Of a stretch of 46,159 nucleotides of DNA, positions 1 through 46,159 are shown piece by piece. Location of the stretch: UHGV virus genome UHGV-1375912; one strand, given 5' to 3'. The notes under the pieces were generated by a model. That model did no database searches and was not told where the DNA came from. It was given only the letters and a program-made list of their open reading frames with translations. The DNA comes from a virus. The position numbers and the translations under genes were made by a program. Positions within the stretch are counted from its first letter, which is position 1. Every line of letters begins with the position of its first letter.

Positions 1-46
1 CTTCTAAGCCGTAGGTCACAGGTTCGAATCCTGTAGGGCGTGCCAA
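1..46 (+). tRNA. 3' portion of a tRNA-Arg(UCU)-like gene. Anticodon loop CTTCTAA, T-arm GGTTCGAATCC, acceptor end GCGTGCCA. The 5' part lies outside the window.
   Basis: The T-loop GGTTCGAATCC and a CCA end are visible. The whole stretch closely resembles the 3' half of E. coli argU. Confidence 0.7.
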
Positions 47-60
47 ATAAAATCAACGAG

Positions 61-1224
61 TTATGCCATCCCTCTGACTACCAGATTTTCCACATGGGAC
101 AGATTTGGGACACGACTTCCAAAAATCGCATCAATTTGCCGCGCATGCTCCGTTAAATGGTTAGGTGCAAGGTGCGCATATCGCTGGACCATTTCAATGC
201 TTTCCCAGCCGCCCATTTCCTGCAGCGCGGATAACGGAACGCCAGCCTGAATTAACCAACTCGCCCATGTATGCCGCAAGTCGTGAAACCGGAAGTCCTC
301 AATACCAGCTCGTTTCAGTGCTGCGCGCCACGCAGTGTTTGAATCGACCCGCATCTTCCTGACGCTGGCAGTTGTGGTCCCGTCATTTCTCTTCACCGAT
401 TCGGTGTGAACAAATACCCAGTTGTTGTGCCGGCCAATCTGTCGTCTCAGGACTGATTCAGCCATTTCATTCAGCGCTACGCCAATAGCTCTGCCTGACT
501 TACTTTCTTCCGGGTAAATCCACGCCACCTTTCGCTGCAGGTCAATCTGCTGCCACTTGAGATCAACGATGTTTGAACGGCGCAATCCTGTCGCCAGCGC
601 AAACTCTACGGTAGACTTCAGAGGTTCCGGACATTCATCAATCAGTCGCTTTGCTTCAGCGGGTTCGAGCCACCGCACCCGCTTATTTCTTTCCTGAGGC
701 ACTTTGATAACAGGCGACTTCTCGATCCATTTCCATTCCCGTTCCGCTGCACGCATCATCGCTTTCATTAATGCCAGGTGCTTAGCTTTGGTTGAGGTGG
801 AAACGGCAGCCGGTTTGTACTCCCCGATATCCAGCCCCTTCTTCGCCATTGATACGGCGCGCTGCTCCCATCTCTCTTTTGCTTTGCGGTTAGTCATCCT
901 GCTGACTGCGGCATAAATCTTCGCCTCGCTGATATCCTTCAGCAATACACCTTCAAAGTGCATGAGCCAGAATCCGATCCGGCCCTTATCTGCATCGAGT
1001 GATTTCTTGTGCGCCTTTTCTTCCAGCCAGCGAAGGCATGCTTCCTCGAACGTTACGTCAGGAAAATCACCCAGCCGCTCTATTCGCCATAACTCAGCCT
1101 TTCGCCGGTCGTGCAGCTCCTGTGCTTGCTTTCGGTCCTCTGTGCCAAGAGATTCCTTAATGCGCTTCCCGCCTGGCGTCGTGTAACTCCCGTACCAGAC
1201 GGTACCTCTGCGGAAGATCGACAT
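61..1224 (-). CDS. int: Tyrosine site-specific integrase, P4-like family.
   Basis: 387 aa. The C-terminal catalytic region reads [39 protein letters not shown] (R, H-x-x-R, Y). The gene sits directly beside the tRNA 3' end. Confidence 0.9.
94..114. repeat. Left copy of a 21-bp direct repeat ATGGGACAGATTTG(G/A)GACACG. Candidate attL core.
   Basis: 20 of 21 positions are identical to 46034-46054. The window is framed symmetrically by the two copies. The repeat lies inside the 3' end of the int ORF. Confidence 0.5.
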
Positions 1225-1451
1225 GATTTATTCTCCTCATGTGCATCTGCCGCGCTCACGGCGACAGTGTGCATTGGATTGTTGAGAGCGGCAATACAGG
1301 CCTGCCGGGTGAGGAGGTAGGGTGACTTTGGTTTGGACGGGTCTTTGCGCGTCGCCATCAGCCGTCCGGTCCGTATCCATTGCTGACACGTAGGCCGGGA
1401 AATGCCGAGGAACGCGCACGCCTCTTCCATAGACAGGGCATAGGTTTCCAT
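1080..1451 (-). CDS. Excisionase / AlpA-like HTH DNA-binding protein. The ORF runs 145 nt into the int start, so the functional length is uncertain.
   Basis: An HTH segment [24 protein letters not shown] lies immediately upstream of int. Confidence 0.5.
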
Positions 1452-1494
1452 ATCTACTCCTTTGGCGGCTTACCGCGGATAAATGCGATGATTA

Positions 1495-1532
1495 GCAAAA
1501 TGAAAAGGGCGAGGTCAGTTAAGAGCTCGCCC
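1495..1532 (-). terminator. Rho-independent terminator (GGGCGAG-N12-CTCGCCC plus U-tract) after the early-left genes and before xis/int.
   Basis: A perfect 7-bp inverted repeat is followed on the minus strand by TTTTCATTTT. Confidence 0.5.
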
Positions 1533-1557
1533 GGGGTGATGTCGTCGCAGGTGGTGG

Positions 1558-1866
1558 TCATTCTGCTGACAGCATGATTGAAAACTTATCCGACACCTCA
1601 TTTTTATAACGCTCAATGTCGTCATCCATGCTTCTGAATGGCACTTGCTTTCGGCTTCGCTGTAGCGTGTATCCGCAGCGGGCCATGTACCAAAGAAAAG
1701 TGTCGACAACATAGATGTGACCATCGCGAGCATTCCCATTGTCGTTAGCGTTCTGGATTGTATTGTGCATCGCTTTGAACAGGTCTTTCTGGTCATGGAA
1801 GTCGCGAAACTCACGCGGCATGTAATCTCCGCTTTTTAGCCAGGCATAAAGTGGATCGTTTGACAT
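1558..1866 (-). CDS. Hypothetical phage protein.
   Basis: 102-aa ORF in the early-left operon with good coding character. Confidence 0.5.
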   Translation of the reverse strand: MSNDPLYAWLKSGDYMPREFRDFHDQKDLFKAMHNTIQNANDNGNARDGHIYVVDTFLWYMARCGYTLQRSRKQVPFRSMDDDIERYKNEVSDKFSIMLSAE

Positions 1867-1912
1867 AACAACTCCTCACGCAGAGCGCGATAGTGAATAG
1901 GGTGGGTGGGGG

Positions 1913-2122
1913 TTAGTAGCAGAAATCGACTTTAAATTTGTGTTCGCAGGCGGGGCATTCAACATCTACATTGGTGGTTCTAGGGGTATCGTGCTCGCAA
2001 GCCTCAGCTCTTCCGCCATCAGCCCAAAAGTCGTCATCCTGCTCGATTAAATCGAAATACTCTTGGCACTCAGGGCATTCGGTATAGAGAGTGATGCGCC
2101 AGTCTGCATATATATTGCTCAT
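1913..2122 (-). CDS. Small zinc-ribbon protein with two CxxC pairs.
   Basis: CPEC...CPAC motifs in a 69-aa ORF. Confidence 0.5.
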   Translation of the reverse strand: MSNIYADWRITLYTECPECQEYFDLIEQDDDFWADGGRAEACEHDTPRTTNVDVECPACEHKFKVDFCY

Positions 2123-2331
2123 GCCACGCTCCTCTGGCTCTGCGCCCGCAAGAATTTCTCATGGTCTTCCCGGCACTCAGCGTCACAGTAGTGACCCTTG
2201 TCGATCGGCTCCTCGCACCAGTGGCATTCACCGGTGTAAACCATGTTCGGCTTAGGCCGGTTAGCCAGGGCAATCTCAATCATCTGCTGCTCGCGTTCTG
2301 CGGCTTCATCAATAGGGTCTGGATGTGTCAT
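2119..2331 (-). CDS. DksA/TraR-family C4 zinc-finger protein.
   Basis: 70 aa with CHWCEEPI...CDAEC. The size and position are typical of phage TraR-like genes. Confidence 0.6.
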   Translation of the reverse strand: MTHPDPIDEAAEREQQMIEIALANRPKPNMVYTGECHWCEEPIDKGHYCDAECREDHEKFLRAQSQRSVA

Positions 2332-2349
2332 TTAGGTTTCCTATAGGCA

Positions 2350-2375
2350 ATAAAAAACCCCGCCGGGGCGAGGTT
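2350..2375 (-). terminator. Short GC hairpin plus U6 terminator downstream of the 2394-2864 gene.
   Basis: The minus strand reads CCTCGCCCCGGCGGGGTTTTTTATT. Confidence 0.4.
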
Positions 2376-2393
2376 AGTTAAATATCGATTTCT

Positions 2394-2864
2394 CTATCGC
2401 CCGGTTACATAACTGATGCAATCCCGTGGGGATTTAGCTGATAGCCTTCCGTAATCGTAAGCACTACTAAGCTTCTTTATGGCCTCAGCGTTACCTGAGT
2501 ATCGTGAAATTACGGCAAGATATTTACTTGCTGCTCCACCCAGATCGCCAGAGACAGCTCCTTCACCGCCAAAATTACATACATTTGACATATCAACTGC
2601 AATATCAAAAGTGGTGGGCGGCTGGGTGTGCCGCAACTTATTTTCTTTGATATAGCTATCTGCTTTATCCACAATTTCTTTGCGCCAGCATAGGCCAGAC
2701 CCTTTTGGGGCCGCTTCTTCAGATTCTGCATAGCCATACTCATTAACTGAAAACTGGCAGTCCAAATTATTCTTCTCATCGTGTATGAAGAATGCAGAAT
2801 AAGAAAACTCAGAAGTTAATATAAGTGTGGAGAAGCAAGCTATTTTTAACAGATGTTGTGACAT
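2394..2864 (-). CDS. Secreted or periplasmic protein with a cleavable signal peptide and four Cys. Low-GC moron of unknown function.
   Basis: The N-terminus MSQHLLKIACFSTLILTSEFSYSA-FF has a type I signal peptide. GC is about 42% against about 52% for the neighbours. It has its own terminator. Confidence 0.6.
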   Translation of the reverse strand: MSQHLLKIACFSTLILTSEFSYSAFFIHDEKNNLDCQFSVNEYGYAESEEAAPKGSGLCWRKEIVDKADSYIKENKLRHTQPPTTFDIAVDMSNVCNFGGEGAVSGDLGGAASKYLAVISRYSGNAEAIKKLSSAYDYGRLSAKSPRDCISYVTGR

Positions 2865-2893
2865 GGCGATGTCCTCCTGTGGGGAGTATACGC

Positions 2894-3343
2894 CTATTCA
2901 GATGGGTTGGGCGCTGCTGCCAGCATGGATTTGTAGAGGCTAACGGGAAGAAACGCGTCCCCTTCATGGCTTTTAATTGCTGCAGAAATCATCTCCCAGC
3001 TCGGCTCTACCGGTACCAGCTTCCATCCTTCCGGAACCCGAAGCGCCGGCGCTGGCGGGTCGGTGTAGAGTTTTTGCCCCATAAATAAAGCGCCCTCAAA
3101 TAACGGTCTCACGGATTTACTAAGTGGCTCTTCACCAATAAGTTGCGCTGCTGTTACATAATCCCTAGGCTCGACGATAGCCACAGGCTGCGCGGTCAGT
3201 GCGGCGAGTGCGATTTTGAACAGTGATAACTCTTTCTCGGTGTCGCCATCAAAACCGAAAGGTATTTCATCGCGCGCCGCTTCAGCATCATCTATCCATG
3301 ATTTAGCATGCTCAATCAGCGCCTGCTTCTCTACCTCGTTCAT
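2894..3343 (-). CDS. Hypothetical phage protein. The likely start is the internal Met (MNEVEK) with an AAGGGG RBS; the longer ORF extends to 3487.
   Basis: The long ORF overlaps the upstream gene by 95 nt. The internal ATG at 3343 has a good RBS. Confidence 0.5.
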   Translation of the reverse strand: MNEVEKQALIEHAKSWIDDAEAARDEIPFGFDGDTEKELSLFKIALAALTAQPVAIVEPRDYVTAAQLIGEEPLSKSVRPLFEGALFMGQKLYTDPPAPALRVPEGWKLVPVEPSWEMISAAIKSHEGDAFLPVSLYKSMLAAAPNPSE

Positions 3344-3392
3344 TCTCTTACCCCTTATGCCGCTGTCAGGCTCAATGCCGCGGCGAAAATAG

Positions 3393-3704
3393 TTAGTCGC
3401 CGTGATAACGGCGTGCTGCCCATTCTGGATAGGCAGGGTTGGTATCTCTGACCGGAACCTCATGCTTACTGTGCCGGTTGCGCTCAATCGCTTCCTGATG
3501 CTCGACGTACTTCGTCAGACGCCGCTCCGTGGCCTCCTGCACCCATTCCTTTGTCTGGTCAGTGGTCCGTACTGATAGCGACGCCCTCACGCCTTTCTTC
3601 GCCAAAATCTGCTGCTGTGCGTCCTGCATCGCTAACATCCATCTGCGCTGTGATTCCGTTTCATCAGGGCGTGCAGAGTCCGCCGAAGGTTCGGTGATGG
3701 TCAT
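3393..3704 (-). CDS. Hypothetical phage protein.
   Basis: 103-aa ORF. Confidence 0.45.
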   Translation of the reverse strand: MTITEPSADSARPDETESQRRWMLAMQDAQQQILAKKGVRASLSVRTTDQTKEWVQEATERRLTKYVEHQEAIERNRHSKHEVPVRDTNPAYPEWAARRYHGD

Positions 3705-3726
3705 GAGGGTGCCTTATTGGTGGGTG

Positions 3727-4320
3727 TTAGAAGGGGGTAAAGCCTGAATCTTCTTGCTGAGGGTAGTTGCCATAATCATTGGCTTGCTGGCCGCCACCTT
3801 TCTTGCGCTCATCCTTGTCTTTCAGGCCGGACACCATGCGATCAACCGCCTCTGCGTTCTTGCCTTCAGACTTCTCCAGAAGCGTCTGACGGGTCTGAGC
3901 AATGAATGGCAGGCGAATCTCCAGACCGTACGTATCTGAGCCGTCATTTTTGCTGCGAAGGACTTTCTGGAGCACCAGGCCGACTTTCTTCCCTGCAAAT
4001 TCAGGCGCCACGAATGTCTTCGCGTCCTTCATCTGATTGGTTAACTGGCTCACACCGGCGCAACCCATGATTGCATGCACCATGTTGACGCCGAACGTGT
4101 TCTCACTGCCGTCCTTTTTGGAAACGTAAACACTGAGGTACTGAACCTTTCGCCCATCGTCTGCCTCGCCTGAGAACTCGATAGCCTTAGCGCCACCTTG
4201 AGAGGTGGTCAGCGCCGCCTCAGTGATAGTCAGAACGTATGCGCCTGACTCGTTGATGAAACCGCCTTGCCCGGCGGTTAATGCTGCTTCGTGGTTGTAG
4301 GTGAAAATCACATTACTCAT
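3727..4320 (-). CDS. Putative ssDNA-binding (SSB-like/DUF669-type) partner of Sak4. Acidic C-terminal tail ending FTPF.
   Basis: The gene lies directly downstream of the Sak4-like ATPase with a 4-nt overlap. The C-terminal acidic tail, ...QQEDSGFTPF, is reminiscent of SSB DDDIPF. Confidence 0.45.
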   Translation of the reverse strand: MSNVIFTYNHEAALTAGQGGFINESGAYVLTITEAALTTSQGGAKAIEFSGEADDGRKVQYLSVYVSKKDGSENTFGVNMVHAIMGCAGVSQLTNQMKDAKTFVAPEFAGKKVGLVLQKVLRSKNDGSDTYGLEIRLPFIAQTRQTLLEKSEGKNAEAVDRMVSGLKDKDERKKGGGQQANDYGNYPQQEDSGFTPF

Positions 4321-4997
4321 GCGGCTGATTCCTTCAGGTTATGAACATTTGATAAGCCCCAGTACTCGCAGATGGTCGCATCCACGAATGCCAGGTCATT
4401 GTCGATTTCGTTGCTTTCAAACATGCCCATCGGTGATTTCACCGTATCGGCACCGTTATTTTTGGTGGTGAAGAAGAACTGCTCATCACGCGTGAGTGTG
4501 CGCAGAACGATAGTGAACATGCCTTCGACGGTGATTTTTTCGTCCAGCATCTTGCCGATCGTTTTCATCTTCACGCGGCCCATCTGCGTCTCTTCTGTGT
4601 GAGCCATGAAGTAGACGCGAAGGTCATCTGGCGCATCCTGAGCAGCTTTAATGATGTCCCATGCGTGCCGGCCGATTTCGGTAAATTTATCGAAGGATTT
4701 CTCTTCGGAACGGCGCATGAATTCATTGCTCATCACATACTGGAAGTCGTCGATGATTACGATCCGCTTGCCAAGGTGATGCGCCCACTTAATGACGTTC
4801 ACGATGGCATCTGATTTATCGGTGGCTACGACAGTCCCTGTTTTTTTGTCCTTATCCCAAGGCAGCCAATCCTTTGACTTGAATGGCAGAGGTTTGCCAA
4901 CAGGCTTAACCAGCATTGCCATATTGGGATCGATGTTGCGCAGGCTGGTAGATTTACCAGTGCCTGACTCACCGAGAATTAGCGTTGCTGTACCCAT
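4317..4997 (-). CDS. Sak4-like RecA-fold ATPase (phage single-strand annealing and recombination protein).
   Basis: Walker A GESGTGKST near the N-terminus. Its ~226-aa size and pairing with an SSB-like gene match the Sak4 family. Confidence 0.7.
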   Translation of the reverse strand: MGTATLILGESGTGKSTSLRNIDPNMAMLVKPVGKPLPFKSKDWLPWDKDKKTGTVVATDKSDAIVNVIKWAHHLGKRIVIIDDFQYVMSNEFMRRSEEKSFDKFTEIGRHAWDIIKAAQDAPDDLRVYFMAHTEETQMGRVKMKTIGKMLDEKITVEGMFTIVLRTLTRDEQFFFTTKNNGADTVKSPMGMFESNEIDNDLAFVDATICEYWGLSNVHNLKESAA

Positions 4998-5188
4998 CAG
5001 TTAATCCCCATTCTCTCTGCCTGTCGCTCCGTACGGTAATCAGCCGCCGCTTCCATGGCGGCCTGCTGTGGCGTCATCTCATCAAGCACTGGCTCTAAGA
5101 TGGCCTTCATCATTTCGATGAAATAGATATCCGGATCAATCATGCTGCGTGCTCCTGGTGAATTGTGTAGCCCTGCTCTGTGAGCCAC
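4997..5188 (-). CDS. Hypothetical protein.
   Basis: 63-aa ORF tightly packed in the operon. Confidence 0.4.
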   Translation of the reverse strand: MAHRAGLHNSPGARSMIDPDIYFIEMMKAILEPVLDEMTPQQAAMEAAADYRTERQAERMGIN

Positions 5189-5334
5189 TCCATGACGTCT
5201 TTGATATCAAGCTGGTTCAGCACCTGCTTGCCGCTGAAGTCGAGCAGAGAGACCTCATCTGCTTCGATAATCATCATGCCGGGGCGATATCCGGCGCGCG
5301 TCTTAAGCTCGCCACATTCAATCTTCATTTTCAT
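5140..5334 (-). CDS. Hypothetical small protein. The start is taken at MKMKIECGEL; the long Arg-rich N-terminal extension of the 5140-5700 ORF is rejected.
   Basis: GGGAGAGAAG RBS before the ATG at 5334. ATGA overlap with the upstream ORF. Confidence 0.4.
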   Translation of the reverse strand: MKMKIECGELKTRAGYRPGMMIIEADEVSLLDFSGKQVLNQLDIKDVMEWLTEQGYTIHQEHAA

Positions 5335-5513
5335 TTCTTCTCTCCCAGCCCGAGGCTTCTGAGCATCAGGTTGATGAAGGTGAAATCCTTCGAGTTCTCC
5401 AGCATCTTGCGCTGGCGCTCTAACTCTTCCTGCTGCTTCTGGTAAGGCAGGGTGGGTGATTGAGTCTTCACGGTTTGCCCTCCTGCGATACGACCTGTAA
5501 CAGGCGCTCCCAA
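5331..5513 (-). CDS. Possible small ORF. The start codon is uncertain (TTG at 5513).
   Basis: It fills the gap between neighbouring ORFs but has no clear RBS. Confidence 0.2.
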   Translation of the reverse strand: MGAPVTGRIAGGQTVKTQSPTLPYQKQQEELERQRKMLENSKDFTFINLMLRSLGLGEKK

Positions 5514-5632
5514 AGCTGCTGTAAGCGGCTCTTAGGCTTCCACGACATAACGTCAGCGCCGGTGAGTTTGAAATCGAACATGGTGTTTTTGGGGCAGCCC
5601 GATGCCGCCCCAGCGATAGCGAAAGCTTGCAT
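5468..5632 (-). CDS. Small 54-aa ORF (MQAFAIAGAASGCPKNTMFDFKLTGADVMSWKPKSRLQQLWERLLQVVSQEGKP) absent from the supplied track.
   Basis: ATG with a GGAG RBS 9 nt upstream, found by manual translation. Confidence 0.3.
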   Translation of the reverse strand: MQAFAIAGAASGCPKNTMFDFKLTGADVMSWKPKSRLQQLWERLLQVVSQEGKP

Positions 5633-5663
5633 GGGGATACTCCGTTGAATGGGTTAGGTTGGT

Positions 5664-5691
5664 GTAAAAAAGAAGGCCGCACTAAGCGGCC
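5664..5691 (-). terminator. Internal terminator hairpin GGCCGC-ACTAA-GCGGCC plus U-run within the early-left operon.
   Basis: Perfect 6-bp stem. The minus strand reads GGCCGCTTAGTGCGGCCTTCTTTTTT. Confidence 0.45.
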
Positions 5692-5782
5692 AAATCGCAT
5701 CCTGTTCTGTCTCTATCATTTGAAACTTCACAGCGTTGGTGCGTAGCACCTCAAAGCCGTCTAAGCAGACAGCTTTACGGTG

Positions 5783-5968
5783 TCACTCAATAGGTAATTC
5801 AGGTATCTCACACCAAAAGCTTACCTGCGGTGTGTAATGGCTTAAACCAACCCACTGCAGCCCGTCATGCCATACTACGAATGGACGTTTTGATGGGCCG
5901 CTGAACCCAAGAACATAACGGCTATTATCAGGCAGCTTATCTTTAGATTTAATCCATTCCATCCTCAA
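5783..5968 (-). CDS. Small phage protein, DUF551-like.
   Basis: 61 aa. The W...LP...W pattern resembles DUF551, which is common in lambdoid early regions. Confidence 0.35.
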   Translation of the reverse strand: MRMEWIKSKDKLPDNSRYVLGFSGPSKRPFVVWHDGLQWVGLSHYTPQVSFWCEIPELPIE

Positions 5969-5980
5969 CCTCCTCAGTGG

Positions 5981-6271
5981 TTACTGGCCCAATGCCTTGG
6001 CGATGGCGGCTTCAACTTGAGCCAGCAGGCACTTGGTTGGGTGCATTGAACCTGCCTCGGCTTCATACCCGGCAGCATAAAGCTGGTTGCGCATACGCAG
6101 GCAAGCCTCAAGAAGCTCAGGTGCCGCAGCGATTAGCCTGGCGTTTGCCCAGTCTTCGTCGGATGGTTCGCATCCAGCAACTCCCGCAACAAGGTCGTAT
6201 CTCGCATCACACCCAACATCGCCTTCTTCATCAACAAACCACCGCCCAGGCGTTCCCTTAAACTCGCTCAT
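5981..6271 (-). CDS. Hypothetical phage protein.
   Basis: 96-aa ORF. Confidence 0.5.
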   Translation of the reverse strand: MSEFKGTPGRWFVDEEGDVGCDARYDLVAGVAGCEPSDEDWANARLIAAAPELLEACLRMRNQLYAAGYEAEAGSMHPTKCLLAQVEAAIAKALGQ

Positions 6272-6349
6272 CTCAACCTCCTGCTATAAACCCCAGCCCC
6301 ATCAACACACCAGTCACCAACCAAATGAATATGTAGTTACCAGTGCTTA

Positions 6350-6862
6350 TCATGGTTTGCGGGGGTATTTATGAAATTCACGAACGAACTCACCGTGATG
6401 AAGCTTTGCTGCTTCTATGTATTTCTGGTGAGCTTCTTCCGGGGTTTTATAGGTCCCCAGGTGTATCCTCTTGCCATTTACTCTAATACTGGCTTGCCAC
6501 TTTCCAGTAGATCGATGAGCACACACACCAGGAAACCCTGAACTGTTATCCTTTCTAACCTTTCGATTACACATATTTTGCTGATGTGTTGAAGGCCGAA
6601 GGTTTTGAATTCGATTGTCCGATGGATCGCCATTTATGTGGTCGATGAATTGTGGAACCTCACCTCCATGATGAATGATCCATGCCAGCCTATGCCCTTT
6701 AAATATCCTCCCTCCAACCTTGACAACTAAGTACCCAAGTTTGTCCGTATGCCCTGCGATTTGGCCTGCTTTCTTTCCTCCCCTTATGTCTTTTTTCCAT
6801 GTTAATAGCCCCGAATAAGGGTCGTAATTTAGAGCTTCAATTACTTCATGAATTACAGACAT
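6350..6862 (-). CDS. HNH homing endonuclease with a C-terminal AP2-type DNA-binding domain.
   Basis: HNH motif IDHINGDPSDNRIQNLRPSTHQQN. AP2-like segment GVCAHRSTGKWQASIRVNGKRIHLGTYKTPEEA. Local GC is low. Confidence 0.75.
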   Translation of the reverse strand: MSVIHEVIEALNYDPYSGLLTWKKDIRGGKKAGQIAGHTDKLGYLVVKVGGRIFKGHRLAWIIHHGGEVPQFIDHINGDPSDNRIQNLRPSTHQQNMCNRKVRKDNSSGFPGVCAHRSTGKWQASIRVNGKRIHLGTYKTPEEAHQKYIEAAKLHHGEFVREFHKYPRKP

Positions 6863-6871
6863 AATCCCCCC

Positions 6872-6900
6872 AATAAAAAAGGCTGCGGGTTAGGCAGCCT
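6872..6900 (-). terminator. Terminator hairpin AGGCTGC-GGGTT-GCAGCCT plus U6 immediately upstream of the HNH gene.
   Basis: The minus strand reads GAGGCTGCCTAACCCGCAGCCTTTTTTATTGG. Confidence 0.5.
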
Positions 6901-7178
6901 CAGATTTCGGTAAATGTTTGCTTGCTGATCCCTTTAGGGTTGAGCAGCCAGAATCGAAGCGCTCCTTTTTGGTCCCCCGAGCGCTTGAGATAGCGAATGA
7001 AGTCAATCCGCTCGGTTCTGGTGCCGGATAATGGATAGCTGTACTCAGCCATTTACTGGTGCTTTTTCACGAGCCTTCTGATTAATCTGTCGCTTCATTT
7101 GGGAAACCATTCGCTTTGCCATGGCCCGGTCTTCGCAAAGCTCAAAAGCAATCCTGTACATCTCTTTGTCACTCATAT

Positions 7179-7430
7179 TCAACCTCTCGTCGTTACGATG
7201 TCTTTTGAGTTGCGATAGCCGCGACGACTACTGCGCGTTTCTTCTTGCCAAGCCTGCGCGTCATCTAATGCGGAATCACCATCAAATACTTTGTTTTTCG
7301 GGTCGTTCTTGGCGATGACTTTCGGGCGCTTCTCATCCATTGCATGAAAAGTCCAACTGGTAGGCGTTTCATTGATAATCCGGCCACCAATAAGCCACCC
7401 GCTTGCTTTAGCGTGTATTGCCATGCTCAC
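7179..7430 (-). CDS. Hypothetical protein.
   Basis: 83-aa ORF. Confidence 0.4.
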   Translation of the reverse strand: MSMAIHAKASGWLIGGRIINETPTSWTFHAMDEKRPKVIAKNDPKNKVFDGDSALDDAQAWQEETRSSRRGYRNSKDIVTTRG

Positions 7431-7511
7431 CTCAAATAAGTGGAATTGATTTAACTCCGCAGCACTCTCGTGAGAATGCTCTGGAATTACCCGGCGAACC
7501 GGGCGATTTTC

Positions 7512-7682
7512 TTATTTCTCAGCCGCCCATTTACGAGCTCTTGCGCGATTAGCCAAGGCCAGCTCAGTGAAAGAGCGGCGGGAAAGATGCAGGCCCTTCT
7601 GTTTGCTTTCAGCTGCCCGGTCACGGTAATGCTTAACTTCTTCACGACACTCTTTTGCGAAAACTTCAGTCAAAATGCTCAT
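7512..7682 (-). CDS. Hypothetical small protein. The start is taken at MSILTEV with a GAGG RBS; the longer ORF reaches 7766.
   Basis: The internal start avoids an 80-nt overlap with the upstream gene. Confidence 0.4.
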   Translation of the reverse strand: MSILTEVFAKECREEVKHYRDRAAESKQKGLHLSRRSFTELALANRARARKWAAEK

Positions 7683-7684
7683 AA

Positions 7685-7966
7685 CTACCTCGCTGGATAA
7701 ATGCTCTTGGTTGGTTTCCGATAGCCGGCGTAATGCTGCTCTGACATCGCATCTATTTTCTTGCACAAATCATCATGATCTTTTGCTGGTTCATTCGTAC
7801 ATGCGAACGGCCCGCATAGCGCCCAAACTATGTTGTATCTGTAGCCAGACAATTCCGCGTCGTCGCCATTAACGCGCCAAACAGTTCCCGCATAGTGATT
7901 CGCATGATCAAGAACGACGTATTCGACACCTGGCCTGACAGGTGAGTATTTTAAGTGGAGCTTCAT
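7685..7966 (-). CDS. Hypothetical protein.
   Basis: 93-aa ORF. Confidence 0.5.
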   Translation of the reverse strand: MKLHLKYSPVRPGVEYVVLDHANHYAGTVWRVNGDDAELSGYRYNIVWALCGPFACTNEPAKDHDDLCKKIDAMSEQHYAGYRKPTKSIYPAR

Positions 7967-8095
7967 AACCCCTCACTTAATGATGTGTGTTACATCCTTA
8001 CGGACGGTTCGGTAGCCCGCGTTATAGACAGCCACATCCGGCAGACATAACGATGTGCTCTCATGCCTGTCACGCAGAGAAGGGGAGAAGGCGGT

Positions 8096-8422
8096 TCAAA
8101 TGAGTGGAATGCTCTTTCCGCGCATCTTCTGCACTGCGTGAATCTGACGACCAGCTTCATTGCTGACCTTCTGGTATTTGGTGCTGATGCGGTGCTCAAC
8201 GTATGCGGCTGCACCTGCCAGAATCTGCTTGTGATACTCCGTATCTGTTTCAACTGCCTTGACTACGCGGTCAGCTGCTGGGCGTTTGCACTGCAACACA
8301 ACGCGACTTGGAGTAGGTCGATGCAACACTTCAGCGCTAACGCTGGCTTCACTCTGAAGGTGAGCACGACGTTCACGACGACGACCTGAAGCTGAACCGG
8401 AGAATTGAGTTCTGCGTGTCAT
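8096..8422 (-). CDS. N: N-like transcription antitermination protein. First gene of the PL operon.
   Basis: 108 aa. The N-terminal arginine-rich motif MTRRTQFSGSASGRRRERRAH matches the lambda N ARM (RRRERRA). Strong CAGGAGG RBS. It lies downstream of OL and the candidate nutL. Confidence 0.65.
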   Translation of the reverse strand: MTRRTQFSGSASGRRRERRAHLQSEASVSAEVLHRPTPSRVVLQCKRPAADRVVKAVETDTEYHKQILAGAAAYVEHRISTKYQKVSNEAGRQIHAVQKMRGKSIPLI

Positions 8423-8489
8423 AGATACCTCCTGAGTAAATTTTGGCGATGGTACTTATCCATCCCAAAACTCACGCTTTGGTACTAAC

Positions 8490-8536
8490 TGGCTTTTCAG
8501 CCACGTAGGTGATCCGTCACCGTTGTTAAAAGAGCC
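8490..8536 (-). promoter_or_regulatory. Candidate nutL. Read on the minus-strand transcript: boxA-like GCTCTTTTAACAA, a spacer hairpin, CUACG, then a boxB-like hairpin UGGCU-GAAA-AGCCA.
   Basis: The architecture and the purine GAAA loop mirror nutR at 10943-10987. It lies between PL and N. Confidence 0.5.
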
Positions 8537-8583
8537 TGCTGTCCGTTTCGTACTGCGCCAGCTTCCTGCTGATGGAATAATAT

Positions 8584-8649
8584 TCACATATTGTGATTTA
8601 TTGGTCAATCACGATTTGTGTATAAATTCCCCCTTACACGTTATGTGTA
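8584..8649. promoter_or_regulatory. OL operator cluster with three TCACA-N3-5-TGTGA-type palindromes (TCACATATTGTGA, TCACGATTTGTG, TACACGTTATGTGTA). A PL-type promoter (TTGACC -35) is on the minus strand.
   Basis: The palindromes overlap a TTGACC-17 nt-GAATAT promoter reading toward N. The same half-sites occur at OR. Confidence 0.45.
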
Positions 8650-8689
8650 TGATTTTGGTGTGAATTTATTTTTCTTGGTGATTTGCAGG

Positions 8690-8757
8690 CACAAAAAAGC
8701 CCGCTCAGTGGCGGGCTATTCGTGAGGCGGGTATGAAAAACCCGGCGCGGTGGCCGG
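8690..8757 (-). terminator. Tandem rho-independent terminators (AGCCCGC-TCAGTG-GCGGGCT plus U6; CCGGC-GCGGTG-GCCGG plus U5) downstream of the 8768-9715 moron gene.
   Basis: Two GC hairpins are each followed by a minus-strand T-run. The second hairpin recurs at 44763-44784. Confidence 0.55.
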
Positions 8758-8767
8758 ATGAAATTCT

Positions 8768-9715
8768 TTATTCTGTTACGTCTGATGCATCAAGATCTGC
8801 TCCCTTCAGAACCGGATGAACCCGTTCTAGCAGCTCAATAAATTCATCATAATTATCACAAACCTTCATTAAGGTTACGATGCCAGCAAATCTTTTTTGA
8901 AGCATTTCATTGCCAACACCTTCGGAAAGGAACTGGTGCATTTTTGCACCTTGTTTATTGGCCCTTGCCCGCTCCTCTTTCAGTATTGCCTTGAGATCCG
9001 GAGCCATACGGTCATAGGTGATATTGTTCACTAAATGGCCGAAATATTGGGGCTTTCGCATGTTGGCTTTAAAAGGAACCCCGCGCAGGCGACATAATTC
9101 CTCGAAAAACTCTGGTGGATAGACTCTGACCCAAGGGCGCATCTCTTTAGCAATAAATTGCTCAAGTAACTTGGCAAGCTCATCGCGCTCACGCTCTTTT
9201 TGATAGCCAGTTGCTTCATCTACAAGCGCTACCGCGCCAACACGAGCTAATGCCTTATAAAGCGCCTCTGCTTTTCTAGCCGTGTTGAGATGGTGCCTTT
9301 GTTTTAATGCTCCATCTTTTTCTGCTGATAACCAAACCTCGCATAGCTCAGGAAGAAGAGTGGCATCTAATCCATATGCAGCACCTACACCAGAAGTATT
9401 TTTGAAAACGATAGGCTCAGAAATAGCGTCTCGCAGCTCATCAGTAATGTAAGGTTGCAATTCTGCAGCCTGCAAAACATATGGAAGCTGACCAGCCTCG
9501 CCACCAGGAACCCATCTCGGCATTTTGGAGCCTACAGATACACCAAATGTCTCAGCAAGCCCGTTATTACCCTGCATTGATACAACGCGCCTGCCATCAG
9601 GCAGAACGGCACATGAAACCCCTGTCGACATTAATCCTGTGTGAGTTGGTTTTGGTGCAGATCTCACAGCGGCTGAGACTGCTGCGGCCTTTACTGCTCT
9701 TTTTTTAGGGTCCAT
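8768..9715 (-). CDS. Moron protein of unknown function (315 aa) in the rexAB / sieB position between OL and cI.
   Basis: It lies between PL/OL and the repressor. It has its own AT-rich promoter region (9720-9930) and a double terminator. GC is slightly reduced. Confidence 0.65.
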   Translation of the reverse strand: MDPKKRAVKAAAVSAAVRSAPKPTHTGLMSTGVSCAVLPDGRRVVSMQGNNGLAETFGVSVGSKMPRWVPGGEAGQLPYVLQAAELQPYITDELRDAISEPIVFKNTSGVGAAYGLDATLLPELCEVWLSAEKDGALKQRHHLNTARKAEALYKALARVGAVALVDEATGYQKERERDELAKLLEQFIAKEMRPWVRVYPPEFFEELCRLRGVPFKANMRKPQYFGHLVNNITYDRMAPDLKAILKEERARANKQGAKMHQFLSEGVGNEMLQKRFAGIVTLMKVCDNYDEFIELLERVHPVLKGADLDASDVTE

Positions 9716-9926
9716 TTCGATGCCTCACTTATGGGTGTGGCATTAATTTAGCTAATTAAAAATAAGCTGTAAATAGTAGCTAAATTGTATTTTAGCTAAG
9801 ATATCTATCGTTTCTCATAACTAACTGATACTACTGAAATAATATTTTTTATGGATTTAGTAAAATATCAAATTAGCATCAATAAAGCAGCTTAGAAACG
9901 GTTAGCTAATGGATTGGATCATTCGC

Positions 9927-9952
9927 ATAAAAAAGGCCGCATTTCTGCGGCC
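9927..9952 (-). terminator. Terminator hairpin GGCCGCA-TTTC-TGCGGCC plus U6 immediately after the cI stop codon.
   Basis: The minus strand reads GGCCGCAGAAATGCGGCCTTTTTTATG, 5 nt after the stop. Confidence 0.55.
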
Positions 9953-9956
9953 TCTT

Positions 9957-10604
9957 TCACCCAAACGTCTCTTCCGGCCACTGAGCCTTCACCACCTTCC
10001 CAATGATGCGGCAGCTGTGATCGCAATCCAGCACCCTATAAGCCGGATTAAGAGGCACCAGATAGCTAACGCCGCCATCTTTCTCATACTTCTTGAAGGT
10101 CACCTCAGAATCGCCATTTGCTGAGGCAACGCAGAAATCGCCTGTCTCAACATCCTCAGCCGGATCAACCAATATGAGCATACCCTCCGGGAAGCTCGGG
10201 CGAACACCCTGAGGGGCTGTCATAGAATGACCCTTTACCTCAAGCCAGAAGGCGTTCTCGCTTGCTTTCTTGGTTGTCGCCACCCATGACTTTGCATCGC
10301 TCGCGGTATAGCTTCCAACTTCTGAAAAAGGCCCTGCTTGGACAGAGGCGAACAATGGGTATTCATACTGCTTGAAAACAGAGTCGGCCTCATCACCAAA
10401 CATGATCATAGCTGGTGATACCCCAAGGGCAGAACCAAGGATTACCGCGTCGTCAGCACTTACCTTACGTGTGCCTAACTCATAATTACCCAGGCGAGAC
10501 GGAGCAGCCCAACCGCAAAGTTTGGCTAGCTGTACTTGGCTAAGTCCTTTTGCTTCACGCAGGGACTTGATCCTTTCCCCGATTAATTCATGCATTGTTT
10601 TCAT
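9957..10604 (-). CDS. cI: CI-type prophage repressor: N-terminal XRE HTH plus C-terminal S24 (LexA-like) autopeptidase domain.
   Basis: The C-terminal half is near-collinear with lambda cI (GHSMTAPQG...[13 protein letters not shown]...GDFC...FKK...PLNP...GKV...WPEETFG), with the Ser/Lys dyad retained. It is divergent from cro across an operator region. Confidence 0.9.
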
Positions 10605-10711
10605 CCAGTAAATTTACCACAGTTCGTGATTGCACTCCGTACACGAATTGAGGTTGACTGTTAATCACATTTTGTGTGTAATGGTGCTGTGTTTAATGTT
10701 AGGAGGCTGCA
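10605..10711. promoter_or_regulatory. OR region. PR is TTGACT (10654-59), 17 nt, TGTAAT (10677-82), driving cro. An operator-like TCACATTTTGTG sits between -35 and -10. A PRM-type promoter for cI is presumed on the opposite strand.
   Basis: Promoter hexamers with 17-nt spacing. Half-sites are shared with OL. Confidence 0.5.
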
Positions 10712-10930
10712 ATGAACAACATTGCTCAGCAGCGAAAGAAAATCGGAGTTTCGCAAGCTGTCTTGGCTTCAGCTATTGGTTGGGGTCAATCCCGTATCGC
10801 CAACTATGAACTGAACATCCGTACTCCAAGCTTAAATGACTGCCGAGCAATCATTGATGGCTTAAAAAAATTGGGCTGTAAATGCTCGTTGGATGAAGTC
10901 TTCCCACCGTCCAAAGATAAAGCAGCTTAA
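10712..10930 (+). CDS. cro: Cro-like HTH (XRE family) regulator.
   Basis: 72 aa. HTH segment GVSQAVLASAIGWGQSRIANYE. Divergent from cI. Confidence 0.7.
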   Translation: MNNIAQQRKKIGVSQAVLASAIGWGQSRIANYELNIRTPSLNDCRAIIDGLKKLGCKCSLDEVFPPSKDKAA

Positions 10931-10942
10931 GCAGTAATCCAC

Positions 10943-10987
10943 CGCTCTTACACAACGGACATGAAGTCCTACGTCGCTGAAAAGCGA
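10943..10987 (+). promoter_or_regulatory. Candidate nutR: boxA CGCTCTTACACAA, spacer hairpin GGACATGAAGTCC, CUACG, boxB-like UCGCU-GAAA-AGCGA.
   Basis: The boxA matches lambda CGCTCTTACACA exactly. The boxB stem-loop with a GAAA loop parallels nutL. Confidence 0.55.
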
Positions 10988-11074
10988 AATCCAAACGAAA
11001 CAAAAAAAACGTTCGTGGCAATAGCTGCGGCTTTGTCACGTCTAACTACTTAACCAACAAAGGAATGATGTCAC

Positions 11075-11380
11075 ATGGAATTATCAATTTCTCGCAAAAG
11101 CTCGCTCATCAACTGTAAGCCAGAGGTTCTTGAGAGCTATTGGCTTAAGAGCGTACTGGAGTTTGGTAACAATTCACTTGCGAAATTGATGGGGATACAT
11201 CCATCAGCGCTTAGTCGCGATAAAAATCGCATCGCTAAGCTGGCTAGCCAGATGGTTTATCTGCTTGGGTTGCCAGATGGCAGCTATGCAGCTCCGGGAT
11301 GCGAACAGAACGTTGTTATCACGGGAGAGGAGGCAAAGAAGTTGCTTTCGATGCTGGAAAACATCAGGGAACAAAAATGA
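11075..11380 (+). CDS. cII: CII-like transcriptional activator.
   Basis: 101 aa. HTH NNSLAKLMGIHPSALSRDKNR resembles lambda CII TAEAVGVDKSQISRWKRD. It occupies the cII position. Confidence 0.5.
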   Translation: MELSISRKSSLINCKPEVLESYWLKSVLEFGNNSLAKLMGIHPSALSRDKNRIAKLASQMVYLLGLPDGSYAAPGCEQNVVITGEEAKKLLSMLENIREQK

Positions 11381-11414
11381 GAAAGCCGCAAAAGTGGGCA
11401 AACACTCTGCGGCT
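11365..11414 (-). terminator. Antisense (oop-like) terminator: extended hairpin AGCCGCAAAAGTG-GGCAAA-CACTCTGCGGCT, with its U-tract overlapping the cII stop.
   Basis: The minus strand reads AGCCGCAGAGTGTTTGCCCACTTTTGCGGCTTTCTCATTTTTG. Its position between cII and O matches lambda oop. Confidence 0.45.
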
Positions 11415-11456
11415 CAATGCGAAATGACTGGATCAATTCACAGGAGTAATAATACA

Positions 11457-11597
11457 TGAAACCCGATAAACATGAAAGATTTGCCCGACTCAAAGAGCAG
11501 GCCAGAGAGCAGTTTTATCGCAGCATTTCTCAGCTTGGCGCCAGCAAGTTAAGCCAGTGCCTGAAAGAAGCAAAGACTCGGGAGAAGGGCAAATGAC
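11457..11597 (+). CDS. Small 46-aa ORF (MKPDKHERFARLKEQAREQFYRSISQLGASKLSQCLKEAKTREKGK), translationally coupled (ATGA) to the O-like gene.
   Basis: AGGAG RBS. Its stop overlaps the ATG at 11593. Confidence 0.35.
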
Positions 11598-12522
11598 AAC
11601 CGCCAGATTATACGATTTCAGCGCTGCACATGAGCGCAGGAGTTCACGGATGGAAAACCAAAAGCAGGGGCATTTCGCCCTGTTCAGGAGCCTTCTGTCC
11701 AAGGATTGGGCCAGCGACACAGCTAAGTTTGCTTTATGGGTTCGCATCATCGGGCAGGCGCAATACAAACCCCGCACGGTGGAATTTGATGGCGTGTCAT
11801 GGGACTTACAGGCCGGGCAGTTAGTCACCAAAGTTCCTTACCTGGCACGCAAACTTAAGGACTCTCAGGGAAACGAGAAGTCTTCAAAACAAGTACGTGA
11901 CATGCTCGAATTTTTCACGAAAGAGAAGATGATCACCTTCTCTGGAAACCGCCACGGAACGGTGATTACCATCATAAATTACACCGATTATCAGGGTGAT
12001 TTTGAGGTAACAAAGGAAGTAGATAAGCAGGTAACAAACAAACCCAGTGCTGGCGCGGCCTCGCCGACTACTGAGGTAACAAAGCAGGGAACAAATGAGG
12101 TAGAACAGAGTAAGAAGTTACTAGAACAAGAATTAAATAATACCCCTAAATCCCCTGAAGGGGACATGTCGGTGAAGCCTGAAAAGAAAAAGCGAAAACC
12201 GGCTGAACCCTTTGAATTCGACCGTGAGCGATTCAAGGCCACATGGAACCGCAAAGCTCAGCAGTACGGATTACCTCGGGTGATAAGCATCAGCAAAACC
12301 ACTCTGGCGGGAATCAAGCGACTGTACGAATCCCATATTGAGCACTGCAAAGAGACCAAGCGTCCGCCGCAGAACGTTGACACGTTCATCAACGGCTATA
12401 TCGAGTTTGGTTACACGCCGTCCGATTATGCCTGTGGGAAAAACGATGCTGGCAAGAAATACGGCATCGATACCGCTCTTACTCAGAAGATGATCGACAA
12501 AATCATCAGCCAGGAGGCCTGA
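11593..12522 (+). CDS. Replication initiation protein (lambda O-like) with an internal origin. The start is taken at MTTARLYDF; the supplied ORF begins at 11557.
   Basis: Iterons and an AT-rich block lie inside the gene. It is directly followed by a DnaB-family helicase. An N-terminal basic region precedes a linker containing repeated EVTK. Confidence 0.6.
   Translation: MTTARLYDFSAAHERRSSRMENQKQGHFALFRSLLSKDWASDTAKFALWVRIIGQAQYKPRTVEFDGVSWDLQAGQLVTKVPYLARKLKDSQGNEKSSKQVRDMLEFFTKEKMITFSGNRHGTVITIINYTDYQGDFEVTKEVDKQVTNKPSAGAASPTTEVTKQGTNEVEQSKKLLEQELNNTPKSPEGDMSVKPEKKKRKPAEPFEFDRERFKATWNRKAQQYGLPRVISISKTTLAGIKRLYESHIEHCKETKRPPQNVDTFINGYIEFGYTPSDYACGKNDAGKKYGIDTALTQKMIDKIISQEA
12004..12160. 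repeat. Candidate ori: iterons GAGGTAACAAAGG, CAGGTAACAAACA, GAGGTAACAAAGC and a degenerate GAGGTAGAACAG, followed by an AT-rich block (12108-12160).
   Basis: Three to four direct repeats of GAGGTAACAAA lie inside the initiator gene, followed by about 75% AT. This is the arrangement of ori-lambda. Confidence 0.55.
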
Positions 12523-12523
12523 A

Positions 12524-13870
12524 ATGGATAGTTTAGACTTCGAGCAGCAGCTGGTTGGCTCGATGATGGTCAAAGGCGATCACATCGACTGCCGTGACAT
12601 CGCCGCAAAGCTTCCCGCTGAAGCGTTCTCGAATCACCACCTGCGTCAGATTTACACCGTCATCTGCCGGTTCATCGACAAATGCGAACCGATTGACCCG
12701 TTCACCGTTGGCGCGGCCGTTCCGGAAGACACGCGTGATCACGTTATGACCGTTGGCTTCAAGTGCAAGACCGCTGCAAACATCAAAGCGTGGGCAAAGC
12801 TTGTTCGCCAGTGCTGGATGCTCCGCAAGGGTGCAGCAGACCTCACGAAGGCCGCTGAGATGCTTGCTAACGCCAACACGCAGAACATCAATGAGAGCAT
12901 TGCCGAAGCAACCGGCATCATCTCAAAGCTTCAGTTCGAAACCACTGACAGATTGCCGCGCCGTATTGGTGACCTGATACCCGATTATCTCAACGTCCTG
13001 GAAGAGCGCATGAAGGGTGCAGAATCCGGCCTGTACCTGAAGACGGGCATTGAGGCGATGGATAACGAATACGGCGGGTTTGATCGCACTGACCTGATCA
13101 TTCTGGCTGGCCGTCCTGGTATGGGTAAGACGGAGCTGGCAATCAACATCGCTAACTCAATCGGAAGGCAGAAGGGAAGAGGCTTACTGATGTCGATGGA
13201 AATGTCGGAAACGCAGGTAGTAGAGCGTCACATTGCTGATCGTGGCGGATTGTCTATCAGTGCTCTCAGGAACCCTCTCGGGATGAGCCAGGAGGACTAC
13301 ACCCGCCTTACTGGAGCCACAGGAACGCTGCTTGATGAGGATAATTTCGTCATGGTTGGCTCCTTCACCATCGATGAAATCATATCTCAGGCGGAGCGAA
13401 TGAACATGGACGGCGGGCTAAGTTTTCTGGCTATCGACTATTTGACCCTTATCGACATGCCGAAAGCTGAGCGAGCCGACCTGGCAATTGCAGAGGTAAC
13501 CCGAAAACTGAAGCAGTTCTGCCTACGCAATAAGGTTCCCGTAGTGCTTCTGGCTCAGCTCAATCGCAACGTTGATGGGCGAGGAGACAAGCGGCCAAAC
13601 ATGGGAGATCTGGCAGGCTCAAGCTCAATTGAGAAGGACGCTGATGTGATTATCTTCCCTTACCGTGACGAGGTTTATCACGACAACTCGGATATGAAGG
13701 GAATCGCCGAAATAATCATCGGTAAATACCGCTCCGGCGAGCCGAAGACGTTTTACATGGGCTGGAGGAATGGTCACTTCGTCAATATCGACCAGGAGGC
13801 CGCAGCTAAGCAGTATTCCGACAACAAAAACAAAGAGCAGCCGGCCAACGACTGGCGCTACGGAGGATAA
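12524..13870 (+). CDS. Replicative DNA helicase, DnaB family.
   Basis: 448 aa. Walker A GRPGMGKTELAINIAN. The N-terminal DnaB-like domain and a RecA-like C-terminal domain are present. Confidence 0.9.
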   Translation: MDSLDFEQQLVGSMMVKGDHIDCRDIAAKLPAEAFSNHHLRQIYTVICRFIDKCEPIDPFTVGAAVPEDTRDHVMTVGFKCKTAANIKAWAKLVRQCWMLRKGAADLTKAAEMLANANTQNINESIAEATGIISKLQFETTDRLPRRIGDLIPDYLNVLEERMKGAESGLYLKTGIEAMDNEYGGFDRTDLIILAGRPGMGKTELAINIANSIGRQKGRGLLMSMEMSETQVVERHIADRGGLSISALRNPLGMSQEDYTRLTGATGTLLDEDNFVMVGSFTIDEIISQAERMNMDGGLSFLAIDYLTLIDMPKAERADLAIAEVTRKLKQFCLRNKVPVVLLAQLNRNVDGRGDKRPNMGDLAGSSSIEKDADVIIFPYRDEVYHDNSDMKGIAEIIIGKYRSGEPKTFYMGWRNGHFVNIDQEAAAKQYSDNKNKEQPANDWRYGG

Positions 13871-13873
13871 ATC

Positions 13874-14146
13874 ATGGCACTACGAAACTTAGATGTTCAG
13901 AAATTTATAGAGCAGCGCGGATATGTCTCATCACTTGTTACCGTAAAAGGTAAGCACATCATCATCAAAGACCCTGAGCCTCAAGGATGGGACTATGACG
14001 TGGCAATCAGTGACTGCAACACGCCCGAGAAAATCCTCTCATGGGTTATGCACCTGAGCGAAAAGACCTGGGTTACTAAAGACATTATTCGCCAGTTTAT
14101 TCGTGTGTCAGCTCATGCCTCCGGCCTGAAAATTGAGGGCTTTTGA
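13874..14146 (+). CDS. Hypothetical protein.
   Basis: 90-aa ORF. Confidence 0.5.
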
Positions 14147-14147
14147 A

Positions 14148-14381
14148 ATGTCCATCATCGATAGCGCAATGAAGCTGACCGAACTCACGAAGCAAGGCGC
14201 GAATTATCGCGGGTTATGCCCATTCCATGAAGAAAACACCCCGTCTTTCGTGGTGCGTCCACAGAAAAACGACTTCATCTGCTTTGGATGCGGTAAATCA
14301 GGCGGTGAAATCGAACTGGCACAATTCGAGCGCGATTCACGCCAGCAGCCGGGCAAAGGGCAGAAACGGGGAGGATTTTGA
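14148..14381 (+). CDS. Stand-alone primase-type CHC2 zinc-finger protein (77 aa).
   Basis: [17 protein letters not shown]...[11 protein letters not shown] matches the DnaG / P4-alpha-type CHC2 zinc-binding motif. No primase catalytic domain follows. Confidence 0.5.
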
Positions 14382-14650
14382 TGAACAAAAAGCAACTAGA
14401 TATTCTGGGCCGCGCATGGGAAACCGATATAGCGCACGCCCTGAAAGAAATCCCTTACCCAATATTCCAATCAAAATCGAAAGTCGTTAAGCAACTGGCT
14501 GATGATGGCTATCTCGAATGCGTCGAATTCACAGATAAAGGAATCAGCTTCAAGGGCTATCACATCACGCACTTCGGCATCATGGCTTATTGCGAAAGCC
14601 TGCCGCCAGAGGATGACGAGCAGCCCACCAATCAGAACGGAGAGCAGTGA
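14378..14650 (+). CDS. Hypothetical protein.
   Basis: 90-aa ORF with overlapping start/stop coupling. Confidence 0.5.
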
Positions 14651-14651
14651 T

Positions 14652-14852
14652 ATGGATTGGCATACTGCATTAAAAGACTCAATAGCCTTTGCTTTGGGCG
14701 TCCCGGCACTGTTCGCCATTATGTCGATTGTCGTGTGGCAGAACGGATTCAAGATTCTGGGCTGGAAATACATAGCCAGGTTAACGCTGGTTATGGCTAC
14801 CTTCCCGTGGATATTCGAAGCAATCGACGCATATAAGGCGACCAACGGATGA
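14652..14852 (+). CDS. Small membrane protein with two predicted TM helices.
   Basis: MDWHTALKDSIAFALGVPALFAIMSIVVW...LTLVMATFPWIF. The start lies 1 nt after the upstream stop. Confidence 0.45.
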   Translation: MDWHTALKDSIAFALGVPALFAIMSIVVWQNGFKILGWKYIARLTLVMATFPWIFEAIDAYKATNG

Positions 14853-15037
14853 CAAACAACGATGAGCTGGAGCCTTGCCCGTTCTGTGGCGAAAAAGATG
14901 GCCTTCCATTCATCAGGCCAAGTGACGGCTGGCGTTACGTTCAGTGCATCTCATGCCTGTGCAGCTCTGCGGCCAGACCATCGCTGGAGCTGGCGTTATC
15001 AGCCTGGAATCAGCGCAGCAAGCAGGAGAAATTATGA
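14849..15037 (+). CDS. Lar-family restriction-alleviation zinc-ribbon protein.
   Basis: 62 aa. The N-terminal ELEPCPFCG and a later C..C pair are typical of Lar-like proteins. Confidence 0.45.
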   Translation: MTNNDELEPCPFCGEKDGLPFIRPSDGWRYVQCISCLCSSAARPSLELALSAWNQRSKQEKL

Positions 15038-15213
15038 ACAACGTAATCCCTCTCAGACCTAAGCATCAACCCCTTAAAGACTCACACTCAGCGCTACTGA
15101 CAGCCCTCAAGATGCTACGTGAAGGCGGACACAGTAAGCAGAGCATTGACCTATTGTTGAGCGCCGCAGCTGACAACATCCATGACTACGTGGAGACAAT
15201 CGAAGGGAGGTAA
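15034..15213 (+). CDS. Hypothetical small protein (start at MNNVIPL).
   Basis: ATGA overlap with the upstream stop. Confidence 0.4.
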   Translation: MNNVIPLRPKHQPLKDSHSALLTALKMLREGGHSKQSIDLLLSAAADNIHDYVETIEGR

Positions 15214-15215
15214 CA

Positions 15216-15677
15216 GTGGAGACGCAACGTTTTCTACTGAGAGACAGCAACATCCGACAGAACTGCATCAGCGCCATTCAGCAACTCCCCGCCAATCCCG
15301 ACAAACCATTCGAAATAGTCATCCAGGAACGCAAGCGTACTAAGTCGCAGAACGACCGTATGTGGCCGCTTCTCCATGACCTTTCCCGACAGGTTGAATG
15401 GTACGGGCAGAAGTACACCCCGGACGACTGGAAAGACCTCATCACCGCACTCGTGGCTAAATCCAAAAACGAACAGCAGCGCACCGCACCCGGTATCGGC
15501 GGCGGCGTCGTCATGTTTGGCTCCCGGACCAGCAAGATGCGCGTGAGCGAAATGGTTGAAGTCATCGAGGCGATTTACTGGTTTGGCACAGAGCAGAACG
15601 TGAAATTCAGCGACGAAGCCCGGTTAGAGATCGAATGGGCGCAGCGCTGGGGCGAAAAGAACAGGAGGACAGAATGA
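15216..15677 (+). CDS. ninB: NinB (Orf-family) recombination mediator.
   Basis: IQERKRTKSQNDRMWPLLHDLSRQVEWYG is collinear with lambda NinB IQERNRSLDQNRKLWACLGDVSRQVEWHG. Confidence 0.85.
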   Translation: METQRFLLRDSNIRQNCISAIQQLPANPDKPFEIVIQERKRTKSQNDRMWPLLHDLSRQVEWYGQKYTPDDWKDLITALVAKSKNEQQRTAPGIGGGVVMFGSRTSKMRVSEMVEVIEAIYWFGTEQNVKFSDEARLEIEWAQRWGEKNRRTE

Positions 15678-16234
15678 TCACCAAGCAAAGGATTGAAGAG
15701 GTTTTAAATTTCGATCGTGAGAATGGGGTGTTCACTTGGAAAATATATCGTGGTGGAACCAAGAAGGTCGGTGATGTTGCTGGAACCATCGACAGCAAGG
15801 GTTATCGGCAAATCAGAATTGATGGAGTCACATATTTAGCTCATAGGCTTGTCTGGCTTCTGGTCTATGGAGCTTGGCCATCCCATCACATTGACCATAT
15901 CGACCGAAACCCATTAAACATTCACGAATCAAACCTCAGAAAATGCACTCACGCGCAAAATCATCAGAATGAGGGCGTGAGGTCTGACAGCACCAGTGGT
16001 GTGACAGGCGTCTCCTTCATCAAACGCAGTAAAAAGTGGCTCGCCTACATCAATGTTGATAACAAACGAATTCGCCTAGGTCAGTTTGAAACATTTGATG
16101 AAGCAGTGGCGGCAAGAATTCAGGCAAAAAAGAACTATCACACATTCCACCCATATCAAGAATGCCACCTCAGATTCAGCGACGAGTCAGCGCGTGCGGC
16201 TGAGTGGGCAGGAAGATTCGGGAGTACATCATGA
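15674..16234 (+). CDS. Second HNH-AP2 homing endonuclease, paralogous to 6350-6862.
   Basis: HNH motif IDHIDRNPLNIHESNLRKCTHAQNHQNE. AP2-like GVSFIKRSKKWLAYINVDNKRIRLGQFETFDEA. ATGA overlap with the ninB stop. Confidence 0.75.
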   Translation: MITKQRIEEVLNFDRENGVFTWKIYRGGTKKVGDVAGTIDSKGYRQIRIDGVTYLAHRLVWLLVYGAWPSHHIDHIDRNPLNIHESNLRKCTHAQNHQNEGVRSDSTSGVTGVSFIKRSKKWLAYINVDNKRIRLGQFETFDEAVAARIQAKKNYHTFHPYQECHLRFSDESARAAEWAGRFGSTS

Positions 16235-16539
16235 GCAAAATCAAAGCAGCATTGCTGGGCATTCTCTCTGACGGGAAATGGCACCAGACTTCAGAGCTGA
16301 TAGGTCCGGTATGTAAGTCCTGCCGCACTAATCGGGCCAATGTGTCTAACACCCTCAGCACCCTCTGTGGTGGTCATCACGTTGTAAAGGAGCATATCAC
16401 TGGTGCAAAACACAATTCCTGTCGCTACAGGCTGGCAAACGAGCAGGCTGGATTTGGCGTCAGCCCGGTTATGGCAGATTTCAATCAGCTACTGAGAGCT
16501 GCAAGGGGGCAACATGCAAATGACATGGTTTTGCCATGA
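16231..16539 (+). CDS. Hypothetical protein (start at MSKIKAALLG).
   Basis: ATGA coupling with the upstream gene. Confidence 0.5.
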   Translation: MSKIKAALLGILSDGKWHQTSELIGPVCKSCRTNRANVSNTLSTLCGGHHVVKEHITGAKHNSCRYRLANEQAGFGVSPVMADFNQLLRAARGQHANDMVLP

Positions 16540-16714
16540 GCCTGTAGATACTGAAACCGCTAACGAACTCCTTTCCCGCTACGCCTCTCGCAACATCAAA
16601 ACTCAGAAGACACTCGCAGCCGACCCTCGCCTCTGGCTGGTCAGTGCATTGCTGCCTGAGTACCGGAACGAGCCAATACCGAGCAGGCAGTATAAAAACC
16701 CAATGTGGAGCTGA
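16514..16714 (+). CDS. Hypothetical small protein.
   Basis: 66-aa ORF. Confidence 0.35.
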   Translation: MQMTWFCHEPVDTETANELLSRYASRNIKTQKTLAADPRLWLVSALLPEYRNEPIPSRQYKNPMWS

Positions 16715-16716
16715 GG

Positions 16717-17079
16717 ATGAATTACAGCGAAATGACTGATTTTGAAATCAACTGTGCGGTGGCCACTTCTCTTGGGAGGGAGTTCTTTTACAACTCTCCC
16801 GGGGAGCCAGGAAAGCGCAGGAAATCATTCGTAATTGATGATGTATGCCGTGATGTTTATGAGTCAGGCGCCTGGTCATCAGATGTATTCGACCCCTGCA
16901 AATCATGGGCTGATGCCGGGCCGATTATCGAGAAAGAAAACATTAGCCTGACCTGCCACCAAAGTCGTGATGAGTGGGCCGCAATATTTAACAGGCATTG
17001 CATGTCTGCAAATCAGAATCCACTTCGTGCAGCAATGGAATGCTTTCTGATGATAAAGGAGCGAGAAAATGCCGCGTGA
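16717..17079 (+). CDS. Hypothetical nin-region protein.
   Basis: GAGG RBS before the ATG at 16717. Confidence 0.5.
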   Translation: MNYSEMTDFEINCAVATSLGREFFYNSPGEPGKRRKSFVIDDVCRDVYESGAWSSDVFDPCKSWADAGPIIEKENISLTCHQSRDEWAAIFNRHCMSANQNPLRAAMECFLMIKERENAA

Positions 17080-17347
17080 ACGCTGCTGCCGCTGTCACAT
17101 AACACTCACCTCAGAAGACAAGTATCACTACGAGGTGCGATGCGAGTGCTGTGAAACTGACCTTAAGTGGGAAGAACATGAATATGACAGACCAATCAAA
17201 ACAGCCTACTGGCGATGGCGTGCAGTGTGTTTCTGTGTGCGCTTTCTGTTCTGCGGCGCTGCCAGATTCGGTGGTTTATTGCTGCACAAGCTGCGAAATA
17301 AACCTGATGCAGGATCCCAACTTTTTGATGAGCGGAGAGAGCCATGA
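17069..17347 (+). CDS. Cys-rich small protein (CCRCH...CECCET).
   Basis: It ends with an ATGA overlap to the next gene, which supports this frame over the alternative 17151-17360 ORF. Confidence 0.45.
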   Translation: MPRERCCRCHITLTSEDKYHYEVRCECCETDLKWEEHEYDRPIKTAYWRWRAVCFCVRFLFCGAARFGGLLLHKLRNKPDAGSQLFDERREP

Positions 17348-17652
17348 GCCATCCACGTGAGGTAATAAAAAATTACGACTTAAGCCAACTGCAGTCACTT
17401 GAGGAGTTCGTGAAGGGTCTTATTGCAGAAAAGAAAAACCAAGCCAAGCGAACTGTCTGGCGAGTATGTGACAGCTACGGATTGGTGCATGAGAATTTTC
17501 GCGAGGAGGATTACCAAAAAGCTGCTGATTTCATATCACAGGTGGCGAAGGAAATGGATGGTAATCCTGATTATTCACCTCGGGAAAAAGAGGTTCGCCT
17601 TATATGTGAGCGAGTTCCTGAATCTGAATATGAGGACTTCTTCAATGGCTAA
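17344..17652 (+). CDS. Hypothetical protein.
   Basis: 102-aa ORF. Confidence 0.5.
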   Translation: MSHPREVIKNYDLSQLQSLEEFVKGLIAEKKNQAKRTVWRVCDSYGLVHENFREEDYQKAADFISQVAKEMDGNPDYSPREKEVRLICERVPESEYEDFFNG

Positions 17653-18220
17653 AGGCATAAAGCCGAAGCCGAAGAAATGCAAATGCTGTCCTGAAAAGTT
17701 TATCCCCCGCAATAGCCTCCAGACCGTCTGTTCTCCCAAATGTGCCATTCAACTCGCTAACCAGATATCCGAGCGCAAGCAAAAGCGCCTGGAGAAAGAG
17801 CGGCGCGCCGAATGGAACAAGCGCAAAGCCGATGTGAAGCCGTTAAGCCACTGGATGAACATGACCCAGCGAGCATTCAACGATTACATCCGTGCGCGGG
17901 ACGGGAATGTCTGCATCAGCTGTGGCAGCACAACAGCAGTGAGCTATCACGCAGGGCATTACAGGACAACTGCAGCGGCTTCGCAGTTACGTTTCAACGA
18001 AGACAATGTTCACAGCCAGTGTGCAGCGTGCAACGTGCATCACTCCGGCGCGATTGGTCCATACAGAATCAACCTCATCACCAAAATCGGCCTTCAGCGC
18101 GTTCTGGCGCTCGAATCAAACAACGAACCTCACCGATACACCCGCGAGGAGCTTGACGCCATTAGAGCGCGTTATAGAGCTTTGCTACGTGCATTGGTTA
18201 AGCAGGGGGAGGCAGCATGA
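17645..18220 (+). CDS. ninG: NinG (Rap) recombination endonuclease.
   Basis: [40 protein letters not shown] is collinear with lambda NinG [40 protein letters not shown]. The N-terminal Cys cluster is also conserved. Confidence 0.85.
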   Translation: [191 protein letters not shown]

Positions 18221-18393
18221 ACTGGGACGCAGTTTTCGTAATCGCCGTGTGGGGGACATTTCTTTTCATCTGGCTTCCTCGCAAACACGCTCTGCACCGC
18301 AAGAGAATGTCATCACTAAGGGCAATGAACAAGGGCAATCGATTTAAGCAGAAATACAAGGCCATAAAGGCGCTAACCGGGAGGTCATCATGA
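18217..18393 (+). CDS. Small single-TM protein (58 aa, MNWDAVFVIAVWGTFLFIWLPRKH...) not in the supplied track.
   Basis: GGGGGAGG RBS. ATGA overlap with the ninG stop. Hydrophobic N-terminus. Confidence 0.4.
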   Translation: MNWDAVFVIAVWGTFLFIWLPRKHALHRKRMSSLRAMNKGNRFKQKYKAIKALTGRSS

Positions 18394-18524
18394 CCGAATA
18401 CCTCAGAGAGAAGTGGCTACGTCTTCGCATTCTAAAGATGCGCGGCATGTACGAGATCAGCTACCGGATAATCCGGAACACGGCGAAGATGATGGGGGTG
18501 ACCAATGCCAGTGCGCGAGCTTAA
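18390..18524 (+). CDS. Small 44-aa basic ORF (MTEYLREKWLRLRILKMRGMYEISYRIIRNTAKMMGVTNASARA).
   Basis: ATGA overlap with the upstream ORF. It fills the gap before the Q-like gene. Confidence 0.3.
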   Translation: MTEYLREKWLRLRILKMRGMYEISYRIIRNTAKMMGVTNASARA

Positions 18525-18993
18525 CCTTACTAAAGAGCAGCACGACTGGCTGAATAACTGGCTGGAGCTTTGGGGTGCGTGGGTTTACTCAGGAAGGCTG
18601 GAAAAGCGCCAGAGCAGTGTCATAGCGCAATACATGGCGACTGTTGAGCCGCAATCCTATCCATACCGGCCAATGTGCAATGATGATGACGGACTCTTGA
18701 TTTCTCAGGTCGTGGACTCCGTCATGTTCATCGATAAAAAAGCATTTGGCATCCTGCTCAGCTACTACGCTCACGGCTCTTCTAAGCGAGCCATTGCATC
18801 CTACTATCATAAGGTCGCAAGTCCCCGCAAAATGTCAGGGCGCGGCGGAGAAAGTACCAGGCGACCATCAATGATTACCTGCCGACGTGAAGTGGACGAA
18901 ATACTTAATGCCAGCCTCTATCTTCTCTATACTCCGCTGCTATCTGCATTTAACGATCGCAAACGTGTAGTTAAAATTAGAAAAGTCGCATAG
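18505..18993 (+). CDS. Putative late-gene antiterminator (Q-like, Q21/Q82-type size).
   Basis: 162 aa in the Q position, immediately upstream of a PR'-like promoter, a short leader and a strong terminator, followed by the lysis genes. Confidence 0.45.
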   Translation: MPVRELNLTKEQHDWLNNWLELWGAWVYSGRLEKRQSSVIAQYMATVEPQSYPYRPMCNDDDGLLISQVVDSVMFIDKKAFGILLSYYAHGSSKRAIASYYHKVASPRKMSGRGGESTRRPSMITCRREVDEILNASLYLLYTPLLSAFNDRKRVVKIRKVA

Positions 18994-18999
18994 TAAGTA

Positions 19000-19028
19000 T
19001 TGACACTATTGAGCCATTGAGCCACAAT
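19000..19028 (+). promoter_or_regulatory. Candidate late promoter PR': TTGACA, 17 nt, CACAAT.
   Basis: Consensus -35 with 17-nt spacing, 7 nt after the Q-like stop. Confidence 0.45.
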
Positions 19029-19110
19029 TTGGATATAAGCTGCCGTAAGTGTTCTTAAGGATGCTGCGGCACTTAAATCCAGTCAGTTCCATCGATTTGT
19101 GATAGTCAAA

Positions 19111-19150
19111 GCGCCCTGCGGTCTCACCAACTGCGAGGGCGTTTTTTATT
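19111..19150 (+). terminator. tR'-like intrinsic terminator (GCGCCCTGCGG...CTGCGAGGGCG plus T7), defining a ~110-nt 6S-like leader RNA.
   Basis: Long GC stem followed by TTTTTTATT. Confidence 0.6.
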
Positions 19151-19676
19151 GTGCACAACAGGTAAGAGCATTGGCGTGACGGCCTCATAAGCCAGCCCAC
19201 GCAGCAGCATAGCTGGGGAGCAATGTGTGCAATGTTCTTTCCGTTGTGGTGAATACTGGCTTCCTTGAAATGGAGTCGGAGATAAGCACCGGCCCACCAC
19301 AATAACTGAGCCGAATAGCAGCGCCTAATCGGCTCATCCCCTCCCGGGGATAAGAATCACCGCATACCCTGTAGCGGATAAGTAACATCACTAAACTATT
19401 TCAAAGGTCAGCCATAGAGCTGGCCTTTTTTCATTTCAGCGCCCAATGGATTTCCTCACACTTCATCCTGTGTCTTTTACGCGGGCGCTTTTTTCTACGG
19501 TGGATATCCGCAAACGCGGGATTCTCATTGTGATCAACTAAGGCTGCGTCGGGCATTAGACGGCGGGAAGGCTCGGGAAGGTTTCTCAGGTGACAGTGGG
19601 AAGTTTAACCGGGCTTGTTCTGTTCACAATGTCATCAATTCCTAAACAGGATAAGTCCCCGTATCAGGGGGTAGGA

Positions 19677-20000
19677 ATGCGTCGCATGCCATATAAATCA
19701 GATCCGGGCTTATTCGCCGCCATGATCGCCCTGGGGATGACAGTCCTCGGGTCGATAGCAGCATATGCCTACAAGGTATTAAGCGGGGAGGCCTTCAGCT
19801 GGCGCACCCTGTGTCTTCAGATGATTGTCTCCGTGTTTGCCGGGTTCCTCATGATGCTGCTCGCCATTTACTGGCAGTGGCCGCAGGAAGTCACCGGCGC
19901 AATCTGTGGTATGGCTGGCTGGTCCGGATCATCTCTGATTAAAACCCTTGAAAAGCGTTTCCTGCAGAAAGCTTCAGGAGATTCGGGAGTTGCTGAATGA
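19677..20000 (+). CDS. S: Class I holin, lambda S family, with a dual-start motif (MRRM). An antiholin is possible from the upstream GTG at 19590.
   Basis: Three TM segments. C-terminus GSSLIKTLEKRFLQKASGDSG versus lambda S GSLIKRFAAKKAGVEDG. GGGGGTAGG RBS. ATGA overlap with the endolysin. Confidence 0.8.
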   Translation: MRRMPYKSDPGLFAAMIALGMTVLGSIAAYAYKVLSGEAFSWRTLCLQMIVSVFAGFLMMLLAIYWQWPQEVTGAICGMAGWSGSSLIKTLEKRFLQKASGDSGVAE

Positions 20001-20626
20001 TGACCAGAGACCAGTTTAAAAAGGCAGCATCTATTTCTGATGCGCTCGCCAGTCGTTGGTATCCGCACGTTCTGGCGGCAATGAAAGAGTTCGGCATTGA
20101 CACACCAAAACGCCAGGCTTACTTCATTGCACAGGTTGGTACGGAGTCAGGCGGGTTCACTGTAATCAGCGAAAGCCTGAACTACTCAGTTGCCGGACTG
20201 GCAATCTTCGCATCCCGTCTTACTGCTGCACAGCGTGAGCAGCTCGGCCGCAAGTCAGGTGAGCCAGCCTTATCGCAGGAGCGGCAGGCTGCCATTGCCA
20301 ATATCGTTTACGGTGGACGCTATGGTAACAACCTGAATGGAGATGGCTGGAAATATCGCGGGAGAGGGCTGAAACAGGTTACCTTCCGCGATAACTACGC
20401 AGCCTGCGGTAAAGCATTAAACCTGCCGCTTCTATCTAATCCCGATTTACTGCTGGAAGACGTCAATGCCGCGCGCTCGGCTGGCTGGTTCTGGCAGGCC
20501 AACGACTGCAACCGCTTCGCCGATGCATCTGACGTGACCGGGCTTACCCGCCGTATTAATGGCGGCACAAACGGCCTGGCAGATCGCATTGCGCGCACAC
20601 GGATTGCAGAGCAGGTGCTCCTATGA
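19997..20626 (+). CDS. Endolysin, glycoside hydrolase family 19 (chitinase-like lysozyme).
   Basis: GH19 motifs AQVGTESGGF and YRGRGLKQVTFRDNY. Position is immediately after the holin. Confidence 0.85.
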   Translation: MMTRDQFKKAASISDALASRWYPHVLAAMKEFGIDTPKRQAYFIAQVGTESGGFTVISESLNYSVAGLAIFASRLTAAQREQLGRKSGEPALSQERQAAIANIVYGGRYGNNLNGDGWKYRGRGLKQVTFRDNYAACGKALNLPLLSNPDLLLEDVNAARSAGWFWQANDCNRFADASDVTGLTRRINGGTNGLADRIARTRIAEQVLL

Positions 20627-21024
20627 CAGGTAAAGCGAGAATGGCGAGATATCGCCGGTTCATCCCCGTCATCTTCTCGGTAATCATCATCGGTTTCGTT
20701 GGCAAGCTCTGGTATGACAACGCCAACCTCACAGAGCGCAACAACCGTCTGCGTGAGCAATTCATTCTGGCGAATGAGCGGAATATGAAGTTTGCTGAGG
20801 GCTTAGGGCCGATTACGAAGCGACTCGATAGCCTGGCAACAACGCTCGATGAAGAAAGCCGCAGGCGCTCTACCGCCGAGACCCGAGCTAACTCATTGCA
20901 GAAAGAAAACGAGTTCCTCCGCTCCAGCAAGCAGTGCTCAATAGCAATCGATCCTAGTGCTGTTGATAAAGCTAACAAGGAAGGCGGAACAGTGATAATT
21001 CAGGCTGCGCCGGCAGGTGAGTGA
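20623..21024 (+). CDS. Extra lysis-cassette protein: N-terminal TM helix plus coiled coil (i-spanin-like architecture) with no embedded o-spanin.
   Basis: FIPVIFSVIIIGFVGKLWY TM followed by a charged, heptad-rich region. ATGA coupled on both sides. Alternate frames carry no lipobox ORF. Confidence 0.55.
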   Translation: MTGKARMARYRRFIPVIFSVIIIGFVGKLWYDNANLTERNNRLREQFILANERNMKFAEGLGPITKRLDSLATTLDEESRRRSTAETRANSLQKENEFLRSSKQCSIAIDPSAVDKANKEGGTVIIQAAPAGE

Positions 21025-21476
21025 TGATCAACTTCCCATTTAGCTGGCGAACCATGCTGTTCGGCGTCTTAATTGTGATTCTGGTTTTGGTCTGCAGGCT
21101 AGCCATTTACTACCACGGTAAATACGTTAGTGCTGACAGCCTTGCAACCGAGCGCCAACAGACGATTGATGACATGCAAGTGCGTCAGCGTGATGTTGCC
21201 GCGCTTGATGCCAAATACACGAAGGAGTTAGCTGATGCTAAAGCCACTATCGATCAGTTGCATGATGATGTTGCTACTGGCAAGCGCCGGTTGCAGCTCA
21301 ACGCCACCTGCCAGAAACAATCCTCCTCCGGCACCTCCGGCATGGATGATGCAGCCAGCGCCCGACTTACTGACGCCGCTCAACGGGATTATTTCACCCT
21401 CAGAGAGCGAATCGAAGTCGCCGGAAAGCAAATAGCCGGGTTGCAGCAGTACATCCGGGAGCAGTGCCTGAGGTGA
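21021..21476 (+). CDS. Rz: Rz i-spanin.
   Basis: Collinear with lambda Rz: MQVRQRDVAALDAKYTKELADAKA, DDVATGKRRL, DAAQRDYFTLRER, QYIREQC. Confidence 0.85.
   Translation: MMINFPFSWRTMLFGVLIVILVLVCRLAIYYHGKYVSADSLATERQQTIDDMQVRQRDVAALDAKYTKELADAKATIDQLHDDVATGKRRLQLNATCQKQSSSGTSGMDDAASARLTDAAQRDYFTLRERIEVAGKQIAGLQQYIREQCLR
21235..21435 (+). CDS. Rz1: Rz1 o-spanin lipoprotein, embedded in the +1 frame of Rz.
   Basis: Lipobox LLLASAGC. Pro-rich PPPAPPAWMMQPAPDLLTPLNGIISPSE matches lambda Rz1. Confidence 0.8.
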   Translation: MLKPLSISCMMMLLLASAGCSSTPPARNNPPPAPPAWMMQPAPDLLTPLNGIISPSESESKSPESK

Positions 21477-21517
21477 CAAACCCCAAGAAGATCCACTTCA
21501 GCTAACAGAGCAATATC

Positions 21518-21546
21518 AGCCTCGCCATTGTGCGGGGCTTTTTTAT
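21518..21546 (+). terminator. Terminator hairpin after the lysis cassette (AGCCTCGC...GCGGGGCT plus T6).
   Basis: GC stem plus TTTTTTAT. Confidence 0.5.
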
Positions 21547-21686
21547 GCAACAAACCTCCGCGCGTCGCAGCGCATATCACTCCCGAGTCTTTCAGAAAGC
21601 TGAGCCTGAGAAATGCCGTATAGGTGCGGACCTCTCGGGGCGGCTTTTCTGTGCGAACAGGCTCATCTTTCTAAAAGGTATCCGTA

Positions 21687-22361
21687 ATGCAATTAGTAGA
21701 AATCAAGAAGCTCGACCTGGTCACCAACACCGTAGCAATAGCGGACGGGGTGGGGCGAGATCATGACACTATCATTAAGCTGGTTGACCGTAATAAAACA
21801 GACCTTGAAGAGTTTGGAACTGTCGGATTTGAAATCCGTAAGTCTGGCGGCAAGCCATTGCGCATTGCCTTACTGAATGAGCAGCAAACCACGCTGCTGA
21901 TCACCTACATGCGTAATAACGATGTGGTGCGAGCATTTAAAAAGCGGTTGGTTGCTGAGTTCTTCAAAATGCGCAGCACTCTCGCCGCACAGAAGATGGA
22001 CCGGAATTCTGCCCGCCTCGAATACAAGCCCATGACTGACGCTATTAAACACGAGCGCGAAGCCCAGGGTAAGCAGATAGCCCCGCATCACTTCAGCAAT
22101 GAAGCCGATCTGATTAACCGCCTGGCGCTGGGAATGACGGCAGCTAAGTTTCGCGTGTATCACGAGATCGGGAAGAAAGAAGCCATCCGCGATTACCTGA
22201 CGCCGGAGCAGATTCACTGCATAACAGAACTGCAACGCGCCAATACGGTATTCATCAGCATGGGTTGGGACTTCGAACAACGCAAAGAAGTGCTCAAAGG
22301 CATGTTCGAACGTAACCATCGCCAGCCACTGATTGAAGAGCAGCACACGCTGGCAGCATAG
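21687..22361 (+). CDS. Rha-family phage regulatory protein.
   Basis: The N-terminus LDLVTNTVAIADGVGRDHDTIIKLVDRN... resembles the Phage_pRha domain. A late-region location is typical. Confidence 0.55.
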   Translation: MQLVEIKKLDLVTNTVAIADGVGRDHDTIIKLVDRNKTDLEEFGTVGFEIRKSGGKPLRIALLNEQQTTLLITYMRNNDVVRAFKKRLVAEFFKMRSTLAAQKMDRNSARLEYKPMTDAIKHEREAQGKQIAPHHFSNEADLINRLALGMTAAKFRVYHEIGKKEAIRDYLTPEQIHCITELQRANTVFISMGWDFEQRKEVLKGMFERNHRQPLIEEQHTLAA

Positions 22362-22524
22362 CCGGCTCAAAAATGAGCCCGCTGATTATCAAAGGAAAAG
22401 AGAGCCACTTTCACAACGGCTTTCATCACAAGGCGCATTTACGAGTGTGCCTGACGCATGGCAATGAAACAGCTTTGATAATCGGTTACCTTCTGAGAGT
22501 AGATAATCAACCACTCAGGAGAAA

Positions 22525-22836
22525 TTGATAATGATGCATACAAACATAAAAACGTACTACATAGATAAGGGCATGAACTCGCGACTTGTAAGGTATGACG
22601 TTATAAGAGTGGCCGATGATAAATTTATAGTTAAGGTTCTTGATGATCAACAAAGCGCCACATCGGCTCCCAGCTCAATTGTTGAAATTGATACCTTAGA
22701 ATTTACTCTCGCTCAGTATCTTCAGGATACAGGTCAGGGCGGCTTCCAAACTATGATACGCGATAGGATGCCTAATTCATTTGAAGGGCATGTGCATGAA
22801 AAATGCCAAGAACACAGAAATGGATTGATGGATTGA
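22525..22836 (+). CDS. Low-GC moron protein of unknown function (103 aa) with its own terminator.
   Basis: AT-rich coding region. Strong terminator at 22846-22870. Confidence 0.5.
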   Translation: MIMMHTNIKTYYIDKGMNSRLVRYDVIRVADDKFIVKVLDDQQSATSAPSSIVEIDTLEFTLAQYLQDTGQGGFQTMIRDRMPNSFEGHVHEKCQEHRNGLMD

Positions 22837-22845
22837 CCATTGCCA

Positions 22846-22870
22846 AAGCCGCCTACGGGCGGTTTTTTTA
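22846..22870 (+). terminator. Terminator CCGCC-TACG-GGCGG plus T7.
   Basis: Perfect GC stem followed by TTTTTTTATT. Confidence 0.55.
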
Positions 22871-22881
22871 TTGGAGCCAAT

Positions 22882-23076
22882 ATGCCTGACACCTACCGCA
22901 TCACCGTTACCACGAAGTCAGGCGAAACTCACGAAGGCCTGATGAACCGGTCACAGCCTGAGATGGTTAATGGCTTCATTGGTGTTGCAAGGGAAGATGG
23001 CGCTTGGGTATACCTCGCGCCTGATGATGTGCTCAAGATGGAATACGTGCCGCAAGAACAGCTATCCGATACTTGA
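22882..23076 (+). CDS. Hypothetical small protein (start at MPDTYRITV).
   Basis: GGAG RBS directly after the terminator. Confidence 0.4.
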   Translation: MPDTYRITVTTKSGETHEGLMNRSQPEMVNGFIGVAREDGAWVYLAPDDVLKMEYVPQEQLSDT

Positions 23077-23243
23077 CGTAAGCACACGCAACCTCGGAAA
23101 AACTGTTGATTGATGGCGCAAAAGCAATAAGCAGATCCAGATAGGTTAATTTCATTTTTACCTCCGCAAAGTTATAGGAAAAGCGCAGCGGGGCTGTGCT
23201 TCTATTGTGAGGGTTAATAGCCTCTCTATAACGTGTCTCATAA

Positions 23244-23771
23244 TTGGAGAAAGACATGGCATCACCAGATTGGGAGGCCATCGAGTCGGCTTACCGGGCT
23301 GGCTTGATGTCAGTAAGGGCGATTGGTGAAAAGCATGGCGTTAACCATGCCACCATCCTCAAAAGAGCAAACAAAGAAGGCTGGCAACGTGACCTGACAG
23401 AGCAAGTCAGATCGGCCGTTAAAGCCAAGGTAACCAAATCGGTAACCAGCGGCGGTAACCAGTCACCAGTGGTTACTGATGCGCAGATTGTTGACCAGGC
23501 ATCAGACGAAGCTGCCGCTGTAGTGATGGCTCACCGTGAGGGGTTAGCAGCATGGCGTGGCATTACCAACAAGCTCCGCGACTTCCTCGAGGATGCTGAA
23601 ATCACCGAAGACAATCATGCCTCAATGTCACGCTCAATCACTGCTGGTGTTGACGCGCAGATTAAGGTGATCAACGCCGAGCGTAAGGCCTACAACCTCG
23701 ATAGCGAGGAAGGTAATAAGACGGTCGATGACCTGTCGAATCTGATGGATTCATTGTCTCAGGGGGCTTAA
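23244..23771 (+). CDS. Terminase small subunit (HTH DNA-binding).
   Basis: N-terminal HTH SVRAIGEKHGVNHATILKRANKEGW. Its stop overlaps the TerL start. Confidence 0.65.
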   Translation: MEKDMASPDWEAIESAYRAGLMSVRAIGEKHGVNHATILKRANKEGWQRDLTEQVRSAVKAKVTKSVTSGGNQSPVVTDAQIVDQASDEAAAVVMAHREGLAAWRGITNKLRDFLEDAEITEDNHASMSRSITAGVDAQIKVINAERKAYNLDSEEGNKTVDDLSNLMDSLSQGA

Positions 23772-25255
23772 TGAAACCTGAGTACATCAAGCTGCTATCC
23801 GATAAGGACTGGCGGCTGAATAATCTGTACTGGATCACCGACAAAGAGGGTAAGCCTCAGCGATTCCGGATGACGCCAGAGCAGCGCGAATACTTTGAAG
23901 GCATCCACACCCGCAACATAATCCTGAAGGCACGGCAACTTGGCTTCACGACAGAGGTGTGCATCATCCAGCTCGATGCGGCGCTCTTCGAGTCTGCCAA
24001 ATGCGCGCTCATTGCACACACCCTCAACGATGCTAAACGCCTGTTCCGGGAAAAGGTGAAGTACGCCTATGACCGGCTGCCGGCAGAAATCAGGGCTGCC
24101 AATCCGGCGAGCAATGATTCGGCGGGTGAACTGGTATTCAGAAAGGGCGGGTCACTTTACGTCAGCACGTCATTCCGTGGCGGCACGCTGCGTTTCCTGC
24201 ACGTTTCCGAGTTTGGGAAGATATGCGCTAAGTTCCCCGACAAAGCCCGTGAGATTGTCACTGGTGCGTTTGAGGCTGTATCCAGCGATTGCTTCACCAC
24301 TATTGAGAGCACAGCAGAAGGGCGGGCCAGTTACTTCTTTGATTACTGCCAGACTGCTGAGAAAGCTCAGTTGCAGGGTAAGGCGCTTTCGAATCTGGAC
24401 TGGAAGTTTTTCTTCTTCTCCTGGTGGAAGAATCCGCTGTATGCAATCGACCCGGTAGAGCCTCTACCGCAACGCCTCGACGATTACTTTGACGATATCG
24501 AGCAGAAGCATGGCGTCATTCTCAATGATCGCCAGAAAGCCTGGTACTACGCCAAAGAGAAGACGCTCGGCGATGACATGAAGCGCGAGTACCCATCTAT
24601 ACCGGCTGAAGCTTTCGAGCAGTCAGTTGAGGGTGCTTACTACGCCAAGCAGTTCCGCAAGCTCTACGAGCAAAAGCGCATTGGCTCACTGCCCGATAAC
24701 TCACACCTTCCAGTCCATACATTCTGGGATATCGGTGTGGGTGACTCCACAGCCATCTGGTTCGTGCGCATCGTTGGCGAGGAACATCACGTCATCGACT
24801 ACTACGAGAACTCAGGTGAGGGTCTCCGGCACTACATGAAGGTGCTGAAGGATAAGTGCTACGAGTACGCCGCTCACTGGGGGCCGCATGATATCGACAA
24901 CCGGGAGTTCGGCTCAGATGCGAAATCACGTCGCGAGCTGGCCCGCGAGGGCTATGAGATTGATGGCGTGAGATACACGATCACCTTTCAGGTGGTGCCA
25001 AAGCTCGGCGTCGATGACGGTATCGAGCAGGTGCGTGAAATCCTGCCGAAGTGCGCCTTTGACGAGCACAAGTGCGCTGACGGCATTATCGCGCTGGAAG
25101 GTTACCGCAAAGAGTGGGACGACAAGCGTGGGTGCTGGAAAGACAAGCCTCTACACGACCACACCTCACACGGGGCTGACAGCTTCCGTTATTTCGCCGT
25201 GACGCAGAAGAAACGCAGCGTACTCAAGGCGGCTCCAGTTACCTTCAGAAGATAA
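23771..25255 (+). CDS. Terminase large subunit (ATPase plus nuclease).
   Basis: 494 aa. Walker-A-like KARQLGFTTE. A C-terminal acidic nuclease motif region (WDIGVGDSTAIWF, HDHTSHGADS). Confidence 0.85.
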   Translation: MKPEYIKLLSDKDWRLNNLYWITDKEGKPQRFRMTPEQREYFEGIHTRNIILKARQLGFTTEVCIIQLDAALFESAKCALIAHTLNDAKRLFREKVKYAYDRLPAEIRAANPASNDSAGELVFRKGGSLYVSTSFRGGTLRFLHVSEFGKICAKFPDKAREIVTGAFEAVSSDCFTTIESTAEGRASYFFDYCQTAEKAQLQGKALSNLDWKFFFFSWWKNPLYAIDPVEPLPQRLDDYFDDIEQKHGVILNDRQKAWYYAKEKTLGDDMKREYPSIPAEAFEQSVEGAYYAKQFRKLYEQKRIGSLPDNSHLPVHTFWDIGVGDSTAIWFVRIVGEEHHVIDYYENSGEGLRHYMKVLKDKCYEYAAHWGPHDIDNREFGSDAKSRRELAREGYEIDGVRYTITFQVVPKLGVDDGIEQVREILPKCAFDEHKCADGIIALEGYRKEWDDKRGCWKDKPLHDHTSHGADSFRYFAVTQKKRSVLKAAPVTFRR

Positions 25256-25261
25256 GCGACT

Positions 25262-26722
25262 ATGGCGAATTTTTCACACGCAAGAGCAGAGTACAACGAC
25301 GCCGCAAAGTCATGGCAGCTTGTCAAAGACTGCGTGGCCGGAAGCCGGGCGATTAAGGCGCGGGGAGAACTTTACCTCCCGATGCCCGACCCAACGAATA
25401 CCAGCGAAGAAAACGTAGCCCGATACGAGGCACTGCTGAAGCGGGCCATGTTCCTGAACATTACCGGCCGTACGCGTCAGGGTCTGATCGGCGCTGTGTT
25501 CCGCAAGACCGCTGAGGTTGATTTGCCGGACTCGGTGAGTTACCTGATTGAGAACGCCAGCGGCGACGGCACCAGCCTTGAGCAGCTTTCTAAAGAGGCT
25601 GTAGGTGAAGACCTCGACACGGGCCGCGGTGGTTTCTTCGTGGACTACCCGACCAGTAATGCTCCGGAAGGCACGCGGCCTACCAGAGCGCAGACTGCAG
25701 GAAAGAACGCCCATATCCACCTATACGAAGCGCTGAGCATTATTAACTGGCGTGAAGATGTGATCGACGGAGTGCGCAAGTTAACGCTTGTGGTACTGGC
25801 TGAGCACTTCAACGATGAAGAGGCGGATGAGTTCACCTTCAGGGTGAAGAAGCAGTTCCGGGCACTGACGCTTGAGGAAGGCGTTTATCGCCACCGAGTC
25901 TGGCGAGAAAGTGACGTTTACGAAGCGCCTATGCTGGACGTGATCCCGACAGACTTCGCCGGTAAAACCTTCGATCACATCCCGTTTTACTTCTTCGGCG
26001 CTGAGAGCAATGACGCTCGCATTGATAAGGCACCTCTCGAAGACCTCGCTGAGGTGAACGTACTTCACTATGGCAACAGTGCCACAGTGGAAGAGTCAGG
26101 CTTTATCAGCAGCCAGCCGACGCTGTTCTTTACTACCGACATCGAGCAGTCAGAGTTTGAGACCTGGAACCCGGGCGGAATCCAGATCGGCTCAACCCGA
26201 GGCTATTCTCTGGGTCGCTCTGGTCAGGCATCAATGCTGCAGGCGAACGAAAGCCAGCTCGCCCTAAAGCTGATGCAGGAAAAAGAAAATCAGATGCTGA
26301 TGATTGGTGCGCGCATCGTGCAGCAGTCAGGTCAGAACGAAACAGCAGAAGCAGCACGAATCCGATACAGCAGCGACAATAGCGTGCTGGGTACGATTGC
26401 CGGTAACGTCAGCGAGGCGCTTAAGCGGGCCATTCTGGATGCTCAGCTGTATATGAGTGGTCAGGCTGATATTACAGGCACCGTGTTCTGGCTCAATCAG
26501 GAATTTTTCGACGCCTCTCTCACGTCGCAGGATGTTCTGGCACTTATCCAGAGCTGGCAGCAGGGAATCATCGCGAAGAGCGACGTGCGCACCAAGTTTC
26601 GCCAGACGGGCTGGCTTGAGGCCGACCGTAACGACGACGATATTAATGCGGAGCGCGCTGAAGAGCCTGCTATTGAAGGCGACGCTGTCACTGATAGCCC
26701 TGAACCAGTTGCTGAGGAATAA
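25262..26722 (+). CDS. Portal protein.
   Basis: 486 aa between TerL and the MuF-like gene, with an acidic C-terminus. Confidence 0.6.
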   Translation: MANFSHARAEYNDAAKSWQLVKDCVAGSRAIKARGELYLPMPDPTNTSEENVARYEALLKRAMFLNITGRTRQGLIGAVFRKTAEVDLPDSVSYLIENASGDGTSLEQLSKEAVGEDLDTGRGGFFVDYPTSNAPEGTRPTRAQTAGKNAHIHLYEALSIINWREDVIDGVRKLTLVVLAEHFNDEEADEFTFRVKKQFRALTLEEGVYRHRVWRESDVYEAPMLDVIPTDFAGKTFDHIPFYFFGAESNDARIDKAPLEDLAEVNVLHYGNSATVEESGFISSQPTLFFTTDIEQSEFETWNPGGIQIGSTRGYSLGRSGQASMLQANESQLALKLMQEKENQMLMIGARIVQQSGQNETAEAARIRYSSDNSVLGTIAGNVSEALKRAILDAQLYMSGQADITGTVFWLNQEFFDASLTSQDVLALIQSWQQGIIAKSDVRTKFRQTGWLEADRNDDDINAERAEEPAIEGDAVTDSPEPVAEE

Positions 26723-26724
26723 GC

Positions 26725-27771
26725 ATGAGCGCAGACGGTTACACGACAGACGCCGCCACGCGCCATCAGGTGTACGTTCAGCGCTTCGGTGGTGGCCTGA
26801 CTGACAAGGCGGCCAAGTTTGTCCGCAAGGCTATCAGGCGCGCCAAGGAAGCCGTTAACGAGGGAATGAGTCAATATGCAACCGCTCGCTATAACCGGCA
26901 GATTGAAACGCTCAGGAGCGATCTGAGCGCTATCTACGGCGAGATGTCGAAGCAGCAAAAGCTCGACTTAGGCGAGTTCGCTAAGTACGAATTCACCTTT
27001 AACAGCAAGCTACTCGGGCAGATCGTCAAAGCTTCTGTACGGCTCGCTGAGCCATCGGCAGAGATGATAGCTGCATCTGTACTGGCTAACCCGCTGGAGC
27101 TAGCAGTAGGAAAGGGCAGGCAGGTTATTGACATCACCGGCGCTCTGGCACAGTTCGGCAGCAAGAAGACGGCCGATATCCTCAGCGAGATTGCAATCGG
27201 CTCCTCGCTTGGGGAGACGCACAAGGAGATAGTGCGGCGCTTAACCTCGCTGGGCGTGTCGCATGAGGAGCAGGTCGGCTCACTGGTTAGAACGATGACC
27301 AATCACGTCGCCTCATCCGCGCGCTCCGAAACGATGAAGTCGAACGATGACATCCTTGAGGGAAAGAAGCGTGTAGCCACGCTGGACGGCCAGACAACGC
27401 CGCTTTGCCGGTCACTGGATGGCAAGGTGGTGCCGCTTGATGCCATCTCGCCACCGTTTCACTGGGGCTGCCGCACGTCAGAGGTTCCCGTGCTTAAGGC
27501 TGAGTATCGCCGGGAGATTCCCGGCTCTACCCGGCCAGCGGTCGGCCCTGATGGCGCTGAGCAGGTCAGCAGCAAAACGACCTATGGCGAATGGCTGGCA
27601 AGGCAACCGGCATCCTTCCAGAAAGAGGTGCTCGGGCCATCGCGTTACAAGCTGTTCAGTAAAGGCGAGCTGACCATTGATCGCTTCACTGATGACAACG
27701 GCAGGCAGTACACCCTCGACCAACTCAAAGATTTAGAGCCGCATGCCTTCGAGCTTGCTGGCCTTGAATAA
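26725..27771 (+). CDS. Head morphogenesis protein, Mu gpF / SPP1 gp7 family.
   Basis: ATLDGQTTPLCRSLDGKVV...PPFHWGCRTSEVPV motif. Confidence 0.8.
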   Translation: MSADGYTTDAATRHQVYVQRFGGGLTDKAAKFVRKAIRRAKEAVNEGMSQYATARYNRQIETLRSDLSAIYGEMSKQQKLDLGEFAKYEFTFNSKLLGQIVKASVRLAEPSAEMIAASVLANPLELAVGKGRQVIDITGALAQFGSKKTADILSEIAIGSSLGETHKEIVRRLTSLGVSHEEQVGSLVRTMTNHVASSARSETMKSNDDILEGKKRVATLDGQTTPLCRSLDGKVVPLDAISPPFHWGCRTSEVPVLKAEYRREIPGSTRPAVGPDGAEQVSSKTTYGEWLARQPASFQKEVLGPSRYKLFSKGELTIDRFTDDNGRQYTLDQLKDLEPHAFELAGLE

Positions 27772-27819
27772 TCACATCTAACGCTGGCTGGGCCAGCACA
27801 CATCCATTCAGGAGAATGT

Positions 27820-28518
27820 ATGACTCTGAAGTATCAGCTTACCGCTGAGGAATTCGCTCAGCTCGATGAAGCCAAACAGGCGCTGTATGTGCAGCAGGGT
27901 GAGGTCTATCAGCTACAGGTTGATGGCATCCCTCAGGAAGACGTCAGCGGCCTGAAGCGGCAGCGTGACGAGTTGCTGGCAGAGAAGAAAGCCGAGCAGG
28001 AGCGCCGGCGCGCGGCAGAAGAACAGGCACAGCGAGAAGCCGATGAGCGCGCCAGAGCAGAAGGAAACTATCAGCAGCTGTTTGAAAGCTCTCAGGCCGA
28101 GCTTGAGCGCGAGCGTAGCAGCCTCACAGAGCTTCGTCGCTCCATTGAGCAGCGAGACATCAACCTTGCAGCCACTCGCGTCGCTACGGCCATTGCAGAT
28201 GGCTCTAATGCCGAAATCCTCACTGAGTTCATTGCTCGCCGCCTGAAGGTGGCAGAAGGGCAGGTACGCATTACTGACGAGTCAGGCAATCTCACGGTCA
28301 GCACTCTCGCTGACCTGCAAAAAGAGTTCGAAACCTCTCCGCGTTACGCATCCCTCGTGCGCGGCAGTCAGGCAGGTGGCGGCGGGGCCGCGCCTAAGAG
28401 TGGTGACCGGGTTACCAAAACATGGGAGCAATTATCCGGCATGGAGCGCGTTGAGCTTCGCCGAAACAACCCCGCCGAGCATAAGCGACTTAAAGACGCT
28501 CATGAGGCATCCAAATAA
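27820..28518 (+). CDS. Scaffolding protein.
   Basis: Highly charged coiled-coil protein immediately upstream of the major capsid gene. Confidence 0.55.
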   Translation: MTLKYQLTAEEFAQLDEAKQALYVQQGEVYQLQVDGIPQEDVSGLKRQRDELLAEKKAEQERRRAAEEQAQREADERARAEGNYQQLFESSQAELERERSSLTELRRSIEQRDINLAATRVATAIADGSNAEILTEFIARRLKVAEGQVRITDESGNLTVSTLADLQKEFETSPRYASLVRGSQAGGGGAAPKSGDRVTKTWEQLSGMERVELRRNNPAEHKRLKDAHEASK

Positions 28519-28529
28519 GGATTTACGCA

Positions 28530-29579
28530 ATGCCAACCATTCTTTCTGACGTAGTTTTTCGTGACGAACTGCGTGATTACATGCGTGTAAATACCGCAGA
28601 GCGCACCGCGTTCTTCGAGTCAGGCATTCTGACTAACAACAACGACATGAGCACGCTGCTGGCGTCTCCATCCAATACCTTTACCATCCCATGGTGGGTT
28701 GATCTGGATGCGTCTATCGAGCCTAACTACTCGAACGACGTCTATACAGATATCGCAGTGCCATTGTCTGTTACCTCGGCCTCCATGCAGGCGCGTGCTG
28801 CGTACCTGAACGAAGGCTGGAACGCGATGAGCCTGGTGAAGAACATCACCAATCAGGACCCGCTGGAGTTCGTGGCTAGCCGCCTGACCAGCTACTGGCA
28901 GCGTCAGGCTCAGCGTCGTGCAATCGCCACCACTATCGGCATCTACAACGATAACGTTGCAGGCAATGGCGGCGACATGGTTGTTGATGCAGGCGGCACA
29001 ATCAGCGCTGCGGCAATCATCCGCGCCAAAGCCACAATGGGTGACTACACCGGGCAGTTGGGCGGCCTGAGCGTCATTGCAATGCACTCTGCCGTACACA
29101 CTGAGCTGCAAATCCTCAACCTTATCGACTATACGCCGCTGGCTGACCAGATCCCTGAGTTCGGTCGCTTCCAGGGCATGCGCGTAGTGGTTGATGACAG
29201 CATGCCAGTGTTGCCTGCGGTCGAAGCCGATCCAGACGCCACTCCGCCGGTTGCAGCTGCTCCAGCACGTTATCTGTCCGTAATCTTTGGCCCCGGCGCG
29301 CTGGGTTATGCCGAAGAGCAGGATGAGGATGACATGGCTTATGAGCGTGAAGAGGCTCGCGGCAACGGCGGCGGCGCTGAAACCCTGTGGACCCGTCGAA
29401 ACTTTGTTATCCACCCACTGGGTTACTCATTTAACGGCACGACTATCACAGGCACCCCGGGGACCACCCGCCCAGTGTCCGCGAACTGGGCTGACCTGGC
29501 TCTGGCTACCAACTGGGATCGCAAGTTTGACCGTAAGCAGGTTCCGCTGGCGTTCGTAACGTCTACCGTCGCAGCCTAA
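28530..29579 (+). CDS. Major capsid protein (HK97-fold).
   Basis: 349 aa in the position after the scaffold. The long antisense ORF 28620-29414 is a shadow. Confidence 0.7.
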   Translation: MPTILSDVVFRDELRDYMRVNTAERTAFFESGILTNNNDMSTLLASPSNTFTIPWWVDLDASIEPNYSNDVYTDIAVPLSVTSASMQARAAYLNEGWNAMSLVKNITNQDPLEFVASRLTSYWQRQAQRRAIATTIGIYNDNVAGNGGDMVVDAGGTISAAAIIRAKATMGDYTGQLGGLSVIAMHSAVHTELQILNLIDYTPLADQIPEFGRFQGMRVVVDDSMPVLPAVEADPDATPPVAAAPARYLSVIFGPGALGYAEEQDEDDMAYEREEARGNGGGAETLWTRRNFVIHPLGYSFNGTTITGTPGTTRPVSANWADLALATNWDRKFDRKQVPLAFVTSTVAA

Positions 29580-29622
29580 TCAACAACGCCCCGGATAACC
29601 GGGGCTTCATGAGGAGGTCATC

Positions 29623-29844
29623 ATGACCGTAGCAAAAGACAATTACATCGACCCAAACAGCAAAGCCCGCTGGGGATTTGGTTCTGATGGTAAGCAGGTG
29701 ACCGTTGGGCCTGAAACTGTCGGCGAGACCGGTGGCGTTGACCATGCGCGTAATGAGCCGAAAGACGAAGGCGCTGTGAATAATGGCGGTGGTGAGAATT
29801 CCGAAGCCAGGAAGGCGACCAGAACTACCAAAACCACCAAGTAA
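29623..29844 (+). CDS. Small Gly-rich head-associated protein (decoration-like?).
   Basis: 73-aa ORF after the MCP. Confidence 0.35.
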   Translation: MTVAKDNYIDPNSKARWGFGSDGKQVTVGPETVGETGGVDHARNEPKDEGAVNNGGGENSEARKATRTTKTTK

Positions 29845-29877
29845 TCATCCGGGGCTTCGGCCCCATTTAGCCCGGGA

Positions 29878-30273
29878 GTGAACATGGCAACGTACATTAC
29901 CGTCGCTGACGTGGATGAGGTGCTTGGCTCTGACTGGACGACGCCAGATAAGAAAGCGCGAGCGGTGTTGCAGGCTAACGCCTACCTGACTGCGCTCAAC
30001 CTGCAGGATGTTCCTGATGTCACTCCGGATGATGTTAAGCAAGCTGGCGCGTTTCTCGCCTCTGCATCGGCTGCAGGCGTGCTCTATAAACAGCAGATTG
30101 AATCTGGCGCGCTTACCAGCAAAACAGTCGATGCTGACGGCGTGAGGGTGACGAAAAGCTATGCCTCATCGCAATCGGTAAGCAGTTCATCTTTGCCGGA
30201 GGATGTGCAGCTTGCTCTCGCCTTGCTTAAACCATGGCGCAGCAATCCTCTCACTTTCAGGGTGTATCGATAA
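29878..30273 (+). CDS. Head-tail connector (gp6-like).
   Basis: Size, position and the N-terminus ITVADVDEVLG...AVLQANAYL. Confidence 0.4.
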   Translation: MNMATYITVADVDEVLGSDWTTPDKKARAVLQANAYLTALNLQDVPDVTPDDVKQAGAFLASASAAGVLYKQQIESGALTSKTVDADGVRVTKSYASSQSVSSSSLPEDVQLALALLKPWRSNPLTFRVYR

Positions 30274-30656
30274 TGGGCATTCGAGACGAGCTACAGGCAG
30301 AGCTGGCTGAGGCGTTCGATACTGACCTTGCTGACGCAGTGCAGGAATTCACAGGCAGCTACACGGTTCAGGCTGGCTGGGACCCGGTAACAGAGACTGG
30401 CGGCGAAACAACTCGAAGCTATTCCGGCCGCGGCGTGCTGTCCCGCTATGAGCTTAGCCGAATTGATGGGGTTAATATTCTGCACGGCGATCTGCGGCTC
30501 ACCGCTCTGGCTAACGAAGTCACCGATAAGCCCAGCGAGAGCCACACCATCACGGCGCCAGACCTCGTTACTGGCCTGCCGCAAACGTATCGCGTCGTAA
30601 CTCTTAACCCTGACCCGGCTGTTGCAACCTATCGGATGCAGCTAAGGAGGAAGTGA
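30273..30656 (+). CDS. Head-tail joining / head closure protein.
   Basis: TAATG overlap coupling. Gene order. Confidence 0.4.
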   Translation: MGIRDELQAELAEAFDTDLADAVQEFTGSYTVQAGWDPVTETGGETTRSYSGRGVLSRYELSRIDGVNILHGDLRLTALANEVTDKPSESHTITAPDLVTGLPQTYRVVTLNPDPAVATYRMQLRRK

Positions 30657-31078
30657 TGGCAAAGGGATGGGATAACGACCCTTCGCTATTCGCCGGGCTG
30701 GTCGAGGAAGAGGTTGGTAAGAAGCTGCGCATCATCTCGATGGCGTTGCTGACTGAGATTGTGCAGCGCTCGCCGGTAGGTAACCCTGATTTGTGGATAA
30801 GCCCGGCACCTAAAGGATATACGGGTGGCTCTTTCCGCGCTTCACACATCGTCAGCCTTGGCTCCCCTGACTATTCAGAACCTTCAGCGCCGGATAGGGT
30901 TGGCACGAAGACAATCCAGCAAGGGGCGGCTGTCGTTGCTCAAGGTAAACCGTTCTCGGTGATTTATATCCAGTCGAATCTCCCATACAGCGAACGCCTT
31001 GAAAATGGTCACTCCAAACAGGCTCCGACAGGTGTTTACGCAAATGCATTCCACGGTGTAACTCAGGCCTACAAATGA
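30653..31078 (+). CDS. HK97 gp10-like neck / tail completion protein.
   Basis: W.SPAPKGYTGGSFRASH pattern. ATGA overlaps. Confidence 0.4.
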   Translation: MMAKGWDNDPSLFAGLVEEEVGKKLRIISMALLTEIVQRSPVGNPDLWISPAPKGYTGGSFRASHIVSLGSPDYSEPSAPDRVGTKTIQQGAAVVAQGKPFSVIYIQSNLPYSERLENGHSKQAPTGVYANAFHGVTQAYK

Positions 31079-31467
31079 CCCTTACAGAGATACGCGCAGC
31101 CATCATCTCCCGGATGACGGCGCAGACAGCTATTGCCTCAGATTCTGTCAGCTACCCAAATGGGCCGACCTTCGATCCGTCCGGCAAGTCCATCTGGGCT
31201 CGGCTAACCAATATCCCCGGCATGGCAGCAGCAAACGAAATTGGCGCAGGGCCGGTAGTACAGCGTACCGGAACGGCCGTAATCCAAATCTTTGTGCCGG
31301 CGGGTTCTGGCTCACTGCTTATCACGCAGACAGCAGACCAGCTGCGAGAGCTATTCGAGTTCCAGACTGACGGGAGGCTAGATTATTTCGCCGTCTCGGC
31401 AGTGGACGCAGGTGAAACAGATGGCTGGGCGCAGATGAACATTCAAATACCTTACCGCGCCGTTTAG
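31075..31467 (+). CDS. Tail terminator-like protein (DUF4128-type).
   Basis: Position immediately before the major tail gene. Confidence 0.4.
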   Translation: MTLTEIRAAIISRMTAQTAIASDSVSYPNGPTFDPSGKSIWARLTNIPGMAAANEIGAGPVVQRTGTAVIQIFVPAGSGSLLITQTADQLRELFEFQTDGRLDYFAVSAVDAGETDGWAQMNIQIPYRAV

Positions 31468-31491
31468 GGCGCATAAATCTGGAGAAACAAT

Positions 31492-32664
31492 ATGAGCTCA
31501 GGCGCTAAGGTCGTCGTCGCGTACATTCGCGAAACTACGCCCGGCACGACTCCCGGCACCGGACAATGGAATCTGCTCAAGCGCAGCAGCTTCGGTCTCG
31601 GCCCATCACAGAACATGATCGACAACGACGAAATTGGCGGCTCCCGTATGGCGCAGGGGCGCTCTACCGGCACGGTAGATGTCGGGGGGGATGTCGGCAC
31701 CAAATTCCGCTGGGGCCAGCATGATGACTTTCTGGCATCGTGTTTCGGCGCTGAGTGGGATAGCGACACACTTACCATGGGTAATGATCGCATCGCTTTC
31801 TCAGTGGCTTCCTACGCTGAAGATATTGGCGTTTCCTCAATCGCCCGCGGTTGCCAGGTTGGCACCTTCCAGCTGACGATCCCCAACGATGGCGACATTA
31901 CAGCGACTGTGACGTTTGCAGGCCTTGGCTTTGATACAAAAGCAGATGACACGAGCTATTTCACTACCCCCAATGACGCTGCCGGCGAACTTCGCTACAC
32001 CTTTAAGCAGGTAACGGCTATCTCGCTGAACGGCGTTACCGGTGGCGAAGGTTTCTGTGTCGATACATTCAATATCCAGTTTGATAACAACCTGCAGACG
32101 CAGCGCTGCATCGGCAGTGGCAACCCGTTCGCCGGTGCCAATATCCCGACAACGTTCACCCCGTCCGGTAGCATCACGCTGTCATGGTCTAAAGAGGCAT
32201 ATAACGCCTGGAAAAAAACGCTGTCAGGCGAAACCATGCAGTTCGGATTCACGCTTGAGAATGACGAAGGCAAGTACGTCTTTGACTTCCCGGCGGTGCA
32301 GGTAGACGGCGACTGGCCTGACGGTGGCAACACTGACATCGTGCAGGTTCAGCTGAACATCACCGCAGCCGACACGCCGCCGACCATCACGCGAGCGGAA
32401 ATCACCCCATCAACTGGCATCACAGTTACGCCTGCTACATCAACGGGCGCTGAAGGCTCGACAGTGACGCTGACTGCAAACCTCACGCCGGCTGACGCCA
32501 CGGATACAGTGCAGTGGGAGTCATCTGACCCAGCGATAGCAACCGTCGTATCTACCGGACAGAAAACGGCGCAGGTTACGCGCTTGAAAGAAGGGTCGGC
32601 GACTATTACGGCCAAAGCCCGGACGTTCACGGCAACTACGGCGATCACCGTTACCACTCCTTAA
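31492..32664 (+). CDS. Major tail (tube) protein with a C-terminal Ig-like (Big_2) domain.
   Basis: 390 aa. The C-terminal approximately 80 aa VTLTANLTPADATDTVQWESSDPAIATVVSTGQKTAQVTRLKEGSATITAK is Big_2-like, as in lambda gpV. Confidence 0.6.
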   Translation: MSSGAKVVVAYIRETTPGTTPGTGQWNLLKRSSFGLGPSQNMIDNDEIGGSRMAQGRSTGTVDVGGDVGTKFRWGQHDDFLASCFGAEWDSDTLTMGNDRIAFSVASYAEDIGVSSIARGCQVGTFQLTIPNDGDITATVTFAGLGFDTKADDTSYFTTPNDAAGELRYTFKQVTAISLNGVTGGEGFCVDTFNIQFDNNLQTQRCIGSGNPFAGANIPTTFTPSGSITLSWSKEAYNAWKKTLSGETMQFGFTLENDEGKYVFDFPAVQVDGDWPDGGNTDIVQVQLNITAADTPPTITRAEITPSTGITVTPATSTGAEGSTVTLTANLTPADATDTVQWESSDPAIATVVSTGQKTAQVTRLKEGSATITAKARTFTATTAITVTTP

Positions 32665-32708
32665 TCTAATTGCCCGCCAGGCGCGGCGGGCTAAAAACAG
32701 AGATAACC

Positions 32709-33146
32709 ATGCTGATTCTAAAAACCCCAAAACTGGATGCCAATTCAGAGCGCTGGATTACGCCTATGGAAGGCCTGAAGCTAAAGGTCGGCTCTATCAG
32801 CAACCCGGCATTCCGATCGCATAACGCAATCGTGCGCCGGCACATCGACAAGCTGGACGCCCGCTTTAAGGTAGGAACGCCAGATTTCAACCCAGCAGAA
32901 ATTGACGTAACTGAAATCTCCGATGACCTCCTGATTGATTCAGTTGCAAAGCATCTGCTGATTGACTGGGAGGGCGTAGGGACTGCAGATGAAAGTGGTG
33001 CAGAGAATCCAATTCCGTACACACCTGAAAGCGGCAAGGCACTTCTGCTGCAGCATCCTGAACTGTACTGGGCGGTGCTAAGTACTGCGTCCGACATTGC
33101 GGCGGGAAAAGAAGAGCAGAAGAAAGAAACAGTGGGAAAGTCTTAG
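32709..33146 (+). CDS. Tail assembly chaperone (gpG-like).
   Basis: Lies between the major tail and tape measure genes and contains the slippery site. A 7-bp hairpin (32672-32692) precedes it. Confidence 0.6.
   Translation: MLILKTPKLDANSERWITPMEGLKLKVGSISNPAFRSHNAIVRRHIDKLDARFKVGTPDFNPAEIDVTEISDDLLIDSVAKHLLIDWEGVGTADESGAENPIPYTPESGKALLLQHPELYWAVLSTASDIAAGKEEQKKETVGKS
33104..33110 (+). other. Programmed -1 ribosomal frameshift site G_GGA_AAA producing the G-T fusion (extension to 33472).
   Basis: X_XXY_YYZ heptamer in the G frame. The -1 frame is open from here to 33472 and equals the listed 33179-33472 ORF frame. Confidence 0.6.
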
Positions 33147-33178
33147 CGGCGCAGAACTGGCTTAGCAATTACGGCGGA

Positions 33179-33472
33179 GTGCAGGGCGAGAAAGCCCGCT
33201 GGAAGCGGGAGAGGTTAGGACTCCCGCCCATACCAGAGCCTGAAATCGATGGTGTATGCACGGAAATACTCAACGCCTACGCGATAATCAGTCGCAGCAG
33301 GCGATATGCGGGGGTGGCTGCTGCGCCGCTTCCCCTTTCACTGGAAGACATCAACTCGTACCTTAGCCATGAGCCACTGCTTATCGATCGAGATGAGTTC
33401 GATGCCGCTATATTCGCACTCGATGACGCAGCGCGCGATGAGTGGGAAAGAAAGCAAGAGAAAGGTAAATAA
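33179..33472 (+). CDS. T-portion of the tail assembly chaperone, expressed only as a GT fusion via the -1 frameshift.
   Basis: It is in the -1 frame relative to G and has only a GTG start of its own. Confidence 0.5.
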   Translation: MQGEKARWKRERLGLPPIPEPEIDGVCTEILNAYAIISRSRRYAGVAAAPLPLSLEDINSYLSHEPLLIDRDEFDAAIFALDDAARDEWERKQEKGK

Positions 33473-33473
33473 C

Positions 33474-33671
33474 ATGAAACAAGAGAATGGGCGTGTTGTG
33501 ATGGAAGCATCAATGAATATTGGTGTGCAGAATAAATCTGCTGAAGACAGAATTTCTGAACTTGAACAAAAAGTGAATGATTTGGCGATCCAAATAAGCA
33601 GCCTGTGCTCATCCCATCAGGCTGCCATTGCACAGATTCAGACGGTCATTTCAGAGCGACCTCAAGGCTGA
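33474..33671 (+). CDS. Small coiled-coil protein (65 aa, MKQENGRVVMEASMNIG...).
   Basis: ATG 1 nt after the T stop with a GAAAGG RBS. Confidence 0.4.
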   Translation: MKQENGRVVMEASMNIGVQNKSAEDRISELEQKVNDLAIQISSLCSSHQAAIAQIQTVISERPQG

Positions 33672-33725
33672 GAGACCCATTAGCAATGTCTTCAAGCTGA
33701 ACTGTTACTTGAGTGAGAGCTCAAC

Positions 33726-33756
33726 GGGAAAATCCCACTCAGTTGGGTTTTTTGTT
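33726..33756. terminator. Bidirectional terminator CCCA-CTCAGT-TGGG plus T7 (plus strand); U-rich on the minus strand too.
   Basis: It lies between convergent genes (33474-33671 plus, 33739-34362 minus). Confidence 0.5.
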
Positions 33757-34362
33757 GTCGGTTGTATTGTGAGTAAATGCATATTGATGTTGGGAGAAAT
33801 CATTATCCCACCTCTTATCATGCTTGCTTGCAACGAATTTCACCATCTCCTGCATTAGTACGCTAAAAATAAGGCAAAGTTTCAGCCTGTTTTGCGAGCC
33901 ATCGGAGTTCAAAGTAACGGTTGTGACTTCATCGCCATGCTGGTCATTAACAGTTACATATCGCTTTGAAAGTGTTGCCTCCGATGAAAGCCGTAGGTGA
34001 TTATCCGTTTTTTCAGCAAAGCTCTGTATGCGAGAATCTGGAATTGAGTGTTTGGCGGGGTTATGAGCTATGTCGTTTCGTAAAGAATTAAGAACCTTGA
34101 AAGCCTTCCCTAAATTTTCAGGAAGACCAAGATTTATAGCCATCTCAATTTTTGCACTGCACTCAACCAGCACGCGATTCTTACCCTCCCCGAATAACCC
34201 AGGGTTATTGCAACATGCGCAAATCCACGACTCGATGAGGCGCTCGCTGAGAAGGTGTAGTCTGAGGGTGGTGCCAACATCATCGTCAATAGTTGCAGCC
34301 TTTAAAAACAAGTCATTGACATCAATAGCCGTGTAATAATCCATAAAAACGCGTGCGTCCAT
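33739..34362 (-). CDS. HEPN-motif protein (putative RNase / Abi-like toxin), 207 aa. Low-GC moron on the opposite strand to the tail operon.
   Basis: Rx4H signature in LNSLRNDIAHNPAKH. AAGGAG RBS. About 38% GC. Opposite orientation inside the structural operon. Confidence 0.55.
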   Translation of the reverse strand: MDARVFMDYYTAIDVNDLFLKAATIDDDVGTTLRLHLLSERLIESWICACCNNPGLFGEGKNRVLVECSAKIEMAINLGLPENLGKAFKVLNSLRNDIAHNPAKHSIPDSRIQSFAEKTDNHLRLSSEATLSKRYVTVNDQHGDEVTTVTLNSDGSQNRLKLCLIFSVLMQEMVKFVASKHDKRWDNDFSQHQYAFTHNTTDNKKPN

Positions 34363-34382
34363 TCCATCTCCTTGAGGTTTAT

Positions 34383-34601
34383 ATGGCGAATTTAACTGAA
34401 ACGTTGATCATCTTTATTAAAGATGACGGCATATCGCTTCAGACGTTGGATGGCCAGTCAGCCGGTTACTGGCCGAATGGCAATATCCGCGTCTTTGCCG
34501 GTCACAACAGGCAGGCATTCCCCGTTCGTGTAGTGCTCCATGATGTGCGCCCATGCCCCAAACATGGACGGGCTGAGCACTCAACATATCCTCTAAAGTA
34601 A
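34383..34601 (+). CDS. Possible 72-aa ORF in the divergent promoter region. Doubtful.
   Basis: AGGT RBS, but it overlaps the region where the HEPN gene promoter must lie. Confidence 0.2.
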   Translation: MANLTETLIIFIKDDGISLQTLDGQSAGYWPNGNIRVFAGHNRQAFPVRVVLHDVRPCPKHGRAEHSTYPLK

Positions 34602-34702
34602 ATGAGAGGAATCCTGATAGATGATCAGTGCTTATGTTTTGCATTGTCTTGCGCTGCCGCCGTGATAAGATTTATCCCATAAAACCTCATGGGGATAGGG
34701 AT

Positions 34703-35053
34703 ATGAAAGCGGTTGGGATAGTAATTTTAATTTTAGGGATGATTGGTGCTGTGGCATCAATGGTTATGGATGTATCAGTTGCTACTTCTGGTGGAATGAG
34801 AGTTAACAATATTGGTTTAATGGCGGATAGACAAAACTATCTAATAATTAGCGGGTTTATAGCTATTGCTGGATTGCTTTTGGCTCTTTTTGGTGATCGA
34901 GTCAATTTCAAATCTAGTGAGAATAATCATGACATTACCGAGCCAGATCCAAACGCCAGCAGACTTGAAGGCGTACCGGTTAAGATGGGTTTAATAATCT
35001 TCGTTATCTGCTTTGCATTCGTAATCGGTTCAATTTTAATTTTTAGAGTTTAA
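34703..35053 (+). CDS. Small multi-TM membrane protein (116 aa, about 3 TM). Moron partner of the HEPN gene.
   Basis: Hydrophobic segments IVILILGMIGAVASMVM, LIISGFIAIAGLLLALF, GLIIFVICFAFVIGSILIF. AT-rich. Own terminator. Confidence 0.55.
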   Translation: MKAVGIVILILGMIGAVASMVMDVSVATSGGMRVNNIGLMADRQNYLIISGFIAIAGLLLALFGDRVNFKSSENNHDITEPDPNASRLEGVPVKMGLIIFVICFAFVIGSILIFRV

Positions 35054-35069
35054 CCACACAAACTCATGA

Positions 35070-35095
35070 AACCTCGCTTTAGCGGGGTTTTTTTA
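35070..35095 (+). terminator. Terminator CCTCGC-TTTA-GCGGGG plus T7 immediately before the tape measure start.
   Basis: GC stem followed by TTTTTTTATG. Confidence 0.55.
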
Positions 35096-35109
35096 TGCCC
35101 GGAGAAAAC

Positions 35110-37716
35110 ATGGCCGAACAACAATCACGCCTTGCGATCGTCATCGACAGCACAGGCGCTCAGCGCAATGCAGAAGGTCTGGCTGGCGCACTGGCTAAGA
35201 TGACTCAAGCCGGGCAGAAGGCCGCAGATACCGCAGGCAAAACGGCAAAGGCGACGGATCAGGAGGCTAAGTCTTTAGCTGACCTGCTGGACAGGATTGA
35301 TCCTGTTAATGCCGCGCTTAACCGCCTGGACGATCAGCAGCGACAATTAACAAAGTTTCAGGCCAAAGGCTTCATCGACTCAGACACCTTCAGCGATTAT
35401 TCAAAGAAAATTGACGAAACTCGCTCTCGCCTCAGTGGGTACGACGAACAATTAAAAAAGACTGGCATGACGTCGAAACAGATGGCCAACAACTTAAGGA
35501 TGGTTCCCGCTCAGTTTACAGACATTATTGTTAGCCTTCAGGCGGGGCAGAATCCATTCCAGGTGCTGCTCCAGCAGGGGGGTCAGCTAAAAGATATGTT
35601 TGGCGGTATCGGTCCGGCAGCAAAAGCGCTGGGCACATATGTCGCCGGTTTGGTTAACCCATTCACGGTTGCGGCCGCCGCTGCAGGCTTGCTGACTTAT
35701 GCGCTCTACCGAAACCAGCAGGAGTTAGCCGAAGCCAGTAAGTTAGTAGAATCTTCGCTTGGAGCGAGTGGCGAGGCTGCTGAAAGGCTGGCTCTCAATA
35801 TCATTTCGATTTCTGACAAGTCAGGAAAGGCTGTAGATGAAGTTGCCGCTATGTTCATCAGCACCAATGACGGTGCCAGCGAGGCAATCAGCAAGCTTAT
35901 CGATGTTGGCTATGCCTACGATGAAGCTCGCAAACTCGTCGAGTCTTATAAGGGCTCAGCTAATTTTACAGCTTTGAATAAGGATATAGATGAGCATCAG
36001 CGCAAGGTTCTCAAGCTCGGAGATGCTTGGACATCTGCCGCGATAGATGTAAAAAACTATTACACTGGAGCAAATCAGGGTAAACAGAATGTAGCATTAG
36101 GCGGCGCTATTGACCCATCCATGCGGTTCATTGATCAAGCCATTGAGCTTCAAAAGACAATGAACGCCCTGCGGATTGAGGGGAATAAAGAGGTTGCTGA
36201 GTCAGTTGGATGGATTAATAAGGAGTATCTCGCCACTGACCGAGTCGCTGGCGCAGAAGACCGCCTTAATCAAGCCAGAAAGCAAGCAAAAAGAATCGCC
36301 TTTTCAGGTGATAAAGAAGCAATCGAGAACGCCAATAAGCTGATACAGGCTCGCGAAAAGGAAGTAGAAGAGGCAAAAAAATCCAGAGACAAGCAGCCAA
36401 AAGAAAAAGCTTACTCGGAAGATGCCGGTACTCGGCTGCTTGACCAATTACGCCAGCAACAGCAGGTGCTATTAAGTCAGGCAGACACAGGAGAGAAGAT
36501 TGGCACGCAGCAACAGGCGCTGATTAAGTGGGAGCAGCAGCTTGCCGATATTAAGAGCAAGCAGACGCTTACCGCTGACCAGAAATCGCTGCTAGCCAGT
36601 GCCGATCTCATCACCTCTCAGCTGCAGCAGAACGCAGCACTTGAACGGCAGATAGAGACTCGAGAGAAGTTGCTGGCGCTGGACAAAGCTCGCGCTAACA
36701 TCACCAGAACCATCACAAACCGGCAGAGCCAGTATGCCACAGACGAGCTCTTCGCTGGCGGCGGCCTGAGTCAGAACGAGCAGCAGCAGTACACGCAGCG
36801 ACTTTCCCTAGAGCAGTCCTACAACGACAAAATCAGTCAACTTCGCCAGCAAAGGGCGTCCGCAACGACTGAGATTGCCCGCGAAGAGATTGACCAGGAA
36901 ATCCAGCTGCAGCAGCAGGCACTGCAAACGGAACTGAGCAACTACGACACCCATATCCAGCGCATGAACGAAGCCCGCGGCTCTTTTACCGCTGGCGCGA
37001 CTCGCGCATGGAAGGAGTATCAGGATAGCGCTGCGAACGTTTCTGCGATGTCTCAGCAGTTGTTCAGTAATGCTTTCGGGAACATGGAAGACGCGCTTGT
37101 TAAGTTTGCCACCACCGGCAAGGCTTCCTTTTCTGACTTCGCAAACTCAGTGCTTTCAGACATTGCGCGCATTGCCATTCGCCAGTCGCTTATTGGTATC
37201 GGCACAAGCTTTGCCGGGATGGCGGGAGGAATGTTTGGTGGCGCTGCTGCAGCTTCGTCCGGAGCAGCAGCGGCTTCTTCCGCATCATCAAGCAATGCCT
37301 TCTCCAGTGGGGCATACAGCAATCTCAAGCTTAACGCGAAGGGTGGCGTATACGATTCTCCATCCCTGAGCACTTATAGCGGTGGCGTGTATGACTCACC
37401 GAAATTCTTTGCCTTCGCTAAGGGGGCCGGTGTGTTTGGAGAGGCAGGGCCTGAAGCAATTATGCCGTTAACACGTTCATCAGACGGTTCACTGGGTGTA
37501 AGGATGGTAAATGGCGGCCAGGCTGATGCTAAGAGTGCTGGTAACACGGTTATTCACCAGACTATCCAGGTGAATGGTAATGGTGATGCAGCACTGAAGC
37601 AGGCAATGGAAGAAGCTGCGCGAAGAGGTGCTACTGATGGCGCGAAACAGGCCCGACAGGACATGCTGCAGGACTTCCAGAACAGAGGGCAGGGCCGTCG
37701 ACTGCTGGGCGTATAA
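35110..37716 (+). CDS. Tail tape measure protein.
   Basis: 868 aa, alpha-helical and Q/A-rich with a C-terminal Gly/Ala/Ser-rich region. Position after the G/GT gene. Confidence 0.85.
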   Translation: MAEQQSRLAIVIDSTGAQRNAEGLAGALAKMTQAGQKAADTAGKTAKATDQEAKSLADLLDRIDPVNAALNRLDDQQRQLTKFQAKGFIDSDTFSDYSKKIDETRSRLSGYDEQLKKTGMTSKQMANNLRMVPAQFTDIIVSLQAGQNPFQVLLQQGGQLKDMFGGIGPAAKALGTYVAGLVNPFTVAAAAAGLLTYALYRNQQELAEASKLVESSLGASGEAAERLALNIISISDKSGKAVDEVAAMFISTNDGASEAISKLIDVGYAYDEARKLVESYKGSANFTALNKDIDEHQRKVLKLGDAWTSAAIDVKNYYTGANQGKQNVALGGAIDPSMRFIDQAIELQKTMNALRIEGNKEVAESVGWINKEYLATDRVAGAEDRLNQARKQAKRIAFSGDKEAIENANKLIQAREKEVEEAKKSRDKQPKEKAYSEDAGTRLLDQLRQQQQVLLSQADTGEKIGTQQQALIKWEQQLADIKSKQTLTADQKSLLASADLITSQLQQNAALERQIETREKLLALDKARANITRTITNRQSQYATDELFAGGGLSQNEQQQYTQRLSLEQSYNDKISQLRQQRASATTEIAREEIDQEIQLQQQALQTELSNYDTHIQRMNEARGSFTAGATRAWKEYQDSAANVSAMSQQLFSNAFGNMEDALVKFATTGKASFSDFANSVLSDIARIAIRQSLIGIGTSFAGMAGGMFGGAAAASSGAAAASSASSSNAFSSGAYSNLKLNAKGGVYDSPSLSTYSGGVYDSPKFFAFAKGAGVFGEAGPEAIMPLTRSSDGSLGVRMVNGGQADAKSAGNTVIHQTIQVNGNGDAALKQAMEEAARRGATDGAKQARQDMLQDFQNRGQGRRLLGV

Positions 37717-37730
37717 GACAGGAGTAAATA

Positions 37731-38324
37731 ATGGCAGATGTACTGGAATGGCCCGGCCCCAATCCTTCCTCGCTTAACTGGCACCTCGAATCAAATACTA
37801 AAACCTTTCGCTCTCCCTTCAACGGCGCATCACAGACAGTTCGCTTCCCCGGTTCACGATGGAAGTGCACTGTTGAGTACGCGGTGCTTGAAGAAGCACA
37901 GGCCCGCAGGATTGAGGCGGTACTGGCGGCGATGGATGGTGAATATGGTCGGGTCAGGATACGGGATTGGGGGCGGGCGGGAAGAACTCCGGAAGGAACG
38001 CCTGTTGTGTCAGACCCGGACCAGACAGGAGTGGCCCTTTCTACAAATGGCTGGAAGGCAAACACGTTAGTACTTCGTGCAGGGGATTACTTTACCGTTA
38101 ACTCTGAGCTTAAAAAGGTGACAGCAGACGTGACCAGTAATGCTTCTGGCGTAGCGGTTATTTCGTTTGCCCCAATGCTGCGAACGTCTCCTGCCGCAAA
38201 CTCCCCACTGGAAGTTCAAAACCCGTGGGGGGTGTTCAAGCTTGTCGATAACTCCCAGGGCGAAATCCGGCGCGCCCCCGGACTCATCTCATCAACAACC
38301 ATCGAGTTTGAGGAGGCTTTCTGA
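37731..38324 (+). CDS. Minor tail / distal tail protein.
   Basis: First gene after the TMP. 197 aa. Confidence 0.5.
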   Translation: MADVLEWPGPNPSSLNWHLESNTKTFRSPFNGASQTVRFPGSRWKCTVEYAVLEEAQARRIEAVLAAMDGEYGRVRIRDWGRAGRTPEGTPVVSDPDQTGVALSTNGWKANTLVLRAGDYFTVNSELKKVTADVTSNASGVAVISFAPMLRTSPAANSPLEVQNPWGVFKLVDNSQGEIRRAPGLISSTTIEFEEAF

Positions 38325-38908
38325 TGATGTACTCACCGTTTTCAGACTCAATGGTTGACTGGTTATCACGTGACCGCGTGACGGTGGTTGTGGCCGCTAA
38401 CATCCAGTTCGAATCAGGAACCGCATACGTGCATTCCGGCACCGGGACGATCGTTATAAACGGATTTGTCTACTACGGCATGGGGCGGATGGGCTCGATT
38501 GATGACGTAAACGAAACGAATACGACAAGCCCGTCACAGCTGAAGATGACGTTGTCAGGTCTCGATATGTCACTTTTTGCCAAAACTCTCAATGAGAGGT
38601 GCGTAGGCCGGTCTGCAGAGATATTCCTTGTCGCGATAGACGATAACGGGCAGGTGCGGATTGCTGACCTGATTTTCCAGGGCAAGGTCTCCAGTACTGG
38701 CGCAACCGCGGGCGAAACTAACGCATTGCAGTATACCGTCAGCAATATCTTTGAGGACTGGCAGCGACCATTTCCAGACCGATTTACCGATGAATCACAT
38801 CAGTCGTCGCAGCCGGGTGACAGGATATTCCGTTACGTTGCGCAGATGTCTGAGCGGTCAATTTTCTGGGGCAGTAAAAAGGATGCGCCAGGCTTTACCT
38901 ATTCGTGA
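38324..38908 (+). CDS. Minor tail protein.
   Basis: ATGA-coupled to the upstream gene. 194 aa. Confidence 0.5.
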   Translation: MMYSPFSDSMVDWLSRDRVTVVVAANIQFESGTAYVHSGTGTIVINGFVYYGMGRMGSIDDVNETNTTSPSQLKMTLSGLDMSLFAKTLNERCVGRSAEIFLVAIDDNGQVRIADLIFQGKVSSTGATAGETNALQYTVSNIFEDWQRPFPDRFTDESHQSSQPGDRIFRYVAQMSERSIFWGSKKDAPGFTYS

Positions 38909-38914
38909 GGTTTT

Positions 38915-39313
38915 ATGAAGCACCCTGACTGGCAGAAGAGGCTTGTAACTGTAATTAAGGCCGCCGAGAAGCGGCCTTTTTCATGGGGAGAGCATGACTG
39001 CTGCCTGTTTGCCGCCGATTGCGCGCAGGCAATGTGTGGCGAAGATTTTGCCGCTGAATTCCGCGGGAAGTATGACAGCGAAACCGGAGCGAAAAAGGCG
39101 CTGCTGCGTGGCGGCGGTTCACTTGAGCGTGTTCTCTCACGCTTTCTTGAAGAGGTGAGTCCGGCATTTATACAGCGTGGAGATATCGCTGTGGTCGAGA
39201 ACGCCGGGCGCAGGTGCGCAGGGGTTTTTTATAGTGGCGCGGTATGGGTTCCGGGCGATTCAGGCCTGGTTGGATTACGCGGAAATGTATTGAGTGCATG
39301 GAGGGTTAACTGA
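38915..39313 (+). CDS. NlpC/P60-like tail-associated cell-wall peptidase (gpK-like).
   Basis: 132 aa with the conserved Cys/His region GEHDCCLFAADC...H. Position before the J-like gene. Confidence 0.45.
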   Translation: MKHPDWQKRLVTVIKAAEKRPFSWGEHDCCLFAADCAQAMCGEDFAAEFRGKYDSETGAKKALLRGGGSLERVLSRFLEEVSPAFIQRGDIAVVENAGRRCAGVFYSGAVWVPGDSGLVGLRGNVLSAWRVN

Positions 39314-41985
39314 TGCCTGCTGCTATTCCAATCGTTGCGGCTGTGGCCGGTGGTATTGCCGTTGCTAACCAGGCTTACGCCATCGCAATGGTAATCACCG
39401 TGGCCGCTCAGCTTGCCTCTCAGGCTCTGGCGAAAAAGCCCTCCATGGGTGGTTACCGGGACACCCAGGAGAGGAAGCAGGTTCTTCGCGCCGCTGCCAG
39501 TGCCAAAACAGTTATCTATGGCAAAACTCTTTCGGCCGGCACGCTCTTCTTTTCGGAAGAGCAGGAGGGTGACCAAACTGATGGAGAGCTGCTACACCTG
39601 GCCATTACACTCGCCGGCCATCCAATTACCGGCGTTGGCGCCGTTTACCTTGGCGACGATGACATTTCGACCTACGGCAGCAAGGCCTCTTATGAGGTGC
39701 ATATTGATCGCCAGATAGCAGATCCTTATCTGCTGGCAAATGCACCTTCATGGAAGGAGGACATGATTGGTAAGGGCATTAGCTGGCTTAGGGTGACGCT
39801 TCAGTTTGATGCGGAAAAATTCCCCTCTGGCATTCCCAATATTACCGTTGAGAAGCTTGGTCGAAAGGTGTATGACCCACGCACGGGCCAGACGCTTTAC
39901 AGCAACAATGCCGCTCTGTGCATCCTCGACTATTACCGCAACTACCTCAAGGTTCCTGACTCTGACATCAACTGGGATCAGTTCAAGGAAGCAGCGAACA
40001 TTTCAGACGAAAGGGTTACCAGTACCGGCAATCTGACCGAGCTTCGTTACACCATAAATGGTGAGTTCGACCTGAGCGAGAATAAGGCAAGCATCCTTGA
40101 ATCAATGCTTTCTGCATGCTCTGGAGAGGCTACTTATATAGCGGGCAAGCATGGCATTCTGGTTGGTGCTTATTACGGGCCAGCGACAGAAGAGATCACT
40201 GAAAGTCAGCTGGCGGGCGATATTGAAATCATGCCCGAGGTATCTCAGTCTGAGCGTGTGAATACTATCAAAGGCACCTTCACTGACCCGGAACAGCGAT
40301 TTGCAGAGGTGGATTTCCCTACCGTCTCTGTATCCGAATGGGTAGCTGAGGATGGCGTTGAGATTTCTCAGGACCTCAAGCTTCGCTTTGTGACCTCCGA
40401 ATTTCAGGCTCAGCGGCTGGCTGACATTAAGCTAAAGCGTACTCGCATATCCCGGACCATGAACGTTACGCTAAACCTGAGCGGATACCGTTATCGACCG
40501 GGAATGTATGTGAAGGTTAACTTTCCTTCGCTGGGGATTATCGGCGTTGAGATGCGTGTAACGGACTGGAGATTCGGCGTTCAGAATGGCGTACAACTCA
40601 CACTCAAGCAGGAAACAGCCGGGGTGTGGGGTGACGCAATTGGGCAGCCTATCGATCGCCCTCCATTCACGCAATTGCCAACTGGCGGGGTGGCTCAGCC
40701 ACAGAACCTGAAATACACCGTTGAAGAAATCGGTCAGGTAGTTCAGGGGGTGCTTTCATGGCAGAACGTGGGTCAGTATGTTTATAACCAGGTCCTTATC
40801 AGGAAAGACGGACAGCTGGTTTTATCGGTGCAGGTTCCTGGCTCATTTACCCGCCTCACCGGACTACTGCGAGACACGTACACAGCGCATGTCATAGCGG
40901 TTAACCAGATGGGCGCCCAGTCTCCTGAGGCATATCTTGAATTCAGTATCGAAGCGCCACCACCACCTTCTGCTGTGGATCAGAAGCAGGGTTATTTTTC
41001 TGTAACTCTCATCCCTCGCATCAATGAGATAACCAACGTCTCAACACAGTTCGACTTCTGGACTTCAGGCCTGACTCAGCTACCTAATGCCAACCAGTCC
41101 ACGGTGGAAGGCAATGCAAGTCGTGCCGGCATCGGAAGTAACTGGACAGCTTACGAACTGAAAATTGGCCCTACGTATTACTGGTATGTGAGGACAATAA
41201 ACGCCTTTGGAACCTCTGCGTTCGTTGAGGTGCCGGTTGTATGCAATACGGATACTGGTGAACTGATTGACTACATCGATAATCAGATCCGCAAGTCAGA
41301 AGCATTTGACCGGCTCACTTCATCCATTGATACGAGTGTTGATGCAATCCTGCAGAACGCCCTTAACCTTGATGCGTCTGTGGATCATCAGTTTGAGGCT
41401 TACGGTCGAAACCGAGCCGACATCATTACTGTCCGTCAGACCATTGCCACCAATGACAGCGCCTATGCTCAGAAATTTGAGCAGATTCAGGCCCAGTCAG
41501 ACCAGAACACTGCGTCAGTGCAACAGGTATCAAGTGCATACGCTGACCTTAGCGGCAAGCTTTCTGCTCAGTGGGGCGTGAAGGTGCAGATTGACAGGAA
41601 TGGGACTAAATATGTCGCTGGCATGCAGCTTGGGGTGGAAGGCAACGGCGGGTCCACTCAATCATTTGCACTCTTTAGCGCAGATACATTCGCAATCTAC
41701 AACACAAGTACCCTTGGCTATCAACTGGCGTTCACCGCAGTTAATGGTCAGGTGTTCATTAATGACGCGCTTATCAACTATGCCTCGATAACGCTTGCCA
41801 AAGTGGGATCATGGTACTCCGCAAACTATGTGGCTGGCAGGTCAGGAACAATTATGAGGGCTGATGGTTCTTTTGAATTATATGGAGGCTCAGGACGTTC
41901 CGGCGGAAGTGTGTTTAACGAGACAGGAATGGCTGTTTATGATGCCAATGGCGTGGAGAGATTTAAGGCGGGAAAACTAAACTGA
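39313..41985 (+). CDS. Host-specificity protein (lambda J-like central tail fibre / tip protein).
   Basis: Segments collinear with lambda J: YYWYVRTINAFGTSAFVEV versus [21 protein letters not shown], and AQWGVKVQIDRNGTKYVAGMQLGVE versus [25 protein letters not shown]. Confidence 0.75.
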   Translation: MPAAIPIVAAVAGGIAVANQAYAIAMVITVAAQLASQALAKKPSMGGYRDTQERKQVLRAAASAKTVIYGKTLSAGTLFFSEEQEGDQTDGELLHLAITLAGHPITGVGAVYLGDDDISTYGSKASYEVHIDRQIADPYLLANAPSWKEDMIGKGISWLRVTLQFDAEKFPSGIPNITVEKLGRKVYDPRTGQTLYSNNAALCILDYYRNYLKVPDSDINWDQFKEAANISDERVTSTGNLTELRYTINGEFDLSENKASILESMLSACSGEATYIAGKHGILVGAYYGPATEEITESQLAGDIEIMPEVSQSERVNTIKGTFTDPEQRFAEVDFPTVSVSEWVAEDGVEISQDLKLRFVTSEFQAQRLADIKLKRTRISRTMNVTLNLSGYRYRPGMYVKVNFPSLGIIGVEMRVTDWRFGVQNGVQLTLKQETAGVWGDAIGQPIDRPPFTQLPTGGVAQPQNLKYTVEEIGQVVQGVLSWQNVGQYVYNQVLIRKDGQLVLSVQVPGSFTRLTGLLRDTYTAHVIAVNQMGAQSPEAYLEFSIEAPPPPSAVDQKQGYFSVTLIPRINEITNVSTQFDFWTSGLTQLPNANQSTVEGNASRAGIGSNWTAYELKIGPTYYWYVRTINAFGTSAFVEVPVVCNTDTGELIDYIDNQIRKSEAFDRLTSSIDTSVDAILQNALNLDASVDHQFEAYGRNRADIITVRQTIATNDSAYAQKFEQIQAQSDQNTASVQQVSSAYADLSGKLSAQWGVKVQIDRNGTKYVAGMQLGVEGNGGSTQSFALFSADTFAIYNTSTLGYQLAFTAVNGQVFINDALINYASITLAKVGSWYSANYVAGRSGTIMRADGSFELYGGSGRSGGSVFNETGMAVYDANGVERFKAGKLN

Positions 41986-43067
41986 TGGCCGATATATACG
42001 GGGTAAGGATAACTCCAGATGATGGTGGCAAGCCGATCATACTGGACGCTTCAATGCGCTATGCGTCATATTTAGGAAGCGCATCAATGCTGGCAAATGC
42101 TGGATCAGTGGGTGGATTCAAGCCTCAGCCAGTTAACAGCAAGCCTCTGATAGTTCCGAGGAATTTGGTTCGTGTTTATCTGGGAACCAATCCGGCAGGT
42201 CCGCCCATGGCATATATCAGCAGCATTTCTTTTAACGGCAACTCCCTTGTTTACACCGCAAAATACAGGAACCCGGATAGCAATACACCGCAAGCTATTG
42301 AGGCAGGCTTTGCAGATGTATTTTCTGTCTCATATGCTGCAAACCCTTCCGTGGAATATGGAGTCAGGATCACCAATGGTTCGAATTTTATGGAGATTGG
42401 CGACATATCGTATCTTGGATTTGTAACCTACAGAGCTGTCATCAATATAAATGGCTCGTGGAGCATTCCATCCGATGTGGTGAACCTTGGAAATTACATC
42501 GTTTTTGCCCGATGGTCTAACACGGATAACCCCCTTTACCTCGATAGAGGAAGCAACGCCATAAAATCATACACGGCGTTTGGCAGCACTCAGGGTTCGA
42601 TTGAAGGTGGTACGGTAAACAATGTCCAGGTAGTCATTGTGTCGTGCGGATTTTCTCCATCACTCCCTGTTTCAGGGTATGGAATGGTTATCCGCAATGC
42701 ATCAAATCAGGTTACTTACTCAAGCAAGTATCCTCCTGTCATGTGGACCGATGCTTACTACGACATTGGAGGATATGAGAACTTTGATGGATCTACTGGA
42801 GAGGTTCAGTCCTGGGTAAACCCAACTGGTTCAGTTTCACAGCCGATGGTGCCTTTATGCAGCCTCGGCACACAGAGAGGCGATTACAGCCGCAATAATA
42901 ACTACTCCTTTCGTATATGCCTTGAGTCTGGGCTGAAGATGAATGGAAACGCTATTACTACCGCAAGAGCTAAATCTACAGGCAGGGAAATTGCAGTGTA
43001 CAACTTCCCCAAAGCGATTCAGGCGGCCTGCCAGCTTCCATGCATTGATGCCAGTTACTACTTCTGA
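41985..43067 (+). CDS. Distal tail protein of unknown function (possible receptor-binding accessory). Lower GC.
   Basis: 360 aa. ATGA-coupled to the J-like gene. Confidence 0.5.
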   Translation: MADIYGVRITPDDGGKPIILDASMRYASYLGSASMLANAGSVGGFKPQPVNSKPLIVPRNLVRVYLGTNPAGPPMAYISSISFNGNSLVYTAKYRNPDSNTPQAIEAGFADVFSVSYAANPSVEYGVRITNGSNFMEIGDISYLGFVTYRAVININGSWSIPSDVVNLGNYIVFARWSNTDNPLYLDRGSNAIKSYTAFGSTQGSIEGGTVNNVQVVIVSCGFSPSLPVSGYGMVIRNASNQVTYSSKYPPVMWTDAYYDIGGYENFDGSTGEVQSWVNPTGSVSQPMVPLCSLGTQRGDYSRNNNYSFRICLESGLKMNGNAITTARAKSTGREIAVYNFPKAIQAACQLPCIDASYYF

Positions 43068-43129
43068 AAAAACACATAAACCAATGAACCCGGCCAACTC
43101 GCCGGGTTTTTTATTGCCCGGAGAAAGCT

Positions 43130-44308
43130 ATGCCAGCAGGCACTATTGCACTAACCAACAACTCAACAGCAGTTACCGGCTCAGGCACTAATTTTTCCTC
43201 TGAGCTGAAGGCTAACGATTTTATTGTCACCGTTGTAGGCGGCGTGACTTACACACTTGGCGTGCAGTCAGTTAACTCAGCCACAAGCGTGACACTGACT
43301 ACGGCATACAATGGGCCGACAACGTCAGGGCTGGCATGGACGGCGGTTCCCAATGCGGCGCTGGTTGGGATTACTGCTCAGGTAGCAGCTGATGTCGCAA
43401 GAGCAATACGCGGACTTAATCTCGATAAGGCGAACTGGCAAAAGATTTATAGCAATGATCCGTCCGTTACCGTGACCCTGCCAGGCATGAGTAGCTTCAC
43501 GGGTCCAAGTTGGGGTTATTTAGCTGGGCAGGTTAATGGTAAACTATCAACAGACTCAGCAACGCTACGTAAACTCTTTACTTCTGCCTTCGTAAATCCC
43601 GGAGATAATTGGGCTTACCCAGGTGTAGCCACATATAATAACAATTTGTGGGGAAGCCCTAGCCAGTGGGGAACAGTTCTTACGCTATCAAATCAGGATG
43701 TAAGCGGGAATGGGGCTGAAGGGCGTTGGTATAGCTATATTCAAATTGATACATTGGGTAATTTCACAATTGCTGCAAATATCAATAATACATTCTTTGG
43801 AGCTTACCGCGTCTGGACTACGAAAAACACTACGGTGGACGGATCTGGTTTTATTAAGCGCGCATCACCAATTGTGCGTCTGACGGCAAGCGTAGAAATT
43901 ATGAGTGATGAATTTACTGACAATTTCAATATTGCTGGCAGCGGCGCGGTCAATGAAGAGGCCGAGGGAGTTATAATCGAAAAACTTGGTGAAGGTAATT
44001 ATCGCATTTCTGGTTCCGATGGCCTTGCAAAAGACGGGTGGCAGATAGAGGTTCCAAAAGACATCAATGGTAACCGGTTGTGCTTCGTTGAGGTCACCGA
44101 GGGGCTAACCGGCATTCTGATTAAAGTATTCAAGCCAAAACTTGACCTTGAGACGGGAGGCATAGTTGCCGGTGAGAAGTATGATATTCCAGATGGGCGC
44201 TGGGTTGATGTACGGTTAGAGATGCCTTCAACATCAATTTACAACGTCAGACATCAGAAAGCTGCCAGTCAAATACAAGCTTCTCAGTCAGGAGAGGTAA
44301 AGCCCTAA
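43130..44308 (+). CDS. Tail fibre protein.
   Basis: 392 aa. The N-terminus MPAGTIALTNNSTAVTGSGTNF is typical of fibre shaft starts. Low GC. Confidence 0.55.
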   Translation: MPAGTIALTNNSTAVTGSGTNFSSELKANDFIVTVVGGVTYTLGVQSVNSATSVTLTTAYNGPTTSGLAWTAVPNAALVGITAQVAADVARAIRGLNLDKANWQKIYSNDPSVTVTLPGMSSFTGPSWGYLAGQVNGKLSTDSATLRKLFTSAFVNPGDNWAYPGVATYNNNLWGSPSQWGTVLTLSNQDVSGNGAEGRWYSYIQIDTLGNFTIAANINNTFFGAYRVWTTKNTTVDGSGFIKRASPIVRLTASVEIMSDEFTDNFNIAGSGAVNEEAEGVIIEKLGEGNYRISGSDGLAKDGWQIEVPKDINGNRLCFVEVTEGLTGILIKVFKPKLDLETGGIVAGEKYDIPDGRWVDVRLEMPSTSIYNVRHQKAASQIQASQSGEVKP

Positions 44309-44482
44309 AAAAACCCGGCGACGGGGCAGAGCGGACCGCTCCTATCTCAGCAGGCTGCGCGGTGTGTGATAAGAGTTGGCTCTCCCGGAGGCGGCTACAG
44401 GTGGCAGCCAAGAAAAAAGCCCGGCGACCGGGCAATGACTCAGCCGCTCCTGTCTGAGCAGGTTGCGGGGTGGGTAATTTGA
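44308..44482. repeat. Two ~70-bp direct repeats, each starting with a GC hairpin (CCCGGCGACGGGG / GCCCGGCGACCGGGC) preceded by an A-run and followed by CCGCTCCT(A/G)TCT(C/G)AGCAGG.
   Basis: Alignment of 44308-44375 with 44413-44482. Terminator-like on the minus strand. Confidence 0.5.
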
Positions 44483-44761
44483 GATTAGTCATCACAGAAA
44501 CGGCGGGCAAAAAAATACCCGCCCCCCAATGAACAGGGCAGGTACAAAGTGAGGTGAAGCGCTAGAGCGCGCATGGGTGCTCTGTTGTTATCGGCCTCTC
44601 TACAGTGCACACAAGAAGGGAGTGGGGTGGATTTCCCTTCTTGCGTCAGATTGGCAGAACTATCCGTTTCCACCTATCTTCAGAAAGTCTATTGATAATG
44701 AATTCAACAACAAGCGTAAGCGGTAAGTTTTTTTGGTGTAGTGCTGCTGAACGTGTGACAC

Positions 44762-44790
44762 AAAAAACCCGGCGCGGTGGCCGGGTTAAA
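44762..44790 (-). terminator. Terminator for the minus-strand cargo gene. The hairpin AAAAACCCGGCGCGGTGGCCGG is 22 bp identical to 8736-8757.
   Basis: The minus strand reads CCCGGCCACCGCGCCGGGTTTTTTGTG immediately after the 44794 stop. Confidence 0.55.
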
Positions 44791-44793
44791 AGG

Positions 44794-45072
44794 TTAAGCA
44801 ACACTTCGCAGCTTTAAGCCATCATCGTAGCCCATAAGGTATGCTGTGAAGGCATCCTTATGGCGAACATAGCTTGCTTGGCTTTCGGCCAGTTCGCTGA
44901 GCACTCCATCATCGGTAGACTTAGGAACGCCAATCATCGCGTGCCATTTCCCCAAATCATACGCACATCCTGCGCATTTGTGGCGCCCCGTTTGGCCTTG
45001 ATTCTCTGGAAGAACCTCGAACATTTGGTTGCGGCGATGACTTTGTTTGCAGATTTGTTTCATAAAGCGCAC
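44794..45072 (-). CDS. Hypothetical cargo protein (92 aa) on the opposite strand beyond the tail fibres.
   Basis: Own terminator. AT-rich upstream region. Confidence 0.45.
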   Translation of the reverse strand: MRFMKQICKQSHRRNQMFEVLPENQGQTGRHKCAGCAYDLGKWHAMIGVPKSTDDGVLSELAESQASYVRHKDAFTAYLMGYDDGLKLRSVA

Positions 45073-45428
45073 CTAAAATAAGGCGCTGAACGCTTTACAC
45101 GGGATCTCGCTTGAGATAGTCTCTTTGGCGAGATCTCAAGAAAACATTCAAGCACTGACTGTTTTTATTGGCCCCTCGGAACTTCGACCTTCCGCAGGGG
45201 CTTTCCCTTATGTGCAGATCACTATTTGACCGCACAACATCGGGATAATATCTAGGCAGCACAAAAACCTCAATAAAAAGATCAGCTTAACTGCTGTATT
45301 TTTTCACATCTGTGCATTAATCCAGTTTTACCCCATTCCCAGATCACCGAAAACTAAATTTCTTTGCCCACCAACAGCTTTACAATTCCTTCAATCGCTC
45401 CGCCTTGATCAAAACCACCGATCGATAT

Positions 45429-45448
45429 TACTGTTTATTCATACAGTA
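45429..45448 (+). promoter_or_regulatory. LexA (SOS) box TACTGTTTATTCATACAGTA upstream of the 45470 operon.
   Basis: Perfect TACTGT-N8-ACAGTA about 20 nt upstream of the ATG. Confidence 0.6.
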
Positions 45449-45469
45449 TTTATCAGAAGAGGATTTGTC

Positions 45470-45709
45470 ATGCCACGCGACTACGAGATTAAAGATGCAT
45501 TTGTAAGCGCCATAAGGCGCAGCCCGGATGGTGGCGTCACTGTCACCACTCATGAGTTTGTTCGCCAGTTGGAGCTTCTCAACTGGCACTTCAGCCTGCG
45601 TGAGGCTAATCAGTGGATCAAGTCGCATACGGTGACGTTCCGGGATGTCTCTACTCAGGAGGGTGAAGCTAAGACGTACAAGCAGTTCAACCCGAACGGG
45701 GGCATCTGA
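45470..45709 (+). CDS. SOS-regulated small protein of unknown function (79 aa).
   Basis: LexA box upstream. Its stop is 1 nt before the UmuD'-like start. Confidence 0.5.
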   Translation: MPRDYEIKDAFVSAIRRSPDGGVTVTTHEFVRQLELLNWHFSLREANQWIKSHTVTFRDVSTQEGEAKTYKQFNPNGGI

Positions 45710-45710
45710 C

Positions 45711-46034
45711 ATGGGCTTTCCATCTCCTGCGCAGGACCATATTGAGCACCGACTTAACCTGAACGATATTCTGATGCCGAACCCGGCCAATATGATGCGC
45801 ATTGAAACGCCGGAGGGATTTGTGCTGGTAGACCGTTCTGCCCGGATGAGGCCAGGAGACACCGTGGCATATCAGCTTGAGGATTATCCGCAGATTGGGA
45901 AACTGTTCCCCTCGGGCATCATCACTCAGGATGGCGAGACGATCGACGGCCAGGGGCTTGATGGAGTAGTGGTGCTGGGAAAGGTCACGGCGGAGGTTCT
46001 CGCTGTGTATGAGCCATACCGGCCGACTATCTGA
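45711..46034 (+). CDS. UmuD'-like (HumD-like) protein: S24-fold homologue that begins at the position of the UmuD autocleavage site. No GDSM motif is visible.
   Basis: MGFPSPAQDHIEHRLNLNDIL versus UmuD' GFPSPAADYVEQRIDLNQLL. The C-terminal beta region aligns. A Lys like that in VKKL is present (IGKL). Confidence 0.55.
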   Translation: MGFPSPAQDHIEHRLNLNDILMPNPANMMRIETPEGFVLVDRSARMRPGDTVAYQLEDYPQIGKLFPSGIITQDGETIDGQGLDGVVVLGKVTAEVLAVYEPYRPTI

Positions 46035-46054
46035 TGGGACAGATTTGAGACACG
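46034..46054. repeat. Right copy of the 21-bp direct repeat. Candidate attR core.
   Basis: ATGGGACAGATTTGAGACACG, starting at the last base of the UmuD'-like stop codon (TGA 46032-46034). Confidence 0.5.
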
Positions 46055-46159
46055 CAAAGGTTTGAATCTATTTTCAGGCCTTTGCATGTTTTCGCATCAT
46101 GGGACGTGTGAGCGCAGCAGGATGCGGTAAGTTACTGTGTTAAAAGGTCATTCTAGGAA

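Follow-up and report, generated by a model that had tools for sequence, protein, structure and literature searches.

The stretch of viral DNA analysed here (UHGV-1375912, 46,159 nucleotides; hereafter the window) is a Pantoea-type prophage and represents a single att-delimited phage unit, which runs from the first base of the crossover core (position 1) to the last base of the P arm (46159). It is very probable that the target gene is a tRNA-Arg(UCU) of the argU type and that the unit is a complete temperate phage with a P22-type int-xis-attP module, in which positions 1–45 form the core and two 21-bp direct repeats near the ends are arm-type integrase sites. Features are collected in Table 1; the half-site names P1-P2-P3 and P′1-P′2 were assigned by analogy.

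Table 1. Features of the int-xis-attP module, in window coordinates
Feature	Position	Strand	Remarks
att core, 3′ 45 nt of tRNA-Arg(UCU)	1–45	+	phage-host identity block
IHF-consensus site, H′-like, AATCAACGAGTTA	51–63	+	between core and P′1
int, P22-type tyrosine integrase, 387 aa	61–1224	−	complete within phage
P′1, candidate arm-type half-site	94–104 (TGGGACA 95–101)	+	inside int coding sequence; conserved in 14 attL loci
P′2, candidate arm-type half-site	105–114 (TGGGACA 106–112)	+	11 bp past P′1; conserved in attL loci
xis, P22-type excisionase	1080–1451	−	overlaps int start; assigned by homology
P1, candidate arm-type half-site	46034–46044 (TGGGACA 46035–46041)	+	outer edge of conserved attP module
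P2, candidate arm-type half-site	46045–46054 (TGAGACA 46046–46052)	+	11 bp past P1
Imperfect palindrome/hairpin, then ATGTTTTCGC	46054–46085	+	between P2 and P3
P3, candidate arm-type half-site, plus conserved GTGTGAGCGC	46099–46115 (TGGGACG 46100–46106)	+	from P-arm alignment
Inner P arm	46116–46159	+	ends in TCTAGGAA directly before the core of attP/attR

The repeat ATGGGACAGATTTGGGACACG at 94–114 recurs at 46034–46054 with one mismatch (G to A, 20/21 identical) and with dissimilar outer flanks, as a preliminary description of the window had reported. Both strands of the window were searched for further copies with ≤3 mismatches and none were found. The statement that the repeat occurs nowhere else holds for the 21-mer and fails for its parts: each copy consists of two TGRGACA half-sites of ~10 bp in tandem, spaced 11 bp centre to centre, which places them on one face of the helix, and a fifth half-site in the same orientation forms P3. 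The repeat reads as a 21-mer because both doublets share the spacer GATT. Measured from the core start, the half-sites lie at −125, −114, −60, +94 and +105, compared with −126, −115, −61, +93 and +104 in P22; the P′1 offset is +94 in epsilon34 and PA-1 as well. Five of the 18 TGRGACR matches in the window fall within 240 bp, all on one strand (clustering P = 3e-8), so that both arms carry repeated short sites, unlike the core in sequence, within about 130 bp of it. Smaller points of the preliminary description were also checked. The left copy lies in the 3′ end of int and does encode RVPNLSH, 61–93 comprises 10 int codons plus the stop rather than 11, and the right copy touches the stop codon of the UmuD′-like 107-aa gene but begins on its last base (stop at 46032–46034), not at its first.

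The two ends of the window are joined in free phages. In PA-1, P22 and epsilon34 the match to the window end runs directly into the match to the window start, so both 21-mers flank the tRNA-like core, about 220–240 bp apart. In the circular PA-1 phage record, window 46035–46159 lies directly upstream of window position 1 (44688–45061 followed by 45062–46332); it likewise adjoins position 1 in BIS08P22, and ENT47670 has the same order of window end and start, its BLAST hits being separated by a few bases. The free phages hold the entire int gene, the tRNA fragment and both 21-mers, within one attP stretch of ~240 bp; PA-1, P22 and epsilon34 each carry both doublets rather than a single copy. 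Because these elements are contiguous in the free phage, no part of int is supplied by the host. Among assembled contigs, L009 crosses the join as GGTCATTCTAGGAA followed by CTTCTAAGCCGTAGG (also given as TCTAGGAA followed by CTTCTAAGCCGTAGGTCACAGG), and the same join was seen in L014, L015, L027, L079, L104 and PA-1. Where they end, the Logan contigs L001 and L009 retain exactly 30 nt of core, a length equal to k−1 at the assembly's k = 31, which implies that the assembly graph branches at 45/46 and at 46159/1.

Strand exchange must fall within 1–45, where phage and host are identical, an identity that ends at both edges of the core; the 7-bp overlap would be placed somewhere within it. This block opens with the anticodon loop, at its first base, and runs through CCA (43–45), one base short of the 1–46 proposed earlier for the tRNA-Arg 3′ fragment, and corresponds to nt 33–77 of the 77-nt tRNA-Arg(tct) in the attL and attB loci. 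An exact scan with the 45-mer located it in 94 genome loci. At attR loci the order is P arm, 45-nt core and host flank, and the homology of relatives to the window begins at 1 and stops at 46159. The annotated attP core of P22 (BK000583 21300–21322) aligns with window 7–29. ARAGORN called no tRNA on the window, since the gene is represented there by its 3′ 45 nt alone.

Lysogens of relatives contain the corresponding junctions. In Pantoea sp. NSTU24 (L036/L104) and Pantoea sp. 1.19 (L053/L079), each on one contig, the core copies are 45,327 bp and 49,269 bp apart, respectively, attL consisting of the full tRNA, the P′ arm and int, and attR of the P arm, the core and the host flank. The core is also duplicated at both prophage ends in Izhakiella and Scandinavium pairs; in all these prophages of relatives the intact tRNA is at attL and only the fragment at attR. 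By comparison with these loci, a second copy of the core probably lies to the right of 46159 in this window's own lysogen, out of view because the window stops at the junction. Empty sites contain an intact tRNA followed by the attR flank with nothing between. In one of them (L017) the upstream flank is 95.8% identical to that of the NSTU24 attL and the downstream flank matches that of the NSTU24 attR from base 1, and in another (L090) the downstream flank matches the attR flank of L015 at 100% identity across 1483 nt.

The preliminary description had taken the 21-mer as an att core duplicated by integration, with a prophage at 94–46054 and with 1–93 (including the int 3′ end) and 46055 onward as host DNA, in the manner of e14/phage 21, where attP lies within int. 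Near-identical copies near both ends with dissimilar outer flanks suit such a scheme, but those flanks are phage DNA, conserved and mutually contiguous in free phages that hold both copies, and the whole of int is contiguous with attP there. Paired prophage ends are flanked by the 45-nt tRNA segment, and in relatives the tRNA 3′ duplicate of attR lies immediately to the right of the window-end sequence. A single 21-mer had been expected at an uninterrupted tRNA-Arg locus; 0/14 empty tRNA-Arg loci (8 kb each) contained it with ≤3 mismatches. The preliminary description had itself named both outcomes, an empty site without the repeat and a tRNA duplicate at attR, as refuting its scheme. Window 47–93 and 46055–46159 were also absent from empty tRNA-Arg sites; in several genera, phages and prophages alike conserve these segments as attP arms. 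The Int tail VPN(L/M)SH is common to the window, the PA-1 phage record and the prophages L036, L053 and L066, which removes the parallel with e14/phage 21. A core at the 21-mer is accordingly extremely improbable. The relatives instead support the other reading that had been offered, in which the 21-mers would be arm-type integrase sites, the core the tRNA 3′ end and attR beyond the window.

The P arm was compared in 13 aligned sequences, including P22 and epsilon34. Conservation sets in abruptly at P1, the sequence upstream being unrelated cargo, and of the 17 columns that make up the block ATGGGACGTGTGAGCGC, 14 never vary and 3 are almost invariant. These data bear on whether the right 21-mer could be a functionless by-product of recombination or a chance duplication, the left one being conserved only as code for the Int tail. 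The left copy does encode VPNLSH, so its conservation taken alone is ambiguous; the right copy, however, is non-coding and is conserved in 13 relatives next to unrelated upstream sequence, chance expectation is 0 (no matches in 100 dinucleotide shuffles), and in a sister family the two arms have changed motif together. The probability that the right copy lacks function is thus very small.

Other elements of attP are conserved around the arm-type sites. The hairpin between P2 and P3 gave a terminator-like match with 13 pairs, and its stem is retained in 9 relatives with 2 compensatory pairs. The homologous stretch in the epsilon34 record is labelled as a possible terminator and CII sites, and the hairpin may terminate transcription of the rightward cargo operon or be a palindrome to which a protein such as Xis binds. 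At the end of the inner P arm, thrW-type relatives have TCTTATAA or TCTTAGAA where the window has TCTAGGAA. Across the 46 kb window WATCAANNNNTTR is matched exactly at the IHF-consensus site alone. The TTA of this site is complementary to the stop codon of int, and P22 and epsilon34 carry the same consensus at the same offset; judged from sequence, IHF would bind here. A search of the P arm for a consensus IHF site found none.

Int was assigned by its match to Pfam PF00589 (E = 5e-44, residues 185–355) and to PHROG integrase families, and its motifs HDLRHT and RYAHL align with XerC/XerA structures. In an ungapped alignment of 380 aa it shares 69% identity with P22 Int, and over residues 1–62 the figure is 63%. 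The N-terminus has a weak match to DUF6538; a single-sequence AF2 model placed strands at 2–6, 9–15 and 21–25 and a helix at 31–53, with pLDDT ~70 for residues 1–45 and a mean of only 40.6 for the whole model. A comparison of the N-domain with that of lambda Int (hhalign, lambda sequence entered by hand) gave no significant similarity (E = 0.16). Xis is 59% identical to P22 Xis (E = 9e-48) and matches the PHROG excisionase family (E = 8e-39) and HTH_17.

The arm motif changes in step with the integrase N-terminus, independently of the core. P22 and L005 combine TGGGACA arms with a thrW-type core, while the argU core occurs with another arm repeat (TGTGTCGT) in L002, L047, L094, L095 and L100, and in the sister family the motif is swapped on both arms together. 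The Int N-terminus tracks the motif (MSIFRRGxxWYxSY vs MSITLRGGxWHCHFF), and the Int tail reads VPNLSH with TGGGACA and DTNTTQ with TGTGTCG. This covariation, which involves the first 15 residues of Int, argues against the alternative that some other protein, such as Xis or a host factor, binds the repeats in attP, with arm binding by Int elsewhere or lacking altogether. The palindrome and the GTGTGAGCGC block do show that the P arm has other conserved elements, but the repeats stand at the outer limits of attP on each of its arms, and their positions agree with those in P22, for which arm-type sites have been mapped; sites for another protein are therefore very unlikely. Since P′1-P′2 lie inside the int reading frame, the last ~25 Int residues are tied to the arm specificity of the protein itself. 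It is conceivable, though improbable, that P′1-P′2 have a second role, in which Int, sitting on the 3′ end of its own coding sequence at attL or attP, would block int transcription as a roadblock or regulate it by feedback and, with the P2-P3 hairpin, form a sib-like element joined to int only in the circular form. If so, five DNA sites, the N-domain and the tail would all have to change in concert for arm specificity to switch.

Site geometry, conservation, contiguity and covariation were read directly from the sequences, as were the attB, attL and attR junctions of relatives; binding by Int, IHF and Xis is proposed from the lambda/P22 paradigm. By this analogy, the small N-terminal domain of Int would bind the arm sites, its C-terminal domains would bind and cut the core, DNA bending, with the IHF consensus at 51–63, would bring arms and core together in an intasome, and Xis would act on the P arm in excision. 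On integration P′1-P′2 would remain beside int in attL and P1-P2-P3 would come to lie at attR, at a distance of ~46 kb, and because of this parting the 21-mers seem to frame the element.

The main value of the analysis is correct annotation: boundaries at the 45-nt tRNA-Arg segment, an int gene that is entirely phage-encoded, and 21-mers to be marked as arm-type Int sites. The family also provides a natural illustration that arm and core specificities of the P22 type assort independently, which could guide the design of chimeric integrases. Nothing here would surprise a specialist.

The logic of the window is that of lambda attP (P1, P2/P′1-P′3, IHF sites H1, H2 and H′, Xis, Fis). PMC2951348 and PMC4111918 describe a heterobivalent Int that bridges arm repeats and a distinct core, and an attP of ~240 bp, opposed to a minimal attB, whose arms the prophage divides between attL and attR. 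Lambda has another arm consensus, with sites that differ in number and spacing, and its core is not in a tRNA. Likeness to e14/phage 21 is superficial and confined to an att-related repeat inside the int coding sequence: the site within int is here arm-type rather than the crossover, int is intact in phage and prophage, and the host gene regenerated is a tRNA.

Closer are epsilon34, DLP12 (compared by description only) and PA-1, which share the target tRNA; identity to PA-1 reaches 85% over window 1–1271. P22-like integrases that integrate at argU, such as those of epsilon34 and DLP12, have a tRNA-identical core of 43–45 nt just downstream of int (PMC2629481). Greater degeneracy is seen in the half-sites of epsilon34 (TGAGACA, CGGGACA, TGTGACA), and the cargo next to P1 in this group is gtr genes or an acyltransferase, whereas the window has a gene for 79 aa paired with a UmuD-like gene.

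The int-xis-attP module of P22 was reportedly worked out by Leong in 1985, by Smith-Mungo, Chan and Landy in 1994 and by Mattis in 2008, and we take its aligned TGGGACA sites to be the footprinted arm-type sites. The window resembles P22 in Int (69%) and Xis (59%), in five TGGGAC half-sites within 1 bp of the same offsets (two adjacent sites plus one on the P arm, two adjacent sites inside the int 3′ end on the P′ arm), in the IHF consensus between core and P′1, and in an attP of about 240–260 bp. Table 1 of PMC4111918 gives P22 attP as 260 bp, with IHF sites and Xis, and P22 is named among systems with mapped arm- and core-binding sites in bioRxiv 10.1101/2023.11.06.565760, citing Smith-Mungo 1994. 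The differences are the core (tRNA-Thr, thrW, in P22; the 3′ part of tRNA-Arg(UCU) here), the core-adjacent bases (TCTTATAA in P22, TCTAGGAA here), the doublet spacer bases (GATT being shared by both doublets of the window), the host range (Pantoea/Erwiniaceae here) and the rest of the phage, which is an unrelated mosaic. The element is an ordinary addition to the int-xis-attP module of P22, epsilon34 and DLP12.

The two 21-mers (ATGGGACAGATTTGGGACACG in the left copy, with one G-to-A change in the right copy) were unique in the window when both strands were scanned at up to three mismatches, had no counterpart in 100 dinucleotide shuffles and were returned as entry D10 of the repeat-finder output, all of which bears out the pair as first reported. 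The repeat positions in the preliminary description stand, while its tRNA end, codon count and neighbouring stop codon were slightly off. The left copy is inside the 3′ end of int and encodes RVPNLSH. Each 21-mer contains two half-sites, TGGGACA (or TGAGACA), spaced 11 bp, and a fifth half-site was located near the right end of the window. Window-wide, TGRGACR is not enriched (18 found, 20.5 expected); 5 of these 18 fall within 240 bp at attP, all on one strand (P about 3 × 10^-8), and the significance of the motif is limited to this clustering. By analogy, the half-sites were named P1-P2 (right copy), P3 (fifth half-site) and P′1-P′2 (left copy).

Positions of features in the window, of matches to its ends in phage records, and of half-sites relative to the core start
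Feature	Coordinates	Strand	Details
Window start			CTTCTAAGCCGTAGG
Core	1-45		begins CTTCTAAGCC, ends GTGCCA
IHF consensus	51-63		between core and P′1
int	61-1224	minus	387-aa integrase
Left 21-mer (P′1-P′2)	94-114
int stub breakpoints (window numbering)	about 318; about 294; about 275; about 202; 133		L029, L030 and L032; L048; L037; L078; L035
AAAAACCCGGCG..GGCCGG	8735-8763; 44308-44327; 44414-44433; 44762-44790		GC-rich, hairpin-like
79-aa and 107-aa genes	45470-46034
Right 21-mer (P1-P2)	46034-46054
Hairpin/imperfect palindrome	46054-46085		plus 10-nt tail; between P2 and P3; then ATGTTTTCGC
Fifth half-site (P3), TGGGACG	46100-46106		same orientation as the other four
Window end			GGTCATTCTAGGAA
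PA-1, matches	44688-45061, then 45062-46332		window end, then window start
BIS08P22, matches	39963-40088, then 40089 onward		window end, then window start
ENT47670, matches			end and start a few bases apart
Half-site offsets, window	-125, -114, -60, +94, +105
Half-site offsets, PA-1	-125, -114, -60, +94, +105
Half-site offsets, P22	-126, -115, -61, +93, +104
Half-site offsets, epsilon34	-126, -115, -61, +94, +105

Against the phage collection, the leftmost 1.3 kb of the window matched the P22-type integrase region of Pantoea phage PA-1 at 85% and the integrase regions of epsilon34, P22-like phages and APSE at about 70%. For the final 125 bases, the match in the same phage records was the stretch directly upstream of the left-end match, and the P22 attP has the same end-then-start arrangement. 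When the window end was joined to the window start, the product was colinear with the attP of PA-1, epsilon34 and P22 throughout the alignment; therefore, in the circular phage 46159 joins 1, and the 21-mers are about 220 bp apart, flanking a tRNA-like segment. The join is seen directly in L009, a short contig assembled from a different sample, in which the window end is followed immediately by CTTCTAAGCCGTAGGTCACAGG. In 13 aligned P arms, conservation begins exactly at P1, and the sequence upstream is unrelated cargo (the UmuD-like gene in the window, gtr in P22, others elsewhere), which explains the unrelated flanks noted earlier; judged from the alignment, so abrupt a start is what would be expected at the outer boundary of a working attP.

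Window bases 1-45 are the 3′ part of tRNA-Arg (anticodon UCU), beginning at the first anticodon-loop base. One genome per species was scanned for the exact 45-mer, which was carried by 94 loci, mostly in Pantoea, Erwinia, Mixta and other Enterobacterales. Empty sites (attB) contained a complete 77-nt tRNA-Arg followed by ordinary host sequence; in left prophage ends (attL), the int stop followed the complete tRNA, with the TGGGACA doublet and the rest of int beyond it; right prophage ends (attR) had a conserved P arm with TCTAGGAA as its last bases, next the 45-mer lacking the tRNA 5′ half, and finally host sequence. Both ends were present on one contig in Pantoea sp. NSTU24 (core copies 45,327 bp apart) and Pantoea sp. 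1.19 (49,269 bp apart). Upstream of its attL, NSTU24 was 95.8% identical over 1536 nt to the corresponding flank of an empty site, L017, whose downstream flank matches that of the NSTU24 attR from the first base, and the flank following the attR of L015 was 100% identical over 1483 nt to that following the intact tRNA of L090. Homology of relatives to the window starts at position 1 and ends at 46159; the window is therefore exactly one att-delimited unit with a single core copy.

The preliminary description chiefly took the 21-mer itself for a candidate att core, to be found in empty sites and with no duplicated tRNA 3′ fragment further right. This reading is refuted, as the 21-mer was present in none of the 14 empty-site loci even at three mismatches and the attR of relatives holds the 45-mer between P arm and host DNA. 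The accompanying analogy to e14/phage 21 fails because the int tails of phage and prophage copies agree. The alternative offered there, arm-type sites with the core at the tRNA 3′ end and attR beyond the window, is correct according to the half-site offsets, the contiguity of the ends in phages and the att loci.

Two Logan contigs, coming from opposite sides, each include just 30 nt of the core (L001 starts at window 16, and L009 ends at core nucleotide 30). With k=31, which we take to be the value for the Logan assembly graph, such stops fit branching at the core edges where the 45-mer has two contexts in a sample, and give an assembly-level sign of a duplicated core in those samples. One of the two contigs encodes an Int identical to that of the window; the exact window Int was found solely on a 1.46-kb Logan contig. 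No match to either window end was obtained in E. coli genomes, and therefore the host is not E. coli. Searches for the UmuD-like protein and Xis of the window returned no record, and neither IMG/VR nor the metagenome collection contained the window-specific P′-arm 45-mer.

The tRNA-Arg(UCU) anticodon stem of Erwiniaceae is CCGGC/GCCGU, with C27 opposite U43 (Pantoea and Erwinia attB/attL loci, e.g., L017, L021, L036, L090), and that of Enterobacteriaceae with the same tRNA-Arg 3′ half is ACGGC/GCCGU, fully paired; the common 3′ half might come from repeated replacement by phage-borne cores. Beside the intact tRNA-Arg gene, many Pantoea, Kalamiella, Mixta and Klebsiella genomes retain only an int stub (core, IHF-like site, P′1-P′2 doublet and 130-320 bp from the 3′ end of int), beyond which the DNA is unrelated. 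The rightmost break is common to three species, and the stubs resemble fossil left ends (attL) of prophages since lost. At the other end, the gene for a 79-aa protein and that for the 107-aa "UmuD-like" protein occur as a pair (window; L002-L009) at the attP-proximal prophage end, where the downstream att or int context is of at least four kinds; they look like a mobile cargo cassette. The 107-aa protein matched PHROG 3469 (E = 1e-20) and gave no match to Pfam Peptidase_S24. Of the four AAAAACCCGGCG..GGCCGG copies, three form a cluster with the tail-fibre region on one side and the cargo genes on the other, and these repeats are probably terminators bracketing morons.

The same arm motif occurs with a thrW-type core in P22 and L005. 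In L005 (ERZ27278862 k141_12558, 3565-3740), the P arm is almost identical to that of the window, 21-mer included (two changes), lies downstream of the same UmuD-like gene and adjoins, as in P22, a core resembling tRNA-Thr(CGU); thus near-identical arms can pair with another core. Conversely, prophages L002, L047, L094 and L095/L100 combine the argU core with another arm repeat, TGTGTCGT, on both arms. This sister family (L002, L038, L042, L047, L056, L068, L070, L087, L094, L095, L100) encodes 387-aa integrases; near the 3′ end of int, TGTGTCGT occurs two or three times in a row, and the P arm has direct and inverted copies of it. The sharpest difference between the integrases is in the first 15 residues, MSITLRGGxWHCHFF in the TGTGTCGT set versus MSIFRRGxxWYxSY in the TGGGACA set. 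The Int tail (DTNTTQ versus VPNLSH, respectively) changes with the P′ doublet because the doublet is inside the int reading frame. Lambda-type integrases reportedly carry the arm-binding sheet within these N-terminal residues (Biswas 2005, cited in PMC2629481). The covariation is the best evidence at hand that the Int N terminus reads the arm sites; direct binding is inferred. As to the fold of the Int N-domain, a PDB sequence search matched the catalytic domain only, and hhalign gave no significant match to the lambda N-domain; a single-sequence AlphaFold model of Int, poor overall, gave three strands and a helix for residues 1-53 with moderate confidence. The attP conclusion is independent of this fold. 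Loci L041, L083, L096 and L102 have the same tRNA-Arg core, very different P arms and further direct repeats (GGGTGCTCTTACGGGTGTC; AGGTCAAGTTACGGGTCAAGTTA), and the tRNA-Arg end is a hotspot common to several integrase families.

The attP of the circular phage is ordered P1-P2, palindrome, P3, core, IHF consensus, P′1-P′2. In the proposed mechanism, Int would grip the arm sites by its N-domains and the core sites by its C-terminal domains, with the arms folded onto the core by DNA bending, and strands would be exchanged with the tRNA gene inside the 45-nt identity, regenerating the tRNA. Integration would part the arms, leaving P′1-P′2 beside int at attL and carrying P1-P3 to attR about 46 kb away, and excision would require Xis on the P arm. 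The repeats first noticed are the outermost doublets, one on each arm, of an attP that has been split.

The hairpin next to P2 scores as terminator-like, and nine relatives, P22 among them, preserve its stem, with two compensatory pairs. It may end transcription of the rightward cargo operon, act on int read-through as a sib-like element, or offer Xis a palindromic site; its reading as a clear terminator was set aside, since its run of T residues is short and the palindrome could just as well be a site for a protein.

Full-text literature searches on TGGGACA or "P22 Int" gave nothing relevant. The arm, core, IHF and Xis sites of P22 have been mapped experimentally. P22 is named as one of the few systems with a full map (bioRxiv 10.1101/2023.11.06.565760), and its attP is given as 260 bp long and containing IHF sites, its Xis as 116 aa (PMC4111918). 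The IHF consensus, the sole exact one in 46 kb, recurs at the corresponding position in P22 and epsilon34. With its P22 counterpart, Int shares 69% identity without gaps, and Xis, whose gene overlaps int, 59%. The window carries an unremarkable new int-xis-attP module of the P22/epsilon34/DLP12 family in a Pantoea-type mosaic siphovirus-like prophage.

Follow-up and report, generated by a model that had tools for sequence, protein, structure and literature searches.

A probable two-hairpin N/nut antitermination module with GNRA-tetraloop boxB elements in the early region of a Pantoea lambdoid prophage

The early region of the Pantoea lambdoid prophage represented by the viral genome UHGV-1375912 (the window, 46,159 nucleotides analysed as a whole) very probably encodes an N/nut antitermination module of the two-hairpin H-19B class, of its GNRA-tetraloop subtype, which would operate by the mechanism proposed below; a probability of roughly 85% is assigned to this reading. 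Judged from their sequences, the two nut sites are placed in the GNRA-tetraloop subtype, together with those of VT2-Sakai and epsilon34, because both carry a GAAA boxB loop, and the GACAA boxB loop of H-19B itself is found at neither of them. The system is an ordinary new member of a class known from the Shiga-toxin phages and their relatives, and the current picture of N antitermination is left unchanged. A preliminary description of this DNA had considered a possible variant of the N-nut recognition geometry; the geometry does differ from that of lambda but is not new, the motif of an ACAAY 5' flank and a C-UACG linker next to a 5-bp boxB stem being the same in the window, H-19B, 933W, HK97, VT2-Sakai and epsilon34.

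The leftward early operon opens with N, preceded by PL and nutL; along the minus strand, cI is followed by a gene coding for a P63C-domain protein, a terminator, the PL-like promoter with its operators, nutL and N, in this order (Table 1). On the plus strand, the candidate PR is located upstream of cro and is adjoined by operator-like inverted repeats; it was missed by the promoter scan since position 2 of its -10 hexamer is a G. The nutR site starts 13 nt after the stop codon of the cro-like gene. The cI-cro block shares 79.6% DNA identity with VT1-Sakai and mEpX1, where the genes are annotated as cI and cro. These two phages were rejected as relatives for the nut sites, as the megablast matches cover the cI-cro block only and both phages have phi21-type N proteins and nut sites.

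Table 1. Features of the early region of the window, with positions counted from its first nucleotide.
Feature	Position	Strand	Description and basis
N antiterminator gene	8096-8422	minus	108 aa; PF25694, PHROG 271 and lambda N homology
nutL, whole	8490-8535	minus	boxA-ACAAC-hairpin-UACG-boxB; read from sequence
nutL boxB	8490-8503	minus	UGGCU-GAAA-AGCCA; 5-bp stem, GNRA tetraloop, closing U-A pair
nutL UACG linker	8504-8507	minus	3' of spacer hairpin
nutL spacer hairpin	8508-8521	minus	GGUGA-CGGA-UCACC; minimum-free-energy fold and covariation
nutL ACAAC flank	8522-8526	minus	5' of spacer hairpin
nutL boxA	8527-8535	minus	GCUCUUUUA; 9 nt, like rrn boxA with one extra U
Candidate PL promoter	8579-8608	minus	TTGACC, 18-nt spacer, AATATT; match in consensus scan only
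Three operator-like repeats	8581-8655		overlap candidate PL
cI repressor gene	9957-10604	minus	215 aa; HTH and S24 peptidase
Candidate PR promoter	10654-10682	plus	TTGACT, 17-nt spacer, TGTAAT; inferred from sequence reading only
cro-like gene	10712-10930	plus	72 aa; HTH_3 domain
nutR, whole	10943-10987	plus	boxA-CACAAC-hairpin-UACG-boxB; read from sequence
nutR boxA	10943-10950	plus	CGCUCUUA; 8 nt, identical to lambda boxA
nutR CACAAC flank	10951-10956	plus	
nutR spacer hairpin	10957-10969	plus	GGAC-AUGAA-GUCC; fold and covariation
nutR UACG linker	10970-10973	plus	
nutR boxB	10974-10987	plus	UCGCU-GAAA-AGCGA; 5-bp stem, GAAA loop

The N protein starts with MTRRTQFSGSASGRRRERRAHLQSE, and an AGGAGG motif is found 8 nt upstream of the ATG codon. 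It matches the Pfam family N_peptide (PF25694) at 58 bits (cut-off 27.9; E=1.4e-15), as well as PHROG 271 'anti-termination protein N-like' (phrog_271; E=9.5e-15). Residues 10-108 align with lambda N by BLASTP at 35% identity, including an EYHKQI motif and an identical GKSIPLI end, and the same residues are matched by PDB 6GOV chain N (E=1.5e-5). An N-like protein with the motif RRRERRA, encoded by the first gene downstream of PL, had been described beforehand and is present in the sequence, with the family matches in agreement. The accompanying attribution of this arginine-rich motif (ARM) to lambda applies to the heptad, residues 14-20 being identical to residues 6-12 of lambda N, but not to the N-terminal module in which it is embedded, which has an extra conserved extension, MTRRTxFxGS, and lacks the Trp-containing lambda N segment QAQWKAANPLLVGV. 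Residues 1-52 show 63.5% identity to the VT2-Sakai-type N over these 52 residues, and R14, R15, R16, R18 and R19 are invariant in 13 relatives. R3, R15 and R18 are retained at the same positions as in H-19B N, where the substitutions R3H, R15C/P and R18P, and also S11F, abolish nut-dependent antitermination (PMC3526286); S11 of H-19B is replaced by alanine here. In the remainder of the protein, the central segment SRVVLQCKRPAADRV aligns with residues 34-47 of lambda N and the C-terminus (...GRQIHAVQKMRGKSIPLI) is lambda-like. By these alignments the NusA- and RNA polymerase-binding segments are predicted to be homologous to those of lambda N, and N appears to be a mosaic of an epsilon34/VT2-Sakai-type RNA-binding N-terminus and a lambda-type NusA- and RNA polymerase-binding body.

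Both nut sites consist of a boxA, a small hairpin ending in CUACG and a 5-bp boxB with a GAAA loop, as first reported, while two details of that report require amendment. The nutR boxA is identical to that of lambda (5'-CGCUCUUA-3'; PMC2724277) over its 8 nt, but the 13-mer CGCTCTTACACAA matches the lambda sequence CGCTCTTACACAT at 12 of 13 positions. Likewise, the spacer is longer than that of lambda, but the figures of 18-19 nt versus 8 nt mixed two definitions of boxA; when counting starts where the core boxA ends (this core has 8 nt in nutR and 9 nt in nutL), the distance to boxB is 23 nt at both sites, compared to 9 nt in nutR and 8 nt in nutL of lambda (spacer sequences in PMC2724277).

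The two hairpins form the minimum-free-energy structure at both sites, with Z-scores of -3.0 and -3.1, and shuffled sequences folded as well as the real ones in 0/200 and 1/200 cases. Alternative structures are possible for nutL, where boxA pairs with the 3' half of boxB in one fold that includes boxA; this pairing was rejected, as the two-hairpin fold wins in shorter and longer contexts and the covariation agrees with it. A covariance model, whose training set included the window's own two sites, identified exactly two sites in the 46 kb window, at 52 bits each and with the next best at 6.4 bits, in the places previously proposed (between PL and N, and after cro). Lambda, VT1-Sakai and a Pantoea phage whose N is of the lambda type gave no hits with this model, and an Rfam scan of positions 7500-12000 (E<=1) returned no family match, nut sites not being modelled in Rfam. 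Nearly all of the 94 loci encoding the N-terminal module, a set built from an alignment limited to the N-terminal type of interest, have a full-length match just upstream of N and one on the opposite strand beyond cro. Among 37-46 distinct sites, 94.6% of the alignment cells are paired and 79 are changed on both sides, where shuffles give 71.6% and 26, respectively; the covariation score was reached by 0/500 shuffles, and slid registers left 27-45% of cells paired. Positions 2-4 of the spacer stem, on which site selection imposed no pairing requirement, are 100% paired in 46 distinct relatives with three to five pair types per position; to judge from these alignments, the spacer stem is under clear structural selection.

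These results bear on the suggestion that the hairpins are unrelated to N and represent terminators, RNase III sites or dyads that arose by chance next to a string resembling boxA. The hairpins are small and the boxA-like strings short, as this suggestion would have it, but neither boxB is followed by a U-tract, these sites are missing from the output of the terminator scan, and two copies of one composite element occupy both canonical positions, with the pairing conserved through compensatory changes and tied to the N-terminal type of N. It is already contradicted by the comparative data and is considered extremely improbable.

Variation among the relatives links the boxB loop to the N-terminus of N. 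The H-19B-type ARMs go with GACAA loops, and the RRRERRA and RRRARRA ARMs with GAAA or GCAA loops. The same C-terminal body is joined to a lambda-type ARM at one locus (L103), where the nut sites are of the lambda type with a GAAAA pentaloop and no spacer hairpin, and to a P22-like ARM at another (L106), where the boxB loop is different. This comparison shows a boxB loop type that apparently tracks the N-terminal module, with the rest of N being swapped freely. For lambda N, recognition of the GNRA fold, a need for the closing U-A pair and a dependence above all on Arg residues 6-11 have been described (PMC12027372). The identification of the 108-residue protein as an N antiterminator, and of the two sites as its cognate nut sites, is supported. 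The Nun protein of phage HK022, however, is encoded at the same place on the map and likewise binds boxB through an ARM, which would be compatible with an exclusion factor that binds the nut site of a competing phage and terminates its transcription, with no antitermination of its own. A Nun-like role is nevertheless hardly credible, since the phage has a cognate nut site in each of its PL and PR operons, the C-terminus is of the RNA polymerase-binding type of lambda N ending in GKSIPLI, the Pfam and PHROG models both name the protein N, and the nut sites co-vary with the protein in about 90 phages.

In the proposed N/nut mechanism, the PL and PR transcripts would carry nutL and nutR, respectively, because of the positions of the sites. 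N, a protein that by itself is intrinsically disordered, would bind the boxB hairpin through its arginine-rich N-terminus (approximately residues 1-22, including RRRERRA at 14-20), a step suggested by homology and by the co-variation of ARM and boxB. With its 5-bp stem closed by a U-A pair, this boxB is predicted to form a true GNRA tetraloop, equivalent to the lambda boxB fold minus its extruded fourth loop base. The spacer hairpin would sequester 13-14 of the 23 spacer bases, so that single-stranded ACAAC (CACAAC in nutR) and UACG would remain, placing 9-10 bases between boxA and boxB where lambda has about 8-9; this agrees with mutational work on H-19B, where Neely and Friedman (2000, Mol Microbiol 38:1074) are reported to have found little effect of deleting the dyad. 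The single-stranded flanks and boxA may recruit NusA and NusB/S10, while the central region SRVVLQCKRPAADRV would bind NusA and the lambda-like C-terminus (...GRQIHAVQKMRGKSIPLI) RNA polymerase, which could then read through downstream Rho-dependent and intrinsic terminators, as expected from lambda and H-19B. The need for host factors in H-19B is reportedly reduced, with boxA, NusB and S10 being dispensable (the same study). The nutL site of H-19B is without a boxA core, whereas both sites of the window keep a good boxA, and the host-factor requirement could therefore differ from that of H-19B.

Across 46 distinct sites, the stem covaries freely but the ACAAY and YACG flanks on either side of it are nearly invariant, suggesting sequence-specific recognition beyond what the spacing model explains. 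The hairpin and its flanks may thus be an actively recognised second specificity determinant of the same N/nut system, read by NusA, by Rho or by the MTRRTxF extension conserved at the N-terminus of N, rather than a passive shortener of the spacer, although this is considered rather unlikely. GCTCTT(T)(T)A occupies the boxA position in 66 of 95 nutL sites of the relatives. ACAAY is kept even in those sites of the relatives that have lost the boxA core, which favours recognition, as do the requirement for R3 of the extension in H-19B N function and the footprints of both Rho and NusA on the H-19B spacer (PMC3526286). The NusA-binding rrn spacer ACAAUUUA likewise begins with ACAA (PMC2724277). 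At L106, however, the hairpin-UACG module accompanies a P22-like ARM without MTRRT, and the extension of N therefore cannot be the only reader of this module. At L103, by inference, a Pantoea N that shares the central and C-terminal body of the window's N would work with lambda-type nut sites that have no hairpin, and the reportedly small effect of the H-19B dyad deletion also argues against active recognition. At least three different ARM/boxB types are accompanied by the spacer hairpin and its flanks, whereas the lambda-type sites in the same phage group lack them. That the flanked hairpin constitutes a portable module, specifically recognised by NusA, Rho or MTRRTxF and recombining independently of the ARM/boxB pair, is more doubtful still; if true, such a module, combined with a tetraloop without the extruded base that the lambda complex uses, would imply a mode of N-NusA-RNA assembly unlike that of lambda.

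For annotation purposes, the reading as an H-19B-class N/nut module provides exact coordinates and assigns both nut sites of a Pantoea prophage, together with its N protein, to this family. Two-hairpin nut sites are widespread among enterobacterial lambdoid phages, with the 94 loci and the 182 phage records matched in a distant blastn search with the nutR region, and the comparative set offers natural variants for studying how specificity arises between ARM and boxB or what the nut spacer does.

In comparison with lambda, N is homologous over nearly its full length, the nut sites have the same map positions, and the boxB elements have the 5-bp stem, the closing U-A pair and a G..A loop in common. 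Neither site of the window, however, shows the lambda-type combination, in which the 8-9 nt spacer is unstructured and the boxB loop is a GNRNA pentaloop that extrudes one base; here, a hairpin forms part of the 23 spacer bases and the loop is a plain GNRA tetraloop. Similarly, lambda N contains Trp18 and the segment KQAQWKAANPLLVGV, which are absent from the N protein of the window, while the latter has an additional 8-residue N-terminal extension.

The H-19B nut sites share the ACAAY flank, a spacer hairpin closed by a G-C pair, the UACG linker and a 5-bp boxB with a closing U-A pair, occur at the same positions (between PL and N, and just after cro), and in nutR have an identical spacer stem (GGAC/GUCC), while H-19B N has the same start, MTRRTQF...RRRER, with R3, R15 and R18 in common. 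Footprinting of H-19B nutR showed that spacer and boxB each form a hairpin and that both are protected by N together with NusA and NusG, a protection that the authors assigned to NusA at the spacer and N at the boxB loop (PMC3526286); the H-19B N/nut system is also the subject of a second paper from the Sen laboratory (PMC4499122). The boxB loop of H-19B is the pentaloop GACAA, as in P22, in contrast to GAAA at both sites here. Its N protein has RRRERLKAKALANGVLAREE where that of the window has RRRERRAHLQSE, and its C-terminus is of the P22 type (...YAAGYRKSKQLTAR) rather than the lambda type (...GKSIPLI). The same hairpin-UACG-boxB module with a GACAA loop is found in 933W, whose GenBank record has annotations for nutL and nutR, and in HK97.

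VT2-Sakai, which represents a type of Stx2 phage, and the Salmonella phage epsilon34 have both the module and the GAAA loop. The epsilon34 genome paper proposed a 'novel BoxB specificity' as a prediction only (PMC2629481), and the GenBank record of this phage annotates a 'putative NutR - boxB'. The host genus of these phages differs from Pantoea, the central and C-terminal parts of their N proteins are of the P22/H-19B type and not of the lambda type seen in the window, and epsilon34 nutL is without a boxA core. Their nutL spacer stems, GUCGA/UCGAC or GAUUC/GAAUC, differ from GGUGA/UCACC in the window, but in a compensated manner. The ARMs GRRRERRA (epsilon34) and SRRRARRA (VT2-Sakai) are the same or nearly the same as RRRERRA, the boxB 14-mers of VT2-Sakai are identical to those of the window in both nutL and nutR, and the nutR boxB 14-mer of epsilon34 is identical to that of the window nutR.

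The arginine-rich motif (ARM), the boxA and boxB elements and the small intervening hairpins named in the preliminary description can all be read directly in the sequence, within what is the immunity and early-control region of a lambdoid prophage (see table). The nutL RNA reads GCUCUUUUA-ACAAC-[GGUGA CGGA UCACC]-UACG-[UGGCU GAAA AGCCA] and the nutR RNA CGCUCUUA-CACAAC-[GGAC AUGAA GUCC]-UACG-[UCGCU GAAA AGCGA]. Folding of both regions, as the preliminary description proposed, gives two hairpins each as the minimum-free-energy structure (z about -3), and a covariance model finds only these two sites in the window. The nutR sequence described as identical to that of lambda agrees with it at 12 of the 13 positions of the 13-mer around boxA, the 8-nt boxA itself being identical. 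The boxA-boxB spacer is indeed longer than in lambda, but the distances first given (18-19 nt versus 8 nt) need correction: counted from where the core boxA ends, nutL and nutR each have a spacer of 23 nt, and the lambda sites spacers of 9 and 8 nt (PMC2724277). The N leader contains a third hairpin, CCAAAGCGUGAGUUUUGG (8465-8482, minus strand), on the 3' side of nutL and followed by a G/U-rich tail; lambda, H-19B, 933W and epsilon34 have similar CAAAG...CUUUGGGGUG elements at the corresponding position, and the hairpin may represent a boxC region or a leader-processing element. A 108-aa ORF antisense to N (8063-8389, plus strand), overlapping it almost exactly, is most likely a chance ORF.

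Coordinates of features in the early-control region and in two Pantoea loci with other ARM types
Feature	Position	Strand	Remarks
N ORF	8096-8422	minus	108 aa
nutL	8490-8535	minus	
PL-like promoter	8579-8655	minus	three operator-like repeats
P63C-domain gene	8768-9715	minus	315 aa; own terminator
cI	9957-10604	minus	HTH and S24 peptidase
cro-like gene	10712-10930	plus	72 aa; preceded by PR-like promoter
nutR	10943-10987	plus	between cro-like and cII-like genes
cII-like gene		plus	last in order PR-like promoter, cro-like, nutR, cII-like
L103 N	5001-5312		
L103 nut sites	near 4900; 3500-3560	plus; minus	
L106 N	5001-5378		
L106 nut sites	near 4880-4930; 1740-1790	plus; minus	

The closest match to the window is a prophage of Pantoea conspicua LMG 24534, with 99.5% identity over cI-cro-nutR and 96.9% over N-nutL. 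Over positions 9957-10936 the DNA is 79.6% similar to VT1-Sakai and mEpX1 in their immunity region; the similarity ends at the cro stop codon, a few bases 5' of the nutR boxA. Unlike the window, these two phages carry phi21-type N proteins and nut sites, which places a mosaic joint between cro and nutR. The P63C-domain protein (Pfam PF10546, PHROG 2384; family function unknown) is encoded between cI and PL, where rexAB lies in lambda. Its gene has an intrinsic terminator (8698-8717, minus strand), promoter-like sites and an AT-rich upstream region (9716-9956), is missing from the closest relative (L009) and is found at 85% identity in loci L106 and L107. With this patchy presence, the gene resembles a moron cassette in its behaviour.

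Sites were sought in 94 loci, from genomes and viral contigs, encoding the N-terminal module of the window N, by pattern search and then with a covariance model built from 37 distinct sites. In nearly all of them a full-length site lies immediately upstream of N and a second, on the other strand, at a distance of 1-4 kb. The exceptions are loci L028 and L069, truncated contigs and the Klebsiella loci L017 and L018 (only nutL found). L028 (4700-5330) is a decaying prophage, its N a pseudogene with two in-frame stops, in which the nutL boxB is kept and the spacer hairpin lost. In L069 (4700-5300) N is intact and the leader disrupted, with no recognisable nutL in the 300 nt upstream and no model match in the locus.

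Covariation of the two-hairpin element is strong. The spacer stem, whose pairing was not a criterion of site selection, is paired at positions 2-4 in 100% of the 46 distinct sites, with three, four and five pair types, respectively, and its closing G-C pair does not vary. Taking the structure as a whole, 94.6% of cells are paired (71.6% in shuffles) and both sides have changed in 79 cells (26 in shuffles); the observed covariation score was reached by none of 500 shuffles. Pairing falls to 27-45% in slid registers, and RNAalifold independently recovers the same two helices. The boxB stems were chosen for perfect pairing, so only their pair-type variety is informative, with four types at position 1 and three at position 2. 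The model has no match in lambda, in VT1-Sakai (phi21-type) or in the Pantoea locus with a lambda-type N. An interpretation of the hairpins as terminators or chance structures is contradicted by the phage having its own cognate sites, by their lack of U-tracts and by the comparative data.

The 108-aa protein, which starts MTRRTQFSGSASGRRRERRAHLQSE, is on alignment a homologue of N and a mosaic. Pfam N_peptide (58 bits; cut-off 27.9), PHROG 271 and chain N of 6GOV, the lambda antitermination complex, all match it. Residues 6-12 of lambda N have the identical RRRERRA, and residues 10-108 of the window protein align with lambda N at 35% identity, including EYHKQI and an identical terminal GKSIPLI. 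The first 52 residues share 63.5% identity with N of VT2-Sakai-type Stx phages and 51% with H-19B N. The C-terminus of lambda N type, the cognate sites present in the phage itself and the comparative data contradict a reading as a Nun-like exclusion protein. The homologue alignment shows N proteins to be modular in sequence: in Pantoea phages one central and C-terminal body (...TEYHKQILAGA...GRQIHAVQKMRGKSIPLI) is joined to three N-terminal RNA-binding modules, of the window type, the lambda type (MNAQERRRAARAEKQAEWKDANPLLVGV) and a P22-like type, while the window type also occurs on P22/H-19B-type C-termini in Salmonella, Citrobacter and E. coli phages.

On this shared Pantoea body each of the three arginine-rich N-termini is accompanied by a matching boxB. 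ARMs of the RRRERRA type, RRRARRA variants included, go with GAAA or GCAA loops, and that of H-19B (RRRERLKAKALANG...) with GACAA. GCAA loops usually occupy both sites of one phage (L020, L047, L084-L102), and nutL only in L035, L054, L055 and L080. An identical ARM is sometimes found with GAAA and sometimes with GCAA, so the second loop position seems free. In L103, which has the lambda-type ARM, the sites are lambda-type (CGCUCCUUAACAUCCCC-GCCCUGAAAAAGGGC), with the lambda nutR boxB (GAAAA pentaloop) and without the spacer hairpin. L106, with the P22-like ARM, matches the covariance model only partially, in the spacer hairpin and linker; UACG is followed by GAAG and a 5-bp stem with a CGAGAAC heptaloop, the stems being compensatory between nutL and nutR. 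This boxB matches none of the types known to us. By this pairing pattern boxB is the specificity element matched to the N-terminus of N, and the hairpin-UACG module travels separately from ARM and boxB. In a few nutR sites the linker is CACG in place of UACG. The invariant flanks of the module favour its active recognition over a passive role, a reading that is nevertheless rather unlikely; N itself as the reader fits poorly with a module that occurs beside ARMs unrelated to one another and is missing where the same N body serves lambda-type sites.

The data show which elements are present, how they fold, that they are conserved and that they are coupled to N; the most likely mechanism, modelled on lambda and H-19B, has a passive spacer hairpin. 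The arginine-rich helix of N would bind the GNRA fold and closing U-A pair of boxB, and the spacer hairpin would take 13-14 bases out of the path, so that boxA and boxB would be separated, as in lambda, by 9-10 single-stranded bases. Lambda N reads a GNRNA pentaloop that takes up the fold of a GNRA tetraloop, one base being extruded, requires the closing U-A pair and depends most critically on Arg 6-11 (PMC12027372), and P22 extrudes the C of its GACAA loop (PMC12550061). The window loop is a plain GNRA tetraloop to begin with, and its free second position (A or C) fits recognition of this fold. The single-stranded ACAA is similar to the NusA-binding rrn spacer ACAAUUUA (PMC2724277). Both window sites retain a good boxA, unlike the H-19B nutL, and lambda-like use of NusB and S10 is thus possible from the sequence. 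The strict boxA pattern is matched by about two thirds of the related sites, with further sites carrying the variant GCUCUCUAA. The boxA core is lacking from nutL in Salmonella and E. coli relatives (L016, L019, L021, L042-L044, L061-L083, H-19B, 933W and epsilon34; the last three are L004, L005 and L007), where another small dyad, CACC-AGGA-CGGUG, lies upstream in its place and the ACAAY motif is retained; about seventeen nutR sites have no recognisable boxA.

The nutR of H-19B (AF034975) is CGCUAUUUUCACAAU-[GGAC AUUC GUCC]-UACG-[UCGCU GACAA AGCGA] and its nutL ...ACAAC-[GAUUC GAAUAU GAAUC]-UACG-[GCGCU GACAA AGCGC]. The sites of 933W, labelled nutL and nutR in its GenBank record, and of HK97 are those of H-19B. 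Neely and Friedman reportedly found in 2000 that the H-19B site is inactivated when one arm of its dyad is broken and restored by compensatory changes, that deleting the dyad has little effect, and that H-19B N needs NusA and not NusB, S10 or boxA. RNase footprinting of H-19B nutR showed a spacer and a boxB hairpin, both protected by N with NusA and NusG; the authors assigned the boxB loop to N and the spacer, which Rho also protects, to NusA (PMC3526286). Nut-dependent antitermination is abolished by the substitutions R3H, S11F, R15C/P and R18P in H-19B N (PMC3526286; see also PMC4499122), and R3, R15 and R18 stand at the same positions in the window N. The geometry proposed as a possible variant is an architecture already present in H-19B, 933W, HK97, VT2-Sakai and epsilon34, and experimentally dissected in H-19B. 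The GAAA-tetraloop subtype is likewise already present and annotated in VT2-Sakai and epsilon34, which have the layout of the window; the nutR boxB 14-mer of the window occurs in both, and its nutL boxB 14-mer in VT2-Sakai. The epsilon34 record carries the annotation 'putative NutR - boxB', and its genome paper predicted a boxB specificity of its own for N (PMC2629481); no experimental test of this subtype was found in the literature. To these systems the window adds a Pantoea member, in which the N protein joins a known RNA-binding module to a lambda-type body.

Follow-up and report, generated by a model that had tools for sequence, protein, structure and literature searches.

A P63C-family gene with a conserved array of palindromic boxes between cI and PL in a probable Pantoea prophage

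Nun of phage HK022 is an exclusion function expressed in the lysogen from the same slot that RexAB occupies in lambda. This slot, between cI and PL, is a known home of both RexAB and BstA (PMC8585504). For BstA of the Salmonella prophage BTP1 an abortive-infection phenotype has been proven (Owen et al. 2021, PMC8585504), and aba, the DNA element that belongs to this system, is a single 63-bp element with CCCGCC direct repeats (PMC8585504).

The gene described here lies in the corresponding position of a 46,159-nucleotide stretch of viral DNA (UHGV-1375912; the window), a lambdoid prophage, probably of a Pantoea host. An ORF of 315 amino acids with an ATG start (8768-9715, minus strand) and a GAGG ribosome-binding site (9723-9726) is located between cI (9957-10604, minus strand), recognized by its HTH_3 and Peptidase_S24 profile matches, and the OL/PL region (8559-8673, minus strand), with cro (10712-10930, plus strand) and an N-like gene (8096-8422, minus strand; PF25694) on the outer sides. 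The OL/PL region, upstream of which the cassette lies, is homologous to the OL/PL of the related loci L004, L006, and L007, and a consensus scan places a PL-like promoter, TTGACC-18-AATATT, at 8608-8579 on the minus strand. The ORF call and the flanking genes thus agree with an earlier sequence-only reading that had put the gene in the rexAB position, and since the ORF is upstream of PL, it falls outside the PL transcript, of which that reading had considered it might be only a part. Close relatives of the cassette are found in Pantoea, Enterobacter, Klebsiella, Yersinia, and others; a megablast search of complete E. coli genomes with the cassette gave no match, and an Rfam scan of positions 8400 to 10700 gave nothing close to threshold.

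While the same reading could not assign the protein to a known family, its guess of a P63C-type domain was correct, and the protein does belong to a family over its full length. It matches Pfam P63C (PF10546; E 4.9e-22, 78.8 bits against a cut-off of 26.1) at residues 183 to 272, encoded at 8900-9169 on the minus strand and covering profile positions 1-93 of 93, as well as PHROG 2384 at residues 4 to 306 (E 2.7e-100). P63C is a large, named, uncharacterised family with no assigned function and no solved structure. Proteins with the architecture seen here, an N-terminal module followed by P63C in 315 to 350 residues, form a separate and very large family (PHROG 2384) present in the genomes of more than 573 species. 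Searches with the 315-residue protein gave no match in NCBIfam and none in PADLOC at E<=1; a search of solved structures by sequence gave none below E 0.6, and BFVD returned P63C relatives only. A weak match to DrmE_C of DISARM, seen in 5 of 90 family members and absent from ten other members, was dropped. In the literature on P63C function, the box sequences described below, and IS1 passenger genes, nothing relevant was found.

The P63C domain is shared with p63 of phage Mx8 (hhalign probability of 99.5% against its residues 127 to 220), where it is fused to a Bro-N DNA-binding domain. The arrangement of an N-terminal module plus P63C is also reminiscent of Bro-N, KilA-N, ANT/KilAC, and Roi proteins, and some P63C loci adjoin Bro, Ant, or Roi genes. 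The N-terminal 180 residues of the window protein, however, are not Bro-N (hhalign probability of 0.6%) and hold no homologous module of the Bro-N or KilA-N kind; instead, they carry an invariant LVDEATGYQ motif of their own. This motif (V165-D-E-A-T-G170, encoded at 9206-9223 on the minus strand) stands at the end of a long helix in the N-terminal module, beyond the limits of the Pfam P63C match, and its columns D166 to G170 are invariant both in a 90-sequence alignment (A2) and in a 12-sequence alignment that crosses phyla (A3). Three arginines, R175, R209, and R236, are conserved as well. The P63C domain is all-helical and basic in an AF2 model, and both the N-terminal arm and residues 136 to 272 are basic. 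As a whole the protein is soluble, with a pI of 8.2 and no transmembrane segment; its maximum Kyte-Doolittle value over a 19-residue window is 0.89, so that no hydrophobic segment is present. The best fold matches, all of them weak, are to DNA-binding winged-helix or APSES-type domains. Together, the basic regions, the Bro-N fusion in Mx8, and these fold matches make nucleic-acid binding plausible. Comparison of the window gene with its orthologues gave a dN/dS of about 0.02 at saturated synonymous sites, which by the measure of coding sequence marks the gene as functional.

The cassette is bounded by terminators. Directly 3' of the cI stop is a hairpin, AAAGAGGCCGC-AGAAAT-GCGGCC-TTTTTT (9929-9956, minus strand), that was not listed by a simple terminator scan but folds in RNAfold at -28.1 kcal/mol. 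The same hairpin is found 5' of P63C genes in three subfamilies (alignment A1, the Klebsiella loci L015 and L016, and phage ST104), and it is predicted to uncouple the cassette from the PRM and PRE transcripts. Downstream of the ORF, the terminator scan and folding confirmed the two tandem intrinsic terminators that the sequence-only reading had noticed. The first, T1 (CCGGCC-ACCGCG-CCGGG plus T5; 8735-8759, hairpin 8759-8740, minus strand), is kept 3' of the P63C genes in L003-L010, L015, and L019 and also follows bstA in phage BTP1, the common form being CCCGGCCAC(C/A)GCGCCGGG plus a T-run; homology between the window and its relatives stops at 8736/8737. Judged by this conservation, T1 is the right-hand boundary of the slot and t_imm-like. 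The second, T2 (AGCCCGC-CACTGA-GCGGGCT plus T6; 8692-8717, hairpin 8717-8698, minus strand), is outside the conserved cassette and absent from L004-L008, which have an opposite-strand ORF of 65 to 69 amino acids at this place. Such small convergent downstream ORFs of the relatives were considered as a partner gene and rejected, as the window has none of them and they do not form one family. With a strong terminator behind cI and PL firing away from the gene, no phage-controlled promoter enters it, and an insulated unit in the cI-PL slot, as the sequence-only reading had proposed, is upheld by the terminators, by a promoter predicted in a consensus scan, and by the loci of relatives.

The distribution of the gene points in the same direction. 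VT1-Sakai and mEpX1, whose cI genes share about 79% nucleotide identity with that of the window, carry different cargo in the cI-PL slot. Conversely, the cassette follows cI genes that differ in immunity type: about 256 bp separate the gene of an identical protein (P0008) from cI genes that encode 212, 215, or 237 amino acids, the last of which resembles the window cI in its C-terminal part only, and one other locus lacks cI and has a remnant of a cI 3' end still attached. A subfamily with 48% identity is found in this slot as well, downstream of three other types of cI. Homologues are annotated in phages ST104, in the same slot, and 933W, in the nin region, and Erwinia phage Midgardsormr38 has one in the same slot as well. 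The family also shows an association with lysogeny: the homologue adjoins a repressor or integrase gene and is read in the same direction in Streptococcus phage Javan515, the satellite Javan441, Gordonia phage Petra, and Burkholderia phage DC1; in Pseudomonas phage Lodos the P63C gene is near the integrase. By its organization, with its own predicted promoter and in silico terminators and with replacement between the same flanks in related phages, the cassette is a one-gene moron in the cI-PL cargo slot. It shares with the morons of Juhala and Hendrix a position between genes that have other or no cargo in relatives, and conserved boundary sequences flank it; in contrast to a simple constitutive promoter, however, it has an elaborate putative operator array.

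The likeness to RexAB of lambda concerns position, between cI and OL/PL with a terminator before PL, and the variability of cargo among phages of one immunity type. In other respects the two differ: P63C is one gene rather than two, has no membrane protein and no PRM co-transcription, and its product lacks the RexA and RexB domains (PF15969 and PF15968), Pfam finding P63C only. In locus L003, a P63C cassette even coexists with rexA/rexB nearby. BstA resembles the P63C product in being a soluble, two-module, putative DNA-binding protein of about 310 residues, and its gene, too, is a single one immediately behind cI, between cI and N of a lambdoid or P22-like prophage. Each of the two genes has at its 5' end a DNA element that differs between variants (aba in BstA, box arrays in P63C). 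A collinear N-terminal alignment over 162 columns, including a GVLxDGxP hairpin and a PxxC helix, is of low confidence, and homology was rejected as unproven, given hhalign probabilities of 3.3% for BstA alone and 8.4% for a 51-sequence profile and the absence of a PADLOC match. Moreover, bstA has no terminator after cI in BTP1 and is presumably transcribed from the cI promoter, whereas the P63C gene is cut off from cI and has a predicted promoter of its own; aba is one element, whereas the palindromic boxes of P63C number six or seven and are grouped in two clusters; and the Abi phenotype is proven for BstA and conjectural for P63C.

The spacer between the cI terminator and the ORF (9716-9928) is indeed AT-rich, as had been noticed: its GC content is 29%, compared to 51% for the window, and no other 200-bp stretch in the 46 kb has a lower one. 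The coding sequence has 46.5% GC versus 51% for the phage, so that the control region alone is compositionally aberrant. A TAGCTAA motif that had been described as repeated three times is present at the expected positions 9749, 9777, and 9793 but also has a fourth copy at 9903, and three of the four are a perfect 8-bp palindrome, TTAGCTAA. Four copies of TAGCTA in 213 bp compare with 0.07 expected by composition, and none of 200,000 shuffles reached four. The copies fall in two clusters. The distal cluster (9873-9909) consists of a perfect box, D1 (TTAGCTAA, 9902-9909), and two degenerate AGCT/TGCT-centred boxes (9888-9895 and 9873-9880) at a spacing of 14 to 15 bp, and its columns are conserved in alignment A1. 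The proximal cluster (9748-9799; spacing of 13 to 16 bp) consists of P3 (TTAGCTAA, 9792-9799), P2 (TAGCTA, 9777-9782), a degenerate box (ACAGCTTA, 9763-9770), and P1 (TTAGCTAA, 9748-9755). A consensus scan predicts a sigma-70 promoter on the minus strand with a -35 of TTTACA (9773-9768), a 17-bp spacer, and a -10 of TAAATT (9750-9745), an assignment that, like that of the operators, is a consensus match in AT-rich DNA where five such promoters were found versus 4.4 expected by chance. P1 overlaps the predicted -10, the degenerate box overlaps the predicted -35, and P2 abuts the latter. A like arrangement of promoter and boxes is present at the homologous place in the Providencia locus L020 (TTGACG-17-TAGAAT, 10 of 12 consensus positions), and like promoter arrangements can be read from alignment A1 for L009 and L005. 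In Methylomicrobium, a promoter picked by eye failed the scan criteria, and our promoter claims are therefore restricted to the subfamily of the window.

The repeats had been taken for decoration of an AT-rich promoter; in the comparison with relatives they emerge as conserved, operator-like boxes and as the most informative feature of the locus. Their positions relative to the ATG (-83, -67, and -39) are kept in L009, L020, L019, and L003. Relatives with boxes at these distances come from Yersinia, Providencia (61% protein identity), Symbiopectobacterium, and Enterobacter, and some of their loci have no upstream cI. In Yersinia L009, two perfect boxes at -195 and -179 are equivalent to the distal cluster of the window. 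Hence, TAGCTA boxes, operators by their appearance, are retained at fixed positions upstream of orthologues despite saturated synonymous sites, which is new here. Other P63C clades have boxes of their own, TGCAAGCA or TGCACG. Over 80 loci, one per species, TGCAAGCA/TGCTTGCA occurs at 9.0 per kb in a 130-bp promoter window versus 0.039 per kb elsewhere, an enrichment of about 230-fold, and 30 of these loci have at least two exact copies. About 40% of family loci have no exact box of the three types, many of these with degenerate variants. The box class tracks the protein tree and not the host, all three classes being present within the Enterobacterales, and the sole gene common to all box contexts is P63C. 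The cI repressor was rejected as the box-binding factor in view of the identical cassettes behind different cI types and also without cI. Because the boxes are conserved in position and their type tracks the protein clade, it seems most likely that the P63C protein binds the boxes of its own promoter and represses itself.

Several other explanations deserve consideration. The boxes might instead be bound by a host regulator, a SlyA/RovA-type anti-silencer acting on an H-NS-silenced promoter, which would make the gene an environmentally regulated conversion gene rather than a self-regulated one. The spacer, as the most AT-rich DNA of the window, is a typical H-NS target, and the TTAGC/GCTAA half-sites look like those of SlyA. 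The SlyA/RovA-type consensus is TTAGCAAGCTAA, a 12-bp site, whereas the boxes are 8-bp palindromes with overlapping half-sites; box type shifts with P63C clade within one host group; and a single host factor would not be expected to explain TGCAAGCA across Proteobacteria, Actinobacteria, Chlamydiae, Verrucomicrobia, and Bdellovibrionota. We regard this explanation as very improbable. Somewhat different is the possibility that phages have merely captured a selfish maintenance or mobility factor of mobile elements, such as an addiction-type, toxin-like protein restrained by autorepression or a DNA-binding cofactor of transposition or partition, the boxes being the cis site on which P63C acts. 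IS1-type inverted repeats adjoin the P63C gene in 20 of the 80 one-per-species loci, all nine units checked have perfect 8-bp target duplications, and the order of transposase, P63C, and small ORF is conserved where examined; in the Methylomicrobium-type unit the small ORF has a KGGKARA motif. Arrays of several palindromes look like centromere-like or operator arrays, and the proposed tight autoregulation, like the insulation from cI, hints that dosage matters. Nevertheless, the boxes are at the promoter and start codon and not at transposon ends, enterobacterial cassettes have no gene for a partner ATPase or antitoxin, and prophage, plasmid, and satellite copies occur without an adjoining transposase, which leads us to consider such a role quite unlikely.

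A function in the development of the phage itself, in the manner of the Ant/Roi/Bro class, would have the protein tune lytic growth, induction, or replication via DNA or a repressor instead of guarding the lysogen. P63C was defined among shuffled 'antirepressor-like' modules, and Mx8 p63, with its Bro-N domain, is annotated as an antirepressor. Since the 933W homologue adjoins roi in the nin region, where PR would transcribe it in lytic growth, such a role is still conceivable, and in Symbiopectobacterium a 94%-identical gene is flanked by a Bro-N gene and an AntA/ANT gene. On the other hand, the family also rides on IS1-like transposons and small plasmids that have no lytic cycle, the window gene is insulated from PRM, PR, and PL, and TAGCTA is found at only four other sites in the 46-kb prophage, without enrichment and thus without an evident phage regulon. 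On balance, we think that a developmental role is unlikely.

We tentatively favor an autonomous, autoregulated accessory gene for a DNA-binding protein, expressed whatever the regulatory state of the phage and possibly an exclusion factor like BstA, a reading to which we would give a little less than an even chance. The gene would be transcribed from its own conserved sigma-70-like promoter, insulated from the phage promoters, and its soluble, basic two-module product would recognize the palindromic TTAGCTAA boxes, a step for which the case is fairly strong. Binding to the boxes at the -10 and -35 would repress the promoter, possibly with looping between the promoter cluster and the second cluster about 110 bp upstream, and this would keep the protein at a low, fixed amount in lytic growth as well as in the lysogen. 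Judging from position only, the protein may then work in the lysogen as BstA does, through exclusion or abortive infection directed at phage or other mobile DNA that enters the cell, and the box array might serve as the cognate 'self' DNA element during prophage replication. The lysogenic-conversion or anti-phage function suggested by the sequence-only reading has the same positional basis, on which P63C makes a good candidate for an anti-phage factor of a new kind, made in the lysogen. Purifying selection as strong as observed here, combined with carriage on IS elements, is not typical of arms-race defence genes. More speculatively, P63C proteins could be a pan-bacterial and hitherto unnoticed group of self-regulated, sequence-specific DNA-binding effectors with clade-paired 'self' boxes, carried as one-gene cargo by temperate phages, there within the repressor/integrase module, and by satellites, small plasmids, and a dedicated IS1-family transposon for single-gene defence against rival phages or other mobile DNA, with a logic like that of BstA/aba that evolved independently or diverged past detection. 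To this broader proposal we assign only a small probability.

The slot between cI and N/PL has already been the source of RexAB, Nun, and BstA, and P63C is a further cargo that is very widespread and strongly conserved. Its annotation so far goes no further than 'P63C domain-containing protein', and the gene is a concrete candidate in the search for new functions expressed by lysogens. The clade-specific box arrays offer a testable handle, as ligand DNA and promoter are both defined and the invariant DEATG motif can be mutated. That P63C is core cargo of an IS1-like transposon in many phyla implies that the gene is useful to mobile elements generally. Even if the protein should turn out to be merely an autoregulated regulator without a phenotype, thousands of genes now listed as 'hypothetical' would gain a rule for their annotation. 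The cassette boundaries described here also help to explain mosaic exchange at the immunity region; in phage ST104 and in locus L003, the cassette brings along what is left of the 3' end of a foreign cI.

The 315-aa open reading frame (ORF) at 8768-9715 (minus strand) lies, as the sequence-only reading had placed it, between OL/PL and the repressor, with cI (9957-10604, minus; HTH_3 and Peptidase_S24) on one side and, on the other, the OL/PL region with a PL-like promoter (8608-8579), followed by an N-like antiterminator gene (8096-8422). A strong hairpin with a T6 run (9956-9929, -28 kcal/mol) directly follows the cI stop codon, and the region just past it, which had been described as very AT rich, is a 213-bp spacer of 29% GC (window, 51%) that marks the lowest-GC 200 bp in the 46 kb. 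The two tandem terminators reported after the ORF correspond to terminator-like hairpins at 8759-8740 and 8717-8698. Because PL lies past the 3' end of the ORF and is directed away from the gene, membership of the P63C gene in the PL operon is ruled out. Hence, the proposal of an insulated transcription unit is borne out in silico: the gene is predicted to be separated from PRM/PRE by the cI terminator and from PL by direction, to have a conserved promoter of its own, and to end at the terminator of the slot. By definition, such a unit qualifies as a moron.

The protein is a member of the P63C family. It had been described as unassignable to a known family, which proved incorrect, as both Pfam P63C and PHROG 2384 were matched, while the accompanying suggestion of a possible P63C-type domain was right. 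Residues 183 to 272 match the P63C domain (PF10546) at 78.8 bits (cut-off, 26.1), and the protein as a whole falls in PHROG 2384 (E value, 2.7e-100), which is annotated as "unknown function". No match for it was found in PADLOC or NCBIfam, and no PDB chain is related to it by sequence. The domain is named after p63 of Mx8, in which a Bro-N DNA-binding domain precedes P63C; the window protein has a different 180-aa module in place of Bro-N, and an assignment of this module to Bro-N was rejected (hhalign probability, 0.6%). In an alignment of 90 family sequences, the motif LVDEATGYQ (aa 164 to 172), outside the Pfam domain boundaries, is invariant, and R175, R209, Y234, and R236 are conserved. 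The protein is soluble and without a transmembrane segment, with a very basic N-terminal arm and a basic stretch from residue 136 to 272. A dN/dS of ~0.02 relative to orthologues, at saturated synonymous sites, points to strong purifying selection on the gene. Five of the 90 aligned family members gave weak matches (best E value, 6.8e-4) to DrmE_C (PF24957), the C-terminal domain of the DISARM protein DrmE, and this match was absent in ten other family members scanned singly.

The TAGCTAA motif, previously seen three times in 9740-9810 (copies at 9749, 9777, and 9793), has a fourth copy at 9903, and three of the copies form the perfect palindrome TTAGCTAA. From the composition of the spacer, 0.07 copies of TAGCTA are expected, and four were reached in 0 of 200,000 shuffles. 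Relative to the ATG, these boxes are found at -193, -83, -67, and -39 in the window, at -195, -179, -84, and -68 in Yersinia (with AGCTA at -54 and -38), and at -185, -74, -58, and -29 in Providencia, the protein of which is 61% identical; loci in which the cassette is not behind cI have boxes at -69/-40 and -68/-39. When the spacers are aligned, the boxes stand out as islands of conservation and the remainder has diverged. The best conserved predicted promoter (TTTACA-17-TAAATT, 9773-9745; in Providencia, TTGACG-17-TAGAAT at the corresponding position) carries one box over the -10 and a degenerate box over the -35 element, with further boxes just upstream and a second cluster ~110 bp further upstream, adjoining the cI terminator.

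Other P63C clades have repeats of their own in this position: three occurrences of ATGCAAGCA and its complement in ST104, and TGCACG/CGTGCA in 933W and in the Klebsiella subfamily. Across 80 loci, drawn from a single genome of each species, the density of TGCAAGCA/TGCTTGCA is 9.0 per kb within the 130-bp promoter window versus 0.039 per kb elsewhere. At least two exact copies are present in 30 of these loci, and one-letter variants are present in many further ones; the hosts belong to the Alpha-, Beta-, and Gammaproteobacteria, Actinobacteria, Chlamydiae, Verrucomicrobia, and Bdellovibrionota. Box class tracks the protein tree, and the Enterobacterales contain all three classes. The P63C gene alone is common to all box contexts. 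The simplest reading of these sequences is that the protein, as a dimer on the palindrome, would bind the boxes of its own gene and repress its own promoter. Neither P63C function nor the box sequences were the subject of any paper retrieved in a literature search. The gene family itself is already catalogued; new and testable are the pairing of boxes and protein across phyla and the link to a transposon.

We rate the cassette as a cargo gene of an immunity-region hot spot. The closest relatives, with 99 to 100% identical proteins, are from Pantoea. In Enterobacter and Klebsiella-type prophages, a 94% identical protein (P0008) is encoded ~256 bp behind cI genes for repressors of 212, 215, and 237 aa. 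Only the C-terminal part of the 237-aa repressor matches the window cI; given the different N-terminal part, this repressor is presumably of another immunity type. In Yersinia mollaretii (CP139925.1), an identical 315-aa protein and identical box arrays are present in two prophages (L009 and L010) with different repressor/cro pairs, which suggests recent exchange between these co-resident prophages. A 48% identical Klebsiella subfamily fills this slot downstream of three additional cI types, and the homologues ST104 orf23 and Erwinia phage Midgardsormr38 ORF58 hold it as well. In phages with a similar cI (~79% nucleotide identity), the slot contains other cargo, namely H0053 in VT1-Sakai and gp41 plus gp42 in mEpX1.

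The hairpin after cI (GGTCGCAGAAATGCGGCC-T) is found 5' of P63C genes in three subfamilies. Likewise, the first terminator behind the ORF, T1 (CCCGGCCACCGnGCCGGG-T5; window, 8735-8759), follows P63C genes right after the stop codon in comparison loci L003 to L010, L015, and L019. Since T1 is also present 3' of bstA in prophage BTP1 (L103, ~4075-4105), we assign it to the slot itself, where it appears to form a conserved t_imm-like boundary for the exchange of cargo; its consensus, CCCGGCCAC(C/A)GnGCCGGG plus a T-run, is common to P63C (two subfamilies) and BstA cargo. Only the window has the second terminator, T2; close relatives carry at its place, between cassette and PL, a small convergent ORF of 65 to 69 aa (all minus: L004, 4985-5194; L005, 4978-5184; L007, 5084-5281; L010, 5002-5205; L015, 5042-5245). 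Among these ORFs are members of DUF2767 and of at least one family unrelated to it. In ST104 (L002, 3625-3677), the 3' end of cI is duplicated in tandem ahead of the cassette, and one copy without a cI gene (L003) still has a remnant of the cI 3' end attached (~3725-3755); both are likely scars of homologous recombination that moved the cassette.

Outside the lambdoid phages, homologues are adjacent to the repressor or integrase and share its orientation in Streptococcus phage Javan515, satellite Javan441, Gordonia phage Petra, and Burkholderia phage DC1, and near the integrase in Pseudomonas phage Lodos. Plasmids seldom carry the family (20 of 72,556 records), but it does occur on replicons of 6 to 8 kb. 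Two small plasmids (5.8 and 8.5 kb) with a P63C gene are Acinetobacter larvae pRW2 (L106, 21-1503) and Deinococcus ficus pDFI4 (L105, 967-2013), and on one of them it adjoins a gene annotated as an LlaMI-family restriction endonuclease.

IS1-type terminal inverted repeats (GGTAGTGnnTCAGTTTGAA) adjoin the P63C gene in 20 of the 80 one-per-species loci. All nine units checked, of 2.4 to 3.7 kb, have perfect 8-bp target-site duplications (L052, 1902-4267; L049, 768-4205; L028, 890-4455; L025, 1068-4180; L068, 1424-4346; L087, 267-3681; L078, 990-4341; L018, 4047-6972; L071, 331-4007). In the units examined for content, the P63C gene is accompanied by a divergent IS1-like DDE transposase and by a conserved small ORF in convergent orientation. 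These P63C genes are cargo of an IS1-family-like transposon with hosts in many phyla, from Methylomicrobium to Planctomycetota and Peptococcaceae. The convergent ORF (all minus: L025, 3882-4115; L028, 3948-4181; L036, 3870-4145; L049, 3867-4157; L052, 3978-4226; L069, 3855-4157) shows 40 to 66% identity and ends in KGGKARAxxL(T/S)PExRxEIAxKAAxxRW. The KGGKARA motif also forms an N-terminal extension of most P63C proteins; it is absent in the clade of the window protein, which has lost this extension.

In likely mode of action, the closest resemblance would be to BstA and its cognate element aba; this Abi protein is DNA associated, is encoded in the same slot, and has a 5' DNA element specific to the variant (PMC8585504). 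In contrast to BstA/aba, the P63C cassette has its own promoter, a terminator between the gene and cI, and a putative multi-box palindromic operator array. Homology placed the protein in neither the RexAB nor the BstA family, the latter at an hhalign probability of 8%. This nonsignificant profile-profile alignment keeps the same order over 162 columns and could reflect very remote homology or chance. It pairs aa 1 to 170 (window 9715-9200) with BstA aa 22 to 203, including the conserved GVLxDGxP hairpin, a GLA..G helix, an RxLAR helix, and a PxxC helix of which the Cys is near-invariant in both families.

Expression of the P63C gene would be independent of the regulatory state of the phage and kept constant by autorepression. 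In contrast to rexAB and bstA, the gene has to be kept uncoupled from cI, which is highly transcribed, and this requirement suggests that P63C dosage matters. Based on its position, the shared orientation with repressor and integrase across phyla, its occurrence as one-gene cargo on several kinds of mobile elements, and the BstA precedent, our best single guess is a function that benefits the lysogen, most likely exclusion of or abortive infection against foreign DNA, a guess that we expect to fail more often than to hold. The full combination of an insulated autonomous one-gene moron, autorepression through the boxes, and a putative lysogen exclusion factor we consider somewhat short of an even bet.

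Arguing against a defense role are the lack of a PADLOC match, the nonsignificant similarity to BstA, the very strong sequence conservation of the protein, and the location of the homologue of Stx phages such as 933W in the nin region, adjoining roi. A competing explanation is an Ant/Roi-class regulator that acts in the development of the phage itself. Alternatively, the protein may be a selfish maintenance or transposition factor, or the gene may be a conversion gene under host-factor control.

Within the PL operon, a 170-aa ORF (6350-6862, minus) resembles by eye a fusion of an HNH endonuclease and an AP2-type DNA-binding domain and would, on this reading, be a candidate homing-endonuclease-like insert; the PL operon of a Klebsiella relative includes a NUMOD4/HNH_3 gene.

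Follow-up and report, generated by a model that had tools for sequence, protein, structure and literature searches.

A conserved gene between the endolysin and spanin genes of Erwiniaceae prophages descends, by sequence and position, from an i-spanin and has no lipoprotein partner

Introduction

The Gram-negative holin-endolysin-spanin lysis pathway has few known accessory players, and to our knowledge none of these derives from a spanin. A lysis cassette that already holds a complete spanin pair and nevertheless carries a further gene with the look of an i-spanin therefore raises the question of where this gene comes from and what it does. Such a cassette lies in the stretch of viral DNA analysed here (UHGV virus genome UHGV-1375912, 46,159 nucleotides, hereafter the window), the whole of which is a lambdoid prophage of Erwiniaceae (Pantoea/Erwinia). 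Its 133-aa gene, here called X, had been described in an initial annotation made from the sequence alone, which left open whether X is a spanin that was duplicated or has diverged, a regulator of spanins or a different periplasmic lysis factor. No description of such a gene was found in the literature on orphan or paralogous i-spanins and on Pantoea prophage lysis cassettes.

Results

Layout of the lysis cassette

The late lysis operon of the window runs from a LydA-type holin through a GH19 endolysin and X to a lambda-type Rz with embedded Rz1 (Table 1), and the open reading frame (ORF) map together with the Pfam and PHROG matches bears out the extra gene that had been placed between endolysin and Rz/Rz1. 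The holin N-terminus reads Met-Arg-Arg-Met, an alternative start being possible at an in-frame GTG at 19590; the endolysin is soluble and without an N-terminal hydrophobic segment, and Rz1 consists of a signal peptide (MLKPLSISCMMMLLLASAG, followed by Cys) and a proline-rich mature part. The chaining of all these genes by ATGA overlaps, as first described, holds for holin and endolysin (19997-20000) and for endolysin and X (20623-20626) but not for X and Rz, where the junction is GTGA (21021-21024), or TGATG with an Rz start at ATG 21024. The last three codons of X double in part as the Shine-Dalgarno sequence of Rz. Promoter and terminator candidates bracket the cassette: the candidate promoter and two hairpins (19000..19485) are placed between the Q antiterminator gene and the holin, in what may by analogy be a lambda pR'/tR'-type arrangement, and a further terminator-like hairpin closes the operon.

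Table 1. Features of the lysis region of the window and of gene X
Feature	Position	Strand	Basis
Q antiterminator gene	18505-18993		PF06530 at 2e-23
Candidate late promoter, TTGACA-17-CACAAT	19000-19028	+	Consensus scan, pattern match only
Two terminator-like hairpins	19403-19428, 19467-19485	+	Consensus scan, pattern match only
Holin, LydA type, 107 aa from ATG 19677	19677-20000	+	PF16083 2e-11, phrog_6384 5e-35
GH19 endolysin	19997-20626	+	PF00182 7e-9, phrog_181 3e-86
Gene X, 133 aa	20623-21024	+	No family match; phrog_214-type i-spanin homologue
Predicted transmembrane segment of X, residues 13-31	20659..20715	+	Hydropathy
Predicted periplasmic coiled coil of X, residues 32-101	20716..20925	+	Heptad register, AlphaFold2, PDB profile matches
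X-specific C-terminal module	20908..21012	+	Motifs invariant across 24 sequences down to 38% identity
Invariant Cys105 codon of X	20935..20937	+	Alignments, hhalign against phrog_214-type i-spanins
Rz, lambda-type i-spanin	21021-21476	+	PF03245 5e-42, phrog_13 3e-53
Rz1, embedded o-spanin	21235-21435	+	PF06085 2e-16
Intrinsic-terminator-like hairpin and T run	21518..21549	+	8-bp stem, 6 GC pairs, then TTTTTAT

Architecture of X

Hydropathy, charge, heptad pattern and AlphaFold2 all support the i-spanin architecture, one N-terminal transmembrane helix followed by a coiled coil, that had been read from the sequence. The transmembrane segment (FIPVIFSVIIIGFVGKLWY) has a mean Kyte-Doolittle value of 2.0, and an N-in topology is predicted because the 12 residues before it contain 5 K/R and no D/E. 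In a single heptad register, 70% of the a/d positions over residues 31-101 are hydrophobic, a nearly invariant Pro63 lies within a G/P-containing hinge at residues 60-63, and a PDB profile search with X matches coiled-coil proteins only. The AlphaFold2 model, of mean pLDDT 65 overall, shows a single long helix over residues 3-101 (pLDDT 87-94 in the transmembrane helix) and a disordered tail of low confidence (pLDDT below 50). X has a single invariant cysteine and a 30-residue tail. In alignments this Cys105 falls on the conserved Cys of phrog_214-type i-spanins, and it may, by analogy with lambda Rz, form an intermolecular disulfide. Among the features of the i-spanin class, X is thereby predicted to have the type II N-in/C-out topology and the hinged coiled coil, in addition to its location in a lysis cassette.

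The spanin family from which X derives

Searches with family models return nothing for X: hmmscan finds no PHROG match at E <= 0.1 and no PF10828 match at E <= 1, and no real family match is obtained against Pfam, PHROGs and NCBIfam, the sub-threshold Pfam matches (SHE3, KASH_CCD, bZIP) being coiled-coil noise judged compositional. PADLOC likewise gives no match for X of the window, and the weak match of an X homologue (P0033; DruG, 5e-4, 16.7 bits) was judged compositional, of the coiled-coil type. Homology to a known non-lysis protein, which the initial annotation had named as grounds against its reading, was accordingly not found in Pfam, PHROGs, NCBIfam, PADLOC or PDB. The neighbouring Rz is no relative either; the pairwise comparison that had been suggested yields no BLASTP alignment, an hhalign probability of 0.5% and no PF03245 match of X. 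An alignment to Rz alone would mislead as a negative, because X derives from another i-spanin family.

That family is phrog_214/DUF2570. A profile search of 1.84 billion representatives with X recovers phrog_214-type i-spanins at E 1e-17 to 1e-4, and hhalign of the X alignment (A1) against the alignment of these i-spanins (A2) gives a probability of 99.3% at E 4e-20, where the X profile against two other i-spanin families, as negative controls, gives 0.5% and 0.3%. Single sequences agree, with BLASTP aligning X to the i-spanin of locus L095 at 40% identity over 118 aa (E 2e-13) and to the annotated Rz of Erwinia phage Midgardsormr38 at 38% identity over 102 aa (E 4e-21), and the homology spans residues 9-119 of X. 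X shares common ancestry with the members of phrog_214/DUF2570, but it falls below the threshold of the family model and lacks their LRxxADxVRxG motif.

Position points the same way. Among 70 related LydA-holin/GH19 cassettes surveyed, 40 carry X, with another spanin next in line wherever the sequence reaches far enough, and the remaining 30 have a phrog_214-type i-spanin in the slot of X and neither an Rz-type nor a phrog_2536-type one. A scan of 5 of these 30 sister cassettes confirmed the overlapped +1-frame o-spanin in each, and Midgardsormr38 shows the sister layout, with a phrog_214-type i-spanin in the slot and no X. Judged by sequence and position, X is a homologue of a bona fide i-spanin, which settles its origin as a diverged spanin; the proposal of a duplicated or diverged spanin stands in its second half, with phrog_214/DUF2570 as the source, and falls as far as a duplicate or relative of the adjacent Rz is concerned.

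Absence of a lipoprotein partner

True i-spanin relatives of X all have an overlapped lipobox ORF in the loci checked. A six-frame scan for lipoboxes and signal peptides over 20500-21500 has Rz1 as its sole match, with none inside X, and the homologous loci checked contain no plausible lipoprotein ORF inside the X gene; the absence of such an ORF, earlier judged by eye, is thus confirmed computationally, and an embedded lipobox ORF, the other finding that had been held to count against the annotation, was found neither in the window nor in those loci. X has no cognate o-spanin gene, whether embedded, overlapped or adjacent, and the only o-spanin at the locus is Rz1, inside an Rz that is unrelated to X.

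At the spot homologous to the signal peptide of the sister o-spanin, the +1 frame of X has stop codons and no Cys. A 31-aa +1-frame ORF (20849-20944, MKKAAGALPPRPELTHC...) was weighed as a possible remnant of an o-spanin and rejected, since it lacks both a hydrophobic signal peptide and a proper lipobox and lies 78 nt from the site that corresponds by homology to the lipobox of the sister o-spanin. The +1-frame stretch that is truly homologous, which reads Q-stop-QSILVLLIKLTRKAEQ-stop-stop, matches the sister signal peptide at no better than E 8.8, a likeness that follows automatically from frame-0 homology and is therefore not independent evidence.

The C-terminal module

The part of X that defines the family is its C-terminal ~58 residues, in which three motifs are invariant: NEFL (96-99), CSI.IDP (105-111) and V.IQ..P (124-130; VIIQAAP in the window). 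After the conserved Cys, where true i-spanins have LRxxADxVRxG, all X sequences have xKxxKxxxxVIIQAAP. In X of S-holin cassettes the two parts of the protein resemble different proteins. Identity of the N-part is 42% to P0056, the local true i-spanin, and 22% to X of the window, whereas residues 76-133 are 53-60% identical to X of the window and ~25% to any true i-spanin. Searches with the tail alone found no relative among PDB sequences and in an index of 5.8 billion proteins. Overlap with the Shine-Dalgarno sequence of Rz could explain the conservation of the final A-G-E of X, not that of VIIQAAP.

The tail sequence TVIIQAAPA also loosely resembles a TonB box, although the motif is short and the likeness a low-probability lead. 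FhuA, for comparison, carries DTITVTAAPA. ETVIV, the consensus pentapeptide of the TonB box, inhibits infection by TonB-dependent phages (PMC9841981).

Distribution and selection

The X family comprises 34 protein clusters and 45 fetched loci in two collections. X lies between endolysin and spanin in all 48 loci examined, overlaps the endolysin gene by ATGA in 42 of ~47 and is intact in ~45 independent loci, truncated or frameshifted copies occurring in a few decaying prophages (L047 and L048). A tblastn search of 50,697 deposited phage genomes with X (E <= 0.01) returned none, a failure of sensitivity or filtering and not an absence of relatives, since it missed the Midgardsormr38 relative found by BLASTP.

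The partners of X in these cassettes vary. Its holin is of LydA or lambda-S type, its endolysin belongs to GH19 or PF00959, and its spanin is of the lambda Rz/Rz1, phrog_2536 or phrog_214 type, which are three unrelated families whose o-spanins have no sequence in common. X proteins that are 99.2% identical adjoin unrelated spanin pairs, lambda Rz/Rz1 in one case and the phrog_2536 type in the other. This rules out that the C-terminal module travels as a unit with the downstream spanin.

Across 22 distinct genes, dN/dS of X is 0.087 at dS 0.92, against 0.092 for the GH19 endolysin, and the tail motifs are conserved even though synonymous sites are saturated between distant homologues (pS 0.6-1.0). 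X is a working gene on which purifying selection acts as strongly as on the endolysin, and its 34 clusters, 45 loci and low dN/dS make it more than a chance ORF.

Discussion

A partnerless i-spanin descendant with a proposed new docking end

X is probably an undescribed accessory lysis protein. The reading we lean towards, with moderate confidence, is that X is a functional descendant, without an o-spanin, of the phrog_214/DUF2570-type i-spanin that originally occupied this slot, and that its docking end has been retargeted so that it aids lysis. X would be made together with the lysis proteins, insert in the inner membrane and form a disulfide-linked coiled-coil dimer reaching across the periplasm, where the new C-terminal module would bind something common to all X cassettes. 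The varied company of holins, endolysins and spanins suggests, by elimination, that this target is not a phage partner but a component of the Erwiniaceae envelope, be it an outer-membrane protein or lipoprotein, peptidoglycan or a host protein spanning the periplasm. By binding it, X would help or time the disruption of the outer membrane, the last step of lysis, without being a spanin itself, and any such role is accessory, since lysis proceeds without X in sister phages, among them the isolated Midgardsormr38. We infer, in short, a neofunctionalised i-spanin that acts in the periplasm on something host-derived. A bolder version, conceivable but speculative, would have X found a new class of lysis proteins, in which an interchangeable anchor and coiled coil carry a docking module for a host envelope component in place of a phage o-spanin, TonB, bound through a beta-strand like a TonB box, being a candidate, and serve as a host-coupled booster or control of outer-membrane disruption alongside any spanin.

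Alternative readings

The initial suggestion of a regulator can be framed as a lysis-timing protein, antiholin-like or a modulator of the holin, that acts in the inner membrane through the transmembrane and juxtamembrane part of X. In other phages, known accessory lysis genes often encode regulators (T4 RI, P1 LydB, P2 LysA), X sits inside a lysis cassette in translational linkage with the endolysin, and its N-terminal half tracks the cassette type, differing between LydA-holin and S-holin cassettes. Ancestry or recombination with the local i-spanin, however, accounts in full for that difference, as the N-part of P0033, with its likeness to P0056, illustrates; the part conserved throughout the family is the periplasmic C-terminal module and not the transmembrane helix, and X resembles no antiholin family in PHROGs or Pfam. 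Timing by this route thus appears unlikely.

X could instead still be an i-spanin that pairs with the co-resident o-spanin, here Rz1, or mixes with the co-resident i-spanin, as a redundant or reinforcing component. Its architecture is in every feature that of an i-spanin, down to the conserved Cys, and a complete spanin pair always lies downstream where the sequence extends that far. Yet the o-spanins that accompany X belong to three families without shared sequence, nearly identical X proteins adjoin unrelated spanins, X has no similarity to Rz, and the tail motif of true members has been replaced, all of which makes this quite improbable.

An equally doubtful proposal is that X serves in exclusion or inter-phage conflict, as a dominant-negative i-spanin against the phrog_214-type spanins of competitors or as a periplasmic decoy that blocks a host uptake system on which other phages rely. 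X retains the dimerising coiled coil of these i-spanins without their tail, sister prophages of these hosts often carry such spanins, and a tail loosely like a TonB box would suit a decoy. Against this, the likeness is short and the PDB search with the tail came back empty, PADLOC gives no real match, and X would not be made in a lysogen, because it lies in the late operon and has no promoter of its own. Least credible is a functionless relic of spanin replacement, kept open as a translational-coupling spacer or recombination landing pad: descent from a displaced i-spanin, sister cassettes that manage without X, its overlap with the start of the next gene and the broken copies in decaying prophages would all fit, but a dN/dS equal to that of the endolysin speaks against a spacer, since coupling demands only an open frame and not a conserved sequence, and the frame is intact in ~45 independent loci with invariant tail motifs that persist at saturated synonymous divergence.

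Significance

An i-spanin orphaned of its lipoprotein partner has here been kept and not discarded, under selection of endolysin strength, with a new conserved tail, while being shuffled among holins, endolysins and spanins. Erwiniaceae include plant pathogens targeted by phage biocontrol, and if the tail does bind a component of the host envelope, it would mark a new contact point between phage lysis and the envelope in this family. For annotation, a transmembrane helix and coiled coil beside an endolysin are insufficient for an i-spanin call, and the "hypothetical proteins" of ~130 aa in the post-endolysin slot form a definable family. X is also a natural example of the duplication or replacement intermediates proposed for spanin evolution (PMC6139136).

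Comparison with known systems

The closest system to X is that of the phrog_214/DUF2570 (PF10828) i-spanins, exemplified by the Rz/Rz1 lytic proteins of Erwinia phage Midgardsormr38 (MN602881), with the Rz-like spanin of Cronobacter phage ENT47670 as another example of the type. X and the Midgardsormr38 i-spanin occupy the same slot, directly after GH19 endolysins that are 76% identical to each other. X shares with the type the N-in transmembrane helix, the central ExxRRxxAE...LQ motif and the Cys that is followed by Pro six residues later, but the helix before this Cys reads NEFLR in X against (E/D)(V/I)KxAL(K/R), X has no overlapped +1-frame lipoprotein gene, and, unlike these i-spanins, it lies below detection by PHROG and Pfam models and is accompanied by a second, complete spanin. 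With lambda Rz/Rz1 (PF03245/PF06085) X has in common the general i-spanin architecture and the lambdoid late lysis operon; it differs in having a single Cys, against two invariant ones in this Rz family, and in lacking an embedded Rz1.

A second orphan i-spanin-like protein, P0045 (147 aa, locus L049), was observed in the course of the survey. It has a transmembrane helix and coiled coil, matches phrog_214 at 1e-9 and the X profile at 3e-9, and no lipobox ORF was found for it. Its cassette resembles that of X in combining a LydA-type holin, GH19 and a complete Rz/Rz1, but P0045 lies between holin and endolysin, has a different tail (KCAIALIPGDPSDPSKK...) and belongs to a very small family, of 2 clusters in a homologue search.

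Accessory lysis-cassette membrane proteins are known from other phages, among them the T4 RI antiholin, P2 LysA, P1 LydB and the Mu gp25 releasin. Like these, X is an extra, non-essential, membrane-associated gene product of the cassette that presumably modulates the holin-endolysin-spanin pathway. It has no sequence similarity to them, as the lack of PHROG and Pfam matches indicates, and among them all X is the only one with demonstrated descent from an i-spanin.

Organisation of the prophage and its lysis cassette

The window is a lambdoid prophage, carrying regulatory, replication and morphogenesis genes around its lysis cassette, and neither tRNA genes nor Rfam families were found in it. 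One ORF in the early/replication region encodes both an HNH_3 endonuclease and an AP2 DNA-binding domain and resembles a homing-endonuclease-like insert.

Features of the prophage (window numbering)
Feature	Position	Strand	Remarks
Integrase	61-1224	minus	
CI-type repressor	9957-10604	minus	
DnaB helicase			
ORF with HNH_3 and AP2 domains	15635-16234		HNH_3 7e-13; AP2 7e-7
Q antiterminator	18505-18993		
Near-consensus promoter-like site and two terminator-like hairpins	within 19000-19485		between Q and holin
LydA-type holin	19677-20000		
GH19 endolysin	19997-20626		
X, 133-aa ORF	20623-21024		
Lambda-type Rz	21021-21476		PF03245, 5e-42
Rz1, embedded	21235-21435		PF06085, 2e-16
Good terminator-like hairpin	21518-21539		downstream of Rz
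Rha regulator	21687-22361		
Morphogenesis genes			

The ORF map and domain matches confirm the order holin, GH19 endolysin, 133-aa ORF (X), Rz with embedded Rz1 read in the initial annotation. The ATGA overlaps described there for every junction are present between holin and endolysin and between endolysin and X, but X meets Rz through either a GTGA overlap with its stop codon (GTG start at 21021) or TGATG (ATG start at 21024). The final codons of X contain a Shine-Dalgarno-like AGGTGAG, and the final residues A-G-E may thus reflect constraint at the DNA level. The promoter-like site directly after Q and the two hairpins, which precede the holin start by roughly 200 to 270 bp, would fit the layout expected of a Q-antiterminated late transcript. 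The holin begins Met-Arg-Arg-Met (19677-19688), which may act as a holin/antiholin dual start like that of lambda S, and an in-frame GTG at 19590 would give 29 extra residues. Main-clade X proteins start MTGKARM and so have another in-frame Met at codon 7 (20623-20643); a conserved dual start is unlikely, as the divergent-clade X proteins P0033-P0035 lack this Met.

Architecture and ancestry of X

X has the architecture originally ascribed to it, one N-terminal transmembrane helix followed by a coiled coil: residues 13-31 form a single strongly hydrophobic segment behind an N-terminus that has five basic residues and no acidic ones, AlphaFold2 models one long helix (residues 3-101) with a low-confidence tail, 70% of a/d positions in one heptad register are hydrophobic, and only coiled-coil proteins in the PDB match the family profile. 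The absence of an embedded lipoprotein ORF, previously judged by eye, holds in a six-frame scan that recovers Rz1 and finds no lipoprotein signal peptide inside X; nor did scanning homologous loci reveal a plausible lipoprotein ORF within their X genes.

X has no real match in Pfam, PHROGs, NCBIfam or PADLOC, Pfam returning sub-threshold coiled-coil families only. A search of 1.84 billion representatives with the X-family profile retrieved proteins of 123-158 aa (E 1e-17 to 1e-4), and all seven of those scanned belong to phrog_214, "Rz-like spanin"; some also match Pfam DUF2570, mostly below threshold. In profile-profile comparison, X matches phrog_214-type i-spanins with a probability of 99.3% (E 4e-20, residues 9-119), as against 0.5% for the lambda-Rz family and 0.3% for a third i-spanin family (phrog_2536 type), so that the phrog_214 signal reflects more than a shared transmembrane helix and coiled coil. 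Pairwise BLASTP aligns X with the i-spanin of locus L095 (40% identity, 118 aa, E 2e-13) and with the annotated "Rz lytic protein" of the Erwinia phage Midgardsormr38 (38% identity, 102 aa, E 4e-21), but yields no alignment with the neighbouring Rz, the comparison that had been suggested. The diverged spanin proposed among other options is therefore borne out, but its relative is not the adjacent Rz. Searching the phage collection with X by tblastn gave no match at E <= 0.01, although the Midgardsormr38 i-spanin is in that collection; a low-complexity filter probably masked the transmembrane and coiled-coil sequence, and tblastn negatives for such proteins are therefore not trustworthy. The phrog_214-type relatives checked are genuine two-component spanins, each overlapped in the +1 frame by an o-spanin with canonical signal peptide and lipobox. 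Confidence in the identity of X and in its origin from an i-spanin is high.

A replaced C-terminal module

X shares with true phrog_214-type members the anchor, the central ExxRRxxAE...LQ block and a Cys with a Pro six residues on, whereas the helix segment before the Cys is replaced by NEFLR and the tail reads xKxxKxxxxVIIQAAP instead of LRxxADxVRxG. In lambda-S-holin cassettes, X shares 42% identity over its first 75 residues with P0056, the local true i-spanin, whose gene follows a PF00959 lysozyme, and only 22% with X of the window. Over residues 76-133, identity to X of the window is 53-60%, and identity to any true i-spanin is about 25%. P0033 (L001:861-1292) and P0056 (L119:525-995) share an identical transmembrane/juxtamembrane stretch, LICLALWMLNARSSQL. 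These X genes are thus mosaics of an i-spanin-like N-terminal 75 residues and a C-terminal 58-residue X module, which implies within-gene recombination with bona fide i-spanins. The C-terminal ~58 residues are therefore the family-defining part, presumably what selects for the family, whereas the anchor and the first segment of the coiled coil can be exchanged.

Selection on X

X forms 34 clusters in a collection of 5.8 billion proteins, almost all of 132-143 aa and with Pantoea as the named sources, and 45 loci were fetched from viral and genome collections, including Erwinia sp. S63 and an Enterobacterales MAG. The 22 distinct full-length X genes compared give a dN/dS of 0.087 (dS 0.92), against 0.092 for the adjacent GH19 endolysin. 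The motifs NEFL, CSIAIDP/CRIAIDP and VIIQAAP are kept in homologues of only 38-47% identity, in a stretch whose synonymous sites are saturated (pS 0.6-1.0), so the conservation reflects selection on the protein and not recent DNA exchange. At L037:2376-3411 (same contig as L117), a frameshift splits the GH19 gene, while X is intact and lacks a spanin after it; X is truncated or frameshifted at L047 and L048, loci from Erwinia sp. S63 and a MAG that look like decaying prophages.

Synteny and history

The comparison covered 70 viral contigs that code for relatives of the GH19 endolysin of the window. X lies directly 3' of the endolysin in 40 of them, with another spanin next wherever the sequence reaches. 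In each of the other 30, a phrog_214-type i-spanin fills the slot and no i-spanin of the Rz or phrog_2536 type lies downstream, and all five X-less contigs scanned for lipoproteins hold one overlapped o-spanin and no other. Midgardsormr38, with an endolysin 76% identical to that of the window, has this X-less layout (holin, endolysin, Rz, Rz1, Rha). Sequence match and shared slot thus make X the positional and sequence homologue of the resident i-spanin. In the simplest history, the cassette would have acquired a second spanin pair, the resident pair would have lost its o-spanin, and the orphaned i-spanin would have been remodelled into X. Duplicated spanin loci have been proposed as evolutionary intermediates (Kongari et al., PMC6139136); our literature search found no paper on a retained orphan i-spanin.

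A different orphan i-spanin-like gene, encoding P0045 (L049:577-1020; Logan SRR10968246; also NCBI GCA_015689235.1), is flanked by a LydA-type holin and a GH19 endolysin in a cassette that includes a DUF2644 membrane protein as well as complete Rz/Rz1. Its product has a transmembrane helix, a coiled coil and a phrog_214 match (1e-9), with no lipobox ORF, and orphaned i-spanins may therefore have been kept more than once.

Proposed role of X

X is a protein under selection, encoded in the late lysis operon without a lipoprotein partner, and its conserved end is periplasmic by predicted topology. One rival reading makes it an inner-membrane timing regulator. Another makes it a redundant i-spanin pairing with the co-resident o-spanin. 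X occurs with LydA-type or lambda-S-type holins, with GH19 or PF00959 endolysins and with three unrelated spanin systems: embedded lambda Rz/Rz1, a phrog_2536-type i-spanin overlapped by an o-spanin of 79 aa, and a pair of the phrog_214 type. X is thus indifferent to the type of each, and since X proteins one residue apart adjoin unrelated spanins, it does not co-evolve with the phage's spanin. A further rival has X acting in exclusion or conflict, with mimicry of a TonB box as a speculative version, while the selection data make a functionless relic unlikely.

On the favoured reading, X would assist or modulate the outer-membrane step of lysis, as an i-spanin whose docking end now has another target. 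The family is small, limited to Erwiniaceae prophages, unannotated and missing from family libraries, and of some interest to specialists in phage lysis. X would be made together with the lysis proteins, sit N-in in the inner membrane and, close to the outer membrane, expose its new tail to something that every such cassette meets, which points to a component of the host envelope. This mechanism is put forward with low confidence, much below that for identity and origin. Within it, X would dimerise through its coiled coil and Cys105, by analogy with lambda Rz, which dimerises via a coiled coil and a Cys.

Follow-up and report, generated by a model that had tools for sequence, protein, structure and literature searches.

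The low-GC block between the tail-assembly chaperone and tape-measure genes of the viral genome UHGV-1375912 (positions 33474 to 35095 of the 46,159-nucleotide stretch analyzed here, hereafter the window) is very probably a mosaic of separately acquired modules that comprises more than one system. Taken as a whole, in a judgment that blends firmer and softer parts, the block is probably best explained as a HepS-family nuclease cassette lying next to a separate moron at a known insertion hotspot. A preliminary description of this DNA had paired the HEPN protein of the block with a 116-aa multi-transmembrane (TM) protein; its conserved partner is a small soluble protein, encoded at 34383–34601 in a stretch that had been read as noncoding.

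Layout of the block and its moron

The setting is a Pantoea-type lambdoid siphovirus prophage, in which the chaperone/tape-measure junction is a known moron hotspot. As the preliminary description proposed, the block qualifies as a horizontally acquired moron island: it is extra DNA (the gap between the T part of the chaperone and the tape-measure gene spans 1,622 bp here versus 31 to 64 bp in 17 relatives), and its GC content is deviant (0.430 for 33474–35095, whereas the upstream late genes have 0.557 and the tape-measure gene has 0.523). Profile matches also bore out the identities given to the two flanking genes. The features of the region are as follows:

32712–33472, plus strand: tail-assembly chaperone, G and T part, left flank (G, 32712–33146; T, 33179–33472, in the -1 frame relative to G); phrog_313 (E 1.2e-34) and phrog_1189 (E 4.3e-32)
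33474–33671, plus strand: 65-aa ORF opening the block, coiled-coil-like, its start lying 2 nt past the T stop codon
33711–33756, unstranded: weak hairpin; a T6 run follows it on the plus strand
33734–34549, unstranded: mobile cassette of 816 bp (HEPN gene and conserved core of the small divergent gene)
33739–34362, minus strand: 207-aa protein, very probably of the HepS family, with a single HEPN domain; predicted latent RNase
34063–34080, minus strand: HEPN Rx4H catalytic motif RNDIAH, codons 95–100
34363–34382, unstranded: 20-bp spacer between the divergent start codons, with back-to-back Shine-Dalgarno sequences CTCCTTGAGG (plus) and CCTCAAGGAG (minus)
34383–34601, plus strand: 72-aa small soluble protein, conserved divergent partner of the HEPN gene; phrog_20632 (E 5e-15)
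34544–34702, plus strand: conserved leader of the moron, 5′ of interchangeable cargo, holding a candidate promoter and ribosome-binding site
34703–35053, plus strand: 116-aa protein, the moron cargo, with three hydrophobic segments (hydropathy)
35068–35094, plus strand: intrinsic-terminator-like hairpin and U-run ending at the tape-measure ATG
35095–37716, plus strand: tape-measure protein, right flank; PF06791, PF24622, and PF09718 (TMP_2, TMP_4, and Tape_meas_lam_C)

Among 44 related phages, which were found via the T part, the gap at the junction measures between 31 bp and 3.6 kb and holds varied cargo. Megablast turned up no close DNA match to the region, either in the phage collection or in E. 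coli genomes. The 65-aa ORF that opens the block, which is absent from the preliminary description, gave just weak coiled-coil-type matches; no homologue of it occurs in the HEPN loci or among the 44 relatives, and in relatives other small ORFs take its place.

On sequence grounds, the 116-aa protein is the cargo of a separate moron that is independent of the HEPN cassette. The three TM segments predicted for it earlier were recovered by hydropathy (residues ~1–28, 44–67, and 87–116); it has only three homologues among 5.8 billion proteins, and its N-terminal 72 aa match phrog_8032. The leader in front of it is 92 to 100% identical in L043, L044, L046–L049, L052, and L076, and the last 42 bp of the leader also occur in L045, L050, and L053, ahead of unrelated cargo ORFs. 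The junction can be described as a cassette-exchange site, with a conserved leader and terminator between which cargo is freely swapped, and this layout is useful for mining prophage accessory genes.

The placement of the block, previously taken as unusual, is the slot of HK97 gene 15, the “moron” that was the first to be defined (PMC3594210). Its product, gp15, is a superinfection exclusion protein (PMC3594210), and gene 15 resembles the moron of the window in encoding a small membrane protein, in its deviant GC, and in a terminator T-run that abuts the tape-measure ATG (PMC3594210). However, gp15 has 62 aa and is not homologous to the 116-aa, three-TM protein (BLASTP gave no alignment, which sets the latter apart from the HK97 gp15/YebO family), and the gap in the window holds the HEPN cassette and the 65-aa ORF in addition. 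Module B (34544–35094) is best seen as an ordinary moron in the gene 15 slot, composed of the conserved leader, a rare three-TM protein, and the terminator; the 116-aa protein most likely has a membrane-level function in the lysogen, e.g., superinfection exclusion.

The two terminators that had been thought to bracket the block fared differently. The right-hand one, abutting the tape-measure ATG, is a hairpin at 35068–35091 with a 10-bp stem and a U7 run (−13.4 kcal/mol; z −3.6) and is conserved in relatives from 35059/35070 onward. The bidirectional terminator placed at 33726–33756 did not hold up: it is weak (z −0.93 on the plus strand and −1.05 on the minus strand), and its minus strand has no T-run. 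A scan of the block with Rfam produced sub-threshold matches only, on the terminator hairpin, and a consensus promoter/terminator scan called no terminator and a single promoter-like site, which is below the number expected by chance. That scan found no convincing promoter for either cassette gene and did not call the candidate in the moron leader (TTGTCT-N16-TAAGAT), which is a by-eye reading. The window encodes a Q antiterminator (PF06530), making it plausible that late transcripts read through the terminator into the tail genes, as the preliminary description supposed.

A prophage HEPN protein related to HepS

The minus-strand 207-aa ORF with the sequence SLRNDIAHN is present as first described, with AAGGAG 5 nt ahead of its ATG. 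Its assignment as a HEPN protein is upheld on both criteria of the superfamily, i.e., an all-alpha HEPN fold and a conserved Rx4-6H motif. An Rx4H motif alone would be trivial, but its occurrence here goes beyond chance because its residues are near-universal among 153 family proteins (R95 is kept in 150, and N96 and H100 in 152 each); E40, H36, and K71 are also nearly invariant over the same set. The expected match to a HEPN-type Pfam family materialized only in part: scans of the 207-aa protein alone against Pfam, NCBIfam, and PADLOC gave no significant match, whereas HEPN families do appear, below threshold, across its relatives. Family members are almost all 170 to 215 aa long and essentially prophage-borne, and the window protein conforms (<250 aa, a single HEPN domain, prophage-encoded, and with loci that are phage contigs). 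Each phage locus examined has the HEPN gene as the only antisense member of a run of structural or late genes.

Profile comparisons make it very probable that the protein belongs to the family of HepS (STM14_3211), a nuclease of the Salmonella prophage Gifsy-1 whose structures are available as PDB 9oij and 9oik (PMC13043305). The window protein alone is too distant to reveal the link, which requires a family profile: a profile of close relatives matches HepS with an E of 1.9e-5, a 133-member family profile matches it in hmmsearch with an E of 1.1e-18 (profile positions 8–175 on HepS 16–189, nearly all of its length), and hhalign gives 98.1%. In the alignment, RNDIAH falls on R100–H105 of HepS (RNKYAH). 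A tblastn search of the phage collection with a fragment of HepS found no match. The preliminary description had recognized no described system here; the nuclease falls in the HepS family, which was published in January 2026 (PMC13043305).

HepS is a tetramer that is allosterically activated by the tail-tip protein J and cuts tRNA anticodon loops; alone it is nontoxic, a phage trigger being needed (PMC13043305). Because its closest characterized homologue is this prophage abortive-infection nuclease (PMC13043305), the defense function first suggested for the 207-aa protein is plausible, and we consider a phage-triggered defense role probable. Trigger and RNA target may nevertheless differ from those of HepS, since the two proteins share just 15 to 18% identity.

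The genetic settings differ as well. The authors of HepS present it as a self-sufficient “solo” nuclease and list 393 homologues (PMC13043305); the HepS loci, which we took from IMG/VR, show no partner gene, and HepS is not antisense to its own neighbors. The subfamily of the window, in contrast, lies antisense in late/tail operons, next to a small divergent gene that is conserved (65 to 72 aa, in seven lineages) and absent beside HepS. A regulatory model can therefore not be transferred from HepS. The Gifsy prophage is described as escaping self-targeting solely through a silent J variant with I at position 924 (PMC13043305), whereas the J protein of the window prophage has F at the position equivalent to F924 of lambda J, within an F924/Q922-type motif (NGQVFIND). 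HepS is triggered by a residue of this type; with similar specificity, the window nuclease would run a real risk of being set off by its own prophage.

A conserved small gene and a mobile cassette

The ~340-bp region previously described as intergenic, and thought to hold both promoters, contains a coding gene at 34383–34601 on the plus strand. The gene matches phrog_20632, has homologues in seven lineages, and shows the third-codon-position bias of coding sequence, with substitutions concentrated at third positions. Its homologues are PHI80_64 of phage phi80 and ORFs that adjoin HEPN homologues in 30 of 37 loci, and every contig returned by an IMG/VR pattern search for the small protein also carries the HEPN gene; these co-occurrence counts derive from related contigs rather than independent samples. 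The HEPN start codon and that of a small-gene homologue are 20 to 22 bp apart in the window, phi80, Pantoea/Rahnella, the L005 group, the L016/L042 group, L031, L032, and Salmonella L090, and this spacing, together with an invariant GGAG, is common to eight lineages. In L034 and L036–L040, the HEPN gene occurs without the small gene. Orientation is fixed: in every phage locus examined, the small gene runs with the late operon and the HEPN gene opposes it. With start codons only 20 bp apart in the window, each cassette promoter would have to lie inside the opposite gene.

The small protein has no match in Pfam or NCBIfam. Its predicted structure (pLDDT 60, a low-confidence model) has an all-beta core of 60 aa without a DNA-binding signature. 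As a candidate mimic of the J peptide that acts as trigger, it was compared at maximum profile sensitivity with lambda J, the J of the window, and a Salmonella J; no match fell in the trigger region, and the idea of mimicry was rejected. The last 18 codons of the window copy come from the adjoining moron leader; with its C terminus thus replaced by recombination, the small protein may be impaired in this particular prophage.

The small gene's conserved core and the HEPN gene form one mobile unit. The segment 33734–34549 has 85 to 90% DNA identity to L003, L009, L010, and L015, where it occupies other sites within the tail operon, and relative to L043, window positions 33506–34544 stand in place of 511 bp. 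At least seven phage lineages share the cassette, those of phi80, DH5alpha, and Nissle among them. In phi80, PHI80_63 and PHI80_64 are true homologues of the two cassette genes (49.5% and about 50% identity, respectively) and are likewise divergent and antisense to late transcription, but they lie between rha and cos, whereas the cassette of the window lies in the tail operon. PHI80_63 is annotated as “hypothetical protein” and PHI80_64 as “putative Fur-regulated protein”; both are uncharacterized.

Proposed regulation and competing explanations

A sizeable branch of the HepS family thus travels with a conserved small gene, in an orientation fixed against the late operon, which points to a second, regulatory route around autoimmunity, comparable to that of Tha/Ith. 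In this system of S. aureus phages (Tha-1/Ith-1 of 80alpha), a prophage HEPN RNase is activated by tail proteins (PMC11087260); Ith, a product of ~66 aa encoded on the opposite strand, silences the nuclease while the prophage goes through its own lytic cycle, and antisense transcription toggles between the two states (PMC11087260). The cassette of the window matches Tha/Ith in architecture (a HEPN gene with a small opposite-strand gene) and, as we infer it, in logic. The likeness does not extend to homology, for which hhalign returned a probability of 0.1% for both protein pairs. Tha-1 differs in having 301 aa, with an N-terminal domain ahead of its C-terminal HEPN domain, and in 80alpha, ith and tha are convergent, overlap at their 3′ ends, and lie in the lysogeny module, whereas the window pair is divergent, has its 5′ ends 20 bp apart, and lies inside the late operon. 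Moreover, inhibition has been shown for Ith but is for the small window protein our inference.

We picture the following course of events. The lysogen probably expresses the HEPN gene, in the direction opposite to late transcription, and the HEPN protein probably stays oligomeric and inactive until it is bound by a structural protein of a siphovirus, whether infecting or induced; once activated, it would cleave RNA with its RNxxAH site (in HepS, the targets are tRNA anticodon loops) and abort the infection. The small 65- to 72-aa protein would be made only as the prophage's Q-dependent late transcript passes, when the HEPN gene would also be transcribed antisense, and the two together would keep the nuclease inactive while the prophage itself grows lytically, following the logic of Tha/Ith (PMC11087260). 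By analogy with Ith, the small protein may act as an inhibitor of the HEPN nuclease, to which we give somewhat less than even weight. More tentative is the full proposal, in which phrog_20632 is a dedicated inhibitor of the HepS family produced from the late transcript only and the head-to-head layout constitutes a lysogeny/lysis switch.

Several other readings of the same genes have to be set against this scheme, and the strongest of them also concerns the small protein, which could be a co-sensor or adaptor that activates the HEPN nuclease, or the transcription factor of its gene. Tight linkage of the two genes would suit such a role, the palindrome-like spacer (CCTCnAGGAG) might serve as an operator, and no sequence feature marks the small protein as an inhibitor. 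We nonetheless regard this as unlikely: the HEPN gene stands alone in some lineages and in HepS, the predicted all-beta core carries no DNA-binding signature, and the alignment of the small gene with late transcription fits a product of lysis, whereas defense is needed in lysogeny. A toxin-antitoxin addiction module that stabilizes the prophage, rather than a phage-sensing defense, is less probable again. The two genes are divergent and not co-transcribed, which, with the small protein lacking any Pfam or NCBIfam match, sets them apart from HEPN-MNT and type II toxin-antitoxin pairs; a constitutively active toxin would forbid the solitary HEPN genes seen in several phage lineages; and the homologue HepS does no harm until a phage triggers it.

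Two further readings have very little to commend them. In the first, that of the preliminary description, the HEPN protein would work with the 116-aa multi-TM protein as a single two-gene defense or exclusion system; the closeness and shared low GC of the two genes in the window suggest it, as do weak 2TM-effector matches of the TM protein (PADLOC PDLC00689, E 0.0016; SLATT_4, E 0.18). However, ~40 loci that carry the HEPN gene contain no homologue of the TM protein, the homologues of the latter (in Pantoea allii and a metagenome) occupy the chaperone/tape-measure junction without a HEPN gene, and the two genes lie in different recombination modules, parted by a joint at 34544–34549 and with a third gene in between; we therefore hold such a pairing to be highly improbable. 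Least credible of all is a noncatalytic HEPN-fold regulator like MtlR/YggD with no role as a nuclease or in defense, given that RNxxAH, E40, H36, and K71 are nearly invariant in the 153 proteins, that HepS gives the better score and the longer alignment, and that the family is so closely tied to prophages.

Should the small protein indeed be an inhibitor of the HEPN nuclease, then a siphovirus prophage could keep a tail-sensing suicide nuclease without a “silent” tail protein, the Tha/Ith principle would have been invented a second time, independently and in Gram-negative hosts, and infecting phages could also use the small protein as an anti-HepS counter-defense. The regulatory idea is easy to test because DH5alpha, DH10B, and E. 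coli Nissle 1917 carry an identical copy of a homologous pair, that of phi80; were it active there, the pair could affect phage work in those common strains.

Composition of the low-GC island

The window is a complete lambdoid prophage that carries an integrase (61-1224), a CI-like repressor, NinG, a Q antiterminator (18505-18993), lysis genes, Rha, and a siphovirus tail module. GC is ~0.55-0.59 in the tail genes but only 0.38-0.46 at 33450-35100; the block at 33474-35095 averages 0.430, versus 0.557 for the upstream late genes, and is flanked on the left by the tail-assembly chaperone G/T pair (phrog_313, phrog_1189) and on the right by the tape-measure protein (PF06791, PF24622, PF09718). 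The preliminary description rightly spotted a low-GC moron island between these genes. The island is a mosaic of three parts, as is evident from a leader shared by relatives, homology resuming at the terminator, and varied cargo:

33474 to ~33733, part 1: 65-aa ORF and weak hairpin
33474-33671, plus strand: the 65-aa ORF, coiled-coil-like, first in the block, 2 nt past the gpT stop codon
33734-34549, part 2: HEPN/small-gene cassette
33739-34362, minus strand: 207-aa HEPN protein
34383-34601, plus strand: 72-aa small protein, start codon 20 bp from the HEPN start on the opposite strand
34544-35094, part 3: leader, TM protein, and terminator
34544-34707: moron leader, running to the cargo ATG; at least eight relatives match it at 92-100% identity
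34703-35053, plus strand: TM116, 116 aa with three hydrophobic segments, noted previously as predicted TM helices
35068-35091: strong hairpin with U-run, ending at the tape-measure ATG (-13.4 kcal/mol, z -3.6)

The 65-aa ORF was absent from the preliminary description; its position in relatives is taken by other small ORFs, in which the N-terminal beta-like segment and the heptad region are similar. A terminator abutting the tape-measure ATG had been proposed, and the 35068-35091 hairpin bears this out. The bidirectional terminator proposed at 33726-33756 does not survive: this hairpin folds no better than shuffled sequence, and no T-run was found on its minus strand.

Comparison with related prophages, as had been suggested, revealed that T and the tape-measure gene are separated by gaps of widely varying size. 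Among 44 surveyed phages that share the T protein (four loci end before the tape-measure gene), the gap is only 31-64 bp in 17, ~0.5-0.7 kb in 8, ~1-1.9 kb in 13, and ~3.4-3.6 kb in 2, and its cargo includes lipoproteins, an FtsK-gamma-like protein, membrane and zinc-ribbon proteins, and antirepressor modules. The leader exceeds the flanking structural genes in conservation (only 72-88% identity for the T and tape-measure genes), its downstream cargo ORFs are mutually unrelated, and the relatives' homology to the window restarts at the terminator (35059/35070); the leader region looks like a cassette-exchange site. By eye alone, TTGTCT-N16-TAAGAT, preceded by TG, can be read in the leader as a candidate promoter. 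The name "moron" originated at this very junction, with HK97 gene 15, whose product is a membrane protein that confers superinfection exclusion (PMC3594210). In HK97, as in the window, a terminator abuts the tape-measure ATG, but gp15 and TM116 are not homologous.

The nuclease and its divergent neighbor

The minus-strand ORF carries the SLRNDIAHN motif and AAGGAG ribosome-binding site previously described. The Pfam scan that had been expected to return a HEPN family did not do so: scanned alone, the 207-aa protein has no match in Pfam, NCBIfam, or PADLOC, whereas its relatives give scattered sub-threshold matches to the HEPN families Abi_2, RiboL-PSP, Cthe2314, and DUF4145. A profile of close relatives matches one solved protein, HepS, the abortive-infection HEPN nuclease of Salmonella prophage Gifsy-1 (E 1.9e-5). 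An exhaustive profile search for the family yielded 246 clusters at the 50%-identity level, nearly all of stand-alone proteins of 170-215 aa, and a profile built from 133 of these matches HepS at E 1.1e-18 (profile positions 8-175; 98.1% in hhalign). Among 153 family proteins, R95 is conserved in 150, and N96 and H100 in 152 each, with E40, H36, and K71 likewise near-invariant. With these profile matches and conserved residues, the predicted HEPN assignment, already made in the preliminary description, is solid, as is membership in the HepS family in its broad sense. HepS acts as a one-protein system in abortive infection: its tetramer is inactive until the siphovirus tail-tip protein J binds it directly, whereupon it cleaves tRNA anticodon loops (PMC13043305).

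The preliminary description placed a ~340-bp intergenic region beside the HEPN gene, but this region holds the gene at 34383-34601. Its product matches phrog_20632 and is homologous to PHI80_64 of phi80, which adjoins the HEPN homologue PHI80_63 (49.5% identical to the 207-aa protein) in the same divergent arrangement; another homologue occurs in a Salmonella lambda-like prophage. Substitutions between lineages fall mostly at third codon positions (e.g., window versus phi80: 17, 11, and 32 at the first, second, and third positions). Because of these homologues, the phrog match, and the codon-position bias, it is considered a real coding gene; the structure of its product was not predictable. 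By tblastn, 30 of 37 close loci have the small protein directly upstream of their HEPN homologue, and so does the Salmonella lambda-like prophage. The joint at 34544-34549 falls within the small gene, whose final 18 codons (DVRPCPKHGRAEHSTYPLK, 34544-34601) come from the adjoining leader module, not the cassette. The fused 72-aa form also occurs on a 123-kb contig carrying a HEPN copy named for Pantoea brenneri (P0170).

A start-to-start spacing of 20-22 bp and a back-to-back Shine-Dalgarno pair are kept in eight lineages. The spacer at 34363-34382 and its equivalents in phi80 (L001) and six other compared loci (L003, L005, L016, L031, L032, L042) form a near-palindrome, CCTCnAGGAG, with one Shine-Dalgarno sequence per strand; the two mRNAs would have complementary 5' leaders, or the palindrome may serve as an operator.

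Cassette locations

Across the examined phage loci, no gene but the HEPN gene points against the long run of late or structural genes, with which the small gene is codirectional. The cassette lies at the chaperone/tape-measure junction in the window, at the tube/chaperone junction in Pantoea L003 and the L005 group, between tail genes L and K in a sodC-carrying Salmonella prophage, and between rha and cos in phi80. At the DNA level, the common unit is 33734-34549, with 85-90% identity to L003, L009, L010, and L015. In L003/L004 and L005, the cassette sits within a larger island in the tube/chaperone gap of the tail operon, each an immunity-like region among structural genes: the former also carries a Phd/Fic toxin-antitoxin pair, an S24 repressor, and Bro-N/Rha antirepressors, the latter Arc-type repressors and Bro-N/ANT antirepressors.

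At the HepS locus, in contrast, the nuclease gene runs in the same direction as its neighbors and has no such small gene, as its authors likewise report (PMC13043305). The putative nuclease adds a new member to a described family; the conserved small divergent gene and the antisense placement within a late operon constitute an undescribed variant. This variant is readily testable, since the phi80 pair (L001 961-1786) has a 99.8-100% identical copy in 80 of 5,426 complete E. coli genomes, among them those of the laboratory strains DH5alpha and DH10B and the probiotic Nissle 1917.

Proposed mechanism and alternatives

Going beyond the observed homology, fold, catalytic motif, cassette structure, orientation, and co-occurrence, we infer that the nuclease would be expressed in the lysogen and stay latent until a structural protein from an incoming or co-resident siphovirus triggers it. 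When the prophage itself grows lytically, its Q-dependent late transcript would give rise to the small protein, which would neutralize the nuclease; this transcript would also be antisense to the HEPN gene. A promoter scan returned no convincing promoter. The proposal draws on the fixed gene orientation; on an asymmetric dependence, in that the small gene was never seen without the HEPN gene (every contig returned by an IMG/VR pattern search for the small protein also carries it), while one lineage (L034, L036-L040) has the HEPN gene alone, at the chaperone/tape-measure junction; on the window J homologue (39313-41985), whose residues ~812-819 (NGQVFIND) keep F at the site equivalent to lambda J F924, the type of residue that triggers HepS; and on the experimentally established Tha/Ith pair of staphylococcal phages, in which a HEPN RNase activated by tail proteins is inhibited by Ith, a 66-aa protein encoded on the opposite strand (PMC11087260). 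The resemblance to Tha/Ith is one of analogy, not membership.

The pairing favored in the preliminary description, HEPN and TM proteins as one two-gene system, is contradicted by co-occurrence: TM116 has only three homologues among 5.8 billion proteins, two of them at the chaperone/tape-measure junction of related prophages without the HEPN cassette, and none was found in loci carrying the HEPN gene. A toxin-antitoxin addiction module of HEPN and small genes is unlikely given the divergent gene arrangement and the existence of loci with only the HEPN gene, and the invariant motif makes a noncatalytic, MtlR-like role for the 207-aa protein improbable. Alternatively, the small protein may be an activator or regulator.

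Several further observations concern these elements. In L033, a truncated small-gene remnant (6914-7033, ending in MELFLGDEGIAPIRR and a stop) lies beside an intact HEPN homologue, suggesting that decay of the small gene is compatible with retention of the nuclease. The two junction prophages with a TM116 homologue have an antisense HNH/NUMOD4 homing-endonuclease-like gene just upstream of the tail tube gene (L088 772-1374, L089 921-1448), which the window lacks. Salmonella prophage L091, also cassette bearing, has I at the F924 position (GGQIIMNE), as in the "silent" Gifsy J proteins. Directly after gpT in the chaperone/tape-measure gap of L047 (~5306-5471), and shared by L052, is a 55-aa ORF containing FTVENGQVFINEALIRGDAIKAAAI, which matches window J residues 807-831 (56% over 25 aa, E 2e-5 in a three-sequence search), the equivalent of the lambda J peptide that triggers HepS. 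This ORF could encode a J-fragment mini-protein, perhaps a decoy, within the junction hotspot.
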